Assembly (NCBI GenBank): GCA_041737175.1
Contig: JBGSSF010000023.1
Coordinates: 145,888 to 209,887 of the forward strand
Source: Bacteroidales bacterium
GTDB taxonomy: Bacteria > Bacteroidota > Bacteroidia > Bacteroidales > UBA10428
Direction of reading: 5' to 3'
Length of the DNA: 64,000 nt
Program-made: the position numbers and the translations under genes
Shown: one piece after another, positions 1 to 64,000 of the stretch
Numbering within the stretch: the stretch's first letter is position 1
Layout of the letters: the number at the start of each line of letters is the position of its first letter
Notes under the pieces: model-generated
Databases searched by the model: none
What the model was told of the DNA's origin: nothing
What the model saw: only the letters and a program-made list of their open reading frames with translations

Positions 1-80
1 TCAGCTACCACGATGGTTTTGTCCATCTTGTTGCTTACAACAATGCCGACTCTCTCTTTCCTTAAATTTCTGTTTTCCAT
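1..80 (-). CDS. rpsQ: 30S ribosomal protein S17, first 26 codons only (gene runs off the left edge)
   Basis: The reverse complement of 1..80 reads MENRNLRKERVGIVVSNKMDKTIVVA, a typical S17 N-terminus. It lies 18 nt downstream of rpmC, as in S10/spc clusters. It is too short to appear in the ORF track. Confidence 0.85.
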   Translation of the reverse strand, partial: MENRNLRKERVGIVVSNKMDKTIVVA

Positions 81-98
81 TGGGTTCAATTTAACCTA

Positions 99-296
99 TT
101 ACTTGGCTTCATTCTTTTTCTGACGAAGTATCGTTTCCAGCCTGGCAATGTTTCTCCTGGTATCCCTGATCTTCATGGGATTGTCGAGTGGAGAAATGGC
201 ATGGTTCATTTTCTGCCGGAAAATGAGGTTTTTCTCATTTTCGATCCGCTCTTCGATTTCCTTGACGGATAATTCTCTTATTTCGGTAGTTTTCAT
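99..296 (-). CDS. rpmC: 50S ribosomal protein L29
   Basis: 65-aa ORF with L29-like sequence (ELSVKEIEERI...NIARLETILRQK). It sits between rplP and rpsQ. Confidence 0.95.
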   Translation of the reverse strand: MKTTEIRELSVKEIEERIENEKNLIFRQKMNHAISPLDNPMKIRDTRRNIARLETILRQKKNEAK

Positions 297-307
297 GAAC
301 TTACTTA

Positions 308-730
308 TTAAATTTCATTATAGTCCCTTCTGACAATGAATTTGGTTGCTATGGGCAGCTTTTGTGCAGCCAGGCGAAGGGCTTCCTTGGCCAATTCAAA
401 AGGCACACCGTCAGCCTCTATCAAAATGCGTCCGGGTGTTACCGGGGCAACAAATCCTTCGGGGGCGCCTTTACCTTTTCCCATACGCACTTCAGCAGGT
501 TTCTTCGTAATAGGTTTATCGGGAAATATACGAATCCAGATCTGTCCCTCACGTTTCATGTGACGTGTGACTGCCTGACGGGCTGCCTCAATCTGCCTGC
601 CAGTGATCCAGGCCTTATCCATGGCTTTGATCCCAAAGGATCCGAATGCCAGGTCATGTCCCCTTTGGGCATTACCCTTCATCCTGCCTTTTTGCTGCCT
701 CCTGTATTTAGTTTTTTTCGGTTGTAACAT
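308..730 (-). CDS. rplP: 50S ribosomal protein L16
   Basis: 140 aa. [19 protein letters not shown]... is the canonical L16 N-terminus. Confidence 0.97.
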
Positions 731-754
731 AGCGTTATCCTGTTAGATTGACCT

Positions 755-1453
755 CTATTTTCTGCGTTTCTTAAAATTACTTTTGGGCTTTGCCGATTTG
801 GAACCAATATTGGGCGCAAGATCACGCTTTCCGAATATCTCACCCTTGCAAATCCAGACTTTCACACCAATCAGGCCAACCTTGGTCAGAGCTTCTGCCA
901 GTGCATAATCGATGTCGGCACGGAAGGTATGCAGCGGAATTCTCCCTTCTTTCAGCATTTCGGTACGCGCCATTTCAGCACCGCCCAGTCTGCCTGAAAC
1001 CTGGCATTTAATACCTTCGGCACCCATACGGATTGTTGAAGCGATTGCCATTTTAATGGCACGCCGGTAGGACACCTTACCTTCAACCTGACGGGCTATG
1101 TTGTTGGCTACTATCACAGCATCCAGTTCAGGCCGTTTTACTTCAAAAATATTGATTTGAACTTCCTTGCTGGTGATTTTCTTCAATTCTTCCTTCAGCT
1201 TATCGACTTCCTGTCCTCCTTTCCCGATAATAATCCCCGGACGGGCGGTATTAACGGTAACTGTGATAAGTTTCAGTGTGCGCTCGATGACGATCTTCGA
1301 GATGCTGGCCTTGGCCAGACGTGCGGTTAGGTATTCGCGGATCTTGAAGTCCTCAACCAGTTTTTCGGAATAGTTCCTGCCGCCATACCAGTTGGAATCC
1401 CAACCTTTGATAATTCCAAGGCGATTACTTATCGGATTGACTTTCTGTCCCAT
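755..1453 (-). CDS. rpsC: 30S ribosomal protein S3
   Basis: 232 aa. [14 protein letters not shown]... and the KH-domain region are typical of S3, followed by a basic C-terminal tail. Confidence 0.97.
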
Positions 1454-1458
1454 TAATA

Positions 1459-1887
1459 TTAATTTGTTTTACTTTCTACTTGTTCCTGACTATTTGCACG
1501 ACTATCCAGTATGATGGTCACATGGTTCGAACGTTTTCTGATCCTGTAACCTCTTCCCTGAGGCGCCGTACGGAGCCTCTTTAATTGGCGGCCGCCATCA
1601 ACAAAGACCTCCTTCACGTAAAGGTTGGATTTCTCTACCCGGACCTCTTCATTCTTCTTTTGCCAATTGGCTATGGCCGACAATAATAGTTTCTCAACTT
1701 TCTGAGAGGGCTCCTTTGTACTAAAACGAAGAATATCGAGTGCCCTGTTCACATCCACTCCCCGGATCATGTCAACTACCAGTCGCATTTTGCGAGGGGA
1801 GGTCGGGCAGTTGTGTAACACCGCCATGGCCTTATTCTTGTTTTCTTCCTTTCGTTGGTCTGCTGCTGTTCGCTTACGTGCACCCAT
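1459..1887 (-). CDS. rplV: 50S ribosomal protein L22
   Basis: 142 aa with the [14 protein letters not shown] motif. Position in the cluster fits. Confidence 0.95.
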
Positions 1888-1908
1888 TGATTTATATTTT
1901 ATTTATTC

Positions 1909-2181
1909 TTACGATTCCTTTTGTCTTCCAGCATGTCCCCTGAACGTGCGTGTAGGTGAAAACTCTCCCAGCCGGTGACCCACCATATTCTCGGTAACAT
2001 AAACCGGGATAAACTTATTCCCGTTATGCACTGCAATGGTATGACCTACGAAGTCGGGGGAGATCAGTGACCGTCTTGACCAGGTTTTGACAACTGATTT
2101 CTTACCTGATTTATTCATTTCAAGTACGCGCTTCTCGAGCTTAAATTCGATGAAGGGACCCTTTTTTAATGACCTGCTCAT
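1909..2181 (-). CDS. rpsS: 30S ribosomal protein S19
   Basis: 90 aa. [12 protein letters not shown]...GHTIAVHNG is the canonical S19 sequence. Confidence 0.97.
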
Positions 2182-2194
2182 AATATGATGTCAA

Positions 2195-3019
2195 TTATTT
2201 TTTCCTTTTTTCAATGATGAATCTGGTAGTAGGATTCTTCTTTCTGCGGGTTTTCATGCCCTTTGCATACAATCCTTTTCGTGATCTCGGATGTCCTCCT
2301 GAAGCCCTTCCTTCACCACCACCCATGGGATGATCAACCGGGTTCATAACAACACCGCGGACTCTCGGCCTTCGACCTAACCAGCGTGTGCGACCGGCCT
2401 TGCCTGAGCGGACAAGTCCGTGATCAGGATTGGAAACGGTGCCAACCGTTGCCCGGCAGGTGATGAGAATCATCCTTGATTCACCCGAAGGGAGTTTAAT
2501 GATTGCATACTTACCATCACGTGAAGTCAGCTGTGCATAGGATCCGGCACTACGTGCCAGAGCACCGCCTTTACCCGGATGCAGCTCAATATTGTGCACA
2601 AGTGTTCCCAGCGGAATCTCACCCAGCGTCAGGCAATTTCCCACCTCGGGAGCTACACCGGCACCTGATCGTATCTGCTGCCCTACCTTCAATCCGGTAG
2701 GAGCAATGATATATCGTTTTTCACCATCTTCATAAACAACCAATGCAATGCGAGCTGAACGGTTGGGATCATACTCAATGGTTTTCACCGTTGCTCCCAT
2801 ACCATCCTTATTCCGGATGAAATCAATCATCCGGTACATCTTCTTATGACCACCGCCAATATACCGCATGGTCATCTTACCGTCACTATTACGCCCCCCG
2901 GATTTCTGTATAGGACTCATCAGCGATTTCTCAGGCGAAGCACTGGTGATATCATCAAAGGAAGCAACAACTCTGTGTCGCTGGCCCGGGGTTACAGGTT
3001 TTAATTTTCTTACAGCCAT
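2195..3019 (-). CDS. rplB: 50S ribosomal protein L2
   Basis: 274 aa. Contains the [17 protein letters not shown] and [12 protein letters not shown] motifs. Confidence 0.97.
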
Positions 3020-3028
3020 AATAAAATA

Positions 3029-3319
3029 TTAGATATTGCTATAAAAGTCTATACTATCGCCTTCCCGCAACGTGATGACTGCTTTCTTGAAAGCATTCCT
3101 TCTACCGGAAACATAGCCGGTGCGGGTAAATCTCGACTTGCGTTTTCCTGAATAGAACATGGTGTTCACCGATTCGACAGTAACGCCATAAAGATTTTCA
3201 ACGGCCTTTTTGATCTGCACTTTATTGGCCTTTTTATGGACAATGAAGCCGTATTTCTTCAGACTGTCAGTCTGGGCATTCATTTTCTCAGTCACTATTG
3301 GCCTTACAATAATATCCAT
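3029..3319 (-). CDS. rplW: 50S ribosomal protein L23
   Basis: 96 aa. L23-like sequence and cluster position. Confidence 0.93.
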   Translation of the reverse strand: MDIIVRPIVTEKMNAQTDSLKKYGFIVHKKANKVQIKKAVENLYGVTVESVNTMFYSGKRKSRFTRTGYVSGRRNAFKKAVITLREGDSIDFYSNI

Positions 3320-3337
3320 TTCTAATATATTAGACGG

Positions 3338-3961
3338 TTACAGACTCTTTTGAATATTGTCGAGTGAACTCTCAAAAAATACAAGAGAAGTGCTATTAAG
3401 GATATCGTAAGTGGTTAACTCCGAGGCGGTTACAACTCTTGTTCCAGATAAATTCCGGGACGACAAATATATATTTTTATTCGGTTCGGTAAGAACCACA
3501 AGCGACTTTTTACCATCAATCTTCAGATTGCTGAGAACAGTCACATAGTCTTTCGTCTTCGGAGCCTCCAGAATAAAGTCCTCCAGCACCATGATCTCAT
3601 TGTTCCTGGCTTTATAAGTAAGAGCTGATTTGCGAGCCAGCTGTTTTACCTTTTTATTCAGTTTGAAACTGTAATCACGCGGCTGCGGTCCGAATACCCT
3701 GCCGCCTCCTGTAAACAAAGGGTTCTTGATACTACCGGCACGGGCGCCGCCAGTGCCTTTTTGTCTTTTGATCTTGCGGGTGCTTCCCGAAATCTCATTG
3801 CGCTCTTTGGATTTATGGGTACCCTGACGTTTGTTGGCAAGATGTTGCTTCACGTCAAGATAAATGGCATGGTCATTGGGCTCAATGGAAAATATGGTAT
3901 CCATAAGCTCAACTTTGCGGCCAGTTTCCTTTCCTGTCTTGTTAAATACTGCTAATTCCAT
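3338..3961 (-). CDS. rplD: 50S ribosomal protein L4
   Basis: 207 aa. Contains [13 protein letters not shown], the L4 loop motif. Confidence 0.95.
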
Positions 3962-3974
3962 CGTTCACAGTTTA

Positions 3975-4604
3975 TTAAGTTCTTTCGGGACTTTCAACTA
4001 TCACATAGGATCCCTTTGCCCCGGGGATTGATCCTTTCAATAACAAGAGATTACTTTCGGGAATGATCTTAACCACCTTGAGGTTAAGCATTTTCACGCT
4101 ATCGCCGCCCTTTTGACCGGCCATACGCATGCCCTTGAAAACCCTCGATGGCCAGGATGATCCGCCCAGCGAACCAGGTGCCCTTTCCCTGTCGTGCTGA
4201 CCGTGCGTGGTACCAACGATTCCGCTGAAACCATGACGGGTAACAACTCCCTGGAAACCCTTGCCTTTCGAAACGGCAGTAACATCAAGCCATGCATCAT
4301 CCTTAAAATAATCCACGGTAATAACATCCCCCAGCTTCCAATCGAGAATAAAACCGGTCAGTTCGACTACCTTTCTTTTGGGCGTTGTATTGGCCTTTTT
4401 AAAGTGCCCCTTCATGGCATTCGGGGTATTCTTTTCCTTCTTCTCATCAAATGCAATCTGAAGGGCTTTGTAGCCATCACTTTCCTTGGTCTTGACCTGC
4501 GTAACAACACAGGGACCAACTTCGAGAACAGTGCAGGGAACATTGACACCATTCTCATCAAATATGGAGGTCATTCCGACCTTTTTTCCGACTAATCCTG
4601 GCAT
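3975..4604 (-). CDS. rplC: 50S ribosomal protein L3
   Basis: 209 aa. [19 protein letters not shown]... and [13 protein letters not shown] are L3 motifs. Confidence 0.96.
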
Positions 4605-4624
4605 TTCTTAACAGATTAAGTGTT

Positions 4625-4930
4625 TCAGACTTTAATTTCAACTTCTACACCACTGGGTAATTCTAATTTCATCAGAGCATCAATGGTTTTGGGCGTTGAA
4701 CTGTAAATGTCCAGTAAACGCTTGTGTGACGAAAGCTGAAATTGCTCTCTCGACTTTTTATTCACAAAAGGTGACCGCAGCACGGTAAATATCCTTTTAT
4801 GCGTCGGCAGCGGAATTGGACCGCTTACCACGGCACCGGTAGACTTGACGGTCTTCACGATTTTCTCGGCTGACTTGTCCACGAGGTTATGATCGTACGA
4901 TTTAAGCTTAATTCTAATCTTTTGGCTCAT
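4625..4930 (-). CDS. rpsJ: 30S ribosomal protein S10
   Basis: 101 aa. [18 protein letters not shown]... is canonical S10. Confidence 0.97.
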
Positions 4931-4951
4931 GTATTTTGGTCTTACATTTGA

Positions 4952-7066
4952 TTATACAATTACTTTGGCTCCGGTGATCCGTTCAATTACCTCTGCAGAG
5001 ATAGATGGAGGTACCTCTTCGTAATGAGAAAATTCCATGGTTGATGTAGCCCTTCCTGATGAAAGGGTACGCAATACGGTCACATAACCGAACATTTCAG
5101 CCAGGGGAACATTGGACAGAACCACCCGCAGGGTAGCCTGTGACTCCATGCCGGTTATCTGACCACGTCTGCGGTTGAAATCACCAATAATATCTCCCAT
5201 ATTTTCTTCGGGCGTAACAACCTCAATTTTCATCACCGGCTCAAGGAGGCACACTTTTCCCTTTTTAAGGGCATGCTTGAATCCCTGCTTGGCTGCAATC
5301 TCGAACGAGAAAGCATCGGAATCCACAGGGTGGAATGATCCATCCCTCAGAGTAACCTGCAAGCTGTCCATGGGAAAACCTGCCAGTATACCATTTCGCA
5401 TAGCTTCACGGAAACCCTTTTCAACTGAGGGCACATATTCACGCGGAATGTTCCCGCCCTTGACCTCATCAATGAAAACGAGTCCGGAAACTCCCTTTTC
5501 AGCCGGTGCCATTTCAAAAACAATATCCGCGAACTTGCCACGGCCACCGGTTTGTTTTTTAAAGGTTTCGCGATGTTTCACATGGGTGGTCAATGCCTCT
5601 TTGTAAGCTACCTGGGGAGCACCCTGGTTACACTCTACATTGAACTCGCGTTTGAGCCTGTCCATAAGGATTTCCAGGTGGAGTTCACCCATACCGCTTA
5701 TAATGGTCTGTCCTGAATCTTCATCCACCTTAACCTTAAAGGTCGGATCTTCTTCAGCCAGCTTGTTCAAAGCCAAACCAAGCTTATCCACATCAGCCTG
5801 GGTTTTGGGTTCAATGGCCACTCCGATAACCGGTTCGGGAAATGACATCGATTCCAGGTAAATGGGATGCTTGAGATCACACAAGGTATCACCGGTAACT
5901 ACCTCTTTCAACCCTACAACACCACATATATCACCGGCCTCAATACGTTCGCGGGGATTCTGCTTGTTGGCGTGCATCTGGTACAACCTGTTGATTCTCT
6001 CTTTCTTTCCTGTACGGGGATTCAAAACCTGCATTCCTGAATCAATGGCGCCGGAATATACCCTGAGATAGGTCAGTCTGCCTACAAAAGGATCCGTTGC
6101 AATTTTGAATGCCAGGGCGGTCAGAGGCTCATTCTCATCAGCCTTGCGCTCTTCGGTTTTATCCGTATAGGGATTATGTCCCTTTGTGGTTTCAATGTCG
6201 AGTGGACTGGGCATCAAAGCACAAATGGCATTCAGCAGACGCTGAATACCCTTATTCTTAAAGGCTGCTCCACAAAGAACGGGGACAATGCGCTGCTCGA
6301 TCACCGCATTGCGCGTATGTTCCATGAATTCTTCCACCGAAATGGAAGTACGATCTTCCAGGAATCTCTCGAGCAGGTCGTCATTGGTATAACAAACGGC
6401 TTCAATTAGCTTTTCACGCCATTCCTCAACCAGGTCGATCATGTCGTCCGGTATTTCGGTATATTCATAACGCATGGTAAGCTTTTCATCAGGCACCCAA
6501 ACAATGGCCCTGCGTTCGATCAGATCCACCAGACCTGTAAAATGGTCTTCGGAGCCAATGGGGATTTGCATGGGAACTGGGTTGGAACCAAGTTTCTCCT
6601 TGATCTGCCGGACTACGCCAAAGAAATCAGCGCCCACGCGATCCATCTTGTTGACGAATGCAATGCGGGGAACATTGTATTTGTTGGCCTGCCGCCAAAC
6701 GGTTTCAGATTGGGGCTGAACACCACCCACCGCGCAAAATACTGCAATGGCGCCATCCAGCACACGAAGAGAACGTTCAACCTCAACGGTGAAATCCACG
6801 TGTCCCGGCGTATCAATGATGTTGATTTTGTATTTTTGATTCTGGTAATCCCAAAAAGTAGTAGTGGCTGCCGAGGTAATTGTAATGCCTCTTTCCTGTT
6901 CCTGCACCATCCAGTCCATGGTGGCAGTGCCGTCGTGCACCTCACCAATCCGGTGAGTTATACCAGTATAAAACAGGATACGCTCGGTGGTAGTTGTCTT
7001 ACCGGCGTCGATATGGGCCATAATCCCAATATTCCTGGTATAATTCAGATCAGAATTCATTCTCAC
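4952..7066 (-). CDS. fusA: Elongation factor G
   Basis: 704 aa. G-domain motifs [17 protein letters not shown] and NKMD are present, with EF-G domains II-V. Confidence 0.97.
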
Positions 7067-7116
7067 TAATTATCAGCTAGTGCAACTATAGGCTAAAACC
7101 GCAATGTCAAATATCT

Positions 7117-7593
7117 TTAGAACCTGAAGTGCGCAAATGCCTTATTCGCTTCCGCCATTTTATGTGTATCTTCTTTCTTTTTAAATGCTGCGCCTTCTTC
7201 TTTAAAGGCGGCAAGTATCTCAGCAGCAAGCTTATCGCTCATTGAATTTCCGGCTCTCTTTTTGGAATAGAGAACCAGGTTCTTCATGCTGATTGAAATT
7301 TTCCGATCGGGCCGGATTTCGGTGGGAACCTGAAAGGTTGCTCCTCCTACCCTGCGGCTTTTAACTTCAACCTGGGGTGTGATATTCTCCAGGGCTTTTT
7401 TCCATATATCCAAGGGACTAACTTCAACATCTTTGGCACGCTTGGCAACCAGATCAAGTGCTTCATAAAACACATCATAAGCCGTGCTCTTTTTGCCCCT
7501 GGTCATCATATTGTTTACAAAACGAGTTACCAATGTATCATTGTACTTTGGATCCGGTAACAATATCCTCTTTTTTGGTTTAGACTTTCTCAT
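7117..7593 (-). CDS. rpsG: 30S ribosomal protein S7
   Basis: 158 aa. S7-like sequence ([15 protein letters not shown]...[11 protein letters not shown]). Confidence 0.96.
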
Positions 7594-7616
7594 TTTACGG
7601 GTCTATTCAAAAATCA

Positions 7617-7991
7617 TTATTTCTTAGGTCTTTTTGTGCCATATTTTGACCGGCGTTGGTTGCGACCCTCAACACCAGAAGTATCAAGCGCTCCCCTGAT
7701 GATGTGATACCGGACACCCGGCAAATCTTTCACCCTGCCTCCGCGAATCATAACAATCGAGTGTTCCTGCAGATTATGTCCTTCACCCGGGATATAGGCC
7801 GTAACTTCAATACCATGCTGCAACCTCACCCTGGCTACCTTCCGCATCGCTGAATTAGGCTTCTTGGGCGTGGTGGTATAAACACGCGTGCAAACCCCGC
7901 GCTTTTGCGGACATGAGTTCAAAGCCGGAGCTTTACTCTTGTCCTCGATGGAGGCCCTTCCCTTTCTTACTAACTGCTGTATCGTTGGCAT
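7617..7991 (-). CDS. rpsL: 30S ribosomal protein S12
   Basis: 124 aa. [12 protein letters not shown]...[10 protein letters not shown] is canonical S12. Confidence 0.97.
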
Positions 7992-8032
7992 TTCTGCTTT
8001 TTTTTGTATGATTCTTCTTCAAAATTGGCTTG

Positions 8033-8040
8033 CAAAGGTA
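8033..8040 (-). promoter_or_regulatory. Candidate Bacteroidota -7 promoter box for the rpsL operon
   Basis: The minus strand reads TACCTTTG, matching TAnnTTTG, about 42 nt upstream of the rpsL ATG. A TTG lies roughly 20 nt further upstream. Confidence 0.45.
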
Positions 8041-8199
8041 GATGTTTTTTTCTCAAATGCAACAAGTACCACAAAAATATTTCATGATTTTTGCCCATCC
8101 GGAATATCTTTAACCTTCATGATGCGCAATTGAAAGTTTTATACTATTTTTAGTTCCTCTAAAAAAGCATAAGCTAACCTGATTAATAAATAACATCTA

Positions 8200-9147
8200 T
8201 TGACTATGAAAACATCGCATTCAAGAAGAGATTTTCTGAGATTGTCTGCTGCAGGTGCTCTTGGAGCTATCGTGCTTTCACAGTATGGCTGCAAGACTGC
8301 CGGCAAACCGGCAGCGGAACCGGCCGTTGTTGATCCCAAAACATTCGGACTGGCGCTTCAGTTATATACCATACGGGATGCCATGGCTTTGGATGTCCCG
8401 GGCTCACTGAAGAAGGTTTCCGATACCGGTTACAAATATCTCGAACTGGCAGGTTATGCCGATGGCAAGTTCTACAGCATGGAACCCGCTGATTTCAAAA
8501 AACTGGTAAATGACCTCGGGATGGAAATTCTCAGCAGCCATACCCAGGTTGAAGCCCAGGGAATCACGTTGGATAACGCCAGGAAAATGGCAGAGGATCA
8601 TGCCAAACTCGGAGTTAAATATTGCATACAGCCCTGGGTAGTGCCGGAAGCCCGTACAACCCTTGCCAGCTATCGCAAAATGTCGGCCGACTGGAACCAG
8701 GTAGGCAAGATCATGAAAGAAACCGGAATCCAGTTTGGATACCACAACCACAATTTCGAATTTGCTCCAGTGGAAGGCAAGATTCCTTACTATGATATCT
8801 TCATGGTAGAACTCGATAAAGACCTGGTAACCATGGAAATCGACCTTTTCTGGACTACCAAGGCAGGACAGAATCCGGTTGAAATCTTCAATAAATACCC
8901 GGGCAGGTTCCAGCTCTTCCACATGAAAGATATGTTCACCAACGAGGCTCCCTATTTTACAACCGACGGAGAAGATGATTTCGCCCCTGTTGGCGCGGGC
9001 GTGATAAATTTCAAGGAAATTCTGGCAGCCAAGGATATTGCCGGTATGAAGTACATGGTTGTTGAACAGGACAGCACAAAAGATGGTTTGCCCTTTGACG
9101 CCATTCAAACAAGCATCACCAATCTGACCACCAAGATCCTCGTTTAA
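8200..9147 (+). CDS. Twin-arginine-signal sugar-phosphate isomerase/epimerase-like protein (xylose-isomerase-like TIM barrel)
   Basis: 315 aa. N-terminal SRRDFLRLSAAGALG is a Tat-type motif. The body resembles the AP-endonuclease-2/xylose-isomerase-like TIM-barrel family. The family assignment was made by eye only. Confidence 0.7.
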   Translation: MTMKTSHSRRDFLRLSAAGALGAIVLSQYGCKTAGKPAAEPAVVDPKTFGLALQLYTIRDAMALDVPGSLKKVSDTGYKYLELAGYADGKFYSMEPADFKKLVNDLGMEILSSHTQVEAQGITLDNARKMAEDHAKLGVKYCIQPWVVPEARTTLASYRKMSADWNQVGKIMKETGIQFGYHNHNFEFAPVEGKIPYYDIFMVELDKDLVTMEIDLFWTTKAGQNPVEIFNKYPGRFQLFHMKDMFTNEAPYFTTDGEDDFAPVGAGVINFKEILAAKDIAGMKYMVVEQDSTKDGLPFDAIQTSITNLTTKILV

Positions 9148-9168
9148 ACAGGATGTGATATGGCAATT

Positions 9169-9200
9169 GAGGCTGTTTCAAACTGATTTGAGGCAGCCTC
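9169..9200. terminator. Hairpin between convergent genes
   Basis: GAGGCTG (9169-9175) pairs with CAGCCTC (9194-9200). It lies between the stop at 9147 (+) and the stop at 9203 (-). Confidence 0.45.
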
Positions 9201-9202
9201 TG

Positions 9203-9892
9203 CTATTTCACCAATTGATGATACCGCGAAACTGCCTTCGCGAACTCCTGCTCATTGTTGCTTAACCTGATCCTGTCCGATCGCAGAATGGATTTCATTT
9301 TTGTTTTATCAATCGCATGACAATTCAGAAGACTCTTTCTTGACAACTTCACAAGATAATCCTTCCCGCCTGACAGGATCAAATACCTTGAATTTTCAAC
9401 CAGCCTGTTGTCGGATGCCATGATGTATGAATTTCTCCAGGCGCAAAAAGCCGGATCACCCGAGGTAAGAACCTGAAGATAGGCATCCTTCATACCGACG
9501 AAAGGCAGGTTTACCTTCCTTTTTTCAAAAGCGGCCATGATTTCTCCCCTGCTGTCGAAAAGCCTGAAACCTGATATAAAATCCCTGGAAAGAATTCCTG
9601 TTCTGCGATCTGTCTTTCTTAACCACAGTAATTCATCCATGTATTGATCATACTGAAGATAAATACCTGTGATTACGTCTCCGTCAATCAGATCTACCTC
9701 ACCCAGGGTATAGGCGCTGTAATAGTGTTTGCCTTTATATCCGTCCAAAGGGTTTCGGTACTCCAGTCCCATCAGGCCTGCCTGGAGCCATATTCCATAT
9801 GCATCATCATCCGGGCAGGCACAATCGGACTGCTGTGAGGATATATTTACAAACTCCAGCGAAAACAGTATCAGAAGACAGAGTCTTTTCAT
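9203..9892 (-). CDS. Hypothetical secreted protein, last gene of the TBDR operon
   Basis: 229-aa ORF with an N-terminal signal-like segment (MKRLCLLILFSLEFVNISSQ). It begins 9 nt downstream of the preceding ORF. No family recognised. Confidence 0.6.
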   Translation of the reverse strand: MKRLCLLILFSLEFVNISSQQSDCACPDDDAYGIWLQAGLMGLEYRNPLDGYKGKHYYSAYTLGEVDLIDGDVITGIYLQYDQYMDELLWLRKTDRRTGILSRDFISGFRLFDSRGEIMAAFEKRKVNLPFVGMKDAYLQVLTSGDPAFCAWRNSYIMASDNRLVENSRYLILSGGKDYLVKLSRKSLLNCHAIDKTKMKSILRSDRIRLSNNEQEFAKAVSRYHQLVK

Positions 9893-9901
9893 GATATTCC
9901 G

Positions 9902-11677
9902 TTATTTGACTTCAAAAGATGAATCAGCACTCAGAATGGAACCATCACTGGTCAGGCCCCGGATGTTTATGTAAAACACCCCCTTGAGACGCGATGCCGG
10001 AAATTCAATAACCCGGGTTTCTTTACCGATGATCTTCATGCGGGGACTCCAAAAAAGCGAAGTCCTAAAATCAGGATCATGCCTGCCGGCTTCTTTTTCA
10101 ACTATGTTGCCAATATCAACATCATCAGGGATTACCAGATTCATATACCGGAAGGTATGACTGCTGAGGTAATTCTCAGGTATTTTGCAATCATGCGTAT
10201 AAATGGAAACCAAACCCGGTAACAACAGATCTCCCAGCAGGTAATTCCTGGTAATGACCTCGATCCTTTTAATGTCCTTGGTGCCCAGGGTGGCTAAATA
10301 GTTGAAATCGTTGAATGGAACTCCGTTCAGCATAATAAATCTGTTTTCCTGCCACAATCCCGTTTTTTCATTCAGAATTTGCAGAAAGAAAGCATTGTTG
10401 CGGTTCATGAATTTAACGCAGGGAATAATGTTGTCGGCAATCTCCTTAAAGTTCACCAGGTCAGAGTAATCGCCGGGATTAACCATCACATCCACAGGCC
10501 TGAAGAGACTGGCATCTATAAAATCGTTATTCTGCGCGGGAGGTTCACTTTTACCCGTGTATATCGCTTCGATCATCCTCAGATCTTTTAATGTGTTCAG
10601 AAATGTTACTTCATCCGGACTTACCTGATGTGGCATTAAACCCCTTTGCTCACCTGTCACCCACTTTGGATCAATTTCCATGGTGTATCCGGTGTTCCCC
10701 GACGGATCACCAAACCGCAGAATAAGCTCCTTATTATCGAACATCCTGTTCAGGTAGAAGCGAAATTCTCCGGTTGAATCGGTAGTTGTATAGCGTATCC
10801 TTGGCGCAATGCTGTCAACCACCGCAAGCAGAATTTTCCGGTTGGCAAGGGATATACTCCTGTCCTGGTGCGCAATGTGACCGGTTAAAATAAATACTTT
10901 GCTTTCAACTGGATATCTGCACGGCATAACTGCTTTCACGGGAATCACTGGTTTAATGAGACTTGCAGCCATATCTGTTTCCGCAATCATTTGCTCAAAT
11001 GGTGTTTCAGCAGCTACCGAGATCGAAAGATCAGCGTCGATATCCTTCATTTGTCGTTTGTCCAGGCTGATTTCCAACCGTACTTTCTCATTTACAGCAT
11101 AGGTCCTTTTGGATGTTGCAACCTGCAATACATGGTTATTCTCTCTGGCTCCAGGGTCAGGCATGCCAGAATTGTCAGGCTGCCTGGGAACCATGATCGT
11201 ATCGGGATTGGCCTCTGAAAGGCTCATGACAAGTATATTCTGAGAAAAAACCTTATTTGCAGCATCATTTCTCATCTGGTTGGTATATGTCTTCAATATG
11301 TATATGCCGGCTTTGAGTTCAGCCGGAAGCGTATACCTACCGGTAGCATAATGCCGTGTGAGATTGAGCCTCCAGCTTGCATGTACCTTGTTATAAACAT
11401 CTGTTAAACTGAAATACATTATTTTACTGCATGGAGCACTGTCATGTGAAACACCATTCAGCATGTATACCTTATATTTTAATGACTCACCTGCAATGTA
11501 AGCAAGCTTATCAAAATGAACATATACCCTTTCCGCACCGGAAGAATAACCCGGGGAGGACTGACCATTCAGTTGTCCGGAAATACCCGCATTGATTGCG
11601 AGTAACAGCGACATCCACAGACCGGCCTGTTTCAGAAACCTCAGGAATACTTTATGTTGTTTCTCTTTAGAATTCAT
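9902..11677 (-). CDS. Hypothetical exported protein with MG2-like, carboxypeptidase-regulatory-like and Plug-like segments but no beta-barrel
   Basis: The track ORF is 9902..11797. The preferred start is M41 (MNSKEKQHKVFLRFLKQAGLWMSLLLAINA, signal-like) at 11677, overlapping the upstream stop by 6 nt. TTDSTGEFRFYL resembles a CarboxypepD_reg fold. LNGVPFNDFNYLATLGTKDIKRIEVI...GLVSIYT resembles a TonB-receptor Plug core. Confidence 0.6.
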   Translation of the reverse strand: MNSKEKQHKVFLRFLKQAGLWMSLLLAINAGISGQLNGQSSPGYSSGAERVYVHFDKLAYIAGESLKYKVYMLNGVSHDSAPCSKIMYFSLTDVYNKVHASWRLNLTRHYATGRYTLPAELKAGIYILKTYTNQMRNDAANKVFSQNILVMSLSEANPDTIMVPRQPDNSGMPDPGARENNHVLQVATSKRTYAVNEKVRLEISLDKRQMKDIDADLSISVAAETPFEQMIAETDMAASLIKPVIPVKAVMPCRYPVESKVFILTGHIAHQDRSISLANRKILLAVVDSIAPRIRYTTTDSTGEFRFYLNRMFDNKELILRFGDPSGNTGYTMEIDPKWVTGEQRGLMPHQVSPDEVTFLNTLKDLRMIEAIYTGKSEPPAQNNDFIDASLFRPVDVMVNPGDYSDLVNFKEIADNIIPCVKFMNRNNAFFLQILNEKTGLWQENRFIMLNGVPFNDFNYLATLGTKDIKRIEVITRNYLLGDLLLPGLVSIYTHDCKIPENYLSSHTFRYMNLVIPDDVDIGNIVEKEAGRHDPDFRTSLFWSPRMKIIGKETRVIEFPASRLKGVFYINIRGLTSDGSILSADSSFEVK

Positions 11678-11681
11678 GCCA

Positions 11682-12764
11682 TCAATTAAAAGGTACCCAA
11701 AATTCAGGAGGAAAGGGCAACGTTGAACCATCCCCGACGTCCTCGGGGAATGACTCCAGGTCCCTGGACTTGTATACTTCCGGGTCCTTCCAGGCAAACG
11801 CTTTGTATACCGTTGTTATAGCCGATGCTTCAAAAACACCTATCACTTCCTTTTCCGGATCAGTAATGCATTGAACCGTGCTTTCTACCTGTGACGGAAT
11901 GGGCGCAAACATCTGATCGTTGGAACCCAGTTGCTTGGCAATGGAATTGTAATAACCATAAACTTTTGCAGAGATTGAATACACTTTGAAGGTAAGCACC
12001 CAGCCTTCCGGATAAGGTGCTGTGGCAATATCGGTTTCAAGCAGTGGATTGTAGTCATAGTGTAAAAATCCCACCGGCTGTTCCCGGAGAACCTGTTTGC
12101 CGTTGTATTCAACCGTCTGATTTGCATTGTAAAAGTTTCCAAGGGTACCAGACTTCCATTCAAATACGGTTTTTGTCATCAGGGTGCGGGGATACAGGTC
12201 GTAAGTTATCTCTTTCACAAATCTTGTACTGAACCGGTAGCATTTAACCGAATCGGCTTCTTCGCTTAGGTCAGCCAGGATGAAAAGTCCTTCCTGGAAC
12301 TCTGACAAGGGTTCATTGCTGCCGCTATAGGTTAATATTTCGCGGGTTCCCGGATCAGCATAGATACTGTCAACAACAGGATAACCCGGCAACAGCTCGG
12401 GCGAGGATATATATTCATTTCCGTCGGGCAACCGCACATACAGGGTATAAGTTCGTCCGGGCTCACCGGTGAACTCACTTGAAAAAGAGGTATATAAACC
12501 ATTACCAGTTTCTTCAAGTGTTACCATGTTGCCCAGGTCATCTGTAACACGAATCTCCGCACCGCTGATGTATTCCGTGAGATTATCGTCGTATCTGAGC
12601 GCCCAGGACAGTTTTACTGAAGGTACTTCATCATTGTGAATCATTCCCTGGATAACCGGAATCCGCTCAGATGATTTGATATCCTCGGGATAATACACTT
12701 CTTTACAGGACCAGCAAATTATTAAGAGTGCAAAACCGATGATATATGTTGCGTAATTATTCAT
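11682..12764 (-). CDS. DUF4249-like lipoprotein (usual partner of this TBDR class)
   Basis: The track ORF is 11682..12821. The preferred start is M20 (MNNYATYIIGFALLIICWSC, lipoprotein signal ending in Cys) at 12764. Size and position immediately after a TonB-dependent receptor fit DUF4249. The assignment is from memory of the family and was not searched. Confidence 0.6.
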   Translation of the reverse strand: MNNYATYIIGFALLIICWSCKEVYYPEDIKSSERIPVIQGMIHNDEVPSVKLSWALRYDDNLTEYISGAEIRVTDDLGNMVTLEETGNGLYTSFSSEFTGEPGRTYTLYVRLPDGNEYISSPELLPGYPVVDSIYADPGTREILTYSGSNEPLSEFQEGLFILADLSEEADSVKCYRFSTRFVKEITYDLYPRTLMTKTVFEWKSGTLGNFYNANQTVEYNGKQVLREQPVGFLHYDYNPLLETDIATAPYPEGWVLTFKVYSISAKVYGYYNSIAKQLGSNDQMFAPIPSQVESTVQCITDPEKEVIGVFEASAITTVYKAFAWKDPEVYKSRDLESFPEDVGDGSTLPFPPEFWVPFN

Positions 12765-12777
12765 AAATCCGGTCCGT

Positions 12778-15441
12778 TTAAAAAATAAACAAATAAGAGA
12801 CCGTTGGCAAAGGCCTGCCAATCAGGTAAAGTTTATACAGACTAAAACGGTTATAGTCATTCAGTTCACTTGGATCTTCCTTTTTATAATATACGGTATA
12901 AGCATTTCTTCTGCCATAAACGTTGAGGATCGAGAAGCTCCAGCGGCCTTTCCATTTCTTTTTTATTTTCAGGCTTTCATCGAATGAGAGCGTAAAATCA
13001 AGCCGGTGATAAGGGGGAATGCGGTATTGGTTTCTATCTGAAAAGAAAACCACCACCTCGTCATCCGTAAAATATTTGTATTCAGGCAAAGTAATCGGCC
13101 GGCCTGAGGAATAGGTAAAGTTCGCCGACAACTGCAGCCGTTTGTTCAGATGCAGATTGGATACAACAGTAACATCATGAGGCCGGTCATAAGAGGAGGG
13201 AAACCAGCTATTCTCATTGATCATTTCCTCTGTGCTTACACCTGAAGTCCTCCGGAGCGACCTTGCATAGGTATAACTGATCCACCCATCGATTTTACCA
13301 CTGTTCTTTTTGAGAAGAAATTCCACTCCGTAGTTCCTGCCGGCAGCATCGATAAGCTCATTCCTCAGTTCGGGGTTCATTTCAAGGTTCGCGCCATCTT
13401 TGTACTCAATCACGTGATTTAGACCTTTATAATAGACCTCTACTGAGGTTTCGATGCTGTTATTCAAGAAGTTACGATAATACCCGAGCGCAAACTGGTT
13501 TGCTTCCAGGGGCCTGATGTAGGCATCCGAAAGTTTCCAGATATCTGACGGCGTTGATACCGAAGAATAGGATATCATGGACAGGTACTGAAAATTCCTG
13601 TTGTAACTAACTTTGACAGAACTGAAATCATTGAGCCGTAATTTTGCAGACAGGCGGGGTTCAAATCCAAACTCCTTTGGGGCATCGGGATTGCTGTATC
13701 CGGAAACCCGGATACCGGTATTGAGGGCTATATTTGAACTGAGGTTATATTCGTCATTGATGAAAATTGCTCCCTCATAAGCTTCTTCCGATTCAAGTTC
13801 TGAAGACAGAACCATGGAATAGTTATTCAAGGGTTCCTGCTCTCCCGGCATGATATCATATTTTACCAATGAAAATCCGGCATCCAGCGTATGACGATTT
13901 ATTCCTCCGAATTTAACGCGGTACTTCAGACCTTTGTAAGTGATTTCCGATTCAGTGCGGCTTTGCATAAGTTTGGTACTGATGTCTTCCTTTTCCACAT
14001 TGTATTTGCTATACGATATGGAAAGGTATGAACCCAGGTTCGAACTGATCGGGTAGCTCCAGTTGAGTGATCCCAGAGTGCTTCCGTATTTGTATTTCAC
14101 TTCGGAAGCGAATTTGAACTCATCAAAACTGGTATATCCCGATATGGATATCCGTCCTTTGGGAAGCAGAACGTGCAGCGAACCGTTCAGATCATAGAAT
14201 GTAGCCAGGCTGTTCCTCAGGTTATAATCCTTCATTCTTTGAAGCATCCAGTTGGAATAACTGGTGCGTCCTCCTACATCAAAAAAAACCTTGTCTTTAT
14301 AAAGGGGCACCTCAGCCATCAGCTTGCCATCATAGAGTCCAATTCCGCCCTGGATTCTGATCCTGTCGGGTGCTGATTCACTGGTACGTATATCAATCAC
14401 GGATGACACTCTTTCACCGTGTAAAGCCGGAATGTGACCTTTGTAAAGGGAAAGCTTATCAACGGCATCGGGATTGATAACAGAGAATAACCCGAATACG
14501 TGTGAGGTATTGAAAAGGGGAGCCCCGTTGAAGAGATACAGGTTCTGATCTTCTCCTCCACCCCTGACATTGATACCCGAACTGAACTCACCGATTGATT
14601 TAACTCCGGGCATGGTGGTCAATCCTTTCAGAATGTCCTTACCTCCGGCAACCGAAGGCAGTTGCTTAATGCTTCGGTTGTTGAGTTCAACAAGGCTCAT
14701 CTGATAGCTGCTTATGTTTTTATCCACCCTCTCACCATAGATCACAACATCATCCAGTGCTATGGATTTATCGAACAATTCCATGTCAAGCACCCCGTTG
14801 CCTACTATTTTTACCAGGTAGTAATTCTTTTCGAATCCGACGCTGGAAACCATTAGCGTATACAAACCGGGTGCGATGGTCAGTTTATATCTGCCCTCGG
14901 CATTTGATACAACACCCTGTTGAAGATTATTGACCTGTATTACAGCACCAATGACAGGATCATCTGTCTTCCCATCCTTTATTTGTCCATTTAAAACTAC
15001 AGTCTTCTGCTTCCCAAAATCTTCCATGTTACCAACCAGGATGAAAGCCTGATCAGAAACATCATTATCGCTGTAATTCTGTATGCGTCCGGCCAGCATG
15101 GCGACCTCCTCCCGGGGAAGAATTACGATCTGATTCCCCTGGATAATTCTATAGGTGAAAGGTCTGCCATTAAGAAGTATCCGGGTGGCATCGTCAATCA
15201 GCAGATTCTCAATTTTCACTTTGGCAGTATCACGTGCAAACCATTCCTCTTTATAGTAAAACCTGAGTGGGTAATTCGTTTCAAGGTAGTTGAAAGCCGA
15301 AATCAACGGAATTCCCATAAAATTGCCGTTAACGATGATATCCGTATCCTGTGAGCAAGCTAACTGCCTGAAAAACATCAACAAGATAAAAAAAATGCTT
15401 AAGCGTAAACGTAAATTAAACATGAAAGGCTCTGTTATCAA
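12778..15441 (-). CDS. TonB-dependent receptor with N-terminal STN-like domain, carboxypeptidase-regulatory-like domain, Plug and barrel
   Basis: 887 aa. The STN-like segment is FMGIPLISAFNYLETNYPLRFYY...IVILP. The CarboxypepD_reg segment is LNGQIKDGKTDDPVIGAVIQV...GRYKLTIAPGLYTLMVSSVGF. The Plug segment is GINVRGGGEDQNLYLFNGAPL. The C-terminus ends in an aromatic residue (YLFIF). Confidence 0.85.
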   Translation of the reverse strand: MITEPFMFNLRLRLSIFFILLMFFRQLACSQDTDIIVNGNFMGIPLISAFNYLETNYPLRFYYKEEWFARDTAKVKIENLLIDDATRILLNGRPFTYRIIQGNQIVILPREEVAMLAGRIQNYSDNDVSDQAFILVGNMEDFGKQKTVVLNGQIKDGKTDDPVIGAVIQVNNLQQGVVSNAEGRYKLTIAPGLYTLMVSSVGFEKNYYLVKIVGNGVLDMELFDKSIALDDVVIYGERVDKNISSYQMSLVELNNRSIKQLPSVAGGKDILKGLTTMPGVKSIGEFSSGINVRGGGEDQNLYLFNGAPLFNTSHVFGLFSVINPDAVDKLSLYKGHIPALHGERVSSVIDIRTSESAPDRIRIQGGIGLYDGKLMAEVPLYKDKVFFDVGGRTSYSNWMLQRMKDYNLRNSLATFYDLNGSLHVLLPKGRISISGYTSFDEFKFASEVKYKYGSTLGSLNWSYPISSNLGSYLSISYSKYNVEKEDISTKLMQSRTESEITYKGLKYRVKFGGINRHTLDAGFSLVKYDIMPGEQEPLNNYSMVLSSELESEEAYEGAIFINDEYNLSSNIALNTGIRVSGYSNPDAPKEFGFEPRLSAKLRLNDFSSVKVSYNRNFQYLSMISYSSVSTPSDIWKLSDAYIRPLEANQFALGYYRNFLNNSIETSVEVYYKGLNHVIEYKDGANLEMNPELRNELIDAAGRNYGVEFLLKKNSGKIDGWISYTYARSLRRTSGVSTEEMINENSWFPSSYDRPHDVTVVSNLHLNKRLQLSANFTYSSGRPITLPEYKYFTDDEVVVFFSDRNQYRIPPYHRLDFTLSFDESLKIKKKWKGRWSFSILNVYGRRNAYTVYYKKEDPSELNDYNRFSLYKLYLIGRPLPTVSYLFIF

Positions 15442-15613
15442 TAAATTGAGAAGATATTCCTGTACGACATCTCCTAATCAGACCAAAAGTAGACAATAAT
15501 GCCTGAGACCAAAATAAAATCGACTAATGGGTCAATTGTATCGACAAAAAGCCGCTTGGTTCATTTTCCCTTTAAGCATCCCATGCCGCAGGTGTAATTA
15601 AAACCTTTCAGGA

Positions 15614-17827
15614 TCAGGATTTTGCCGAAAGGCCAATATAGTCAATCATAAGGGGAATATCAATCGGTTTGACGCCATATCCCGAAAGATATTTACTGTC
15701 ATCGTGAAGCACTTTGGAAAACCATTCGATATCCATGCCGGATGCCTTCAGGCTCAGCCTGTAGTTCTCAATGGCTTTTTGCTTTTGATCCTGGCACCAG
15801 TAAAGGTGACCCAGGTTCATATAATCATTTTTGCTGGCATCGAGAAGAATCGATTTTTCAAGATATTTCACAGCTGTATCGAACTTGCCCAGCATAAATG
15901 AACACCATGCTATGGGCCGGTAAACTTTGTGATTACCGGGTTGGAGATATTCCACCTTGAAATAATACTTCAAAGCTTTATCAAAATTACCGGTTTCGAG
16001 ATAAACATGTCCCAGGAACGCCTGTACCTGAAGATCTTCGGGTTTAAGTTTTTCGGCCTCGAGGTAATATTCAACGGCCCTTTCATAATCACCATTTTTA
16101 TGGTAACACCAGGCTATACGGTTTATCAGCCAGAGCCGGTTTTTATCAAGCAGCTCAGCCTTGTGGTAATGGGCGAGTGCCTCGTCAAATTCCTCTAGTT
16201 GCTGATAACAATAGGCTATTTTCTCATAGAGTTCATGATTGTTTTTATTGTCTTCAATCTGTTTGAATATGATCAGGGCTTCCCTGTAATAATTCTTTGC
16301 GAAGAAAAATTCACCGATATTCTGCAATATGCTTACATCATCAATCCATTGCCGGAAAAACTCGGATTCATAAATGGCCAGCGGAAGCTTAAAGACATCA
16401 TCAAATTCACCCCTGAGTGGATGAAGCTTGTAAAATCTGTACAGATCATGAAAATACTGGGTTATGATAATCCGGGTTTGTGCATCTGAATTGATCAGTT
16501 CATCGTCAAGCGCCATTTCGTTCATGGCCTTCAGTTCCATGTTAAACAATTCCATCACGGTGGATTTCTGAAAAGCAGGCATATGCCTGATGTTCAAACA
16601 AAATGAATATTTATCGGAATTGCACAAAAAGTTGCTCCGCTCAATGCCTTCACCGAATTGCTTCAGGTTGATCCCTTCACTTATACCGTCAAAGGAGGCT
16701 GCTATGAACTCATTTTCCTTGTAGAAAGGCAAAAACCAGTTATTAAATTCATTGAAAAAATCGAACTGCTTCAACATGGCAAAAGCGCCCAAAAAAACAT
16801 CAGCCCCTTCCATTTGCAAATTGGTGAATTCCTCAAGCTTATTATAAACATCCGGTGATTCCTTGAAAAACGTTTCCCATTCTGGATTTTTATCTTCAGG
16901 ATTCATGGATGAAAGCAGATTCTCCAGATCGAGCTTTTCCTCGAGTTTCGATTTTATCCGTATCATTTCAGGCAGGATCTCCTGCTGAATTTTCCTGGTT
17001 ATCCTTTCGGTTTCACGGGCCTTGATATACTGCTGAATAATGATCTCAATGGTTTTGTTGACCTGTTTCACTCCCTGTATAGCCTTCAGCCGCTGCAGGA
17101 TTTCAGGATAGTAAACGATCCTGCGGTCATAAAATGCAAGTCCGAGCACCAGGCTGACAAGTGCCCTTTCCCAGACTTGTTTTTCACCGCTTTCATAAAA
17201 GTCAAACAACAACTTGATCTTGTTACTGTCAAAATGGCGTATTAATGACAGGTTCAGGGCACTCACAAGAATACATTTGTCATGCCAGGCAATTGCATCG
17301 GTTTTGCTGATGCGTGACACGAGCTGTATCTCGGTATCCCTCAGTTTATCGGCATGCCAGAGTATTCTGAATAATGCCCTGATATTTTCCTTGTAGTCGG
17401 GTGAAGCATAAATCCGCTGAGAATCAGCTTCACTGTCAGATTCTTTCTGCAGGGACACCTGGTCAATTAATCGTGTGAGGTCTGTTAACACCTGATCACA
17501 GAGGGTCTCGGGAACAATTTTAAGTTGGTAATAATTCAGCAGGTTGTTTGAACGTATAATATCTTCCTTTACATCTTCTGCCAGTCCGATTATGGCCTTT
17601 GTCAGGCGGTTGTACACTTTCTCCTTCTGTGGATCTTCGTTCAGTTCGAACGCGTATTTCAACATGTTCAGATAGGTATCTGCATGTTCATCCAGCTGGG
17701 CTCTTAGATCCCTGTTCCGGCAATGGTTACAAAGGATACCCAGGGTGTCAAGAGCATCCTTGATCCGGTTTTTTGAAATGAAATCGAATACTTTAGTATA
17801 TTTTGTTTGAAGTTCCTTATAATTCAT
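15614..17827 (-). CDS. Tetratricopeptide-repeat protein with a ~500-aa unrecognised N-terminal region and C-terminal TPR array
   Basis: 737 aa. The C-terminal third has clear TPR periodicity (AYCYQQLEEFDEALAHYHKAELLD..., GDYERAVEYYLEAEKLKP..., GNFDKALKYYFKVEYLQP). No signal peptide is visible. Confidence 0.75.
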   Translation of the reverse strand: MNYKELQTKYTKVFDFISKNRIKDALDTLGILCNHCRNRDLRAQLDEHADTYLNMLKYAFELNEDPQKEKVYNRLTKAIIGLAEDVKEDIIRSNNLLNYYQLKIVPETLCDQVLTDLTRLIDQVSLQKESDSEADSQRIYASPDYKENIRALFRILWHADKLRDTEIQLVSRISKTDAIAWHDKCILVSALNLSLIRHFDSNKIKLLFDFYESGEKQVWERALVSLVLGLAFYDRRIVYYPEILQRLKAIQGVKQVNKTIEIIIQQYIKARETERITRKIQQEILPEMIRIKSKLEEKLDLENLLSSMNPEDKNPEWETFFKESPDVYNKLEEFTNLQMEGADVFLGAFAMLKQFDFFNEFNNWFLPFYKENEFIAASFDGISEGINLKQFGEGIERSNFLCNSDKYSFCLNIRHMPAFQKSTVMELFNMELKAMNEMALDDELINSDAQTRIIITQYFHDLYRFYKLHPLRGEFDDVFKLPLAIYESEFFRQWIDDVSILQNIGEFFFAKNYYREALIIFKQIEDNKNNHELYEKIAYCYQQLEEFDEALAHYHKAELLDKNRLWLINRIAWCYHKNGDYERAVEYYLEAEKLKPEDLQVQAFLGHVYLETGNFDKALKYYFKVEYLQPGNHKVYRPIAWCSFMLGKFDTAVKYLEKSILLDASKNDYMNLGHLYWCQDQKQKAIENYRLSLKASGMDIEWFSKVLHDDSKYLSGYGVKPIDIPLMIDYIGLSAKS

Positions 17828-17882
17828 TCAAAAAAAATTCATGAAATAATGTTTGAGCAAGATGTATGCCAAAATATTGACA

Positions 17883-17910
17883 ATAGGCTATAGGTTATAG
17901 GCTATAGGCT
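17883..17910. repeat. Heptamer microsatellite (ATAGGCT/ATAGGTT) x4
   Basis: ataggct ataggtt ataggct ataggct, followed by a degenerate gtatact. It lies in the 177-nt gap upstream of the TPR gene start. Confidence 0.9.
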
Positions 17911-17942
17911 GTATACTGCTTATCAATCGATAGTCGGGATGG

Positions 17943-17966
17943 AAAAACCCTGCCTGATGGCAGACA
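17943..17966 (-). terminator. Rho-independent terminator candidate for the DMT transporter gene
   Basis: The minus strand forms a CTGCC-loop-GGCAG hairpin followed by a T-run (AAAAA at 17943-17947 on the plus strand), about 40 nt after the stop at 18005. Confidence 0.45.
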
Positions 17967-18004
17967 GGCTGGCAGCGTATGTTCCATTATCCGGTATTCC
18001 CTGT

Positions 18005-18868
18005 CTATTCTGAGAGCAGGACAATGGCAACAGAGGCAAGTATCAATCCTGTAAGTAAAATTCCGCCCGGAACAACGCCGTATATAATAAGGGAAAGTAT
18101 AACGGTAATAACTGGTGCCAGACCGGTCATAGGTACTACAAGAATTGCCTTTCCGTAACGCAATGCATATACCAGTGTCAAAGCGCCTATAGCATTAAGG
18201 ATCTGAATCATGGCAGCCAGCCAGGGACCTTTAAATCCCCAGTTTATAGGAATCGTAAAATCAGTCATTAACACGGCAACCGGTGTAAGCATGAGAGATG
18301 TTACGGCCATATAAAAATAAATGCTTTCAGCCCGCATGGTATTATTTGAAAATTTCAGCACATAAGCCTGAACAGCCCACATGATAAAAACAAGAATGGC
18401 CAATACAAGCCAGCCGATACCACTTGAACTGACAGTGTTATTCTGCGGATTTGACAAGAAAAACATGGCTACAATGGCAAGCGCGATTCCGATCCATTGA
18501 CGCAGGTGAGTGCGCTCTTTCAGGAAGATAATGGACAGTGCGATCGTAAGCACAGGATAAAGTGAAATTATCGGAAATACGATATAAGCCGGACCTTGCC
18601 GTAAAGCCTGAAACAGGAGGAGCTGTCCTCCTGCGCCAAGAAAACCGGCGGCTGAACCAAGAAATATGGATCGTTTATCATATTCAGGTTTCCAGTTTAG
18701 TTTATACAAGGCAAACAGGGCACACGGAATCATTGTTAAGGCCCATACCACATATCCCATGGTGGACGGGAAACCGGATTTCTCTGGAATTTCAATAAAG
18801 GCGCCCCACACGCCCCAAAAGGCAGTGGTGATCAAGGCATACATCAGCCAAAGACGATTTCCTTTCAT
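18005..18868 (-). CDS. EamA/DMT-superfamily inner-membrane transporter (possible sugar permease)
   Basis: 287 aa, about 10 hydrophobic segments, with the two-half organisation typical of DMT transporters. Substrate unknown. Confidence 0.7.
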   Translation of the reverse strand: MKGNRLWLMYALITTAFWGVWGAFIEIPEKSGFPSTMGYVVWALTMIPCALFALYKLNWKPEYDKRSIFLGSAAGFLGAGGQLLLFQALRQGPAYIVFPIISLYPVLTIALSIIFLKERTHLRQWIGIALAIVAMFFLSNPQNNTVSSSGIGWLVLAILVFIMWAVQAYVLKFSNNTMRAESIYFYMAVTSLMLTPVAVLMTDFTIPINWGFKGPWLAAMIQILNAIGALTLVYALRYGKAILVVPMTGLAPVITVILSLIIYGVVPGGILLTGLILASVAIVLLSE

Positions 18869-18980
18869 ATTGAAAAAATTGGTTTATGTTTCCAGACACA
18901 AATATAATTAATAAGCTTTCATAACTTATTTTAATTTAAAAAAAATATATCAAAAGATAATAATCAAATAAAATAATTTT

Positions 18981-18988
18981 TAATTTTG
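18981..18988 (+). promoter_or_regulatory. Candidate -7 box upstream of the SusC-like gene
   Basis: TAATTTTG matches TAnnTTTG, 78 nt upstream of the ATG at 19066, within a very AT-rich 197-nt gap. Confidence 0.35.
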
Positions 18989-19065
18989 TTTTAGTAATGA
19001 AATGAAAGTTATTTTTTGTCTTTTTGTTTTGTTTTCATGATGCTAAAACTATAACCTATTAATCT

Positions 19066-22032
19066 ATGAAAATGTTTTCTACCGGTTTTAGAAAAGTCTG
19101 GCTGTTCTTAGGCTTAATTACAGCTTACACCTTTGCCTACGGGCAAGTACCTGTTAAAGGAAGGGTTGTATCTGCGGAAGATAACCAGGGACTGCCTGGG
19201 GTAAACGTTTTAATCAAGGGCACAACCCAGGGCGTGGTGACTGGTCTGGACGGATCATACAACATTTCTGTCAGAAATGGCGCAGATGTTCTGGTGTTTA
19301 GTTCAATCGGTTACAACACCGAAGAAATCACAGTGGATAATCAATCTGTTATTGACGTGATTCTCGTTCCCGGGATCACCACGCTTGAAAGCGTTGTGGT
19401 CATGGGATACAGCTCCAAAAAGAGAAACGAGATTACCAGTGCGGTGACCACTGTTTCATCAGATAAGCTGATGGATGTTACATCGAACGACATTGGCACC
19501 ATGCTACAGGGAAAAGTGCCGGGGATCCAGGTCATCAACAGTTCAGGTACTCCGGGTGCTACACCGGATGTCCGCATCAGGGGTGTATCTTCTTTGAATG
19601 CCCCACAGGGTCCTTTGTATGTTGTTGACGGCATAATCGGAGGAAACTTTGATCCCAATGATGTGGAAACCATCACCGTGATGAAAGATGCCGGGGCAAC
19701 TGCCTTGTACGGTTCGCAGGCCAATGGTGGCGTTATTATCGTTACCACAAAAAAGGCAACTTCCGACAAGCCTCAGTTTGACATCAAGGCTGTTTCAGGC
19801 TTGCGCATGGCTGATCATGGTCATGTCAGAATGATGGATAGCAAGACCCTGTACAACTATCACCGGGAGTATTTTCGTGACCCCAACCTGTTTGTCATTG
19901 ATGACAGAAAGTTCATGGCAGCAAGGCCCATATCCATTCTGGATGTGAATACCAATTGGCTGGATGAATCTTTTGGTCCGGCCCTTGTGCAGAACTACTT
20001 CATGTCCTCGGCAGGAAAAGCCGGAAAACTCTCCTATTATATTGGTGCAAGTTATTACGATGAGGAAGGTACCTTTATCAATACCAATTATAAACGCATG
20101 AATGTCCGTGCCAATACCACTTATATGTTTTCCGACCGGGTATCGCTTACCAATAATATTAACCTGAGTGGTTCCAAAACGCGCGGAGCTGATTACATGA
20201 ATATATACTATGCATATACCAGTATGCCGTGGGACAATCCATATGACGAAAATGGGAATCCACGTAGTTTTAAGGAAGCCGAAGGAATCTGGTCGAAAGA
20301 CAAGATCAATCCTATACAGGCTGCCAATAACTCAGAACTGAGCAATGTTGGTTTTAACCTCGACTATGATCTTGACCTCAACATCAAATTGACCAATTGG
20401 TTGACTTTTGCATCAACTAATCGGCTAAGCGCCAATACTTTCATGGATAAACAATATTATTCAGCAGCGGCTGATAACCTGGCCTATTATGGAACCGGTT
20501 ATGTAAATTCAAGAAGTGATATAAATTACGGTGGAATCACAACCAACCTGCTTAAATTCCAATTTCAGGGGGTTGTTCACTCGTTAAGCGGATTGGTCGG
20601 ATTCGAGGCACAGGGCGATAATACGGATTATATCAGGGGTTCAGGAACCGGAATTCCGGAAGGATTGAAAGTACCTTCCGTGGCTTCGGGGCAATATACC
20701 ATTGCAGGGTCCCCCAACCGGTCGGTTATGCAGTCTCTCATATCACAGGTAAATTATATTTACAATAACAAATATTTTCTATCCGGTTCTTTCAGGGTGG
20801 ACCAGTCTTCGTCCTTCGCTGCTGCAAACCGGACTGCCACTTTCCCCAGTCTTTCTGCAGCCTGGAACATCAACAATGAGGATTTCATGCAAAAAATGAC
20901 TTACATCAATAATCTAAGACTCAAAGTAAGTTGGGGGAAAACCGGCATGAAGGATATCGGACCCTATATGTATCTCGAGCAGTTCAGCTACACTACCCAA
21001 TATGACGGAGAATCTGCATCGGTACCATACCAGATGGCAAATCCCGATCTGACATGGGAACAAACCAACCAGTTCAACGTTGGTGTCGAACTTGGCTTGT
21101 TTAAAAGGGTAGATATTGATTTTAACATCTATAAAAACATCACAAACGATCTGTTGGTTTATCGCGATCTGCCCCCATCGGGAGGTTTCAGAAAACAATG
21201 GCAGAATGTCGGGAAAGCAGAGAACAGCGGTGTTGAGCTGGGTCTGAATTCGACCAATATCAAAACGGCTAATTTCACCTGGACCACCGACTTTTCGATC
21301 GGATATAACAAGAACACACTTTCAGGTTTTGGCGGCGATACCATTTACAATGCCAATGCCTATGGAATTGTTCAGATCTATCACGACGGCGGTACTTTGT
21401 ATTCATGGTATGCCAAGGAATACTATGGCATTGACCCCGAAAATGGTTCAATGTTGTGGGTAGGCAGGGATGGCAATCCCACCCATGATTATCAGGAAGC
21501 CAGGAAGATTGAATATGGAAGCCCGATTCCCAAAATTCAGGGAGGTTTTGGAACCGAAATGAAATATAAGGGAATTTCCCTGAGGGCAAACTTCTCCTTC
21601 CTCACCGGTAATAAGATCTACAACTACTTCAGGAGATATGTAGATCATGATTTGCAGGATGTCGGATTCAATGTAATGATGCCCAGGGACGACTGGAAGA
21701 TATGGCAGCAGCCAGGTGACCAGGCAAATCATCCCCTGCCTCAGAATGCCAGTAATTCCTTTGATCCTTCTACACGATTTATCGAAGACGGAAGCTATTT
21801 AAAGATCCGTAACGTTACTCTCACCTATGAGCTTCCGGTTTCGGTAGTGTCCAAACTTAAACTAACCGGCTTATCGGTTTCCATTGGCGCTGATAACCTT
21901 TACACCTTCACCGATTTCTGGGGCCAGGATCCCGAAGTATCCATTAATCCCAACAACGGTTTACCGGGTTATGCAGAATTCAAATATCCCAACAATAAAC
22001 AGTATGTACTTGGCCTCCAGGTGCGATTCTAA
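19066..22032 (+). CDS. SusC/RagA-family TonB-dependent outer-membrane transporter
   Basis: 988 aa. It has a signal peptide, a CarboxypepD_reg segment (VKGRVVSAEDNQGLPGVNVLIKGTTQGVVTGLDGSYNISV), a Plug (IRGVSSLNAPQGPLYVVDG...) and a long barrel ending LGLQVRF. A SusD-like gene follows directly. Confidence 0.93.
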   Translation: MKMFSTGFRKVWLFLGLITAYTFAYGQVPVKGRVVSAEDNQGLPGVNVLIKGTTQGVVTGLDGSYNISVRNGADVLVFSSIGYNTEEITVDNQSVIDVILVPGITTLESVVVMGYSSKKRNEITSAVTTVSSDKLMDVTSNDIGTMLQGKVPGIQVINSSGTPGATPDVRIRGVSSLNAPQGPLYVVDGIIGGNFDPNDVETITVMKDAGATALYGSQANGGVIIVTTKKATSDKPQFDIKAVSGLRMADHGHVRMMDSKTLYNYHREYFRDPNLFVIDDRKFMAARPISILDVNTNWLDESFGPALVQNYFMSSAGKAGKLSYYIGASYYDEEGTFINTNYKRMNVRANTTYMFSDRVSLTNNINLSGSKTRGADYMNIYYAYTSMPWDNPYDENGNPRSFKEAEGIWSKDKINPIQAANNSELSNVGFNLDYDLDLNIKLTNWLTFASTNRLSANTFMDKQYYSAAADNLAYYGTGYVNSRSDINYGGITTNLLKFQFQGVVHSLSGLVGFEAQGDNTDYIRGSGTGIPEGLKVPSVASGQYTIAGSPNRSVMQSLISQVNYIYNNKYFLSGSFRVDQSSSFAAANRTATFPSLSAAWNINNEDFMQKMTYINNLRLKVSWGKTGMKDIGPYMYLEQFSYTTQYDGESASVPYQMANPDLTWEQTNQFNVGVELGLFKRVDIDFNIYKNITNDLLVYRDLPPSGGFRKQWQNVGKAENSGVELGLNSTNIKTANFTWTTDFSIGYNKNTLSGFGGDTIYNANAYGIVQIYHDGGTLYSWYAKEYYGIDPENGSMLWVGRDGNPTHDYQEARKIEYGSPIPKIQGGFGTEMKYKGISLRANFSFLTGNKIYNYFRRYVDHDLQDVGFNVMMPRDDWKIWQQPGDQANHPLPQNASNSFDPSTRFIEDGSYLKIRNVTLTYELPVSVVSKLKLTGLSVSIGADNLYTFTDFWGQDPEVSINPNNGLPGYAEFKYPNNKQYVLGLQVRF

Positions 22033-22051
22033 TCTTAATAAACAATTCAGT

Positions 22052-23599
22052 ATGAAAAAGGCACTTATATATATCATGTTCCTGTCAGGTTTCTTATACC
22101 TGTCAGGTTGTGAACTCGATGTCATCCCCAGTGATGCACTCACCGGTGATCAGATCACAAATACCTCCGACGGACTGGTCAGTCTGGTTAACGGATGCTA
22201 CGCCCAGTTCAAAGACTTTCCTGATGCGAACAGTTCCAACAACTGGTATCTGCGTCAATATTACCACCTGAGCGACTTTGCAAGTGATGATATCGCCTGC
22301 GGCTATAAAACCGAAGATGATCTCATCAACAGTTTCCGGTATAAGGACCGGGCATCTGAAAAGTCAAACATAAACAGCTTCTGGGAAGTATCCTATAAGA
22401 TCATCTACGGGGCAAATGTGGCCATTAAAATGGCAGATGAAAAAGGAAGTGATCCGATAACAGATCATTTGAAAGGAGAAAGCTACTTTCTGAGGGCCCT
22501 GGCAACTCATAATCTGGTTCGCCTGTTTGCCAAACCATATGCCCCTGCCAACCTGACATCACCCGGCGTAATCCTGCGCGAATCATCGACCGACGGGGCT
22601 CCCAAGGCCCGTGCATCCCTGAGTGAAACCTATGACTATATTGTTTCAAGTTTGAAAACTGCAGCTTCCCTGATGAATGAAGAAACACCCGAATCGAGGA
22701 ATACCAAAGGTTTTGCTACAAAATACGGCACATGGGCTCTTCTTTCGAGGGCATATTTATACATGGGAGATTACGAGAATACCATTGCCTATGCTGATTC
22801 GGTTATAAATTCAGGATACTTTTCGCTCGAACCGGCTGAATCATTCTCTGCCTATTTTGCTCAGGCCAAGTCATCTTCAGAAACCATCTGGTGTATTCCC
22901 TTTACAGTTACGGATGATAAAAAGGAAGCATCGGTAGCCTCCATGATTTTTAATGGCGCAAGTTGCTGGGGAGAAGAAGGTGCCTCACCTTCCCTGCTGG
23001 AGGAAATGGGATTCGGAACCGATATGATGCAGATTGACCAAAGGTGGGCTTTTATTGAAACTGCAAATCCGGGCTTGAAAAATGGCGTGAATATCTATTA
23101 CATCAACAAGTTCTCGGGACAGGATAATCTACCTACGCTCAGCTCTCCGGTAATGCTGAGGCTTGCAGAAGTATACCTGAACAGGGCAGAAGCCTTTGCC
23201 AAACTTCCCGGTCATTTGTCAGAATCACTGGACGACCTGAATGAGATCAGATCAAACAGAATGTTGGTACCTGATGGAGGTGATCTGAATGATTACTTAT
23301 ATGATGCTGCACGTGACAACATTACTGAGGAAAACCTGGTGGATGTTGTACTGAAAGAAAGAAGAATTGAACTGGCTTTTGAAGGACACCGGGTATTTGA
23401 TATCCTGCGTAACGGAAAGGACCTGGTAAGAAATTACTGGGGATTTCACCTTGATAGTTATAACGGAATCCCTACCGCCAGTGAACCCGGATTGACCTCT
23501 GCGGGAGTGGTGATTCAGGCAAGCGATCCCACAACGGTTTACCCTATGCCGTCGAGTGAGATCAGTACCAATAAACTCTGTGTTCCTAATAATTTTTAA
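22052..23599 (+). CDS. SusD/RagB-family nutrient-binding outer-membrane lipoprotein
   Basis: The track ORF starts at 21884 inside susC. The preferred start is the ATG at 22052 (MKKALIYIMFLSGFLYLSGC, lipobox Cys). SusD-like TPR segments are present (RAYLYMGDYENTIAYADSVI, LRLAEVYLNRAEA, ERRIELAFEGHRVFDILR). Confidence 0.9.
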   Translation: MKKALIYIMFLSGFLYLSGCELDVIPSDALTGDQITNTSDGLVSLVNGCYAQFKDFPDANSSNNWYLRQYYHLSDFASDDIACGYKTEDDLINSFRYKDRASEKSNINSFWEVSYKIIYGANVAIKMADEKGSDPITDHLKGESYFLRALATHNLVRLFAKPYAPANLTSPGVILRESSTDGAPKARASLSETYDYIVSSLKTAASLMNEETPESRNTKGFATKYGTWALLSRAYLYMGDYENTIAYADSVINSGYFSLEPAESFSAYFAQAKSSSETIWCIPFTVTDDKKEASVASMIFNGASCWGEEGASPSLLEEMGFGTDMMQIDQRWAFIETANPGLKNGVNIYYINKFSGQDNLPTLSSPVMLRLAEVYLNRAEAFAKLPGHLSESLDDLNEIRSNRMLVPDGGDLNDYLYDAARDNITEENLVDVVLKERRIELAFEGHRVFDILRNGKDLVRNYWGFHLDSYNGIPTASEPGLTSAGVVIQASDPTTVYPMPSSEISTNKLCVPNNF

Positions 23600-23611
23600 T
23601 TCATTGTTATC

Positions 23612-24502
23612 ATGAAAAGATACTGTAACAAACTATTATATTCAACTGCAGCGATGATTCTTATAGCGATTTCCTGCAGTAAGGAGGGAGAATATACCCT
23701 CACAGAAACGGCGCCACTCGACTTTAAAACGTATTATAACGGAATGGTCGTCACTTTTGTTAATAAAAGTACAGATGCCACCGACATTTTATGGGATTTT
23801 GGCGATGACAGTCCTGAAATTTCAGGTGATTCTGTTGTACATGCTTACGCTACGATCGGCAACTATATAATTTCCATGAACGGAACAGTTGGTGGCAGAC
23901 CTTATGTCTTTCATACGGTGTTAAAGGTTGATAAGGCCTCTGTGGTGAGCCTGACCGATGATTCCTTCGATGATTGGAACGGGGTAACCTATCCTGATTT
24001 TTTACTATCCGGTAAAGGTGCGATTGATACTGCAAAAGTTGATTATGATGCCAATTACGTGTATGTATATGTTGAATTCGACTCAATTGCAGAGAATGCT
24101 GGATTAATAGATCATATTTTCGGCGTTTACATGGATATTGACAATCTTGTCACAACCGGATTTTCAATGAAAGAAATGGGAGTTGATTATGGATGCGAAG
24201 GAAATCTTTATGGTGGATGGTTTGCTCCGAGCATAGTAGATTTAATTAATGGAGACCCCGGTTGGCCCTTTATGGGTTTTGAGAATGAAAATGCTATTAA
24301 ACCGGGCTATATTACTAAGGTAGACAATACCATAAAAATGGAATTTGGTATTTCAAGAGAAGTTTTTGCCATTAATTCTGATGCCATGTCTTTCTCAATG
24401 AGCATAATGAATTCTGACTGGTCGGATGTTGGAAATCTGGCTACTCCCCTACCGGATTTTAGTGAAAAGATTATTGTTATGATGAATAAGTCTGGCAAAT
24501 AA
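23612..24502 (+). CDS. PUL-associated surface lipoprotein with a PKD domain and an unrecognised C-terminal domain
   Basis: 296 aa. It has a lipoprotein signal (AMILIAISCSKE) and a PKD-like segment (VTFVNKSTDATDILWDFGDDSPEISGDSVVHAYATIGNYIISMNG). It occupies the SusE/F position. Confidence 0.7.
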   Translation: MKRYCNKLLYSTAAMILIAISCSKEGEYTLTETAPLDFKTYYNGMVVTFVNKSTDATDILWDFGDDSPEISGDSVVHAYATIGNYIISMNGTVGGRPYVFHTVLKVDKASVVSLTDDSFDDWNGVTYPDFLLSGKGAIDTAKVDYDANYVYVYVEFDSIAENAGLIDHIFGVYMDIDNLVTTGFSMKEMGVDYGCEGNLYGGWFAPSIVDLINGDPGWPFMGFENENAIKPGYITKVDNTIKMEFGISREVFAINSDAMSFSMSIMNSDWSDVGNLATPLPDFSEKIIVMMNKSGK

Positions 24503-24522
24503 CAAAGAAAATAATGTTAAAA

Positions 24523-24562
24523 AGAGGCTGTTACAGGTAATCATTACCTTTTGACAGCCTCT
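24523..24562. terminator. Long bidirectional hairpin between convergent genes
   Basis: AGAGGCTGT (24523-24531) pairs with ACAGCCTCT (24554-24562). An inner stem AGGTAA/TTACCT also forms. T-rich sequence follows. Confidence 0.65.
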
Positions 24563-24584
24563 TTTATTTAGGTAGTGAAAGAGC

Positions 24585-25382
24585 TCAGACGATGATCACC
24601 TCAATCCCCGCATCCACCAGCCGCTTTCTGTCCTCTTCGGGTATGCCACTGTCAGTAATTACCCGGTGAAGCTTTTCAATTCCGCAAATATAGGCCAGGC
24701 TTTTCCTGAGAAACTTACTGGAATCAGACACAATAATCACTTCCTTTGCGTTCCTGATCATGATTTCATTCAAAGAAGCCTCTTCAATATTAGGCGTATA
24801 AATTCCGTGGCGCGTATCAAATCCATCCACCCCTAAAAACGCTTTATCCACATAAAGGTTTTGAAAGTTTTTCTCTGCTAGGGGTCCCATCAGTGAAAGC
24901 GAATTCTTTCTGAGATAACCTCCCGGAATGATCAGGTTGAACCCGCGGCATTGCAATAGTTGGCTGGCAATATTCAGGGCGTTGGTAACTACGGTAACTT
25001 CCCTGAGATGTCCTATGTTTTTTGCAATTTCCATGGTGGTGGTCCCTGAATCAATGATCACCGTATCGCGCTCATTGATCAGTTGCGCTGCACGTTTTCC
25101 GATTCTTGCCTTTTCACTTGTATGCAATTTGTCTTTTTCCGAAATATGATGATCAATACCAACACCGCCTTCAGCCCTAAGCGCACCGCCACGAGCCCTG
25201 ATCAACATATTCTTCCGCTCCAGCTGATCGAGATCATTGCGGATGGTAACCTCACTGACATCAAATTCCTTGCTAAGTTCATGAACTAATACTTGTCCCT
25301 CCGTATTCAATGCATTCAGAATACCTTTTCTCCTTTCAACCGTTGAATTCCTTTTGCGTGCTTTCATAACTGCAATATTCAT
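24585..25382 (-). CDS. DeoR-family transcriptional repressor (AgaR/GlpR-like)
   Basis: 265 aa. It has an N-terminal HTH (VHELSKEFDVSEVTIRNDLDQLE) and a DeoR C-terminal sensor domain. It is divergent from the agaS operon. An alternative start is M6 at 25367. Confidence 0.9.
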   Translation of the reverse strand: MNIAVMKARKRNSTVERRKGILNALNTEGQVLVHELSKEFDVSEVTIRNDLDQLERKNMLIRARGGALRAEGGVGIDHHISEKDKLHTSEKARIGKRAAQLINERDTVIIDSGTTTMEIAKNIGHLREVTVVTNALNIASQLLQCRGFNLIIPGGYLRKNSLSLMGPLAEKNFQNLYVDKAFLGVDGFDTRHGIYTPNIEEASLNEIMIRNAKEVIIVSDSSKFLRKSLAYICGIEKLHRVITDSGIPEEDRKRLVDAGIEVIIV

Positions 25383-25426
25383 AAAATTTCTACAATTCTA
25401 AAATAAAGATAGTATTCCTTTCTTGA

Positions 25427-25532
25427 TTTCATAAGTATTATTACAAAAGAATTTAATCAAATTTTATTTTACCTTTCATTTACTTATATTTATTACATTT
25501 TAGCTTTCATATTATTTTTTTATTTGTTTCAT
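25427..25532. promoter_or_regulatory. Four direct TTTCATww repeats in the divergent DeoR/agaS intergenic region (candidate operators)
   Basis: TTTCAT occurs at 25427, 25474, 25505 and 25527. The extended contexts are gaTTTCATaagtatta, ccTTTCATttacttat, gcTTTCATattatttt and tgTTTCATaatattta. Confidence 0.35.
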
Positions 25533-25538
25533 AATATT

Positions 25539-25546
25539 TATATTTG
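25539..25546 (+). promoter_or_regulatory. Candidate -7 box for the agaS operon
   Basis: TATATTTG matches TAnnTTTG, 39 nt upstream of the ATG at 25585. Confidence 0.4.
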
Positions 25547-25584
25547 TTTTAATTATTACTATTAATAAATTGAATCTTTATCAA

Positions 25585-26742
25585 ATGCTCACGCTGGGTT
25601 ATGACAGGAAAGTTTTGAATGAAAAGGGAGCTTTTTACACAGCAAGTGAAATAGCATCGCAACCTTCCTTGTGGCTTAAAGTATATAGCAAATTGCTTGA
25701 GGGTAGTTGCAGCCTGAAAAAATTCATGCAGCTTGCCCTGGCCGAAGCCGATAAGATCGTGCTCACGGGTGCCGGAACCAGTGCATTCATTGGCTTGTCG
25801 CTCTACGGCGTATTCAGCAGAAAACTTGGAAAAAATACATTGGCAATAGCCACCACAGATCTCGTCACCCATCCCGGGGACTATTTTTTTGATCGGGAAA
25901 CTGTATTGCTGATATCTTTTGCACGGTCGGGCAATAGTCCTGAAAGCACCGCTGCAGTCGAACTTGCTGATAAGCTTTGTAAAAAATGCTATCATCTTAT
26001 CATCACCTGCAATGCAGAAGGCTACCTGGCACTTTTAACCTCTTCCTCTCCCAAATATATCATGGTACTTCCACCCGAATCGAATGACCAGAGTCTGGCA
26101 ATGACCGGAAGCTATTCGGGAATGTTGTTAAGCGGTTTATTGGCTGCCCATCTGCAAAAGATTGAGAAGCTCGAAGATAACATACGGTTGCTCAGTCAGT
26201 ATGGTACACGGATCCTTAATACCTATGCACCGATCCTGCAGAACATATCGGAAAAAGCATTTAAGAGAGCAGTCTTCCTGGGTTCAGGACCATTTTATGG
26301 TACTGCAACAGAATCTTCGCTGAAACTTCAGGAACTTACGGATGGCAGGATCATTTGCAAAAATGATACCTTCCTTGGACTCAGACACGGGCCAAAGGCA
26401 GTAGTGGATGAAAACACCCTGCTGTTTTTTATATTTTCAGGCAATCCTTATGTGCTCAGGTATGAAAAGGACCTTGTCACCTCAATGAGAAAAGGGAAAA
26501 AACCACTTTTCACAATCGGTTTGTCCGAAAGAGAAGTTGACGGATGCACCTTTGACCTGCCGATCCAATTATCCGGCAAAAGTAAAAAAACGGAAGATGA
26601 ATTTTTAACCATTTGCAGCATATTGCCGGGTCAGTTGCTGGGATTTTATAAATCACTGTCCCTGGGATTGAAACCGGATAATCCGTCAGTTAGCGGAGCC
26701 ATTTCCAGGGTTGTGGAAGATGTCAGAATTTATCAATATTAA
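25585..26742 (+). CDS. agaS: SIS-domain sugar-phosphate isomerase/deaminase, AgaS-like
   Basis: The track ORF begins at a TTG at 25570. The ATG at 25585 (MLTLGYDRKVLNEKGAFYTASEIASQPSLW) is preferred. It has a double SIS architecture (VLTGAGTSAFIG...; FLGSGPFYGTATESSLKLQELT) and a length of about 385 aa, as in AgaS. Confidence 0.75.
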   Translation: MLTLGYDRKVLNEKGAFYTASEIASQPSLWLKVYSKLLEGSCSLKKFMQLALAEADKIVLTGAGTSAFIGLSLYGVFSRKLGKNTLAIATTDLVTHPGDYFFDRETVLLISFARSGNSPESTAAVELADKLCKKCYHLIITCNAEGYLALLTSSSPKYIMVLPPESNDQSLAMTGSYSGMLLSGLLAAHLQKIEKLEDNIRLLSQYGTRILNTYAPILQNISEKAFKRAVFLGSGPFYGTATESSLKLQELTDGRIICKNDTFLGLRHGPKAVVDENTLLFFIFSGNPYVLRYEKDLVTSMRKGKKPLFTIGLSEREVDGCTFDLPIQLSGKSKKTEDEFLTICSILPGQLLGFYKSLSLGLKPDNPSVSGAISRVVEDVRIYQY

Positions 26743-26750
26743 CCCATCAA

Positions 26751-28016
26751 ATGAACATCCAATTAAGAGAAGCCGCCAAAGCAGCGGAAATTCCGCTTAT
26801 GGATTATCTTTTATCCGGGATCAGGAGACTGGAAATCGCTACCGGCGTGAAACGCACCATATTTGCAGCCTGTCCGAATTCAAATACAGTGATAAGGGCA
26901 GCACTAAAGTCGGCCAAGCGTAATAACGCCCCGATAAAATTTGCGGCCACACTGAATCAGGTTGATACAGACGGCGGTTATACCGGACTTACCCCGCGTG
27001 AATTTGTAAACACCATCCGTTTGCATGCGCGCAGTCTCCATATTGTCTCACCGGTTATCATTGCAGTTGACCATGGAGGTCCATGGCTTAAAGACATACA
27101 TTCGCGCAATCAATGGTCGTATAACGATACCATGGCTGCTGTCAAAAAATCTTTTGAAGCCGCCATAGAAGCTGGTTATGACCTGCTTCATGTAGATCCT
27201 ACGGTGGATATTACCTTGCCAAAAGGTAAAACCATTTCCATTGATCTGGTTGCCGATCGCACCCTTGAACTGATAGCCCATACGGAACATTTCCGGGTTA
27301 GTCACAACTATCCCCGCATAGCTTATGAAGTTGGTACCGAAGAGGTTCATGGAGGCCTGGCCGACCTGGATGTATTTAAACATTTCCTGGACAGGCTTAA
27401 AAGCGGACTTGAAAAGCTGGGCATGCCCGATGTATGGCCTTGCTTTGTAGTTGGCAAGGTGGGTACCGATCTGCATACCACCACATTTGATCCTCTCGTG
27501 GCCAGGCAACTGGTAGAGATTGCAAGGAATTATGGTAGCCTTATAAAAGGCCATTACTCCGACAACGTAACCAACCCCGAAGCATATCCCGAATCGGGTA
27601 TGGGCGCTGCCAATATAGGACCTGAATTTACGGAAATGGAATACCTGGCGCTGGTTGAACTGGAATTGATCCAGGATCAACTTGCCCGCGAAGGAAAGAT
27701 TGCCAAACCGGTTGCCATGATGAAAACTTTACAGGAAGCCGTGATACGGTCAGAACGCTGGCAAAAATGGCTCCATGAAAAGGAAAATCCCGTTGACTTT
27801 TTTGCCAATTCACCCGAACGGCAGGAGTGGCTGATCCGGACCTGCTGCCGGTACATTTGGGAAGATCCTCAGGTGGTATCGGGACGAACCAGGCTTTATC
27901 AAAACCTTACCATGCAGGGAATTGAGGCTTCATCCATCGTTGAATCAAAAATTGAGGGTGCCATGGATCGCTATTTTTACAAATTCAACCTGGCTGGCCT
28001 GAATGATTTGCTTTAA
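26751..28016 (+). CDS. agaZ: GatZ/KbaZ/AgaZ-family protein (tagatose-bisphosphate aldolase non-catalytic subunit / tagatose-6-P kinase-like)
   Basis: 421 aa. ACPNSNTVIRAALKSAKRNNAPIKFAATLNQVDTDGGYTGLTP is characteristic of the GatZ/KbaZ family. Confidence 0.8.
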   Translation: MNIQLREAAKAAEIPLMDYLLSGIRRLEIATGVKRTIFAACPNSNTVIRAALKSAKRNNAPIKFAATLNQVDTDGGYTGLTPREFVNTIRLHARSLHIVSPVIIAVDHGGPWLKDIHSRNQWSYNDTMAAVKKSFEAAIEAGYDLLHVDPTVDITLPKGKTISIDLVADRTLELIAHTEHFRVSHNYPRIAYEVGTEEVHGGLADLDVFKHFLDRLKSGLEKLGMPDVWPCFVVGKVGTDLHTTTFDPLVARQLVEIARNYGSLIKGHYSDNVTNPEAYPESGMGAANIGPEFTEMEYLALVELELIQDQLAREGKIAKPVAMMKTLQEAVIRSERWQKWLHEKENPVDFFANSPERQEWLIRTCCRYIWEDPQVVSGRTRLYQNLTMQGIEASSIVESKIEGAMDRYFYKFNLAGLNDLL

Positions 28017-28087
28017 AAAGATACGGCTTTGAATGGCCAAAAACGAAGAATTGCACCCTAACTTTATGACAGGTAAATTACAGTATC

Positions 28088-29044
28088 ATGAATAAGGACA
28101 CGCAGGAAACAGATGTAATCGTCGTTGGAGAATTAAATGTAGACATCATCCTCAATAAAATTGAAGGCTTCCCGGCCATTGGAAAGGAGATCCTTGCAGG
28201 TGCCATGGATGTCACCCTGGGAAGCTCATCCGCCATCTTTGCCAGCAACCTCAGTTCGCTTGATGTTGCCGTTGCCTTTATTGGCAAGGTTGGCCGTGAT
28301 AACTTTGCCCGGGTGGTCACTGACAGCCTGAGCAGAAAGAAGGTGGATACCAGTCATATCCTTACATCGGAATCTTTGAGCACCGGCGCAACCATCGTGC
28401 TCAATTACGAACAGGACCGTGCCAATATTACCTATCCGGGTGCCATGAACGAATTGTGCCTGGAGGATATAGATTTTCATCTGTTATCAAAAGCCCGCCA
28501 CATGCATTTATCATCCTGTTTTCTGCAACCCGGGATTCGCAAAGATCTTACAAACCTTTTCCGGAAGGCAAAAGAACTGGGGTTGACTACTTCCCTGGAT
28601 ACACAGTGGGATCCCGAAGAAAAATGGGATCTTCCCCTGCCTTACTTACTCCCTTACGTTGATATCTTCCTGCCCAATGCAACAGAATTACAATTGCTGA
28701 CCAGGAGCAACACCATTGAAGAAGGCCTCGGCAAACTCACACCTTTTGCCAGAACAATTGTTGTGAAAAATGGCAGTGAAGGTGCATTGGCCTGGGATGG
28801 AAAAGAAATCGTACTCCAGCCTGCTTTTCTGAATGATCCGGTGGTAGATTCCATCGGCGCAGGCGACAGTTTCAACGCGGGATTTGTTAAAGAGTTCATT
28901 GCCGGCAAGCCCTTGAAGAAATGCCTCGAAATGGCAGCATTAATGGGTGCTATTAACACTACCCGGGCAGGTGGTACCGGGGCCTTTGAACATACTGATC
29001 TGATCAGGTCCATTGCAGCAGAAAAATTTAACTATTTCCTTTAA
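28088..29044 (+). CDS. PfkB-family carbohydrate kinase
   Basis: 318 aa. It has an N-terminal GELNVDI-type motif and the C-terminal DSIGAGDSFNAGF (PfkB signature 2). Substrate not determinable. Confidence 0.85.
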   Translation: MNKDTQETDVIVVGELNVDIILNKIEGFPAIGKEILAGAMDVTLGSSSAIFASNLSSLDVAVAFIGKVGRDNFARVVTDSLSRKKVDTSHILTSESLSTGATIVLNYEQDRANITYPGAMNELCLEDIDFHLLSKARHMHLSSCFLQPGIRKDLTNLFRKAKELGLTTSLDTQWDPEEKWDLPLPYLLPYVDIFLPNATELQLLTRSNTIEEGLGKLTPFARTIVVKNGSEGALAWDGKEIVLQPAFLNDPVVDSIGAGDSFNAGFVKEFIAGKPLKKCLEMAALMGAINTTRAGGTGAFEHTDLIRSIAAEKFNYFL

Positions 29045-29047
29045 CCC

Positions 29048-29869
29048 ATGCTTATTCAGGAAAAGTTATTACAACTTAAACAAGAACGAAAAGCAGTTCT
29101 GGCAGCCAATTTTTACAATTTCGAAACACTGTCCGGAATCCTGCAGGCTTCAGCCCTGCTGAAAAAACCGGTAATCCTTCAACTGTCGGAAAGTTCCATC
29201 CGCTATTTGGGATTGGGTATTGCAAGTACCCTGGCAAAGAGTGCCCTGCGCGAATACGGGGTGGAAGGCTGGCTTCATCTTGACCACGGGAGTTCGGTGG
29301 AAATGATACAGCGTTGCCTCGACCAGGGATTTGATTCGGTGATGATTGATGCCAGTGAAAAATCTTTTGATGAAAATGTTCGGATCACAAGTCAGGTGGT
29401 AAAACTGGCTGCACCCTACAAGGTAATTGTTGAGGCTGAACTTGGTTTTGTTGCAAAACTCGGACAGGAACAGTCCAAGGGAGGATTTACAAGCCCTGAA
29501 GATGCAGCCCGGTTTGTAGCCGGCACGGGTGTTCATACCCTGGCCGTTGCCATTGGTTCGGCCCATGGCTTTTATAAACTGGCCCCAGATCTCGACATTG
29601 ACCTGCTCGCCCGGATCAGCAAAGTCACCCCGGTGCCCCTGGTACTTCACGGCAGCTCAGGTATCCCCGATAGCATGTTGCAGGATGCCATCCGTAACGG
29701 AATCTGTAAAATCAACCTGGCCACCGAAACTAAAAATGCTTTTATGCTTGCCCTGCAGGAAATCTTGAAGAACAACAGCGAAATCGACCTCCGGGTTGTG
29801 TTTCCAAAAGCTACCCAGGCAGTTATTGACCTCATTATTACCAAATTAAACGTAATTACTGGTATCTAG
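29048..29869 (+). CDS. kbaY: Class II ketose-bisphosphate aldolase (KbaY/GatY/FbaA family)
   Basis: 273 aa. LHLDHG, AIGSAHG and LVLHGSSG are metal- and phosphate-binding motifs of class II FBP/TBP aldolases. Confidence 0.8.
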   Translation: MLIQEKLLQLKQERKAVLAANFYNFETLSGILQASALLKKPVILQLSESSIRYLGLGIASTLAKSALREYGVEGWLHLDHGSSVEMIQRCLDQGFDSVMIDASEKSFDENVRITSQVVKLAAPYKVIVEAELGFVAKLGQEQSKGGFTSPEDAARFVAGTGVHTLAVAIGSAHGFYKLAPDLDIDLLARISKVTPVPLVLHGSSGIPDSMLQDAIRNGICKINLATETKNAFMLALQEILKNNSEIDLRVVFPKATQAVIDLIITKLNVITGI

Positions 29870-29872
29870 AAT

Positions 29873-30973
29873 ATGAAAATAAATCCGATTTCAATAAAGA
29901 CAGTCCGGACTGCTTTCATGCTGATCCTTTGGCAGGCTTTTACCCTGTCGGCAATTTCCCAGGACGCTGAAAATCTACTGTTGAAGAACTATCGACCGCA
30001 ATCGATCTACAATATACCCGTAACGCAAATAGATCGTGCTTCTTTTCCGGTAATCGACATACATTCACATCCTTATGCCCTTGGACCTAAAGAAATCGAT
30101 CGATGGGTTGAAATGATGGATTCATGCGGTATACAAAAAACAATTATTCTAACCATGGCCACCGGAGCTAAATTTGATTCTATTGTAAATACCTATGCCG
30201 GGCATAAAAGGCGCTTTGACCTCTGGTGCGGCTTTGATTATTCAGGATACGATTTACCTGGTTTTCCTGCCTCTGCAGTAAAGGAGTTGGAACGCTGTTA
30301 TCATATGGGGGCAAAGGGCGTCGGAGAATTGGGTGATAAGGGATTGGGCGAGATATACTCCGAACCGGTTGCAGGTAAAGGTATGCACATTGACGATCCC
30401 AGGATGAAACCCTTATTTGAAAAATGCGCCGAATTAAAAATGCCCGTGAACATCCATGTGGGTGATCCCGTTTGGATGTATGAAAAGATGGACTCCACTA
30501 ACGACGGCCTGATGAATGCACTAACATGGCGCATTGACATGAATATACCGGGGATACTCGATTTACAGGAACTGGTTAAAACCCTGGAAAACACCTTAAG
30601 AGAAAATCCTAAAACCATGTTTATTGCCTGTCATTATGCCAACCTTACGCACGATCTTGGACAGCTTGGAAAACTCCTGGAAAAGTATCCCAACCTCTAT
30701 GCTGATATATCAGCCCGTTACGCCGAAACAGCAACGATCCCAAGATATATGAAAGTTTTCATTGAAAGGTATCAGGACAGGCTGTTATATGGAACCGATA
30801 TGGGATATCAATCCTCCATGTACCGAACAACCTTCCGAATACTGGAGTCAACCGATGAACATTTTTATGAAATCGAACTCTTTGGTTATCATTGGCCGCT
30901 TCACGGATTCGGACTTTCTCCTGTTGTACTGAAGAAACTTTATAATCAAAATGCTGCACTCTTATTGAAATAA
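29873..30973 (+). CDS. Signal-peptide-bearing metal-dependent amidohydrolase-fold protein
   Basis: 366 aa. It has an N-terminal signal (FMLILWQAFTLSAISQD), VIDIHSHP (HxH metal motif) and a TIM-barrel-like pattern. The subfamily is not resolved by eye. Confidence 0.65.
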   Translation: MKINPISIKTVRTAFMLILWQAFTLSAISQDAENLLLKNYRPQSIYNIPVTQIDRASFPVIDIHSHPYALGPKEIDRWVEMMDSCGIQKTIILTMATGAKFDSIVNTYAGHKRRFDLWCGFDYSGYDLPGFPASAVKELERCYHMGAKGVGELGDKGLGEIYSEPVAGKGMHIDDPRMKPLFEKCAELKMPVNIHVGDPVWMYEKMDSTNDGLMNALTWRIDMNIPGILDLQELVKTLENTLRENPKTMFIACHYANLTHDLGQLGKLLEKYPNLYADISARYAETATIPRYMKVFIERYQDRLLYGTDMGYQSSMYRTTFRILESTDEHFYEIELFGYHWPLHGFGLSPVVLKKLYNQNAALLLK

Positions 30974-30995
30974 ATGCTTATGTACCCATAGAACC

Positions 30996-33053
30996 ATGAA
31001 ATCAACTCCTCTGGTTATTAATGCCTTGCTGGGCCTGGCCCTTGTCTCCTGCAGCAATACCACCCGCATAGAAAGCGGAAAACTGCGGCTTGAAATCAAC
31101 AACAAAATGGAAACAAAGGTAAACTGCGTTTCTTCTGATACAAAACAGCTTATGAAGCATTTCATGGCTTCGGAATACTTGGTATGTCGCAAATTCGAAG
31201 CCAGTGACTTTAAAGTGAAAAAAAGCAAAACCACGGCCATTGACGATAATAAAGGCAAGGGTGAAAGTACTGTTATTTCGGGTACAACCAGAAATGAGGA
31301 ATATGGCCTTGAAAAGATACTCACAATTTCGGTCTATAACTCCTTCCCCGGTATGGCCTTTTTTAAGGTTCAGTATGTAAATACGGGAAAGCGTGACCTG
31401 GAAATCAGCAAATGGGTGAATCATGGTTATACCATACTGGATAATGGGGATTCTCCTGCTTTTTGGTCATTTCAGGGAAGTTCGACCGGAGCACGAAAAG
31501 ACTGGATGCTCCCGGTGGATTCATCATTTTCACAGCAGAATTATATGGGAATGAACAATACCGATTACGGAGGGGGTATTCCTGTTGTTGATCTATGGCG
31601 CAAAGATGCCGGCATCGCAATTGGTCACACCGATCAGGTGGCCCGTATGATTTCACTGCCTGTGCATAAAAGCCGTTATGACAATTTCACACAGATAAGC
31701 ATGGAATATGAATATCCGGAAACTATCACCCTTCGTGCACAAGATACCCTGAATACCTTCAATACCTTTGTCATGGTTCACAATGGTGACTGTTATGCCC
31801 CGTTACAGGCTTATTCAAAATATATGCAGGCGACAGGCACAACCATGGTGCCGGTTGAAGAAGATGCCTATGAGGCAGTCTGGTGCGCCTGGGGATATAT
31901 GCGTAAATTCACAGTGGATGAAATTTTGGGAACACTTCCCAAGGTGAAGGAATTGGGACTGAAATGGGTAGATATTGATGACGGTTACCAGCAAGCTGAA
32001 GGAGACTGGGATGTTGTACTTACAAAATTCCCCCGGGGCAGTGCCGATATGCGAAAACTGGTCGACCGTATTCATGCGATGGGTCTGAAGGCAAAACTGT
32101 GGTGGGCTCCGCTTGCCGTGGATCCGGGAAGCAAGTTACTGACCCTGAATCCCGATATCATCTTGGAAACAAGCGACGGGGCACCACAATTCATCACGTG
32201 GTGGGACAGCTATTATATGTCACCGGTTTATGAGAAGACCCTTGACCATACACGCGGAGTGCTGAAAATGTTTCTAAAGGACTGGGATTTTGACGGACTT
32301 AAAATGGATGGACAGCACCTCAATTGCTTACCCCCCGATTACAACGGCCGTCATGCACTTGAAAATCCGGAGGTGTCTTTTGAAAACCTGCCCCATTTCT
32401 ACCAGATGATCTATGAAACTGCCCGGATTTACAAACCTCATGCGGTATTGCAGATATGCCCCTGCGGCTGCGCCATGTCGTTCTTTAACATGCCCTGGAC
32501 GAATCAAACTGTAGCCTCTGATCCTGTATCGAGCTGGCAAACGCGTTTGAAGGGAAAAACTTATAAAGCACTTCTTGGTAAAACTGCCTATTATGGTGAC
32601 CATGTTGAATTGAGCGACGGAGGAAATGACTTTGCCAGCCAAATTGGCATTGGAGCTGTTTTGGGTACCAAGTTCACATGGCCAAAAGACAATCCCTATG
32701 TCACCGAAGGGCACTTCGTGCTTACTCCCGAGAAAGAGAAAGTATGGAAACACTGGATAAAAGTCTATAACCAAAAAATGCTGTCAAAAGAAACGTATCT
32801 TGGTTCACTGTACGACATTGGCTATGACAAGCCTGAAACACATGTAATACAAAAGGCAGATACCTTGTTTTATGCTTTTTATGATCCCGACTGGAAGGGC
32901 GAAATTGAATTGCGGGGTTTGGGCAACGGTAACTACAGGGTTGTCGACTACGTTCATGAAAAGGAGTTGGGCACAGTAAATGCAGCCAATCCTAAATTTT
33001 CGGTCTCATTCAAACAATACCTGCTGATTGAAGCTTATAAAATAACCAAATGA
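30996..33053 (+). CDS. Lipoprotein glycoside hydrolase, clan GH-D-like (alpha-galactosidase / alpha-N-acetylgalactosaminidase-like TIM barrel)
   Basis: 685 aa. It has a lipoprotein signal (LLGLALVSCSN), LKWVDIDDGYQ and GLKMDGQH, which resemble the melibiase-type catalytic region. The family call is tentative. Confidence 0.55.
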   Translation: MKSTPLVINALLGLALVSCSNTTRIESGKLRLEINNKMETKVNCVSSDTKQLMKHFMASEYLVCRKFEASDFKVKKSKTTAIDDNKGKGESTVISGTTRNEEYGLEKILTISVYNSFPGMAFFKVQYVNTGKRDLEISKWVNHGYTILDNGDSPAFWSFQGSSTGARKDWMLPVDSSFSQQNYMGMNNTDYGGGIPVVDLWRKDAGIAIGHTDQVARMISLPVHKSRYDNFTQISMEYEYPETITLRAQDTLNTFNTFVMVHNGDCYAPLQAYSKYMQATGTTMVPVEEDAYEAVWCAWGYMRKFTVDEILGTLPKVKELGLKWVDIDDGYQQAEGDWDVVLTKFPRGSADMRKLVDRIHAMGLKAKLWWAPLAVDPGSKLLTLNPDIILETSDGAPQFITWWDSYYMSPVYEKTLDHTRGVLKMFLKDWDFDGLKMDGQHLNCLPPDYNGRHALENPEVSFENLPHFYQMIYETARIYKPHAVLQICPCGCAMSFFNMPWTNQTVASDPVSSWQTRLKGKTYKALLGKTAYYGDHVELSDGGNDFASQIGIGAVLGTKFTWPKDNPYVTEGHFVLTPEKEKVWKHWIKVYNQKMLSKETYLGSLYDIGYDKPETHVIQKADTLFYAFYDPDWKGEIELRGLGNGNYRVVDYVHEKELGTVNAANPKFSVSFKQYLLIEAYKITK

Positions 33054-33097
33054 AACCCGCACGGTCCGGAAAAAATCAACAAGTAACAAATGCAGAG

Positions 33098-33796
33098 CTA
33101 ATGATAATAGGCTCTTCTCCCTTGTGAATCAAAAAACCGGTATAAAAACAGCCCTCCAATAAACCCCCCTATGTGTGCCCAAAATGCAATGCCCGTAGCA
33201 CTGCCTGAAAGCATCAGTGAAGTGGTACCGCTTAATAGTTGCATCAGAAACCAGATCCCGATATAAATCAATGCCGGAATGGGAATGAACAGGGGAATGA
33301 TGATTATGGGTACAAGAGATATGATGGTACTTTTGGGAAACATCACCATATAGGCCGCCATTACACCCGATATGGCTCCGGAGGCCCCGATAGCCGGAAC
33401 TGCTGAATTGCGGTGCAGGATAAAGTGAGCAAAGCTGGCGATAAGACCGCAAAGGATGTAAAATAGAAAATACCTTACCTTCCCCATCCGGTCCTCAACG
33501 TTGTCACCAAATATGAATAATATCCACATGTTCGAGATCAGATGTCCCCAGCCACCATGCAGGAACATATTGGTGAAAAAAGGTCTTAACAGGATTACCC
33601 GCAGCTCACGCAAATTGTCTATCTCATTAAACCGAACCTTGTCTGGAATCAATCCAAAGTCAAAAATCATGAGCTCAGCCTGCCTGGCATCCAACAAAAA
33701 AACCTCATAAAGAAAAATCGATACATTGGCCAGGATCAGCAGCCAGTTTACCATGGGGAAACTGCGTGAGGGTATTGTATCTCGTAAGGGTATCAA
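33098..33796 (-). CDS. Rhomboid-family intramembrane serine protease
   Basis: 232 aa, six TM segments. It has FLHGGWGHLISNMWILFIFG, GASGAISG (catalytic Ser) and AHIGGFIGG (catalytic His). Confidence 0.9.
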   Translation of the reverse strand: MIPLRDTIPSRSFPMVNWLLILANVSIFLYEVFLLDARQAELMIFDFGLIPDKVRFNEIDNLRELRVILLRPFFTNMFLHGGWGHLISNMWILFIFGDNVEDRMGKVRYFLFYILCGLIASFAHFILHRNSAVPAIGASGAISGVMAAYMVMFPKSTIISLVPIIIIPLFIPIPALIYIGIWFLMQLLSGTTSLMLSGSATGIAFWAHIGGFIGGLFLYRFFDSQGRRAYYH

Positions 33797-33891
33797 TGCA
33801 TTCCGGATTTGGAGGGTTCAGGCTGTAAATATAAAAAAAAGGCTGATATGTGATACTTCACAATGAATGTCCGAACGGTACTCTTTTAAAT

Positions 33892-35412
33892 TTAACGGAC
33901 TGTGAAAGCTTTCTTATATTTCATACAGATGACCTGGGACAAATCTCTACCGGTTTTTACGACTACAGGCAGTCCTCCACCCGGAACCGACCAGTGACTG
34001 CAGAAATAAAAATTGGATAAGCCGGGTAAATCCCTGCCAACAGGTGATGAAGACAAGAGATCCTTATCAGGAAACCATCCCTGCACGCTGCCTTTCCAGT
34101 TGCCTGTGTAACGGTAAAAAGTTGCAGGAGTAGCGACATCCATGACTTCAACAGCCTGTTTGACTCCCGTAATTCTACTATCTATACTGTCAATGATTTC
34201 ACCGGCAAATTTATTTTTACACCGGATGTATTCGTCCATATTCTTACTGCGCAATCCTATCCAAAAATCTGCATTGCGGGTATACAAACTAATAACCAAA
34301 ATGGTTTTCCCGGCTGGTGCCAGGGTATGATCGTAATGGTAAATATGTGATTCCATCCGGTTATAAAGGGTCCCATCAGGTGAAATCATGACAGCATCCA
34401 GGGGGAATCTTAATAAATGCGGATATTCTCTAAATGTCCGGGAGATTCCTAAAGACACCATGAAAACAGAAGGGTAGATCTGCAGTCTTTTGTGAGAAGC
34501 CAGTGCTGTTAACTTCTTATTTACAAATTTCCCTTCCAGGGCCTGAAAGACCGTAAAATACCAGTCAGCGGCAGAAATGGTGATTTCTGAACGGATGATG
34601 GTACCATCCTGCAAAAGCAAGCCCTGGGCTGACTTTCCATGGGTCAGAATTTTGCTTACCGGACAATTATAATGAATTTTACCCCCGAGTGCAAGGTATT
34701 TGTCTGCAATCCTTTTCGCAAACCGAAAGGATCCTCCGATCGGGTAACCGGCTCCCTTTTTGTCAAAAAATGACAGGGGCATGGTCATGATTAAAAGTTT
34801 AAATTCCTCTCCATCGAACAAAAGCTCAAAAGCTTCCTTCAAAAAGGGATTCTTCAATTTTCGGGCAAAAGAATAATTGGTAACATTTTTCCACTTCAGA
34901 TACAACAAAACAAACGGGAGATAGGTCACCATCCTGATTTTTTTCCTCCATGGCTGAAGAGCCGGTATGATATCGATCATGGGCGGTATCTCAAATTTCT
35001 GCATGACCCGCATGGAATTTATCAGGCTTTTAATCAGGGCAGTGTCTTCCGGTGCAATATCCAGCATATACGCTTCCAGCCGATTCAGTTCCGTGAAGAG
35101 ATGAAATACCTTATCACCATGTTGATCGCAGTTCTCCTTGAGCTCAATTTCAACCCGGGTATCATGGTTGACAAACTCCATGGATTGCATGTCAACCAAT
35201 TCACACCAGAGTTTATAGAAAGGACTGCTGTTATTGGAGCCCAATAACCAATGTATACAACCATCGAATGTGAAACCATTCCTTTCCCAGCTGGCGCATA
35301 ATCCTCCCGGGTGTGATTGCTTTTCAAAAATTTCAGTCTCAAATCCATTCATTTGCAAATAACTTGCCACTGACAGCCCTGACACACCTGCCCCTATTAT
35401 GCTGATTTTCAT
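33892..35412 (-). CDS. NAD(P)/FAD-dependent oxidoreductase, phytoene-desaturase (CrtI)-like
   Basis: 506 aa. The N-terminal dinucleotide fold is MKISIIGAGVSGLSVASYL...EKQSHPGG. Length and layout resemble CrtI-family amine-oxidase-fold enzymes. Confidence 0.75.
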   Translation of the reverse strand: MKISIIGAGVSGLSVASYLQMNGFETEIFEKQSHPGGLCASWERNGFTFDGCIHWLLGSNNSSPFYKLWCELVDMQSMEFVNHDTRVEIELKENCDQHGDKVFHLFTELNRLEAYMLDIAPEDTALIKSLINSMRVMQKFEIPPMIDIIPALQPWRKKIRMVTYLPFVLLYLKWKNVTNYSFARKLKNPFLKEAFELLFDGEEFKLLIMTMPLSFFDKKGAGYPIGGSFRFAKRIADKYLALGGKIHYNCPVSKILTHGKSAQGLLLQDGTIIRSEITISAADWYFTVFQALEGKFVNKKLTALASHKRLQIYPSVFMVSLGISRTFREYPHLLRFPLDAVMISPDGTLYNRMESHIYHYDHTLAPAGKTILVISLYTRNADFWIGLRSKNMDEYIRCKNKFAGEIIDSIDSRITGVKQAVEVMDVATPATFYRYTGNWKGSVQGWFPDKDLLSSSPVGRDLPGLSNFYFCSHWSVPGGGLPVVVKTGRDLSQVICMKYKKAFTVR

Positions 35413-35438
35413 AGATTTAAATATTATGCCAGTCTATC

Positions 35439-35606
35439 TCACCTTCGTTTGTTGTTTTTCTCACAGGGGCAAGGAACCTGGCCGAATTTTCCTTTTTTGG
35501 TGTGATAGGATGAAGCGCAGCCTGTTTGGAACAGAAAGGCGCTGATCAGCAGCAATATAATAAAAGCCTTGCTGTTGAATGCGATCTTTCGTGAAATGAT
35601 ATGCAT
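35439..35606 (-). CDS. Unannotated 55-aa putative small lipoprotein
   Basis: Hand translation gives MHIISRKIAFNSKAFIILLLISAFLFQTGCASSYHTKKGKFGQVPCPCEKNNKRR*. This has a basic n-region, a hydrophobic core, a Cys lipobox-like site and a basic Cys-containing mature peptide. It is below the 60-aa track cutoff. It is in a different frame from the 65-aa track ORF 35461..35658. Confidence 0.45.
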   Translation of the reverse strand: MHIISRKIAFNSKAFIILLLISAFLFQTGCASSYHTKKGKFGQVPCPCEKNNKRR

Positions 35607-35657
35607 TCCGTTTTTCTAAAAGTTTAATATCCGTAAGCAAATATAGTACGAAAATCA

Positions 35658-36566
35658 CTACTTTATTTTTCCAGACAGACGCGAGTAATGATTATACTGA
35701 CTTGCAACAAGCCCTGCAATAACCACGGCAATACCCAGGATTTTAAGCATATTGAAACCCTCTTTCAGTATCAGAAAAGCTAAAACTGCTGTAAAAACAG
35801 GAATAAGGTTAACAAATGCGTTGGTTTTGGCCATACCCATATGCTGAATGGAATATACAAATAACAGGAACGCGAATGTAGATGCGAATATTGCCAGTTT
35901 GATCACAGGCAGCAGCATACTGAAAGTATGATGCGTTTGAACAAAATCGTTCAGGCCCAGAACAGCGAACAAAGGGATGAAATAAATCAATCCGAAAGTA
36001 CTCTGGTAAGTGACAATGGTAAACGTATTGTAATTCTCCGACAGTTTTCTTACGAAAATGGAATGGCCGATGGCAGAGAAAACCGCCAGAAGCATCAGCA
36101 GTAAACCTGCCAGCGAGACCGGTTGGGAGCCCTGCTCACCCATGATAACCAGAATAACACCTGCCACGGACACCAGCAATCCAAAATAATTGGTGACCGA
36201 GAACTTTTCCCGGAAAAGAATCCTTGCGGGAATAGGGGCCAGCAATGGGATGAGAGAAATGATGATCGAGGCCAGTGTGGGCGAAACCAATCTCACTCCG
36301 TAACATTCTCCCAGAAAGTAAAGGAAAGGCTCAAAGAATCCCAGCAAAACAAACCATTTGAAATCCTTCTGTGAAATACGCTGTAACTTGCCGGTTGCCA
36401 GAGAAAGGATGAATAATAACGGCACAGCAATTACCAAACGCAATACAATCACAGTGACCGGATCATAATAATTGAAAACCTGTTTATACCAGATAAAACT
36501 AAAACTCCAAAATACCATAGCCAGGAATACGGGCAGATAAATATTTAATTCTTTCCGGGATCTCAT
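35658..36566 (-). CDS. EamA/DMT-superfamily transporter
   Basis: The track ORF starts at a TTG at 36599. The ATG at 36566 (MRSRKELNIYLPVFLAMVFW) is preferred. It has ten hydrophobic segments and an EamA-like duplication. Confidence 0.8.
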   Translation of the reverse strand: MRSRKELNIYLPVFLAMVFWSFSFIWYKQVFNYYDPVTVIVLRLVIAVPLLFILSLATGKLQRISQKDFKWFVLLGFFEPFLYFLGECYGVRLVSPTLASIIISLIPLLAPIPARILFREKFSVTNYFGLLVSVAGVILVIMGEQGSQPVSLAGLLLMLLAVFSAIGHSIFVRKLSENYNTFTIVTYQSTFGLIYFIPLFAVLGLNDFVQTHHTFSMLLPVIKLAIFASTFAFLLFVYSIQHMGMAKTNAFVNLIPVFTAVLAFLILKEGFNMLKILGIAVVIAGLVASQYNHYSRLSGKIK

Positions 36567-36862
36567 GGCATATTTTTTGTACAATATATTGGTTGCCAAA
36601 ACAAGAAATAACCGAACGTATTTCAGGTGACAATTATCATGTTTAATTTTATGGCCTATTGTTCACGCAGAGTGATTATTACAACAGGTAATTGTATTAA
36701 GACTAATTAAAATTTTGAAAACATTGAAAAAATTCTTATCTTGAGGCAGAAGTACACAAAGGTATTTTTTTAATTTTTTTTAAGAGATAGTCACACAACA
36801 AAAGATTTACTTTGTTGTTCTTACTACATAATTAAACGTTACTATATAAAATTAAGGTCAAC

Positions 36863-37723
36863 ATGAGGCAGTTAAAGATTACAAAATCCATTACTAACAG
36901 AAACAGTGATTCACTTGAAAAATACCTGCACGATATTGGTAAAGAGGAATTGATTACGCCTGAGGAGGAAGTAGAGCTTGCCAAAAGGATAAAAATGGGT
37001 GATCAGGAAGCTTTGGAGAAGCTTACCAAGGCAAACCTTCGTTTTGTAGTATCTGTTGCCAAACAATATCAACACCAGGGTCTGAGTCTTCCCGACCTGA
37101 TCAATGAGGGAAACCTGGGACTGATCAAAGCAGCCAAGAAGTTTGATGAAACCAAGGGATTTAAATTCATTTCCTATGCCGTTTGGTGGATCAGGCAGTG
37201 CATTCTTCAGGCTCTTGCCGAACAATCGCGTATTGTTAGGCTGCCTCTGAATAAGATCGGCGCCTTGAATAAAATCAACAGGGCTTTTTCGCAATTGGAG
37301 CAGGAACATGAACGTGAGCCGTCTCCGGAAGAAGTGGCCGCTATTCTTGAGCTTCCTGAAGGCAAGGTAGCCGGCACGCTTGAGCTTTCAGGCAGGCATT
37401 TATCAGTGGATGCGCCTTTCCAGGACGGTGAGGAAAACAGTCTTCTGGATGTATTACCGAGCCATGATACTCCTACCACCGACAACAAACTGATCGAAGA
37501 ATCTCTGGCCAAGGAAATTGAACGAACACTCAGCACCCTGCCTGAGAAAGAGAGCAGCGTGATCAGGGCTTTTTATGGTATAGGTACCAAGCCGATGTCA
37601 CTCGAAGAGATCGGAGCCACTATAGGTATTTCCCGTGAACGGACGCGGCAGATCAAAGAAAAGGCTATTAAGCATCTCCGTCAGAAATCCAAGAACAGGT
37701 TGCTGAAAACTTATCTCGGATAG
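36863..37723 (+). CDS. rpoD: Primary RNA polymerase sigma factor (short Bacteroidota-type sigma-A)
   Basis: 286 aa. Regions present are 2 ([18 protein letters not shown]...[11 protein letters not shown]), 3 and 4 ([26 protein letters not shown]). Confidence 0.93.
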
Positions 37724-37748
37724 TCACGCACTTGAAAACATTTTAACT

Positions 37749-37780
37749 AGAGGCGCAAAATTTTGCGTCTCTTTTTTTTT
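37749..37780 (+). terminator. Rho-independent terminator after rpoD
   Basis: AGAGGCGCAAAA/TTTTGCGTCTCT hairpin with one G-U pair, followed by T9. Confidence 0.75.
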
Positions 37781-37838
37781 GTATGGAACAAAAGAAACAA
37801 TATCAATTCCGGAATTTTTTTTTACCTTAACTTGCTGT

Positions 37839-38759
37839 ATGGAAACACCCATTCTGTTTTGGATACTTTTTAATGTTTTTGTGCTGGTAATGCTCATATT
37901 GGATCTGGGCGTTTTCCACCGGAAGTCTCATGTAATTTCAATAAAGGAGGCCCTGATCTGGTCAATGGTCTGGATATCCCTTGCCATGGTGTTCAATTTA
38001 ATTATCTATTACTGGCGAGGTAAGCAGCAGGCCCTGGAATTTTTTACAGGTTACCTGGTGGAAAAGGCCCTGAGCATCGATAACATTTTTGTCTTTATCA
38101 TGGTCTTTTCTTTTTTTCAAATACCGCCTCTATATCAGCATAAGGTGCTCTTTTGGGGGATTCTCGGTGCTTTGGTCATGCGTATATTATTCATCTTCGC
38201 CGGTGTGGCGCTTATCGAGAAGTTTCACTTCATGATCTATGTTTTTGGTTTACTGTTGTTGTATACCGGTTACAAAATGTTTCGACATGACAGCCTGAAA
38301 ATCGACCCTGAGAAAAATCTGGTCATCAGGTTCTTCCGAAGACTTATGCCTGTGACTCCAGATCTGCATGACAATAAGTTCTTCGTGAAGCTGAACGGGA
38401 AAACTTCTGCAACACCATTGTTCCTGGTATTAATCCTGATCGAATCAACTGACCTGATTTTTGCGGTGGACAGTATCCCGGCAATACTCGCCATAACACA
38501 GGACCAGTTTATTGTGTATACATCCAACGTATTTGCCATCCTTGGCTTACGATCACTTTACTTTGCTCTGGCCGGTGTAGTCCACCGATTTTGGTTGTTG
38601 AGCTACGGGCTTGCAGTGGTACTACTGTTTGTGGGGGCTAAAATGCTGCTCGTTGATTTGTATAAAATCCCCATTACTTGGTCATTGTTGTTTATTGCAG
38701 TAACTATCACCCTTTCTGTTGTGCTGTCATTGAGGATTAATAAGCCAGTTACCAAATAG
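37839..38759 (+). CDS. TerC-family integral membrane protein
   Basis: The track ORF start at 37779 lies inside the rpoD terminator. The preferred start is M21 (METPILFWILFNVF) at 37839. YLVEKALSIDNIFVF and ESTDLIFAVDSIPAI are TerC hallmarks. Confidence 0.88.
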   Translation: METPILFWILFNVFVLVMLILDLGVFHRKSHVISIKEALIWSMVWISLAMVFNLIIYYWRGKQQALEFFTGYLVEKALSIDNIFVFIMVFSFFQIPPLYQHKVLFWGILGALVMRILFIFAGVALIEKFHFMIYVFGLLLLYTGYKMFRHDSLKIDPEKNLVIRFFRRLMPVTPDLHDNKFFVKLNGKTSATPLFLVLILIESTDLIFAVDSIPAILAITQDQFIVYTSNVFAILGLRSLYFALAGVVHRFWLLSYGLAVVLLFVGAKMLLVDLYKIPITWSLLFIAVTITLSVVLSLRINKPVTK

Positions 38760-38767
38760 TACCAGCT

Positions 38768-40192
38768 ATGAAAATATTGCTGACCGGAGTTACCGGGTAT
38801 ATTGCCAAAAGATTGCTGCCTGTATTGCTCGCTGAGGGGCATGATGTTGTTTGCTGTGTTAGGGACAGGAAAAGATTTGATACCTCCCGGTATAACTCCG
38901 ACCGGATTTCAGTAATTGAGGTTGATTTTCTAAAAGCCGAGACGTTAAAGTTTATTCCTGTAGATATTGATGCCGCCTATTACCTGATTCACTCCATGTC
39001 AACATCAACAGGTGATTTTGAAGAAATGGAAGCAATCTCCGCAACCCATTTCAGAGATCGGATTCAACAGACAAAAGCCCGGCAGGTGATCTACCTGAGT
39101 GGTATCGTGAATGAAGAGACCCTGTCGAAGCACCTGACCAGTCGCAAAAATGTGGAGCAAATACTGGGCTCGGGATCTTTTTCCCTGACAACCCTGAGGG
39201 CCGGAATAATCATTGGTTCCGGAAGCGCTTCCTTCGAGATTATCCGCGATCTGGTGGAGAAGTTGCCGGTGATGATCGCTCCCCGCTGGCTGAATACACG
39301 TTCACAGCCTATCGCCATACGCAACGTTATTGAATTCCTATCGGGCGTGCTGCTGAACGAGGAGACCTACAACTGCAGTTATGATATTGGCGGTCCGGAT
39401 ATCCTTACCTATAAGCAAATGCTGCTGGGATTTGCCCACGTGAGAGGGCTGAAACGAAGCATTGGCGTTGTGCCCGTAATGACGCCAAAATTATCCTCCT
39501 ATTGGTTATACTTCATCACCTCCACCTCGTATTCGCTGGCACAAAACCTGGTGGACAGCATGAAGGTGGAAGTCATTTGCAAGGCAAACAACCTGCAGGA
39601 ACTGCTTGGAATTGTGCCTGTAAATTACGAAGACGCTATCAAAGAGGCCTTTACGACAACAGAGCAGGATCAGGTTCCCTCCAGTTGGACAGACGCTCTG
39701 ACTTCCCAGCTATTAAAGGATGGGATATCTAAGCACGTATCGGTACCTGTTCATGGATGCTTTGTGGATTACCGCAAAACCCGCATCGATGACTGTGAAA
39801 AGGTAATGCATAAACTATGGTCCATCGGAGGAACAAATGGCTGGTATTACGGCGAATGGCTCTGGGGCATCCGGGGTTTTATTGATAAACTTTTCGGCGG
39901 AGTAGGGTTAAGAAGAGGCAGAAAAAACCAGCAGGAAATTTCGCCTGGCGACACACTCGATTTCTGGCGTGTTTTGATCGCCGACAAAGCAGAAAAACGA
40001 TTGCTCCTGTACGCCGAAATGAAATTGCCGGGAGAAGCCTGGCTGGAATTCAAAATTGATAAGCAAAGCATTTTGCATCAGACCGCCACCTTCCGGCCGT
40101 TGGGACTCTGGGGCAGGCTATACTGGTACAGCGTGTTGCCCTTCCATGGCCTTATTTTCAGCGGAATGATCAGGAATATTGCCAAGGCTTAA
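38768..40192 (+). CDS. Atypical SDR NAD(P)-binding protein with C-terminal DUF2867-like domain
   Basis: 474 aa. MKILLTGVTGYIAKRLL is a Rossmann motif. The C-terminal ~150 aa resemble DUF2867, as recalled from memory. Confidence 0.65.
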   Translation: MKILLTGVTGYIAKRLLPVLLAEGHDVVCCVRDRKRFDTSRYNSDRISVIEVDFLKAETLKFIPVDIDAAYYLIHSMSTSTGDFEEMEAISATHFRDRIQQTKARQVIYLSGIVNEETLSKHLTSRKNVEQILGSGSFSLTTLRAGIIIGSGSASFEIIRDLVEKLPVMIAPRWLNTRSQPIAIRNVIEFLSGVLLNEETYNCSYDIGGPDILTYKQMLLGFAHVRGLKRSIGVVPVMTPKLSSYWLYFITSTSYSLAQNLVDSMKVEVICKANNLQELLGIVPVNYEDAIKEAFTTTEQDQVPSSWTDALTSQLLKDGISKHVSVPVHGCFVDYRKTRIDDCEKVMHKLWSIGGTNGWYYGEWLWGIRGFIDKLFGGVGLRRGRKNQQEISPGDTLDFWRVLIADKAEKRLLLYAEMKLPGEAWLEFKIDKQSILHQTATFRPLGLWGRLYWYSVLPFHGLIFSGMIRNIAKA

Positions 40193-40227
40193 GGAATAGT
40201 ATTTAACTAAAAAGGATTCATAGGGAT

Positions 40228-40701
40228 ATGGATGTAAAAACCGGCCTCCCGGAGTTTCTGGATATTGCCCTTCAGACCAGTCGTTTTGGTGTGCTGGCGA
40301 CAGAAGGTAAAGGTCAACCGCAAGTCAGCCAGATTGCAATAACACCGGTGAAGGGATTCAGCCAGCTGGTGTTTGCCACCTATCGCAATACGCACAAGTT
40401 CCGCAACCTGATAACTAATGGAAAAGTAGCTGTTCTCCTTTCAGGAGGCGATTCAGACATCCCGGGTATTCAAAATGGCTCCGTTGTAACTGCAGTCGGT
40501 CATGCCGAGGAGATCGGGATCACCAACTATCATGCGGCATTAAAAGCTCATATCAACAGGCATCCTGAGTTGATGACCTTCCTGGGATCATCAGATTGTG
40601 CACTCGTCCTGATCAACGTGGAAAAGTACCAGATTGTGCAGGGAATTGAGCAGGTCACCTGGTTGTCTGTTGAAGATTTGGACGGATTTGTTAAAAAATG
40701 A
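40228..40701 (+). CDS. Pyridoxamine-5'-phosphate-oxidase-like FMN-binding split-barrel protein
   Basis: 157 aa. The RFGVLATEG...VFATYRNTHKFRNLITNGKVAVLL pattern is typical of the PNPOx-like fold. Confidence 0.6.
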   Translation: MDVKTGLPEFLDIALQTSRFGVLATEGKGQPQVSQIAITPVKGFSQLVFATYRNTHKFRNLITNGKVAVLLSGGDSDIPGIQNGSVVTAVGHAEEIGITNYHAALKAHINRHPELMTFLGSSDCALVLINVEKYQIVQGIEQVTWLSVEDLDGFVKK

Positions 40702-40722
40702 AAAGTTAAAATATTCAGAAAA

Positions 40723-40746
40723 AGAGGTTGTCCTAAGACAACCTCT
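40723..40746. terminator. Bidirectional terminator hairpin
   Basis: AGAGGTTGTC (40723-40732) pairs with GACAACCTCT (40737-40746), flanked by A-run and T-run sequence. It lies between convergent genes. Confidence 0.75.
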
Positions 40747-40766
40747 TTTATATCCAACTGATATAA

Positions 40767-41279
40767 TTATTTCGGGAGCACCACGCCATCAATGACATGC
40801 ACAACGCCGTTAGAACCCTTCAAATCTGCTGCTACAACGTAGGCAGATTTACCTGATTCATCAGTAAGTTTTACCTTGTCCATTTCCAAAGAGGCTGTTA
40901 ATTTGCCTCCGCTAACGGTAGTTAATTCCGCTTTCCCATTACCAGCCTTGATAGCGGCAACCACTGCAGCTGCATCAAGATTTCCGGCAACAACGTGATA
41001 GGTGAGAATCTTGGCAAGTTGGGCCTTGTTTTCCGGTTTTAACAAGCTGGCTACCGTACCTTCGGGTAGTTTATCAAAAGCGGCATTGGTCGGTGCAAAT
41101 ACGGTAAAGGGTCCCTTGCCCTTTAAGGTAGACACGAGATCGGCTGCTTTAACGGCGGCAACCAGCGTTGTATGATCCGCAGATCCAATAGCGATGTCTA
41201 CAACATCTTTTCCCTGGCTGAAAGCACTTATGGAAGAAGCGACGGCGATCAAAACGATAAATAGCTTTTTCATATTCAT
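40767..41279 (-). CDS. Fasciclin (FAS1) domain protein, secreted
   Basis: 170 aa. It has a signal peptide, and TLVAAVKAADLVSTLKGKGPFTVFAPTNAAFDKLP...VHVIDGVVLP is a canonical FAS1 sequence. Confidence 0.9.
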   Translation of the reverse strand: MNMKKLFIVLIAVASSISAFSQGKDVVDIAIGSADHTTLVAAVKAADLVSTLKGKGPFTVFAPTNAAFDKLPEGTVASLLKPENKAQLAKILTYHVVAGNLDAAAVVAAIKAGNGKAELTTVSGGKLTASLEMDKVKLTDESGKSAYVVAADLKGSNGVVHVIDGVVLPK

Positions 41280-41389
41280 ATTGTTTAAAATTTTATAATT
41301 AAATATTAAACAGAACAGGGAAGGAATTGTTCGCCCTTTGGATTATAATTTCTTTTCCTAAGTGGGTTTTCATTTCGCGTCAGATTAAT

Positions 41390-41397
41390 TATATTTG
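41390..41397 (+). promoter_or_regulatory. Candidate -7 box
   Basis: TATATTTG matches TAnnTTTG, 81 nt upstream of the ATG at 41478. Confidence 0.3.
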
Positions 41398-41477
41398 TCT
41401 AGGTCAGTTGTATTTCATGTTTGGATTGGGAAGGATAGGATATTCCGATGTAAGGACAATCATAACCTTTAAATACT

Positions 41478-42371
41478 ATGAAAAAACGCTTATCTCATAA
41501 CGCTGTATTCAGCTTCTTGACGATTGGCGTTCTTCTGAACGCATGCGTTTCGTTTGAAAACGGCTGGAATGTTGCGATTCCAAATGAAAATTCTGAAAAT
41601 CCTGAACAAATTCTTGAAAAGGTTGCTCAATTGGAATCCGAAGCTGATAATGCCGAATCTGTGGAATTGTTGCTGAATACCTTGAAAGAACTTGAAAAGG
41701 TTGATCCGGCAAATTACCTTGCGCTTTGGAAAATCGGGAATTATAATATTTTAATGGGAGCAGCTTATTCAGACAAAAAGAGGGATAGAAAAAAACATTA
41801 TCGTGAGGCGATACAATATTGTGAGAAGGCGATGTTCACCAATGCGGATTTTAAATCAACAGTTCTGGATGGCGTTGACATATGCTCCGCATGCTCAAAG
41901 CTTACGCTTCATGAGATTGATGCTATGGGCTATTGGTATACCGCGAGGTTTTATTATTTTAAAGATTGTTTGTCACCCCTGGGCAGACTTTTCAATACGC
42001 ACATTGTGATCGACAACAACACCATGATCGAACGAATCGACCAGTTGGATTCCACCTGGGCCGGTGGTGGCAATTATTTTTCAAGAGCTTTGTATTATAT
42101 TGCTGTTCCGGAGCGGTTTGGCGGCAGTAAAGAGCGTGCTGATCAGGAATTCGGAAAAGCCATCAAAACCGGTCCTGATTATCTGGTGAACCGTTGGGGC
42201 CGGGCCAAATATCTGTACAGCATTACCGGCAACAAAGCAGGATTTGTATCAGATATGGAATGGGTACTGCAGCAGGATCCAAGAAATTCAGGTAATACAT
42301 ATCCCTGGAATATTTATTTTCAAAGAGATGCAAGAAGCGTGTTAGCCAGTGGGGATGATCTTGTGCATTAG
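41478..42371 (+). CDS. TPR-like lipoprotein, possibly TatT-like (TRAP-transporter-associated family)
   Basis: 297 aa with a lipoprotein-like signal (FLTIGVLLNAC). The helical-repeat content and the WAGGGNYFSRALYYIAVPERFGGSKERA segment are reminiscent of TatT-family proteins. Tentative. Confidence 0.5.
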   Translation: MKKRLSHNAVFSFLTIGVLLNACVSFENGWNVAIPNENSENPEQILEKVAQLESEADNAESVELLLNTLKELEKVDPANYLALWKIGNYNILMGAAYSDKKRDRKKHYREAIQYCEKAMFTNADFKSTVLDGVDICSACSKLTLHEIDAMGYWYTARFYYFKDCLSPLGRLFNTHIVIDNNTMIERIDQLDSTWAGGGNYFSRALYYIAVPERFGGSKERADQEFGKAIKTGPDYLVNRWGRAKYLYSITGNKAGFVSDMEWVLQQDPRNSGNTYPWNIYFQRDARSVLASGDDLVH

Positions 42372-42384
42372 TTCAGGCATTTTG

Positions 42385-45300
42385 CTAGGTAATCTTCATC
42401 AGCCGGTCAAGTTTTAATCGGTTTAACCTGTTCAGGCGAATTGTTTCGAAATAGTCAAGGATCCTGCGTATCGCATCAGAATACAGAAAGATAAGCGACA
42501 ATAGGTTAAAAATCCAGGTCAGCGTCATGTTAAACCAGAATGTATCAACTTTCAGGCTAAAGATACGTTTAACAGGTGCATAAAAATGTGCTCTCCCATT
42601 ATTTCTTAAAGGTTCCCTGTAAACCGCATTTTTTTTGGATATCATTTCACCATCGCGAAGGATATAATGCTGTATCTCTTTTTCTTGGGTAACAACAGTA
42701 GCAAGTTGTCTGTTATCATATTTCTGTCGGAAAGCCATTACCTGATCTTTACCACCCAATTCTGAAACCAGCTGATTGTAAATGGAATCGCGTTCACCAA
42801 CTGCACGGTTATATCGATTTCTGTAAATGATCCCTGCGCGGTCAAGAAAGGCAGTTATGCTTGCGTTTAATGCGGGTCTGTAAAAGGGATGACTTATACT
42901 ATCCATGAATGGGGGTCTTTTACTGCCAATATCCTGGATGATCTTATCCATTTCACTGTGCAATAGCTTCAGGTTGTTTAAATACCTGAGACTATCCACC
43001 CTGTTGTAATACAGATCTCTGGTATCATCGGCAATCTCAACCAATCCCGGTATTGTATATGACCTGTAATAGCCTGCATTCCTGGCTTTGGATTCAGCAT
43101 CATAAAAATACCGGGTATACCGGTTATTTTTATACTGGTTTACGGCCAAAGCTTCATAGGTCCATCGGGATGCCATATTATCACCAATAATGGGGACCTC
43201 CTTTTCATTGGCAATTGTATGATGCATCTTACTGAAATCAATAATAACACCGCTGAAAAGAAGCTGGGGGACAAGGATTAGCGGGACCAGTATGTATATC
43301 GTAATCACGGATTTGAATCCGGAAGATATATTCAGGCCTACCAGATTTGACCAGCATGAAGCAGTGAATAGCACAAACCAGTAGGGGAATAGCATACCCT
43401 TGATTTCCAGCATTGAATTGCTTATTAGCACAAAAACGAGTGTCTGAAAGGCTGAGATCATAAAAAGGATCGATATTTTTGAGAGCAGGTAACTCGAGCG
43501 ACTGAGATTAAGGAACTTCTCACGCTTTAAAATCTTACGGTCCTTAAAAATCTCCTCGGCACTGATTACGAGTCCGAGAAACAATGCTACAATCACCGCC
43601 ATTAACAGAAAAGCCGGTAGACCAGCATTCTGACCGAAAACATATCGGGGTATCCCGTTGACAAAATTGAAGTTCTTGGAAAAAAAAGCCAGGATAAATG
43701 CCAGGATTGGAGCTTCAAGCGCCACGATCACCATATATTGTTTATTGTAGTATTTGGCCAGCAAATCACGTTTCAAATAGATGGTGAATTGTTCGAAATG
43801 GCCGGGAGTTTTAAAATTACTTTTCGGGATGGAAGAATCATGCTCTCTTTCAATCAGTTTAGTCTTTGCATCAATGTTTTTCAGAAATCGCTGGTACCAT
43901 AATTCCGGACTGATCTTGCGCTGCCGGGTCAAACGCCCGTTTGCATCCACTTCACGGGACTCTATGATTCTTAATATCTCATCGACGTTAATATTGCCGC
44001 AGTTCAGGCATTCGGTTTCCTCGGCATCGGCATAACGGGCGGCCTGTTTAAAATAGGTGATGGCACCTATGGGATGCCCATAGTAAACCATCCTTCCTCC
44101 CTGGTCCATAACCAGTAATTTGTCGAACATTTTAAAAACATCGGAAGACGGTTGATGGATGTTGGCAATAACAAGTTTGCCCTTGATAGTCTGCTTTTTA
44201 AGCAGGGAAATGACATTTTCAGAATCAGCTGAAGACAATCCTGAGGTGGGTTCATCCACGAGCAGGATGGAAGGTTCGCGGATCAGCTCAAGAGCAATAT
44301 TAAGTCGCTTTCGCTGACCTCCGCTCAAGATGGTAGTAAAGGCGTCACCCACTGTCAGGTCGCGTGCCTCCAGAAGGTCAAAATCCAGGAGCACTTCTTC
44401 GATCAGCGCATGGATCTGTTCCTCCTCGTTATCACTGCTGCAAAGCCGGGTATTGAAATAAAGATTCTCATATACAGAAAATTCCTTAATCAAGAGATCA
44501 TCCTGGGGCACATATCCGATAATGCCTTTGACCTGTTCTTTGTTTTCGTGGATATTCCAACCGTTAATCCTGATCGAGCCTGCCTGTGGTTTGAGGTTCC
44601 CGTTCAGAACATTCAGCAGCGTGGATTTGCCTGACCCACTCCCGCCGATAATACCCACCAGCCTGCCGGATTCTTCGTTCAGACTAAATTTTTTAACGCC
44701 ATTCTTACTGTTGAGATAACCAAATTCGATGTCTTCGGCAGTAAATACAAATTTGTTCTCCAGGCTGGCCTGAATGAACTGCCGGGATACCCAGGTGTAA
44801 TAAAAAGAACCGATCAGGGGATTGCGAAGAACTCCGCCGACAGGCCAGATATATGATCTTCCCGGTTCCATCATTTGTCCGTTCATCATCAGCACCATTT
44901 TTCCGTAATACCGCATGACATAGATATTAGCACTTGCTATCCGCAGCACAATAATTTCACTGTCAAGTTTTTCCAGCGCTATTTGCTTGATATGCGGCAA
45001 ACATTCCGAGTCCATCGGCCGGATGAACAGCAAACATTCCTTGTTTATCTTTTCAATCTCTTTCGAGGTAAAAGCTTTTGCATCTGAATATTCGTCCCGG
45101 GTTACTTTTAAACTGGAAGCTACAATGCCCACAAGGCTTAATTCGTTAGGGTTGTGTTTTTGCCCACTTTGAATAAAGTCAAGCAGGGATATCAGCAAAA
45201 TGATCTTTTGTTCATGCTCCAACTCTTCATTGATCTGCCCGCACAGTTCAATGATCAATTGCTCAGCTTTCGTTTGTTGCAAGGTATTATCCGTGCGTAT

Positions 45301-45495
45301 GGAATCGATATTCAGTTGTTGGAAATACCTGACCTGCTCATCAAAAAAATTGATGTATTTTAAGACTATCTCATAACTATACTGTTTGTCAAGGTAATCC
45401 ATAACAATATTGCGCTTTATTGCCGATTCATCTTCTTTGATGTTGGAAACGATGGCGAATAAACGCATCAGTTCTTTAAGCATTAATTCATTCAT
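42385..45495 (-). CDS. Fused ABC transporter: ~280-aa unrecognised N-terminal region + ATPase + ABC-2-type permease + ~250-aa C-terminal extension with a terminal TM
   Basis: 1036 aa. It has Walker A (GGSGSGKST), the ABC signature (LSGGQRKRLNIALEL) and Walker B (ILLVDEPTSGL), followed by six or more hydrophobic segments. A long hydrophilic stretch comes next, then a last TM (FWFNMTLTWIFNLLSLIFLY). Confidence 0.85.
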   Translation of the reverse strand: MNELMLKELMRLFAIVSNIKEDESAIKRNIVMDYLDKQYSYEIVLKYINFFDEQVRYFQQLNIDSIRTDNTLQQTKAEQLIIELCGQINEELEHEQKIILLISLLDFIQSGQKHNPNELSLVGIVASSLKVTRDEYSDAKAFTSKEIEKINKECLLFIRPMDSECLPHIKQIALEKLDSEIIVLRIASANIYVMRYYGKMVLMMNGQMMEPGRSYIWPVGGVLRNPLIGSFYYTWVSRQFIQASLENKFVFTAEDIEFGYLNSKNGVKKFSLNEESGRLVGIIGGSGSGKSTLLNVLNGNLKPQAGSIRINGWNIHENKEQVKGIIGYVPQDDLLIKEFSVYENLYFNTRLCSSDNEEEQIHALIEEVLLDFDLLEARDLTVGDAFTTILSGGQRKRLNIALELIREPSILLVDEPTSGLSSADSENVISLLKKQTIKGKLVIANIHQPSSDVFKMFDKLLVMDQGGRMVYYGHPIGAITYFKQAARYADAEETECLNCGNINVDEILRIIESREVDANGRLTRQRKISPELWYQRFLKNIDAKTKLIEREHDSSIPKSNFKTPGHFEQFTIYLKRDLLAKYYNKQYMVIVALEAPILAFILAFFSKNFNFVNGIPRYVFGQNAGLPAFLLMAVIVALFLGLVISAEEIFKDRKILKREKFLNLSRSSYLLSKISILFMISAFQTLVFVLISNSMLEIKGMLFPYWFVLFTASCWSNLVGLNISSGFKSVITIYILVPLILVPQLLFSGVIIDFSKMHHTIANEKEVPIIGDNMASRWTYEALAVNQYKNNRYTRYFYDAESKARNAGYYRSYTIPGLVEIADDTRDLYYNRVDSLRYLNNLKLLHSEMDKIIQDIGSKRPPFMDSISHPFYRPALNASITAFLDRAGIIYRNRYNRAVGERDSIYNQLVSELGGKDQVMAFRQKYDNRQLATVVTQEKEIQHYILRDGEMISKKNAVYREPLRNNGRAHFYAPVKRIFSLKVDTFWFNMTLTWIFNLLSLIFLYSDAIRRILDYFETIRLNRLNRLKLDRLMKIT

Positions 45496-45764
45496 TGGGC
45501 AAAGATTATGTCTGTAAAGTGGTTATAAGAATCCCTGTTGGGCACGATGCAATTCTTAAATTTGTTATCATGCTGACAAATAAATTAACAGCTATTCATA
45601 ATGACCTGGTGAAGCATACTTATCAAATATAAGGATTGTTATTGTTTCTACCTGCACATGGCTTCGGAAACAGCAGAGAAAAGGTTCGGAAGAATTACGA
45701 GAGATTTAAAGCTAAACTCAGTAACAAACACCCAGCAAGTTCCAGTGGAGTGTTGTCAGTCATA

Positions 45765-48700
45765 TCAGGGCAATTTGACGATTTTTTGGGAGGCCAGGTT
45801 CTTGTTGCCCATTAACCGTAAATGATAGATGCCGGCACCTGACGAGGTTCCGCTTCCTTCGTTACCGGACCAGTCGATCCAATAAGCCCCGGCCTCAAGG
45901 TAATGATCAACGAGAAGAGCCACCAGCCTGCCCTGCATATCCACCACCTCCAGCCGGTAATGACCATTGGCCTGAACTTCGAAGCGGATGGTGGTATAAT
46001 CGCGGAAGGGATTGGGAAAGCAGTCGAGCACCGGATTGAGGCCTTCCGGCAGGAGCACTTCCGTATTGTCCTCCGTCATGGAATTGATTCTGCCGGGAGT
46101 ACCCCCGATGAGTTTTGCCTTCCAGTTCTCCCCCTTGCCATTATCGTCACCGGGGTGGATCAGCTCGATGGTGGCCCCGGTTCCCAGCGCCTGAGTCGGC
46201 CAGGGCGGCTGAACCATGTAGTTCACCACATCCATGAGTTGCCGCTGCGCATCGTAGAGGAGGAGAGACTCACCCGCGCTGCTGATGCCGAAAGACAGTT
46301 CCCCGGTAAGATTTTTGATCTCCGGATTATAGTAACGGAAGCTTTCCTCGTCACGGCAGATCACGATGAAATCACCCGGTGCCAGCCAGGTGTTCGCCGG
46401 AAACACATACCCTGAATCCATATCCCCGTCGGTAAGCAGCCAGCCGCAAAGATCCACCGTGGCAACCCCGCTGTTCACCAGTTCGATCCAGTCCTTCGTG
46501 TCCCGCTCCGGTGACGATTGATAATTGATCTCATTGATGACCACCGACCGCTCTTCGGGAGCGGCCCTGGTAAAAACCGCCCGGAATTCTCCGGCGGCCG
46601 ACATGTTATAGGTGATGTCGGGGTGGTTGGCGTAAACACTGCCGGTCCACTGCACGAACTTATACCCCGGCTTCGGAATGGCCTTCAGGCGGATGGGGAT
46701 ATTACGGAAATAAATCCCTGTGAATGGATAGGCTTCCGGACGGATGGTGTTCAGCTCCACATAACCTCCCTGGTCCGGAACCGAAATTTGAACCATGAGC
46801 TGCTCACCCAGGTTGAAAATATCCTGCATATGCTGCCGGCAATACGAAGGACGGTAATTCCCGAAAGCCTTGCGGTTGCTGATCCGCCCTTGCCATTCGT
46901 CGATGTTCCCCCACCAACGGTTGAAGGTATGGACCATTTCATTTCGGTACAATCGATACAAAGAATCCAGGTCCGATGCCACCCGTGAAGGATGAAAATC
47001 GAGGTTAAGCCGGTCACAATACTGGATGATGAAATTGTTCCGGAAGTCAGGGTTGGTGACCATCCTGCGCAGGAAAAGGGTTGACCAAGGGGGATTGGGC
47101 CAGCCGGGGCCGTCGGTTGCCAGGGCGAACGCCAGGGTATTCAGCTTGTAATCCTCGGTATTCCACAACCCAAAACCAAAATCGGTATCGTAAATGATCC
47201 ATCGCCATCTGCTCGTGGCCAGCCGGGAATTCCAGAATTTTATGTTGTTTGCAGGCCAATCGCAATTATTCAGGTAGATCTGGGTAAGCTGGTATTGAAT
47301 GAAATTATCGAGGTCAACTTCCGCGGCTACCCGGTCAAAGTTACTTTCCTGTTGCAACGTGGGTGTGGCATTCAGATAGTCTGTTAGCTCCATGTACCGG
47401 GCATTGCTGCCATGAACCGGATATCCAGATGTCTCCAGGAGATTCACAGAATCTGCAGGAACATGATGGTTTGACGCGATAAAATGTTCGCTGATCTTTT
47501 CCCTTATGTTGAGTAAACCCCAGTAAGCACCATTAATGTAAACCGCTGCCGGCTGAAACGACTGACGGTCCACCTCCATATCACGGGTGAGCCCGGTCAT
47601 GAAACAATCGTGAAACTGCAATCCCAGGTTGTCGTTTCCGGAATTGCGCAGGACAACCGATTCGAACCGTTCAATGGGCTTATCGGCAAAGAACGGGTAA
47701 TTGAATGATCCCCTGCCGTAAACTTTCCTGGCGAACAGGGCCAAAGATTTCTGCTCAAAGGCACGCGACCAGGCTCCGTATACCTTCATGCCCGCATCCT
47801 GATCGATTTGCCTTACGCCCTCATTATCGAAGAATTCAACGTGCACGGGTCTCTCCCAATCCATCCAGAAATTGGCATTGAAAAAGGGAAAATCGGCTTG
47901 GGCGTGCGGACCATAGGCGAAAATTCCGGTCTCAAAATCCCACAGGTTGTCCGGATCGGTGGACAGACAAATTACCGGCACATCGTGGTCAATTCCGGTA
48001 ATATAGGTGTGTGAGGCAACCGGACCGGGCAGGGCACTATCGGCCATTACCCTTGCCCGGATTACCTGGCTGCCGGCAATATAAATCGGGCCGGTGTATA
48101 AGGCATCTGACCCGTCTGGCACAGAACCGTCGGTTGTGTAATAAATCGAATCATTTTCCCCGGCACCGGCCAAAGTGACTGTAATTGCTCCGGGATGGAT
48201 ACCGCCGGGAGGTGACATGGTTACCGGAATAGTAAGCAGATGGGCCTTGCCCTGGCTGGTGTTCGCAGTCCCCGGTGTGGGATGATCATAGTAATACCAG
48301 GTCGATGAACCTTCCGGTCCCCTGCCATAAGCTACATCTGCGGGAAGGGATATTGCCCGCGTGGAGTCGATCAGCCCGCCCAATGGATCAAACAGACAGA
48401 TGGTTTCCCCGTCGTTGTCGAGCCTGAAAGAAGCATGCAAGCTGCCGGAAGTTGAAAAATCGAGCCAGGGTGAAACCGTAGACTCTCCACCGCTGATCCT
48501 TCCGATAATCAGGAATGGGATCATTGAAAGATCCGTGGATATGGTATTCAGGTTGTGGACCTCTATGGCCAGGAGGTTTTGCCCTTCCATGATATGGTCC
48601 TCCGGGGCCACAATGAGAAAGTTTTCCGGCACACCGCCCTGTAACAGTAAGGCCTCATGGTTCTCAGCAGCAGGCTGTTGGAAAGGTGTAACTTCTCCGG

Positions 48701-49304
48701 GAGAGCCGATGTTGGAGCGCGCCACCTCATGCCCGTTCAGATAGGCGACAAAGGCATCATCATAATCCACGCTCAGCACCAGGCTGTCGATACTGCCCGC
48801 ATCGACAAGCGTAAAGTTCTTTCTGATGAATACACTCATTACCGGCCCTAATTCCGTGGAATCATCGCCATCACCATAACCGAATCCGGAGGGTCCATCG
48901 CTCCAGGATGAATCATCATAACCGGTCCCATACCAGGCCGGTCCCATATCCGAAGTCGGCACCAGGTATCTCCATTCGTCTCCCCGGTCAATGATCGTTT
49001 GCCAGGAAAGCGGGGGATTCCTCCGGTTTTTACCTGAGACAAAGACCAGCACATGACCCATGGGCTGGATATACATCTGAGGGAATACCCATTTGCGGGG
49101 AAAATCCGGATCATCCGAAAGGCTGTACCCCGACAGGTTCATGGTTGTGCTTCCAGTATTAAAGATCTCAACCCAGTCGGAATAATCCCGGTCCTCATCA
49201 GCAAAACCGCTGGCATTCGACGAAAGGAATTCATTGATGCATAACTGTGCCCTGCCCGGAACGGACAGAAGGGCACAAAATAGGAAAAGGATAGAAAGAC
49301 GCAT
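45765..49304 (-). CDS. Secreted LTD-CotH-LTD protein with T9SS C-terminal sorting domain
   Basis: 1179 aa with a signal peptide. It has two lamin-tail-like segments (INEFLSSN...DWVEIFNTGSTTMNLSGYSLSDD; INEINYQSSPERDTKDWIELVNSGVATVDLCGWLLTDGD). The central CotH-like region is LRNSGNDN...VYINGAYWGLLNIREK. The C-terminal segment CFPNPF...YHLRL...QKIVKL is Por/T9SS-type. Confidence 0.85.
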   Translation of the reverse strand: MRLSILFLFCALLSVPGRAQLCINEFLSSNASGFADEDRDYSDWVEIFNTGSTTMNLSGYSLSDDPDFPRKWVFPQMYIQPMGHVLVFVSGKNRRNPPLSWQTIIDRGDEWRYLVPTSDMGPAWYGTGYDDSSWSDGPSGFGYGDGDDSTELGPVMSVFIRKNFTLVDAGSIDSLVLSVDYDDAFVAYLNGHEVARSNIGSPGEVTPFQQPAAENHEALLLQGGVPENFLIVAPEDHIMEGQNLLAIEVHNLNTISTDLSMIPFLIIGRISGGESTVSPWLDFSTSGSLHASFRLDNDGETICLFDPLGGLIDSTRAISLPADVAYGRGPEGSSTWYYYDHPTPGTANTSQGKAHLLTIPVTMSPPGGIHPGAITVTLAGAGENDSIYYTTDGSVPDGSDALYTGPIYIAGSQVIRARVMADSALPGPVASHTYITGIDHDVPVICLSTDPDNLWDFETGIFAYGPHAQADFPFFNANFWMDWERPVHVEFFDNEGVRQIDQDAGMKVYGAWSRAFEQKSLALFARKVYGRGSFNYPFFADKPIERFESVVLRNSGNDNLGLQFHDCFMTGLTRDMEVDRQSFQPAAVYINGAYWGLLNIREKISEHFIASNHHVPADSVNLLETSGYPVHGSNARYMELTDYLNATPTLQQESNFDRVAAEVDLDNFIQYQLTQIYLNNCDWPANNIKFWNSRLATSRWRWIIYDTDFGFGLWNTEDYKLNTLAFALATDGPGWPNPPWSTLFLRRMVTNPDFRNNFIIQYCDRLNLDFHPSRVASDLDSLYRLYRNEMVHTFNRWWGNIDEWQGRISNRKAFGNYRPSYCRQHMQDIFNLGEQLMVQISVPDQGGYVELNTIRPEAYPFTGIYFRNIPIRLKAIPKPGYKFVQWTGSVYANHPDITYNMSAAGEFRAVFTRAAPEERSVVINEINYQSSPERDTKDWIELVNSGVATVDLCGWLLTDGDMDSGYVFPANTWLAPGDFIVICRDEESFRYYNPEIKNLTGELSFGISSAGESLLLYDAQRQLMDVVNYMVQPPWPTQALGTGATIELIHPGDDNGKGENWKAKLIGGTPGRINSMTEDNTEVLLPEGLNPVLDCFPNPFRDYTTIRFEVQANGHYRLEVVDMQGRLVALLVDHYLEAGAYWIDWSGNEGSGTSSGAGIYHLRLMGNKNLASQKIVKLP

Positions 49305-49375
49305 ACATTAAAAAGAAGGTGTCAATATAATAAAAACCTTTAAGATAGCGGGGCATCTCGTTAATATAGGTGTAA

Positions 49376-49444
49376 TTCTTGGAAAAGAAAGCCAGGATAA
49401 CTCTCATTTATCTGCCCGCACAGTTTAATGATCAATTGCTCAGC
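49376..49444 (-). pseudogene. Two-piece relic of the ABC-transporter gene (or of a lost paralogue)
   Basis: 49376-49400 matches 43673-43697 at 24 of 25 positions. 49401-49444 matches 45223-45267 at about 42 of 45 positions with one indel. Orientation and order are the same as in the intact gene, but the ~1.5 kb between the pieces is absent. The junction shares an 'aa' microhomology. Confidence 0.75.
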
Positions 49445-49606
49445 AACAACTCATTTGATATTTCATCCTCAATAAATCCGGTTGATCCTAAAAATTTTTC
49501 TCCTGCCGTTAAACCTTTTCCGTTTTTTACCATCCAAGTATGCAACTAACCAAATTATACAGGTTTTTTGCTGTAATTATTACTTATTTAACCAATACGT
49601 ACAGTT

Positions 49607-50509
49607 ATGAAAAAGAAAGGAATTTTATCTGCTTTAATGCTGGCTTTATTCACAGCATTGTTTTTTTTACCTTCATGTTCCAAGGAAGATGATGGCACGA
49701 TTTCCGAAACCGATCTGGCTCTGGCACAGGACGAAGCTTATGCCGATGCGGTTTATACTGAAATAGACAACATGGTTGTCTCTGAAATTACAACACTGGA
49801 TGGCAATGCTTACTTAAACTCGGGATTAAAATCGACCGGTGATGAAGAACCCTGCTATTCGGTTACAGTAGATCATCCTGACAGCACTCGTTTTCCAAAG
49901 GTAATAACGATTGATTATGGTGATGGCTGTACGGTGGTATTCCGTGATGACACCATCACGCGTAAAGGACAAATCATAATCACCATCACTGACAGGTGGT
50001 TTATGCCGGGTGCAGAAAACAGGGTAACCTTTAACGACTTTTATTTCAATGATATTAAAGTTGAAGGCACCAGAACCATAACCAACCTGGGAATCAATGA
50101 CGAAGGTAATCTGGAAATGGGTATCATACTTGAAGAAGGCAAGATCGTTTTCAACGATACCACCTGGATGACCCGTGAAGCGGATCATGTTCGGGAATGG
50201 ATACGGTCCGCCACACCACAGAATGATACGGTTATCATCACCGGATCAGCCCATGGTATAAATGTGCTGGGCCAGGAATACACCCGTAACATCACAGAGC
50301 CCCTCGCACTGGTTCATTGCTCGGAATACAAATGGCGCTGGGTTATTATCGACGGCACTGTGGAGATTACCAACAGTGTTACCGGCGCTTCAACCATCGA
50401 TTACAGTGCAGAAGGTTGCGACGGCACTGTTATTGTCAATAAAAACGGTTATCGACACAATTATGAATTCAAGTATAACCACCGTCATCACAAACATGGT
50501 GGCCGTTAA
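49607..50509 (+). CDS. Hypothetical lipoprotein
   Basis: 300 aa with a lipoprotein signal (ALFTALFFLPSCSKEDD) and a His-rich C-terminal tail (YNHRHHKHGGR). No family recognised. Confidence 0.65.
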   Translation: MKKKGILSALMLALFTALFFLPSCSKEDDGTISETDLALAQDEAYADAVYTEIDNMVVSEITTLDGNAYLNSGLKSTGDEEPCYSVTVDHPDSTRFPKVITIDYGDGCTVVFRDDTITRKGQIIITITDRWFMPGAENRVTFNDFYFNDIKVEGTRTITNLGINDEGNLEMGIILEEGKIVFNDTTWMTREADHVREWIRSATPQNDTVIITGSAHGINVLGQEYTRNITEPLALVHCSEYKWRWVIIDGTVEITNSVTGASTIDYSAEGCDGTVIVNKNGYRHNYEFKYNHRHHKHGGR

Positions 50510-50539
50510 AAGCAGAAAAGGTTGTTCAGTTTTATTCGC

Positions 50540-50578
50540 AGAGACCCTGTCAATGGACGGGGTCTCTCCTTTTTTAGT
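50540..50578 (+). terminator. Rho-independent terminator
   Basis: AGAGACCC/GGGGTCTCT hairpin (about 50540-50567) followed by CCTTTTTT. It abuts the glgB stop on the opposite strand. Confidence 0.7.
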
Positions 50579-52595
50579 AAACCCGGGGTGTTCTTAGTTT
50601 TTTAAATACCAGGGCTGACCGGCTGGGCAGGTAAAGCATCAGGTAATGTGATGCGCCGTGTTTGACCGAGCTGCGCGCAAAATAGGTCAGGGTTTCATCT
50701 ACATTTCCCACACCACCGTAAGCAGGATTGTCAGTATTCAGTACGACACGGTATTTGCCCGGCCCTGTTTGAATTCCATAATCGGTAAAGGATCTTGCCG
50801 GATTGAAATTAAAAACAAACAGGTGATTTCCCCTTTCAAAGGCGAGGACCTGGTCAGGCCGGTTGTCGGCCACGAGCCGGCAATACTGGTTCAGATACAA
50901 GCCACTGTCATGGATCAGGCGTATCATATCACGGTCAAAGTCACCCAGGTAATGATACCGGAGCAGCGGATCATCTACCAGGTTCCATTGTCTCCTGGCA
51001 TATGTGTAGGACCAGTTGTTACCTTCGCGGGGAAAATCGATCCATTCCGGATGACCGAATTCATTGCCCATGAAATTGAGATACCCTCCTCCCCCTGTAG
51101 CTGCCGTTACCAGCCTGATCATTTTGTGTAAAGCTATTCCGCGGTCAATAATCAGACTTTGAATAGTTTTGCTCATGGAGAAATACATCTCCTTGTCCAG
51201 CAACCTGAATATTATTGTTTTGTCTCCAACAAGAGCCTGGTCATGTGATTCAGCATAGGATACGGTTTTCTCCTCGGCCCTCCTGCTGGTTAATTCATGG
51301 TACATTTCCGAAACATTCCAGCTTTCATCGGGCAATTCCTTGATAATTTTAATCCAGTAATCCGGTACCCCCATGGCCATGCGGAAATCGAATCCATAAC
51401 CGCCCTGTTCTACTGCCAGCGCCAAACCTGGCATTCCGCTCATTTCCTCTGCAACTGTAATAGCCCCGGGATTTACAATTTTGATCAAACGGTTGGCGAG
51501 TGCCAGGTAATTAATGGCATCCTCATCCTGCTGACCATCATAGTACATACCGTAGTTGGTAAAATTACGTGAAAGTCCGTGGTCATAATATAACATGCTT
51601 GTAACACCGTCAAAACGGAAGCCGTCAAACTTGTATTCCTCCAGCCAGAATTTGCAATTGGACAAAAGAAAGTGAATCACTTCATTCTTGCCGTAATCGA
51701 AGCACAAAGAATCCCAGGCAACATGTTCCCTGCGTCCGCCGGAATGAAAATACTGGTAGGGTGTACCGTCAAAATTCCCCAGGCCTTCCATCTCGTTTTT
51801 CACAGCATGCGAATGCACCAGGTCCATGATAACCGCAATATCCATTCCATGCGCGGTGTCAACCAGCAGCTTAAGATCCTCGGGCGTTCCAAAACGTGAA
51901 GATACAGCGAAGAAATTGGACACGTGGTATCCAAATGATCCATAATAAGGATGTTCCTGCACGGCCATTAACTGTATTGTATTGTAACCGGCCTTTTTAA
52001 TACGCGGTAGGATATTGGTGCGAAACTCGTCAAAGGATCCTGTTTTTTCATCCATGGTGCTCATGCCCACATGGGCCTCATAAATAAATGGTGGTCTGCC
52101 TGCCGCATTGATATATTTATTTTGCCAGTGATAATCCTTCGGTGGAGCCCATACCTGGGCATTGAAATCCTTGGTAACCTCGTTCTGCACAACTCTCCGG
52201 ATGTAGGAAGGCAGCCTGTATCCCTGACCGCCCGGCCAGTGAATTGATAATTTAAATAGATCCTGGTGATGTAAAACATCCAAAGGCAGCCTGATCTCCC
52301 AGACTCCATTTTCCTGGGCATTCAAACTGTATTCCTTTTTCTCGCTCCAGCCGTTGAAATCACCCACCAGAAAGATTTGTTCTGCATTGGGGGCCCATTC
52401 CCTGAAAACCCATGCGTCCGTGGTACGGTGCATTCCAAAATAAAGATAACCTGTCGCAAAATCTGAAAGTGTTTGTATGGCACCCGTGAGTTCATCTTCT
52501 TTCTCAAAGACCTTCATCTCACGGCGGTAAATGATCTCACTATAGGGCTCCAGCCAGGGATCATTGGACACCAGTACAGGTTTCTTGTTTTTCAT
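50574..52595 (-). CDS. glgB: 1,4-alpha-glucan branching enzyme (GH13, eukaryote-like subfamily common in Bacteroidota)
   Basis: 673 aa. GH13 conserved regions are present (DLVHSHA, GFRFDGVTSM, AEEMSG, YAESHDQ), preceded by an N-terminal CBM48-like segment. Confidence 0.9.
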   Translation of the reverse strand: MKNKKPVLVSNDPWLEPYSEIIYRREMKVFEKEDELTGAIQTLSDFATGYLYFGMHRTTDAWVFREWAPNAEQIFLVGDFNGWSEKKEYSLNAQENGVWEIRLPLDVLHHQDLFKLSIHWPGGQGYRLPSYIRRVVQNEVTKDFNAQVWAPPKDYHWQNKYINAAGRPPFIYEAHVGMSTMDEKTGSFDEFRTNILPRIKKAGYNTIQLMAVQEHPYYGSFGYHVSNFFAVSSRFGTPEDLKLLVDTAHGMDIAVIMDLVHSHAVKNEMEGLGNFDGTPYQYFHSGGRREHVAWDSLCFDYGKNEVIHFLLSNCKFWLEEYKFDGFRFDGVTSMLYYDHGLSRNFTNYGMYYDGQQDEDAINYLALANRLIKIVNPGAITVAEEMSGMPGLALAVEQGGYGFDFRMAMGVPDYWIKIIKELPDESWNVSEMYHELTSRRAEEKTVSYAESHDQALVGDKTIIFRLLDKEMYFSMSKTIQSLIIDRGIALHKMIRLVTAATGGGGYLNFMGNEFGHPEWIDFPREGNNWSYTYARRQWNLVDDPLLRYHYLGDFDRDMIRLIHDSGLYLNQYCRLVADNRPDQVLAFERGNHLFVFNFNPARSFTDYGIQTGPGKYRVVLNTDNPAYGGVGNVDETLTYFARSSVKHGASHYLMLYLPSRSALVFKKLRTPRVY

Positions 52596-52761
52596 TGGTA
52601 TGATAATTTATCCGGTGCAAATCATTTCTTAAATTTATGAATTAATCCTCTTTATCTGTGCCTTGAAAGTAAATTTCAGCTATAAAACAGGAATTTTAAT
52701 TTGCTCCGTTAAAATGAATGCCTCAGCCTCATAATCTGTAGGAGTATTGAATGATTAATAT

Positions 52762-52769
52762 TAACTTTG
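52762..52769 (+). promoter_or_regulatory. Candidate -7 box upstream of ribF
   Basis: TAACTTTG matches TAnnTTTG, 17 nt before the TTG at 52786. This implies a very short leader or a slightly later start codon. Confidence 0.3.
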
Positions 52770-52785
52770 CCAACGCTTTGCAATT

Positions 52786-53748
52786 TTGATTTTGAAGGTA
52801 TTCAACGACATATCACAATTCCAGTCAACCAACGCTGTGGTTACCATCGGAATTTTTGATGGGGTTCATCGCGGACATATTGAAATTCTCAACCGTATCA
52901 AAGAGTTGGCAGTATCCTATGGCGGCGAATCCGTTGTTGTTACACTTTGGCCGCATCCCCGTTTTGTGCTTCAACCTGAAAACAATGAACTCCGGTTGCT
53001 TGCATCCCTCGATGAGAAAATAGAACTAATTGATAAACAGGGAATTAACAATTTGATTATTCTTCCCTTTGATATCCGGCTTGCCAATATCACCTATGAC
53101 CGGTTTGTCAGTGACTACATTGTGGGAAGGATCAGGGCCCGGCATGTTGTGGTAGGCTTCAATCATCATTTCGGGAAGGACCGGAAAGGTACTTTCGAAA
53201 ATCTGCAGAAAAGTGCCCGGGAACACGGTATACAGGCTGAAAGACTCAATCCGGTGATCATTAATGATATCCGCGTAAGTTCATCAGGAATTCGTCACAT
53301 GATTGAAGAAGGAAGAATAAGCGCGGCCAATGAGGCCCTTGGTTATCCTTATTTTCTGAATGGCACCGTGGTGGAAGGCAACAAACTGGGGAAAACTCTC
53401 GGTTATCCTACAGCAAACATCGGGCTTTCAGAACCACTGAAAATGTTGCCGCGAAACGGGGTTTATGCTGTTTTGGTCAGGGTAAAAGGAAAGACATACC
53501 AGGGAATGCTGAATATAGGCATCAGACCTACCATCACGTTGCCCAAGCACGACCGGACCATTGAAGTCAACCTTTTCGATTTTCAGGAAGACATTTACAA
53601 TGAAACTATTAAAGTCGCTTTTTTGGAATGGATCCGCTGCGAAAAGAAATTCGATTCGCTTCAGGAACTTACGGAACAAATTGCAGTTGATAAATCAGAG
53701 GTCCTGAAAATTTTACAGGCCTTTTCAGATATAAATAGGTTAGTATAA
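52786..53748 (+). CDS. ribF: Bifunctional riboflavin kinase / FMN adenylyltransferase
   Basis: 320 aa. The FAD-synthetase segment is [14 protein letters not shown]. The riboflavin-kinase segment is GYPTANI...E(V)NLFDF. The start codon is non-ATG and its exact position is uncertain. Confidence 0.9.
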
Positions 53749-53768
53749 TATGCTATTATTTACAAATC

Positions 53769-55190
53769 ATGAAAACAGAAACCATTACCGAAATGCTTCC
53801 ATACAAAGTTAAAGACATGAGCCTGGCCGAATTTGGCCGCAAAGAAATTGAAATCGCTGAAAAAGAGATGCCGGGATTAATGGCTATCCGTAAGAAATAT
53901 GCCGGACAGAAACCACTTCAGGGTGCCCGTATCTCGGGATCCTTGCATATGACCATTCAAACTGCGGTGCTGATTGAGACCCTCACATCCCTGGGAGCTG
54001 ATGTTCGCTGGGCCAGTTGCAATATATTCTCCACCCAGGATCATGCAGCAGCAGCAATAGCCAAAGCAGGTATCCCCGTTTTTGCCTGGAAGGGCGAATC
54101 TCTTGAGGAATACTGGTGGTGCACTGATCAGGCACTGACCTTTCCCGGTGGCCTGGGCCCGAATCTGATCGTAGATGATGGCGGCGATGCTACCCTGCTG
54201 GTACATCTGGGTTATAAAGCCGAGAACGATTCATCGGTCTTGGATAAAACCGCTGAAAGTCGCGAGGAAGATGTTATCCTGCAGCTTCTGAAGAAAATCC
54301 TAAAAGAGGATAATGGCAAATGGCACCGCTTTAAAGAAACCTGGAAAGGTGTCTCGGAGGAAACCACCACCGGCGTTCACCGCCTTTACCAGATGATGGA
54401 AAAGGGAGAACTCCTTGTGCCGGCTATCAATGTGAACGATTCCGTGACCAAGAGTAAATTCGACAACCTTTACGGCTGCCGCGAGTCCCTCGCCGATGGC
54501 ATTAAACGTGCCACCGATGTTATGATCGCAGGTAAAGTTGTTGTTGTACTTGGCTACGGTGACGTTGGAAAGGGTTGTGCCCGTTCAATGCGCTCCTATG
54601 GAGCCCGCGTTCTTGTTACCGAGATCGATCCGATCTGTGCCCTGCAGGCGGCCATGGAAGGATTTGAAATTACTACCATAGAGGATGCTGTGAAAGAAGG
54701 AAATATTTTTGTCACTGCTACCGGAAACCGCGACGTGATCACCCTGGAACACATGCTTAAAATGAAAGACCAGGCCATTGTCTGCAATATTGGTCATTTT
54801 GATAACGAAATCCAGGTTGATAAGCTTACCATTTATCCCGGTATAAAACACACCAACATAAAACCACAGGTAGATAAATATATGTTCCCCTCGGGCAATG
54901 CCATTTTTCTGCTTGCCGAAGGCAGACTGGTAAACCTGGGTTGCGCAACAGGACATCCCTCTTTTGTCATGAGCAATTCATTTACCAACCAGACCCTGGC
55001 GCAATTAGACCTTTGGCAGAACAAGTATGCCGTTGGCGTCTACCGGCTTCCCAAAAAGCTGGATGAGGAGGTGGCCCGCCTTCATCTTGATCAGTTAGGG
55101 GTAAAACTCACCCAGCTTACGAAACAACAGGCTGATTATATCGGCGTCCCGAAAGAAGGGCCGTATAAGCCGGAGCATTACAGGTATTAG
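53769..55190 (+). CDS. ahcY: Adenosylhomocysteinase
   Basis: 473 aa. [43 protein letters not shown] and GYGDVGKG (NAD site) are canonical AhcY motifs. Confidence 0.95.
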
Positions 55191-55222
55191 GGACGAGGGA
55201 CAAGTGGGATCTGGGTTTAGGG
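55190..55222 (+). other. Canonical G-quadruplex-forming motif starting at the ahcY stop codon
   Basis: GGG-acga-GGG-acaagt-GGG-atct-GGG-ttta-GGG. There are five G3 tracts with loops of 4-6 nt. The surrounding ~45 nt are almost C-free. Confidence 0.6.
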
Positions 55223-55238
55223 ATTTGTGTGTGAATTT

Positions 55239-55347
55239 CCTCGCAAAGACGCTAAGTCGCTAAGTTAAATAACCCTTCAAGCGGTCGTCTGACCCTTGAA
55301 GGGTTAATTGCATAAACTCTATCTTGGCGTCCTTGCGTCTTTGCGAG
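55239..55347. repeat. Nested inverted-repeat element in the ahcY / DUF853 intergenic region
   Basis: The outer arms are CCTCGCAAAGACGC (55239-55252) and GCGTCTTTGCGAG (55335-55347). The inner perfect 11-bp hairpin is AACCCTTCAAG (55271-55281) / CTTGAAGGGTT (55295-55305). There is also a direct repeat cgctaagt x2 (55250-55265). Confidence 0.8.
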
Positions 55348-55382
55348 ATTCTTTTTTACTATATTTACGAGAAACATCCACC

Positions 55383-56900
55383 ATGATAGACGCCAACGGA
55401 AACCTTCTAATTGCGAAGTCAGACAAGGATTTGTTCCTTATCCCCAAAATGTCAAACCGGCATGGTCTTGTTGCCGGAGCAACAGGAACCGGGAAGACGG
55501 TCACGCTCCAATCAATGGCTGAAACCTTCAGCAGCATTGGTGTTCCTGTGATCATGGCAGATGTGAAAGGAGATCTGTCCGGCATTGCCAAACCCTCATC
55601 CGGCGAAAACCCCAGGATCACCGAAAGAGTTAATGAACTGGGTCTTGATTCATACAAACCACAAGCTTTCCCTGTATGTTTCTGGGATATCTACGGCGAA
55701 CAGGGTCATCCCCTCAGAACCACCATCTCCGAAATGGGACCGCTGCTCCTGGGCAGACTGCTGAACCTGAATGAAGTGCAGGCTGGAGTGCTTACGCTTG
55801 TGTTTAAAATCGCGGATGATAATAATCTTTTGCTTCTCGATATGAAGGATTTGAGAAAAGTCCTTGAATACATAGGTGAACATCACGGTGATTATATCAA
55901 TGAATATGGCAACATCTCCTCTGCCAGTGTCGGTGCCATCCAGAGAGGGCTCCTGACGCTCGAGGAACAGGGAGCGGAGAAGTTCTTCGGCGAACCTGCC
56001 CTGAATATCATGGATTTCATGCAGACCGACGGAAGTGGTAAAGGCGTGCTGAATATTCTGGCTGCTGATAAGCTGATGCTGTCACCCGGATTATATTCCA
56101 CCTTCCTGCTCTGGCTCCTGTCAGAGCTCTTTGAGGAGCTTCCGGAGGTCGGTGACCTCGACAAGCCCAGGTTGGTATTCTTCTTCGATGAAGCCCATCT
56201 TTTATTCAGCGAAGCGCCTAAAGTACTGCGTGAAAAAATTGAACAGGTTGTGCGACTTGTTCGTTCAAAAGGAGTGGGTGTGTACTTTGTAACCCAAAAT
56301 CCCATTGACATTCCCGATATCGTGCTTGGTCAGCTGGGCAACCGCGTTCAGCATGCCCTGCGCGCTTTTACCCCCAGGGACCAGAAAGCCGTAAGATCAG
56401 CAGCTGAAACATTCCGTTCCAATCCCAAATTCAAAGTGGAGGATGTCATCACCGAACTGGGCGTTGGAGTAGCCCTCGTATCCCTGCTCGACGAGAAGGG
56501 AATACCCGGTATGGTGGAAATGGCTAAGATAGTACCCCCGCAGTCACAGGTCGGCCCGATCACACCCGGGGAAAGAAGCAGTATTATAAGCTCCTCCGTA
56601 TTGCATGGTGTATATGAAAAGCAGGTAGACCGTGAATCAGCCTATGAAATACTGGAGAAAAAATTTGCCCGGGAAGATGCCGAGAAACAGGAGCAGGTAG
56701 AGCAATTAAGAAAAATAAAGGAAGCGAAACTCAAAAAAGCATCAAGAAGTGCTTCCGGCAGCATGATGGGTGACCTGGCCAAAACCATGGGCCGTACCAT
56801 TACACGCACAGTAGGCAGCGAACTGGGCAGGAAACTTGTAAGAGGTATGTTGGGAACGCTGCTGACTGGAGCTGTAGGATCGATTCTAAAGAAGAAGTAA
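55383..56900 (+). CDS. DUF853/YjgR-like P-loop NTPase (HerA-like ATPase fold)
   Basis: The track ORF starts at 55308 inside the inverted-repeat element. The ATG at 55383 ([39 protein letters not shown]) is preferred. It has a Walker A motif, a Walker B-like FFFDEAH, and a Lys-rich C-terminal tail. Confidence 0.8.
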
Positions 56901-56910
56901 TTGGTGTAAA

Positions 56911-57819
56911 ATGATGAATGTATTGCTACCCGAAAATCCTGTGATAGGCTGGATTGGCACCGGCGTCATGGGCCGGTCCATGTTCGGACATTTGCTGGAT
57001 AAGGGTTATAAGGGATTTGTATATACCCGCACCCGGGAAAAAGCCTTACCATCCATTGATAAAGGAGCCATCTGGTGTGATTCTCCGGCTGAGGTTGCCC
57101 GGCAGGCCGACGTCGTATTTACCATGGTCGGATTCCCTGCCGATGTCCGTGATGTATATCTGGCGCCACCAGGACTTATTGAATCGGCAAAGCCGGGAAC
57201 CGTCCTGGTTGACATGACCACCACAAGTCCTTCCCTGGCCGTTGAGATTTACGGGAAAGCCGTCAAACGTAAAATATACGCGCTGGATGCTCCAGTTTCA
57301 GGTGGTGATGTAGGCGCAAGAAATGCCACGTTGTCCATCATGGCCGGGGGTGATAAACCGGTTTTTGATGCTGTTGAAGCGCTTTTCGGTATCCTGGGAA
57401 AAAAAATTGTATACCAGGGCAAAACAGGTTCAGGACAGCACACCAAAATGTGCAACCAGATCGTGATTGCCGGAACCATGATCGGAATGTGTGAAAGCCT
57501 GATTTATGGACATAAAGCAGGTCTTGACCTGAATACCATGCTGAGTTCCATATCGGGCGGCGCTGCTGCCTGCTGGTCACTCGATAATCTTGCCCCGCGC
57601 ATCCTTCGCCGTGATTTTGAACCAGGCTTCTTTGTAAGGCATTTCATCAAGGACATGGGCATTGCGCTCGAAGAATCCCGCCGCATGGAACTTTCGTTGC
57701 CCGGCCTGGCATTGGTGCAGCAGTTGTACCAGTCGGTTTCCGCCCTGGGCTTCGCCGAAAAAGGCACACAGGCGCTGATGCTGGCACTGGAGAGTATGGC
57801 TGGCATTAAAAGTGATTAA
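56911..57819 (+). CDS. NAD(P)-dependent beta-hydroxyacid dehydrogenase (3-hydroxyisobutyrate dehydrogenase family)
   Basis: 302 aa. IGWIGTGVMGRSM is a Rossmann motif. GSGQHTKMCNQI is a typical catalytic-Lys segment of the family. Confidence 0.85.
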   Translation: MMNVLLPENPVIGWIGTGVMGRSMFGHLLDKGYKGFVYTRTREKALPSIDKGAIWCDSPAEVARQADVVFTMVGFPADVRDVYLAPPGLIESAKPGTVLVDMTTTSPSLAVEIYGKAVKRKIYALDAPVSGGDVGARNATLSIMAGGDKPVFDAVEALFGILGKKIVYQGKTGSGQHTKMCNQIVIAGTMIGMCESLIYGHKAGLDLNTMLSSISGGAAACWSLDNLAPRILRRDFEPGFFVRHFIKDMGIALEESRRMELSLPGLALVQQLYQSVSALGFAEKGTQALMLALESMAGIKSD

Positions 57820-57907
57820 GTGATGAGGTAAGGAGGTGAATATGTACTCCATACTCCATACTCCATACTCTCTCCCCTTCTCCCCATCTCCCCCTCTTTC
57901 TTCTCCT
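57812..57907 (+). repeat. Strand-asymmetric short-period repeats: a C-free octamer array, then a G-free heptamer/octamer array
   Basis: gtgattaa gtgatgag gtaaggag gtgaatat (57812-57843) begins within the last codons of the dehydrogenase gene. Next comes tactcca x3.7 (57845-57872), then (t/a)tctcccc units up to 57897. The plus strand carries no G from 57845 to 57907. Confidence 0.9.
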
Positions 57908-58001
57908 GTCCGTATTCGAACACTCCCTGTCTAGTCTGAAACACTTTCGTGTTTGGCTATTTTTACCCCAAATCTTCTTATTCGATTGTTTATCTGTTAG
58001 T

Positions 58002-58027
58002 TATAGACTTTGGCACGGTATATGTAA
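58002..58027 (+). promoter_or_regulatory. 26-nt block conserved exactly in both duplicate units; contains TGGCAC (sigma-54 -24-like) with an imperfect -12
   Basis: TATAGACTTTGGCACGGTATATGTAA is identical at 58938-58963. TGGCAC-N5-ATGT compares with the consensus TGGCAC-N5-TTGC. It lies about 55 nt upstream of the ATG. Confidence 0.35.
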
Positions 58028-58067
58028 TTCCTATACCAAACACTAAAAAACCTAAAAAAATAAAACA

Positions 58068-58583
58068 ATGAAAACACAAACGAACAACTTCAAGAAAATG
58101 GCCGCAACTGCCTGTGCTGCTTTTTTGATCGCTACCGGAAGCTATACTCAATCCGATGCCGGATACAGTGATTCCGAACTGGTTTCCCTGGTTAATCTTG
58201 AAACCCTGATATCCCTTACCGAAAACTCCATCAGGTATACTGCTCCTGCCGTGGCAGAATCGGAAGTATTCTATGCTGAATTTGAAAGACTGAATGGTTT
58301 GGCAGAAGCAACCGAAGCTTCCCTCAAGTATGAAGCTCCTGAAGTTGATGACGCCGATGTTGCTCCTGCAATGGAAAGATTGGAAGGATTCGCCGCTGCC
58401 ACCGAAGCATCGCTGAAATATGAAGCTCCGGCTGCCGATGTGAATGAAGTTACTGTTGAAAAAGAAAGACTGGAGTGGCTTGCTTCCGCTACCGAAGCAT
58501 CCCTGAAGTATAACGCTCCCGAAGCTGACAACTTCAACGAAATTGAAAACCAGAATGTAACCATGATTGCAAGTACCAAATAA
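58068..58583 (+). CDS. Secreted repeat protein, paralogue 1 (unrecognised family; [E]RLxxLAxATEASL[KR]YxAP repeats)
   Basis: 171 aa with a signal peptide (MAATACAAFLIATGSYTQS). It has one degenerate and three clear ~28-30-aa repeats: ERLNGLAEATEASLKYEAPE, ERLEGFAAATEASLKYEAPA and ERLEWLASATEASLKYNAPE. Confidence 0.75.
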   Translation: MKTQTNNFKKMAATACAAFLIATGSYTQSDAGYSDSELVSLVNLETLISLTENSIRYTAPAVAESEVFYAEFERLNGLAEATEASLKYEAPEVDDADVAPAMERLEGFAAATEASLKYEAPAADVNEVTVEKERLEWLASATEASLKYNAPEADNFNEIENQNVTMIASTK

Positions 58584-58625
58584 ATCCCATCCCCATGTTT
58601 AAACAACAGTTACCGTCTCACGGAT

Positions 58626-58661
58626 AACCTGCTGTCGGCTCATAAGCGCAGCAGGTTTTTT
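58626..58661 (+). terminator. Rho-independent terminator of paralogue 1
   Basis: AACCTGCTG (58626-58634) pairs with CAGCAGGTT (58649-58657), followed by T6. Confidence 0.75.
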
Positions 58662-58741
58662 ATTTCCGGCATTTTGTTTGTACCTTCTGACACAAAATCC
58701 ACTTCCAAAATATATACATCCTTCAAAGGAACATAAGGCAG

Positions 58742-58834
58742 GTTATGAGGTGATGAAGTGATTAAGCTTTTTCACGCTTCTTCACCTATTCACTTTTTCA
58801 CCTATTCACCTAATCACCTAATCACCTAATCACC
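58742..58834 (+). repeat. Inverted arrays of the same octamer: (GTGATnAr)x3, then a G-free (CACCTAAT/CACCTATT)x6.5
   Basis: gttatgag gtgatgaa gtgattaa (58742-58765). cacctatt cacttttt cacctatt cacctaat x3 cacc (58783-58834). CACCTAAT is a circular permutation of the reverse complement of GTGATTAG. 58742-58766 is complementary to 58809-58833 at 20 of 25 positions. Confidence 0.85.
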
Positions 58835-58937
58835 ATTTCTCCTGTCCGTATCCGAACACTCACTGTATGTTTTGAATCACTTCCGTGTTTTATTCTATTT
58901 ACTCGAAATATTTGTATTAATATGTATATCTGCATTA

Positions 58938-58963
58938 TATAGACTTTGGCACGGTATATGTAA
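58938..58963 (+). promoter_or_regulatory. Second copy of the conserved 26-nt TGGCAC block
   Basis: Exact repeat of 58002-58027. It is 43 nt upstream of the ATG at 59006. Confidence 0.35.
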
Positions 58964-59005
58964 ATCTTATATCAAACACTAAAAAAACGCTAAAAAAATA
59001 TAACA

Positions 59006-59524
59006 ATGAAATCACAAACGAACAACTTCAAGAAAATAGCCGCAACTGCCTGTGCTGCTCTTTTAATTACTGCCGGAAGCTTTACACAATCCGCTGCCGG
59101 AAATACGGGTGATGCTACCCTGGTTTCCCTGGTTAACCTTGAAACCATCGTATCACTTACCGAAAAGGCCATCAGGTATACTGCTCCTGCTGTTGCAGCA
59201 TCTGAAGTATACTATGCCGAATTTGAAAGACTGAATGGTCTGGCAGAAGCAACCGAAGCTAATTTGGTATATGAAGCTCCGGAAGCTGATGATGCTGATG
59301 TCACTCCTGGAATGGAAAGATTGGAGTGGATCGCAACTGCCACCGAAGCTTCGCTGAGATATGAAGCCCCGGCTGCCGATGTGAATGAAGTTGCTGTTGA
59401 AAAAGAAAGACTGGATTGGCTGGCCTCTGCTACCGAAGCATCCCTGAGGTACAACGCTCCTGATGCTGACGAAACCGTCTCCACTGAAAACCAGAACGTA
59501 ACAATATTTGTTTGTGCCAAATAA
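59006..59524 (+). CDS. Secreted repeat protein, paralogue 2
   Basis: 172 aa. It is collinear with paralogue 1 (roughly three quarters identical by eye), with the same signal peptide and the same ATEASL[KR]Y.AP repeats. Confidence 0.75.
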   Translation: MKSQTNNFKKIAATACAALLITAGSFTQSAAGNTGDATLVSLVNLETIVSLTEKAIRYTAPAVAASEVYYAEFERLNGLAEATEANLVYEAPEADDADVTPGMERLEWIATATEASLRYEAPAADVNEVAVEKERLDWLASATEASLRYNAPDADETVSTENQNVTIFVCAK

Positions 59525-59566
59525 ATCGTATCAACCTGTTTAAACATCAGTTTCCGGATCACGGAT

Positions 59567-59602
59567 AACCTGCTGTCAGCTCAAAAGCGCAGCAGGTTTT
59601 TT
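59567..59602. terminator. Shared (bidirectional) terminator hairpin that contains the trpA stop codon
   Basis: AACCTGCTG (59567-59575) pairs with CAGCAGGTT (59590-59598), followed by T6. The last trpA codons (KKPAALLS*) are encoded on the opposite strand of this hairpin. Confidence 0.7.
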
Positions 59603-60442
59603 GTTGTAACAGGATATAAATTTTCGGATGTCTTTCTCCAGATCCTTCGATTCCGATAACATCTTCACAAATGCACTGCCGATAATTGCTCCACTGCCAT
59701 ACTCGCATGCCGCAGAAAAATTTCCGTGATCTGAAATACCAAATCCAATCATCGTGGGATTCTTAAGTTTCATGTCCCGGATCCGTTTAAAATAAGAAAT
59801 CTGTTCCTGCGTGAAACTGCCCTTCGCACCCGTGGTGGATGATGAGGATACCATATAAACAAATCCTTTGCTGGCGCTGTCAATTTTGGCAATTCGCCCG
59901 GGACTGGTTTGCGGTGAAATCAGAAAGATGTTATGCAGGTTGTGAAGGGTGAAGAGGGTGTGGAGGTTGTGGTTGTTGTGGTTGTTGTGGTTGTTATGGT
60001 TGTTGTGATCGTTTTGATCATATATCAGTGATCCGGATTCCCCCAGGTATTCTTCCAAAGGCAGATCGGGTAAAATGATTCCGTCAATGCCGGTCTTTTC
60101 AACGTCGTGACAAAATTTCTCCATGCCATACTGCAGCACAGGGTTGAGATAACCCATCAGAAGCAGCGGGATATCAACTTCCTTCCGGATGTCTTTCAAT
60201 TGGTCAAAAAGCAATTTCAGGCTCATGCCATTTTTAAGCGCTTTGCTGCTGCTCCTTTGGATAACAGGACCATCGGCCATCGGATCGGAAAATGGTATGC
60301 CGATTTCGATCATATCAACGCCTGCCTTTGCCAGAGCTTTAATTACAGGAACTGCAGAATCCCTGGAAGGATAGCCCGCCGTAAAATAGATGGATAGAAT
60401 ATTCCTGGATTTATTCTGAAAAAGTCGGTTAATGCGGTTCAT
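59576..60442 (-). CDS. trpA: Tryptophan synthase alpha chain, carrying an in-frame ~27-aa His/Asn-rich repeat insertion
   Basis: The track ORF runs to 60481. The preferred start is M14 (MNRINRLFQNKSRNILSIYFTAGYP) at 60442. TrpA motifs are present (DMIEIGIPFSDPMADGPVIQ, GIILPDLP, IFLISPQT, GFGIS). The spacing between DLP and IFL is 43 aa, against about 18 in E. coli TrpA. Confidence 0.9.
   Translation of the reverse strand: MNRINRLFQNKSRNILSIYFTAGYPSRDSAVPVIKALAKAGVDMIEIGIPFSDPMADGPVIQRSSSKALKNGMSLKLLFDQLKDIRKEVDIPLLLMGYLNPVLQYGMEKFCHDVEKTGIDGIILPDLPLEEYLGESGSLIYDQNDHNNHNNHNNHNNHNLHTLFTLHNLHNIFLISPQTSPGRIAKIDSASKGFVYMVSSSSTTGAKGSFTQEQISYFKRIRDMKLKNPTMIGFGISDHGNFSAACEYGSGAIIGSAFVKMLSESKDLEKDIRKFISCYNKKPAALLS
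59930..60019 (-). repeat. In-frame 9-nt tandem repeat, 10 units, inside trpA
   Basis: Plus-strand units are gttatgcag gttgtgaag ggtgaagag ggtgtggag gttgtggtt x3 gttatggtt gttgtgatc gttttgatc. The minus-strand translation is DQN DHN NHN NHN NHN NHN LHT LFT LHN LHN. Confidence 0.95.
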
Positions 60443-60461
60443 AATATGCTTTGTTGAGGAT

Positions 60462-61667
60462 TTAAAACAACTGATGATCATTCATGTAATTCATGTAGGC
60501 GGCCATATCTTTGTCACCACGACCAGAAAGGTTAACCACCACCACTTCCTTTTCGCCGAATTTGAGCTTTTTCAGAGCCGCCAGGGCATGCGCCGATTCC
60601 AGCGCAGGGACAATACCCTCCAGTCTTGTAAGTCTGAAAGCCGCTTCCAGTGCTTCATCATCCGTGGCATGTTCAAAAATAACCCTGCGCACTTTATGCA
60701 GGTAAGAATGCATCGGGCCGATGCCCGGGTAGTCGAGACCTGCCGATACCGAGTACGGCTCCAGGATCTGCCCGTCATCATCCTGCATCAGCATGGTCCT
60801 GCTTCCATGGATAATGCCTGTTCGTCCGAGTACCATCGTGGCTGCTGACTCGCCGCTTTCGATTCCTTTCCCGCTGGCTTCCACCGCAACGAGTTTTACA
60901 CTATCGTTATCCAGGTAATGATAAAAGGCTCCCGCGGCATTGCTCCCTCCGCCCACACATGCGATAATATAATCCGGGTCGGGACTGCCAGTCTTCTCCT
61001 GCAACTGCCACTGCAGCTCCTCGCTGATAACTGACTGCAACCTGGTCACCAGGTCGGGGTATGGATGCGGTCCCACCACAGATCCAATGATATAATGTGT
61101 ATCGACAGGATTATTGATCCAATCACGTATGGCTTCGTTGGTGGCATCCTTCAGGGTCATATTGCCGCTCAGCACAGGCACCACCTGGGCACCCAGCATC
61201 TTCATCCTTAATACGTTGGGCTCCTGCCGTTCCACATCCAGTTTTCCCATATAAACCACGCATTGCAGTCCCATGAGCGCACAAACCGTGGCAGCAGCCA
61301 CACCATGCTGACCGGCACCGGTTTCGGCAATGATCCTGGTTTTGCCCAGCCGTTTGGCTATCAGTATCTGCCCGACTGTATTGTTGATCTTATGAGCACC
61401 GGTATGATTCAGGTCTTCCCGTTTCAGATATACTTCCGTCCTGTGGTACGCCGATAGTCTTTTTGCATAATATAAGGGAGAAGGCCGGCCGACGTAATCC
61501 TTAAGCAAGGTGGTGAATTCGGACTTAAATTCAGGGTCCTCCAGAATTTTCAGGTAATTCTCCCTCAATTCCTCGATATTCGGAACCATCATTTCGGGAA
61601 TAAAAGCCCCGCCGAACTCACCGTAATAACCGTTTGCATCCACTGAATAGTTCATATTTTGCTGCAT
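60462..61667 (-). CDS. trpB: Tryptophan synthase beta chain
   Basis: 401 aa. GGAFIPE, LKREDLNHTGAHKINN (PLP Lys), GGGSNA and the remainder are canonical TrpB. An alternative start is M5 at 61655. Confidence 0.96.
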   Translation of the reverse strand: MQQNMNYSVDANGYYGEFGGAFIPEMMVPNIEELRENYLKILEDPEFKSEFTTLLKDYVGRPSPLYYAKRLSAYHRTEVYLKREDLNHTGAHKINNTVGQILIAKRLGKTRIIAETGAGQHGVAAATVCALMGLQCVVYMGKLDVERQEPNVLRMKMLGAQVVPVLSGNMTLKDATNEAIRDWINNPVDTHYIIGSVVGPHPYPDLVTRLQSVISEELQWQLQEKTGSPDPDYIIACVGGGSNAAGAFYHYLDNDSVKLVAVEASGKGIESGESAATMVLGRTGIIHGSRTMLMQDDDGQILEPYSVSAGLDYPGIGPMHSYLHKVRRVIFEHATDDEALEAAFRLTRLEGIVPALESAHALAALKKLKFGEKEVVVVNLSGRGDKDMAAYMNYMNDHQLF

Positions 61668-62287
61668 TTAATTTCTTGAATGAATGATTTTACTTTATCC
61701 GGATCTTTCACGCCGGGCGAAATCTCAAACTTACTGTTGATATCTGCTGCGTGCAACAAAGGATGATTCAATGAGCGGATCATTCCGGCATCCTCCAATG
61801 AAATTCCGCCACTTAGAAAGAAATGCACTTCAAGTTTATACCGGTTCAGCAGATCCCAGTTGAAACGAAGACCCGTCCCGCCGAACCTTTCGGTTTGGGT
61901 GTCAAATAAAAAGAAATCACAGACCGGCGCATAGGGTATCAGTTGTTCAAAATCAAAATCCGAACCAATACCAAAGGCTTTGATCACCCTCAAACCGGAA
62001 GAGCCGATTTTTCTGCAAAGATCCGGGGATTCGCTGCCGTGCAATTGGATAAAGCTCAGATTATATTGTTCGGCCCGTTCCAGAATGCTTTCCGGCAATT
62101 CATTGACAAAAATCCCGACCTTTTTTATTTTTACAGGGATCCCTTGGAAAAGGTCTTTGCCGGGATGATCTCCAACAAACCGCTTAGAACCCGGGTAGAA
62201 TATGAATCCCATGTAATCAGGGCCGGCAGCGGTCACTGCCCTGATATTCATGCGATCACGCATACCACATACTTTCACCTTAATCAT
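61652..62287 (-). CDS. trpF: Phosphoribosylanthranilate isomerase
   Basis: The track ORF runs to 62311. The preferred start is MIKVKVCGM at 62287. IQLHG and GGTG motifs are present, and the position in the trp operon fits. Confidence 0.9.
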   Translation of the reverse strand: MIKVKVCGMRDRMNIRAVTAAGPDYMGFIFYPGSKRFVGDHPGKDLFQGIPVKIKKVGIFVNELPESILERAEQYNLSFIQLHGSESPDLCRKIGSSGLRVIKAFGIGSDFDFEQLIPYAPVCDFFLFDTQTERFGGTGLRFNWDLLNRYKLEVHFFLSGGISLEDAGMIRSLNHPLLHAADINSKFEISPGVKDPDKVKSFIQEIKCSKI

Positions 62288-63074
62288 TATCAAAGAATAA
62301 TGATTTGACAAAATCAGAGAATGCCACTGCCGGTTCAGGAGTTCGCATGAAACTTTCCCCGATCAGGAAGCCCTGGTACCCGCATCCTCTCAATTTCTTA
62401 ATAGTCAGGGGTGAGGTAATTCCGCTCTCAGAAATTTTCACAAAATCCGGTGGAATTTCACCGGCCATTTGCACGGAACGCTCAACATCCACGGCAAAAG
62501 TGTGGAGGTCACGGTTGTTCACACCCACCATACTGATAAATTCATTCAGGTGATCCAGTTCAGCTGCCTGATGCACTTCGAGCAGAACCTGCAGATCCAG
62601 GGACCGCGCAAAGCGCGCCAGATTGCGTGTCTGGCCAATATCCAGAACAGCTGCTATAAGCAATACGGCATCCGCTCCAATTGCCTTTGCTTCAACAACC
62701 TGGTATTCATCAATAACAAAATCCTTACGGAGTATGGGTATGGGATTGAGTTCACGTGCCCGCAGCAGGTCCTCATTGGTGCCGCCGAAGAATTCCTGGT
62801 CCGTGAGGATGGATAATCCCGATGCCCCTGAGCGAAAATAACCGGTTGTGACTTCTTCCAGTATCGCCTGTTCGTTAATCAACCCCCTGGAAGGCGACTT
62901 CCTTTTAAACTCGGCAATTATGCCGGTTTTTTCTTCATCTTGGATGGATTCAGTCAGGGATAGGGTCTTTCGGCCATACAGTTTACTTTTCATTAACTCT
63001 TTTACGGGATGCACAACCTGTGCATTTGCCAGTTCCTGTTTCTTGTGGCCGATGATTTTTTCGAGGATGGTCAT
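62280..63074 (-). CDS. trpC: Indole-3-glycerol-phosphate synthase
   Basis: 264 aa. GIIAEFKRKSPS, ILTDQEFFGG, ILRKDF and VGVNNRDL are canonical TrpC motifs. Confidence 0.95.
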   Translation of the reverse strand: MTILEKIIGHKKQELANAQVVHPVKELMKSKLYGRKTLSLTESIQDEEKTGIIAEFKRKSPSRGLINEQAILEEVTTGYFRSGASGLSILTDQEFFGGTNEDLLRARELNPIPILRKDFVIDEYQVVEAKAIGADAVLLIAAVLDIGQTRNLARFARSLDLQVLLEVHQAAELDHLNEFISMVGVNNRDLHTFAVDVERSVQMAGEIPPDFVKISESGITSPLTIKKLRGCGYQGFLIGESFMRTPEPAVAFSDFVKSLFFDND

Positions 63075-64000
63075 GGCTGCATTTCTATTAGTTGTTTAAA
63101 AGCATGGAGTGCCTTGCCGCTTTTCAGTGACTCTTCGGCCATACTCCTGCAGGTTTCAAATGATGAATCCGGAAAATAACACATCAGCGCCATTTGCGCA
63201 TTGGCTATCACCACATCCGTCTGTGCCCGGGTCCCGCGTCCCTGAAGCACTGATACGAAAATAACAGCTGCCTCCTGAACTGTTGTACCGCCATGCAGTC
63301 CGGCAGCATCCGTCAAAGAATACCCAAAGGTTTCCGGCGATACAATCTCTTCCACACCGTTCAGTATGTACTTGAAATCACTGGTCAGTGAAATTTCATC
63401 ATAACCGTCGAGGCTGTAAACAATGACATACCGGGTATCCGATTGCTGGTAAAGATAGTTATATAACCTGGCAAGGTCAAGACTATAAACCCCTACAAGC
63501 TGCTTTTTGGGAAAAGCCGGATTGACCATGGGGCCCAGCATATTGAAAAAAGTCTTTACTTTCAGGGCGCGTCTTACGGGAGCTATGCTTTTCATGGCCG
63601 GATTGAACAAAGGTGCGTGCAGAAAACAGACACCTGTTTTCTCTATTTCCCGGCGCAACTTGTCCTGATCCGCGGAAAATTTATACCCGAAATGTTCCAT
63701 GATGTTGGAAGATCCGCAGGATGAAGAAACTCCGTAATTTCCGTGTTTGGTAACGCTGGCTCCTGCACCGGCAAGCACAAAGGTCGATAAGGTGGAGATA
63801 TTGAACGTATCCTTTCCGTCACCTCCGGTACCGCAGACATCGATGGTGTCAAAGTCATCAAGGTCTATTCTGAAGCACAGGTTCAGCAATGCATCGCGGA
63901 AACCTGCCAGTTCCTCTACCGTAATGCTTCGCATCAGGTAAACGGTTATGAATGCGGCCATTTCCGACTCGGAATAATTGCCCCTGGCAATGTTGGTAAG
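63071..64000 (-). CDS. trpD: Anthranilate phosphoribosyltransferase (N-terminus lies beyond the right edge)
   Basis: CGTGGDGKDTFNISTLSTFVLAGAG and NYGVSSSCGSSN are TrpD motifs. The reading frame stays open upstream of the first Met to position 64000 (..LTNIARGNYSESEMAAF..). There is a 4-nt ATGA-type overlap with trpC. Confidence 0.92.
   Translation of the reverse strand, partial: LTNIARGNYSESEMAAFITVYLMRSITVEELAGFRDALLNLCFRIDLDDFDTIDVCGTGGDGKDTFNISTLSTFVLAGAGASVTKHGNYGVSSSCGSSNIMEHFGYKFSADQDKLRREIEKTGVCFLHAPLFNPAMKSIAPVRRALKVKTFFNMLGPMVNPAFPKKQLVGVYSLDLARLYNYLYQQSDTRYVIVYSLDGYDEISLTSDFKYILNGVEEIVSPETFGYSLTDAAGLHGGTTVQEAAVIFVSVLQGRGTRAQTDVVIANAQMALMCYFPDSSFETCRSMAEESLKSGKALHAFKQLIEMQP

Follow-up and report, generated by a model that had tools for sequence, protein, structure and literature searches.

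A SusC/SusD locus of a Bacteroidales bacterium predicted to direct alpha-linked galactosamine glycans into AgaS/tagatose catabolism

Enzymes of Flavonifractor plautii form the gut-bacterial pathway for conversion of blood group A to blood group O, and one of them, FpGalNase, is a GH36 alpha-galactosaminidase that is specific for galactosamine (GalN). Its operon contains, in this order, genes for a GntR regulator, a NagK-like kinase, a SIS protein, a 772-aa protein that matches PDB entries 6n1a and 6n1b, FpGalNase, a GH4 protein, a GPH transporter, a GatZ protein and a class II aldolase. The gene directly before that of FpGalNase is that of its partner GalNAc deacetylase, FpGalNAcDeAc. Neither NagA/AgaA nor PfkB/LacC is found among the genes of this operon and, judging from its content, the cytoplasm presumably receives free GalN.

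The window, the whole 64-kb stretch of Bacteroidales DNA that was analyzed, contains a similar set of genes. ORF calling, Pfam and NCBIfam recovered all 11 genes of the preliminary description where it had placed them (Table 1). On the plus strand, AgaS is followed by the GatZ-like protein, PfkB, the class II aldolase, the exported amidohydrolase and the lipoprotein glycosidase, with intergenic gaps of 8, 71, 3, 3 and 22 bp. Since the set and its order recur in dozens of genomes, at 45-83% protein identity, the ORFs of the cluster are real genes and not chance ORFs. The apparent gaps are the same as in F. plautii, with one sugar kinase and no NagA/AgaA, and nowhere in its 64 kb does the window encode a ROK or BadF/BadG kinase, a deacetylase of the NagA/AgaA type or a homologue of FpGalNAcDeAc. 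Compared with the F. plautii operon, a PF04909 amidohydrolase takes the place of the deacetylase, PfkB that of the kinase and an EamA permease that of the transporter, whereas SusC and SusD are additions. We found no published account of such wiring from the Bacteroidota, and the preliminary description likewise knew of no characterized case in this phylum.

Table 1. Features of the locus, with positions in the window.
Feature	Position	Strand	Evidence
EamA/DMT inner-membrane permease; candidate galactosamine importer	18005..18868	-	Pfam EamA, 99 bits
Divergent EamA/SusC promoter region, candidate AgaR operators	18869..19065	.	Three CTTTCAT repeats
SusC/RagA TonB-dependent outer-membrane transporter	19066..22032	+	TIGR04056, 709.8 bits (cut-off 368)
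SusD-family lipoprotein, glycan binding	22052..23599	+	Pfam SusD_RagB and SusD-like_3, lipobox
Lipoprotein with a PKD domain, probably a SusE/F-like glycan-binding protein of the cell surface	23612..24502	+	Pfam PKD, lipobox AISC
AgaR, DeoR-family repressor	24585..25382	-	NCBIfam NF040755, 288.3 bits (cut-off 260)
AgaR/AgaS divergent promoter region	25383..25584	.	CTTTCAT repeats
AgaS-family SIS protein, predicted galactosamine-6-phosphate deaminase/isomerase yielding tagatose-6-phosphate	25585..26742	+	TIGR02815
Divergent member of the GatZ/KbaZ family, predicted to act as aldolase partner, tagatose-6-phosphate kinase or epimerase	26751..28016	+	PF08013, 112 bits
PfkB-family sugar kinase, predicted galactosamine 6-kinase	28088..29044	+	Family-model scores, locus comparison
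Class II ketose-bisphosphate aldolase, predicted tagatose-1,6-bisphosphate cleavage	29048..29869	+	Pfam F_bP_aldolase, 270 bits; TIGR00167
PF04909 amidohydrolase, metal-dependent and exported; predicted to de-N-acetylate GalNAc outside the cytoplasm	29873..30973	+	Pfam Amidohydro_2, 69 bits; signal peptide
Lipoprotein GH36-like glycosidase, predicted exo-alpha-galactosaminidase	30996..33053	+	Lipobox LVSC; Pfam Melibiase, 40.7 bits (cut-off 27)

The 685-aa glycosidase aligns with FpGalNase over ~590 residues (97-684) at 31% identity. In the PDB it is closely related only to FpGalNase (entries 8x1b, 9awt and 9ayu; E 1e-64 to 1e-66), the next match reaching only 60 bits. A search from FpGalNase in 5.8 billion proteins returned, as first matches outside its own clade, proteins of 583-692 aa with 31-34% identity; most are ~685 aa, the length class of the window enzyme. 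Mutagenesis of FpGalNase (PMC11762096) has shown a need for C513, for the acid/base residue D532 and for the nucleophile Asp, which lies in a K-x-D motif. These residues are present and invariant in the window enzyme family, all 69 members of which share W299, D328, D329, W369, K436-x-D438, C488, C490 and D509. FpGalNase Y464 is not conserved. The glycosidase is predicted from these alignments to be an exo-alpha-galactosaminidase, but at 31% identity it could prefer Gal or GalNAc.

The amidohydrolase had been described as apparently exported, and a signal peptide or lipobox was indeed found wherever the full N-terminus was available among 48 homologues examined (two were truncated or had none). 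A complete amidohydrolase metal site is kept; residues D62, H64, H66, H195, H254, D278 and D309 do not vary among the 47 sequences compared. In 30 of 45 loci the glycosidase gene comes immediately after that of the amidohydrolase, which thus occupies the slot of FpGalNAcDeAc in F. plautii. We predict that the protein is an extracytoplasmic GalNAc de-N-acetylase.

Comparison of 71 loci with a homologue of the glycosidase showed that the core is kept in Bacteroidota, Ignavibacteria, Calditrichia, KSB1 and marine Gammaproteobacteria. The linked families are the exported amidohydrolase (45 loci), AgaS (36), the GatZ-like protein (34), AgaR (33), EamA (33), SusC (29), PfkB (28) and the aldolase (24), and none of the 71 loci contains an FpGalNAcDeAc homologue. 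The module is not uniform: the amidohydrolase is absent from rumen loci, and either the GatZ-like protein or the aldolase from some related loci.

The SIS protein groups with AgaS and not with FrlB, GlmS or GmhA, as had been proposed. TIGR02815 (agaS_fam) is its best family at 346 bits, yet below the cut-off of 529, compared to at most 80 bits on the GlmD and GlmS models. Its top three PDB matches are AgaS-type, among them 3odp with 290 bits and the E. coli AgaS structure 3c3j with 223 bits, whereas a GlmD-type entry scores 66 bits. Candidate starts lie at 25570 and 25585, and the ATG at 25585 fits because the orthologue in the close relative L072 was called at 385 aa. The GatZ/KbaZ-like protein scores 88 bits on the agaZ_gatZ equivalog (cut-off 569) and is 23% identical to canonical AgaZ of gammaproteobacterial loci, with which it has 42 invariant positions in common, including D107, H108, H147, D149, E197, H268 and D271. 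The aldolase reaches 231 bits on the ketose-bisphosphate aldolase model TIGR00167 (cut-off 216) and 233 bits on the GatY model, and shares 37% identity with its counterpart in the FpGalNase operon. A caveat to the pathway reading is that the matches of AgaS, the GatZ-like protein and the aldolase all lie below NCBIfam equivalog cut-offs.

On the import side, SusC has a Plug domain, a beta-barrel domain and the SusC signature. SusD starts at ~22052 with the N-terminus MKKALIYIMFLSGFLYLSGC and lipobox LSGC; an alternative TTG start at 21884 was rejected in favor of this lipobox-bearing start. The PKD lipoprotein gene follows SusD in 25 related loci, a position that points to a probable role as a SusE/F-like surface protein. 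The EamA permease is a candidate galactosamine importer. In 33 of the 71 loci the GH36-like gene has a linked orthologue of this permease (44-78% identity; ~50% in marine Gammaproteobacteria). The regulator scores above the cut-off of the AgaR equivalog, and its gene is divergent from AgaS in the window and in ~20 loci. CTTTCAT occurs at 18862, 18916 and 19002 (minus strand) in the EamA/SusC spacer region and at 25361, 25473 and 25504, with TTTCAT variants, in the AgaR/AgaS region. These repeats are candidate AgaR operators. The whole window contains 23 matches against 15 expected, so that only their local clustering stands out, and conservation of the EamA/SusC repeats in other loci is weak. 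Across loci CTTTCA is denser in the AgaR/AgaS spacer than in other spacers (0.29 vs 0.11 per 100 bp), which is only suggestive as an operator signal.

On balance we consider it probable that this is a PUL for alpha-linked GalNAc/GalN glycans or oligosaccharides, which are deacetylated and then cleaved as in Flavonifractor plautii. SusC and SusD, assisted by the PKD lipoprotein, would bind and import oligosaccharides, the amidohydrolase would remove the N-acetyl group from terminal alpha-GalNAc or released GalNAc outside the cytoplasm, and the GH36-like lipoprotein would release free galactosamine. The EamA permease would carry GalN across the inner membrane, PfkB would convert it to GalN-6-P and AgaS would deaminate and isomerize this to tagatose-6-P. 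Tagatose-6-P would be phosphorylated by a housekeeping phosphofructokinase, which does this in E. coli, or perhaps by PfkB, after which the class II aldolase and its GatZ-like partner would yield DHAP and GAP. AgaR would keep the two divergent promoters repressed until an intermediate of the pathway is present. The earlier assignment of a SusC/SusD locus for a GalN or GalNAc glycan with AgaR-controlled AgaS, GatZ-like protein and aldolase stands. Its claim that a first kinase and deacetylase are missing does not, since the glycosidase is nearest to GalN-specific FpGalNase, whose operon has the same gaps, and this largely resolves the puzzle.

The kinase bears on another reading, in which the locus serves GalNAc and not GalN, free GalNAc is taken up by the cell, an unlinked kinase and an unlinked NagA/AgaA convert it to GalN-6-P, and PfkB is a tagatose-6-phosphate kinase that feeds the aldolase as LacC feeds LacD. 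Although LacC itself belongs to the PfkB family and the aldolase gene follows PfkB after 3 bp, like the lacC-lacD order, the window kinase reaches only 48 bits with the model of the LacC/1-PFK subfamily (cut-off 216), compared to 99-118 bits with its nearest models, those of the free-sugar kinases IolC, ribokinase and tagatose kinase; YdjH is its nearest PDB entry. The 36 AgaS-containing loci have PfkB (24) or a BadF/BadG NagK-like kinase (11), never both, and one has neither. PfkB stands where the NagK-like kinase, a hexosamine type, is the sole kinase of the gammaproteobacterial and F. plautii versions. Because it replaces this kinase and is not of the LacC/1-PFK type, PfkB is better read as the predicted initial GalN kinase, although we know of no PfkB-family galactosamine kinase and found none in the literature. 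Six related loci add GH109 alpha-N-acetylgalactosaminidases and the view was confined to the 64-kb window of this genome, which would suit a GalNAc locus, but NagA-type genes do not recur near the 71 loci, rumen loci retain PfkB without any aldolase, and the nearest characterized relative of the glycosidase acts on GalN. Dependence on GalNAc with unlinked upper steps therefore seems rather unlikely. It is highly improbable that PfkB and the SIS protein act as FrlD/FrlB on an Amadori-type compound, a ketosamine route raised in the preliminary description, or that free tagatose is fed: PfkB reaches only 84 bits on fructoselysine 6-kinase and 99 bits on tagatose kinase, far under the respective cut-offs of 247 and 420, the SIS protein is plainly of the AgaS type with no FrlB match, the regulator passes the AgaR model, and the glycosidase and comparative context indicate GalN.

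The exported enzymes could also differ from our prediction while the catabolic half is as proposed, the glycosidase being an alpha-galactosidase or alpha-N-acetylgalactosaminidase and the PF04909 protein a lactonase or an esterase/deacylase for another substituent. To our knowledge, characterized PF04909 members are decarboxylases, lactonases and hydratases and not deacetylases, a chemistry other than amide hydrolysis. The AF2 model (pLDDT 74) matches generic amidohydrolase-superfamily folds only (TM ~0.5), headed by LigW, LigJ, uronate isomerase and uncharacterized proteins with NagA far down the list, and database labels on relatives of the glycosidase, itself only 31% identical to FpGalNase, include 'alpha-galactosidase'. 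Still, the 36 loci in which AgaS is linked to the glycosidase favor an amino sugar over galactose as its product, and without a deacetylase GalNAc residues would be barred from the AgaS pathway. The full hydrolytic metal site and the position in the slot of the characterized deacetylase also speak against such other activities, which we judge unlikely.

Returning to deacetylation followed by cleavage, the identity of the polymer rests on other genomes, since neither an endo-acting enzyme nor a DUF4832 protein was found in the window. About 21 related loci additionally encode T9SS-secreted DUF4874+DUF4832 proteins, and Pel aggregates are known to be disrupted by SIR_1591, a hydrolase that contains DUF4832 (PMC12345266). 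The natural glycan is probably an alpha-1,4-GalN/GalNAc exopolysaccharide of the Pel or fungal galactosaminogalactan type. Most likely, the locus imports sugar chains that end in alpha-linked (N-acetyl)galactosamine, from which free galactosamine is cut extracytoplasmically for AgaS/tagatose catabolism, and several of its parts are most likely uncharacterized stand-ins for the enzymes of the blood group A to O pathway.

All genes that the preliminary description placed at this locus were recovered by ORF layout and by Pfam and NCBIfam scans of the window (see table). Within the plus-strand operon the intergenic gaps are 8, 71, 3, 3 and 22 bp. The same gene order is found in GCA_040961665.1, whose proteins are 93% identical to those of the window. 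The remainder of the window is of a housekeeping nature (ribosomal proteins, EF-G, RpoD, glycogen branching enzyme, trp operon), an Rfam scan of the whole window detected no RNA elements, and the 64-kb window encodes no ROK or BadF (BcrAD_BadFG) kinase and no NagA/AgaA.

Coordinates of the locus, of other window features and of features in loci from other genomes (prefix L), with the number of the 71 related loci in which each family is linked to the glycosidase
Feature	Position	Strand	Evidence	Linked loci
EamA/DMT permease	18005-18868	-	ORF and Pfam	at least 33
CTTTCAT copies, three in each divergent promoter region	18862-19008; 25361-25510			
SusC	19066-22032	+	TIGR04056, 709.8 bits (cut-off 368); SusC signature	at least 29
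SusD	start ~22052	+	lipobox LSGC; SusD_RagB and SusD-like_3 domains	at least 23
PKD lipoprotein	23612-24502	+	domain scan	at least 25
Divergent DeoR regulator AgaR	24585-25382	-	NF040755 AgaR equivalog, 288.3 bits (cut-off 260)	at least 33
Operon of the six genes below	25585-33053	+		
AgaS		+		at least 36
GatZ/KbaZ-like protein	26751-28016	+		at least 34
PfkB kinase	28088-29044	+		at least 28
Class II ketose-bisphosphate aldolase	29048-29869	+		at least 24
Amidohydro_2 protein	29873-30973	+	signal peptide	at least 45 (directly upstream of the glycosidase in 30)
Melibiase/GH36 lipoprotein	30996-33053	+		
Second TonB-dependent receptor-like gene and DUF4249 gene	11682-15441	-	CarboxypepD_reg and Plug domains	
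Rhomboid protease, flavoprotein, second EamA permease	33098-36599	-		
CotH protein, 1179 aa	45765-49304	-	CotH kinase, lamin-tail and CHB_HEX_C domains	
Thioredoxin/AhpC-like lipoprotein	L041:12033-12569			
DUF4874+DUF4832 proteins, examples	L058:8240-9958; L021:5880-9056; L037:19231-20592			
Exported families U11, U16, U17	L023:5198-6727; L013:17999-19516; L017:3413-4957			
Calditrichia locus (OZ245730.1)	L070:3321-12013			
Phage-integrase genes beside the F. plautii operon and its relative	L073:874-2978; L075:20184-21560			

Three other regions of the window were noted. The synteny of the genes that follow the operon, including an amine-oxidase/phytoene-desaturase-like flavoprotein, is retained by the closest relatives alone (L001, L072), and these genes probably lie outside the system. 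The second receptor gene, with the DUF4249 gene in the place of SusD, adjoins a TPR protein and appears unrelated to the locus. The CotH gene, which probably encodes a T9SS tail, lies in the stretch of highest GC content in the window (0.53). CotH genes are accessory to Gram-positive pel operons too, and the link with the window gene may be coincidence.

The last gene of the operon encodes a lipoprotein with a Melibiase score of 40.7 bits (cut-off 27). In a PDB search its only close solved relatives were 8x1b, 9awt and 9ayu (221-226 bits, residues 97-684), and the next match scored 60 bits. All three are structures of FpGalNase, a GH36 alpha-galactosaminidase of Flavonifractor plautii that takes galactosamine off the blood-group A antigen once FpGalNAcDeAc has deacetylated it (PMC11762096; PMC10981661). 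The two enzymes are 31% identical over 559 aligned positions. The residues of FpGalNase reported to be conserved or essential (W317, D346, D347, W387, K461, D463, C513 and D532; PMC11762096), with K461-G-D463 as one motif, align to W299, D328, D329, W369, K436-x-D438, C490 and D509 of the window enzyme; in 69 of 69 sequences of the family these residues do not vary. The FpGalNase residue Y464 is not conserved. Aligners move the nucleophile by two residues and leave the K-x-D motif intact. With FpGalNase as query against 5.8 billion proteins, its own Oscillospiraceae clade came first (54-100% identity, bar a few partial, cut matches), and straight after it came proteins of 583-692 aa, mostly about 685 aa, at 31-34% identity; the window enzyme has 685 aa. 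FpGalNase is the closest characterised relative and the relationship is reciprocal. By its catalytic domain and residues, the lipoprotein is predicted to be an FpGalNase-like alpha-galactosaminidase.

In 13 gammaproteobacterial loci (L032, L034, L040, L041, L043, L047, L049-L052, L062, L066 and L071) a gene for a thioredoxin/AhpC-like lipoprotein lies directly downstream of the GH36-like gene, and it overlaps the stop/3' end of that gene in L041, the locus checked. The active-site cysteines C488-x-C490-G are invariant in the glycosidase family, and FpGalNase loses nearly all activity on the C513A exchange. The thiols may be held in the reduced state by a periplasmic reductase.

The operon that encodes FpGalNase (contig L073) contains, in this order, genes for a GntR regulator, a NagK-like BadF/BadG kinase, a SIS protein of 345 aa (GlmD/GlmS-C-like), a 772-aa protein with Big_2 and F5/8-type-C domains, FpGalNase, a GH4 alpha-galactosidase, a GPH symporter, a GatZ (518 bits on agaZ_gatZ) and a class II aldolase. 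The layout is the same in a relative at 70% identity. The 772-aa protein matches PDB 6n1a/6n1b with 1123 bits, which we take to be the FpGalNAcDeAc entries; the FpGalNAcDeAc/FpGalNase pair is reportedly that of Rahfeld et al. 2019. As in the window, a GH36-type enzyme with a hydrolase gene before it is combined with one sugar kinase, a SIS protein of the aminosugar-phosphate deaminase type, a transporter, a GatZ and a class II aldolase. The F. plautii operon has neither NagA/AgaA nor LacC, and its only kinase is of the free-hexosamine type. The gaps in the upper pathway that the preliminary description found puzzling, i.e., no initial kinase and no canonical deacetylase, are therefore normal for an entry through GalN instead of GalNAc. 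Both systems would share the logic of extracellular deacetylation, GalN release and GalN catabolism, with different parts. The F. plautii deacetylase and its putative counterpart are unrelated (the 772-aa CBM32 protein in F. plautii, the exported PF04909 amidohydrolase in the window), and a tblastn query with the former gave no FpGalNAcDeAc homologue, neither in the window nor in any of the 71 related loci. Furthermore, the kinase is BadF/BadG instead of PfkB, the transporter GPH/MFS instead of EamA and the regulator GntR instead of AgaR, while the SIS proteins are only 24% and the GatZ proteins only 23% identical. F. plautii has the extra GH4 gene, lacks SusC/SusD as it is Gram-positive, and its system has the blood-group A antigen as known substrate. 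Phage-integrase genes flank its operon and that of the 70%-identity relative, and the F. plautii operon may sit on a mobile element.

When one genome per species was scanned, 71 loci proved to encode a relative of the window glycosidase. Linkage was counted within 10 kb (tblastn and clustering); since many contigs are short, the counts in the table are minimum values. The comparison of gene neighbourhoods suggested in the preliminary description showed that the core families recur with the glycosidase across several phyla. Carriers are Bacteroidales, Lentimicrobiaceae, Tannerellaceae, Puia, Cyclobacteriaceae, Ignavibacteria, Calditrichia, KSB1 and marine Gammaproteobacteria, mostly from environmental sources with some rumen MAGs. 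The gammaproteobacterial loci, which are uncharacterised, occur in Colwellia, Paraglaciecola, Aliiglaciecola, Shewanella sp. SG41-4, Pseudoalteromonas and Teredinibacter. They share with the window the EamA permease (~50% identity), the exported PF04909 amidohydrolase (~26%), the glycosidase (~45%), AgaS (~40%) and AgaR (~41%). In place of SusC/SusD they have a simple TonB-dependent receptor, and in place of PfkB a NagK-like BadF/BadG kinase (36% identical to that of F. plautii). Their AgaZ is canonical (596 bits), and no aldolase is linked. In L041, for instance, genes for a TonB receptor, EamA, an Amidohydro_2 lipoprotein, the glycosidase, the thioredoxin-like lipoprotein and AgaR are accompanied by divergent genes for AgaZ, AgaS and the BadF/BadG kinase.

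Some loci depart from the common pattern. Five rumen MAGs (L042, L048, L057, L064 and L065) keep AgaS, the GatZ-like protein, PfkB, the glycosidase and SusCD, lack the aldolase and the exported amidohydrolase, and in some cases add GH109 and an alkaline phosphatase, which hints at a GatZ-only fate of tagatose-6-P and a different handling of GalNAc. The Calditrichia locus has the order SIS, PfkB, GatZ-like, EamA, amidohydrolase, glycosidase; its SIS protein is only 28% identical to AgaS. The deaminase of this locus may belong to another subfamily, as in F. plautii. Locus L055 (PMJC01000004.1), which encodes Bacteroidota-type SusC, SusD, PfkB, aldolase, amidohydrolase, glycosidase and EamA, is labelled as a Methanosarcina MAG, almost certainly through mis-binning.

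The exported amidohydrolase is a candidate for the deacetylation of GalNAc. Among 48 homologues examined, every full-length protein has a signal peptide and two are cut or without one; Bacteroidota have a signal of the SPI type, Gammaproteobacteria a lipobox. Since it is kept across homologues, a start-codon artefact was ruled out, and the enzyme is indeed exported, unlike the cytoplasmic AgaA. The residues D62, H64, H66, H195, H254, D278 and D309, which form a full metal site of the amidohydrolase superfamily, are invariant in 47 of 47 sequences. The family comprises at least 5991 homologues with no functional names. A PDB sequence search gave no match, and the AF2 model (pLDDT 74) had matches only among generic members of the superfamily, namely 3irs, 3nur, LigW2, LigJ and uronate isomerase, with NagA structures appearing from about rank 29. 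The protein does not belong to the cytoplasmic AgaA/NagA family (Amidohydro_1, PF01979). We somewhat favour a role as extracytoplasmic GalNAc de-N-acetylase, because it is exported and occupies the same slot as FpGalNAcDeAc in F. plautii, no homologue of FpGalNAcDeAc or NagA occurs in any of the loci, and the AgaS pathway needs GalNAc to be deacetylated somewhere. PF04909 is known for decarboxylases, lactonases and hydratases, which counts against this assignment. Identity with the 'AgaAII' of Shewanella was ruled out, as AgaAII is an Amidohydro_1 NagA paralogue (PMC2996990 supplement).

For the intracellular steps, the preliminary description left room for a ketosamine route by a kinase and a SIS deglycase (FrlB/FrlD). 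The HMM evidence led to the rejection of this route. The best family of the SIS protein is agaS_fam with 346 bits (GlmD 80, GlmS 48); this is below the strict cut-off of 529, which the AgaS of the canonical gammaproteobacterial cluster does not reach either (484 bits). Its top three PDB matches are of the AgaS type (3odp, 290 bits; E. coli AgaS, 223 bits). These scores place it with AgaS and not with GlmS, GlmD or FrlB, as first described, and it is predicted to convert GalN-6-P to tagatose-6-P and ammonia. The same description considered that PfkB acts twice. Among the 36 AgaS-containing loci, 24 have PfkB, 11 have BadF/BadG, none has both and one has neither; BadF/BadG stands in place of PfkB in F. 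plautii and in these 11 gammaproteobacterial loci (in 13 loci if those without AgaS are counted). Since the two families are exchanged and one is a free-hexosamine kinase family, the simplest reading of a single, swapped kinase per locus would be that both catalyse one step, from GalN to GalN-6-P. With the models for IolC, ribokinase and tagatose kinase, the window PfkB reaches 99-118 bits; it has YdjH as best PDB match and falls outside the LacC/1-PFK subfamily TIGR03168 (48.2 bits, cut-off 216.4). In E. coli, tagatose-6-P is phosphorylated by the housekeeping phosphofructokinase, and this would probably be the case here; a dual role of PfkB on GalN and tagatose-6-P is possible. The GatZ-like protein is far below the cut-offs of the agaZ_gatZ equivalog TIGR02810 (87.6 bits, 568.8) and KbaZ (88.5, 707) and matches only the broad family PF08013 (112 bits). 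It is 23% identical to canonical AgaZ, with 42 invariant positions in common. AgaS-containing loci have both GatZ-like protein and aldolase in 16 cases, the GatZ-like protein only in 15 and the aldolase only in five. Because of this uneven co-occurrence it may be an aldolase partner, a kinase or a 4-epimerase.

The three CTTTCAT copies in each of the two divergent promoter regions suggest that EamA and SusCD may be co-regulated with the operon. The motif is clustered locally in these regions, but its count in the whole window (23, with 15 expected) is near chance, its conservation in other loci is weak and the enrichment of CTTTCA across them is modest (0.29 vs. 0.11 per 100 bp). It is a candidate AgaR operator.

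Several known systems resemble parts of the locus. The E. coli aga/gam and Shewanella clusters likewise have an AgaR repressor, the GalN-6-P deaminase/isomerase AgaS and, as lower pathway, an AgaZ/KbaZ-type protein with a class II aldolase. The Shewanella cluster (AgaK-AgaAII-AgaS-AgaZ-AgaP-OmpAga) also uses a permease and a kinase instead of a PTS, and a TonB-dependent outer membrane transporter (PMC2996990 supplement; PMC12118421). However, E. coli has PTS uptake and a cytoplasmic AgaA, and Shewanella has a ROK-type AgaK, a cytoplasmic Amidohydro_1 AgaAII, an MFS-type AgaP and a Gfo/Idh/MocA lipoprotein, AgaO (PMC2996990 supplement). None of these parts occurs in the window, whose hydrolase is exported and from another family and whose kinase is PfkB. 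The gammaproteobacterial loci found here also differ from the characterised Shewanella GalNAc cluster in these parts. The DMT permease is not AgaP, which is an MFS protein (PMC2996990 supplement). With SusC/SusD adjacent, a surface lipoprotein following and a lipoprotein glycosidase linked (in 23-29 related loci), the locus belongs to the Sus-like PULs. It deviates from them by its DeoR/AgaR repressor in place of a hybrid two-component, SusR or ECF/anti-sigma system, by a whole cytoplasmic monosaccharide pathway and by having one glycosidase and no endo-acting enzyme. The entry routes given in a 2025 review are PTS and AgaP/AgaK only (PMC12118421), and our searches of open-access papers yielded neither a PUL for alpha-GalN glycans nor a galactosamine kinase of the PfkB family. 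We propose that the locus is a diderm, PUL-format version of the deacetylase/galactosaminidase and aga route with non-orthologous parts.

The AgaS linkage indicates an amino sugar substrate, and the relationship of the glycosidase to FpGalNase an alpha-GalN linkage. The data suggest a microbial alpha-GalN/GalNAc polymer rather than the host A antigen, since the carriers are mostly environmental, about 21 of the 71 loci encode T9SS-secreted DUF4874+DUF4832 proteins and six encode GH109, and DUF4832 is associated with Pel. Pel is a partly deacetylated alpha-1,4 GalNAc/GalN polymer (PMC9135694). Gram-positive pel operons are accompanied by DUF4832 genes (PMC7112168), and the DUF4832-containing hydrolase SIR_1591 of S. 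intermedius disrupts aggregates of alpha-1,4-GalNAc-rich Pel (PMC12345266). The DUF4874+DUF4832 proteins are candidate endo-acting enzymes of the related loci, their tie to SIR_1591 being a shared Pfam domain only; none is encoded in the window. The known galactosaminidases for Pel/GAG-type polymers are endo-acting and belong to GH114, GH135, GH166 and GH191 (PMC12054363). A Pel/GAG-type substrate is conceivable, yet we regard it with some doubt. As the window has no endo-enzyme, the locus may import oligosaccharides freed by other enzymes or other organisms. Three recurrent exported families (U11, U16 and U17, ~510 aa, in 11-15 loci each) gave no Pfam, NCBIfam or PDB match; for U11, U17 and DUF4874/DUF4832 a PDB sequence match was lacking even with profiles. 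U17 has a twin-arginine signal, and U16 has a T9SS tail and faint similarity to U17 and the DUF4832 proteins.

The most far-reaching interpretation, which we consider unlikely to hold in full, is that the window locus and its relatives in Bacteroidota, Ignavibacteria, Calditrichia, KSB1 and marine Gammaproteobacteria form an unrecognised, phylogenetically widespread system for the catabolism of biofilm exopolysaccharides made of cationic alpha-1,4-GalN/GalNAc chains, bacterial Pel and fungal galactosaminogalactan among them. It would comprise four new specificities: an exported PF04909 glycan GalNAc de-N-acetylase (in effect a new carbohydrate-esterase family), a branch of GH36 with exo-alpha-galactosaminidase activity, a galactosamine 6-kinase of the PfkB family and a DMT-family galactosamine permease.

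Biofilm matrices contain Pel and galactosaminogalactan as major polymers, and in the open-access literature searched we found only the endo-hydrolases of GH114, GH135, GH166 and GH191 and no complete system for the uptake and catabolism of these polymers. The locus is a candidate for alpha-GalN/GalNAc consumption in sediments, soils, the rumen and the sea. The set of enzymes for A-to-O conversion of blood and organs could also be widened by another deacetylase candidate, unrelated to the first, and by the large FpGalNase-related family. Lastly, in a survey of gut genomes the aga pathway was confined to Actinobacteria, Firmicutes and Proteobacteria, with none in Bacteroidota (PMC5583593). The locus would extend GalN catabolism to the Bacteroidota, where the pathway would employ a new kinase and a new permease.
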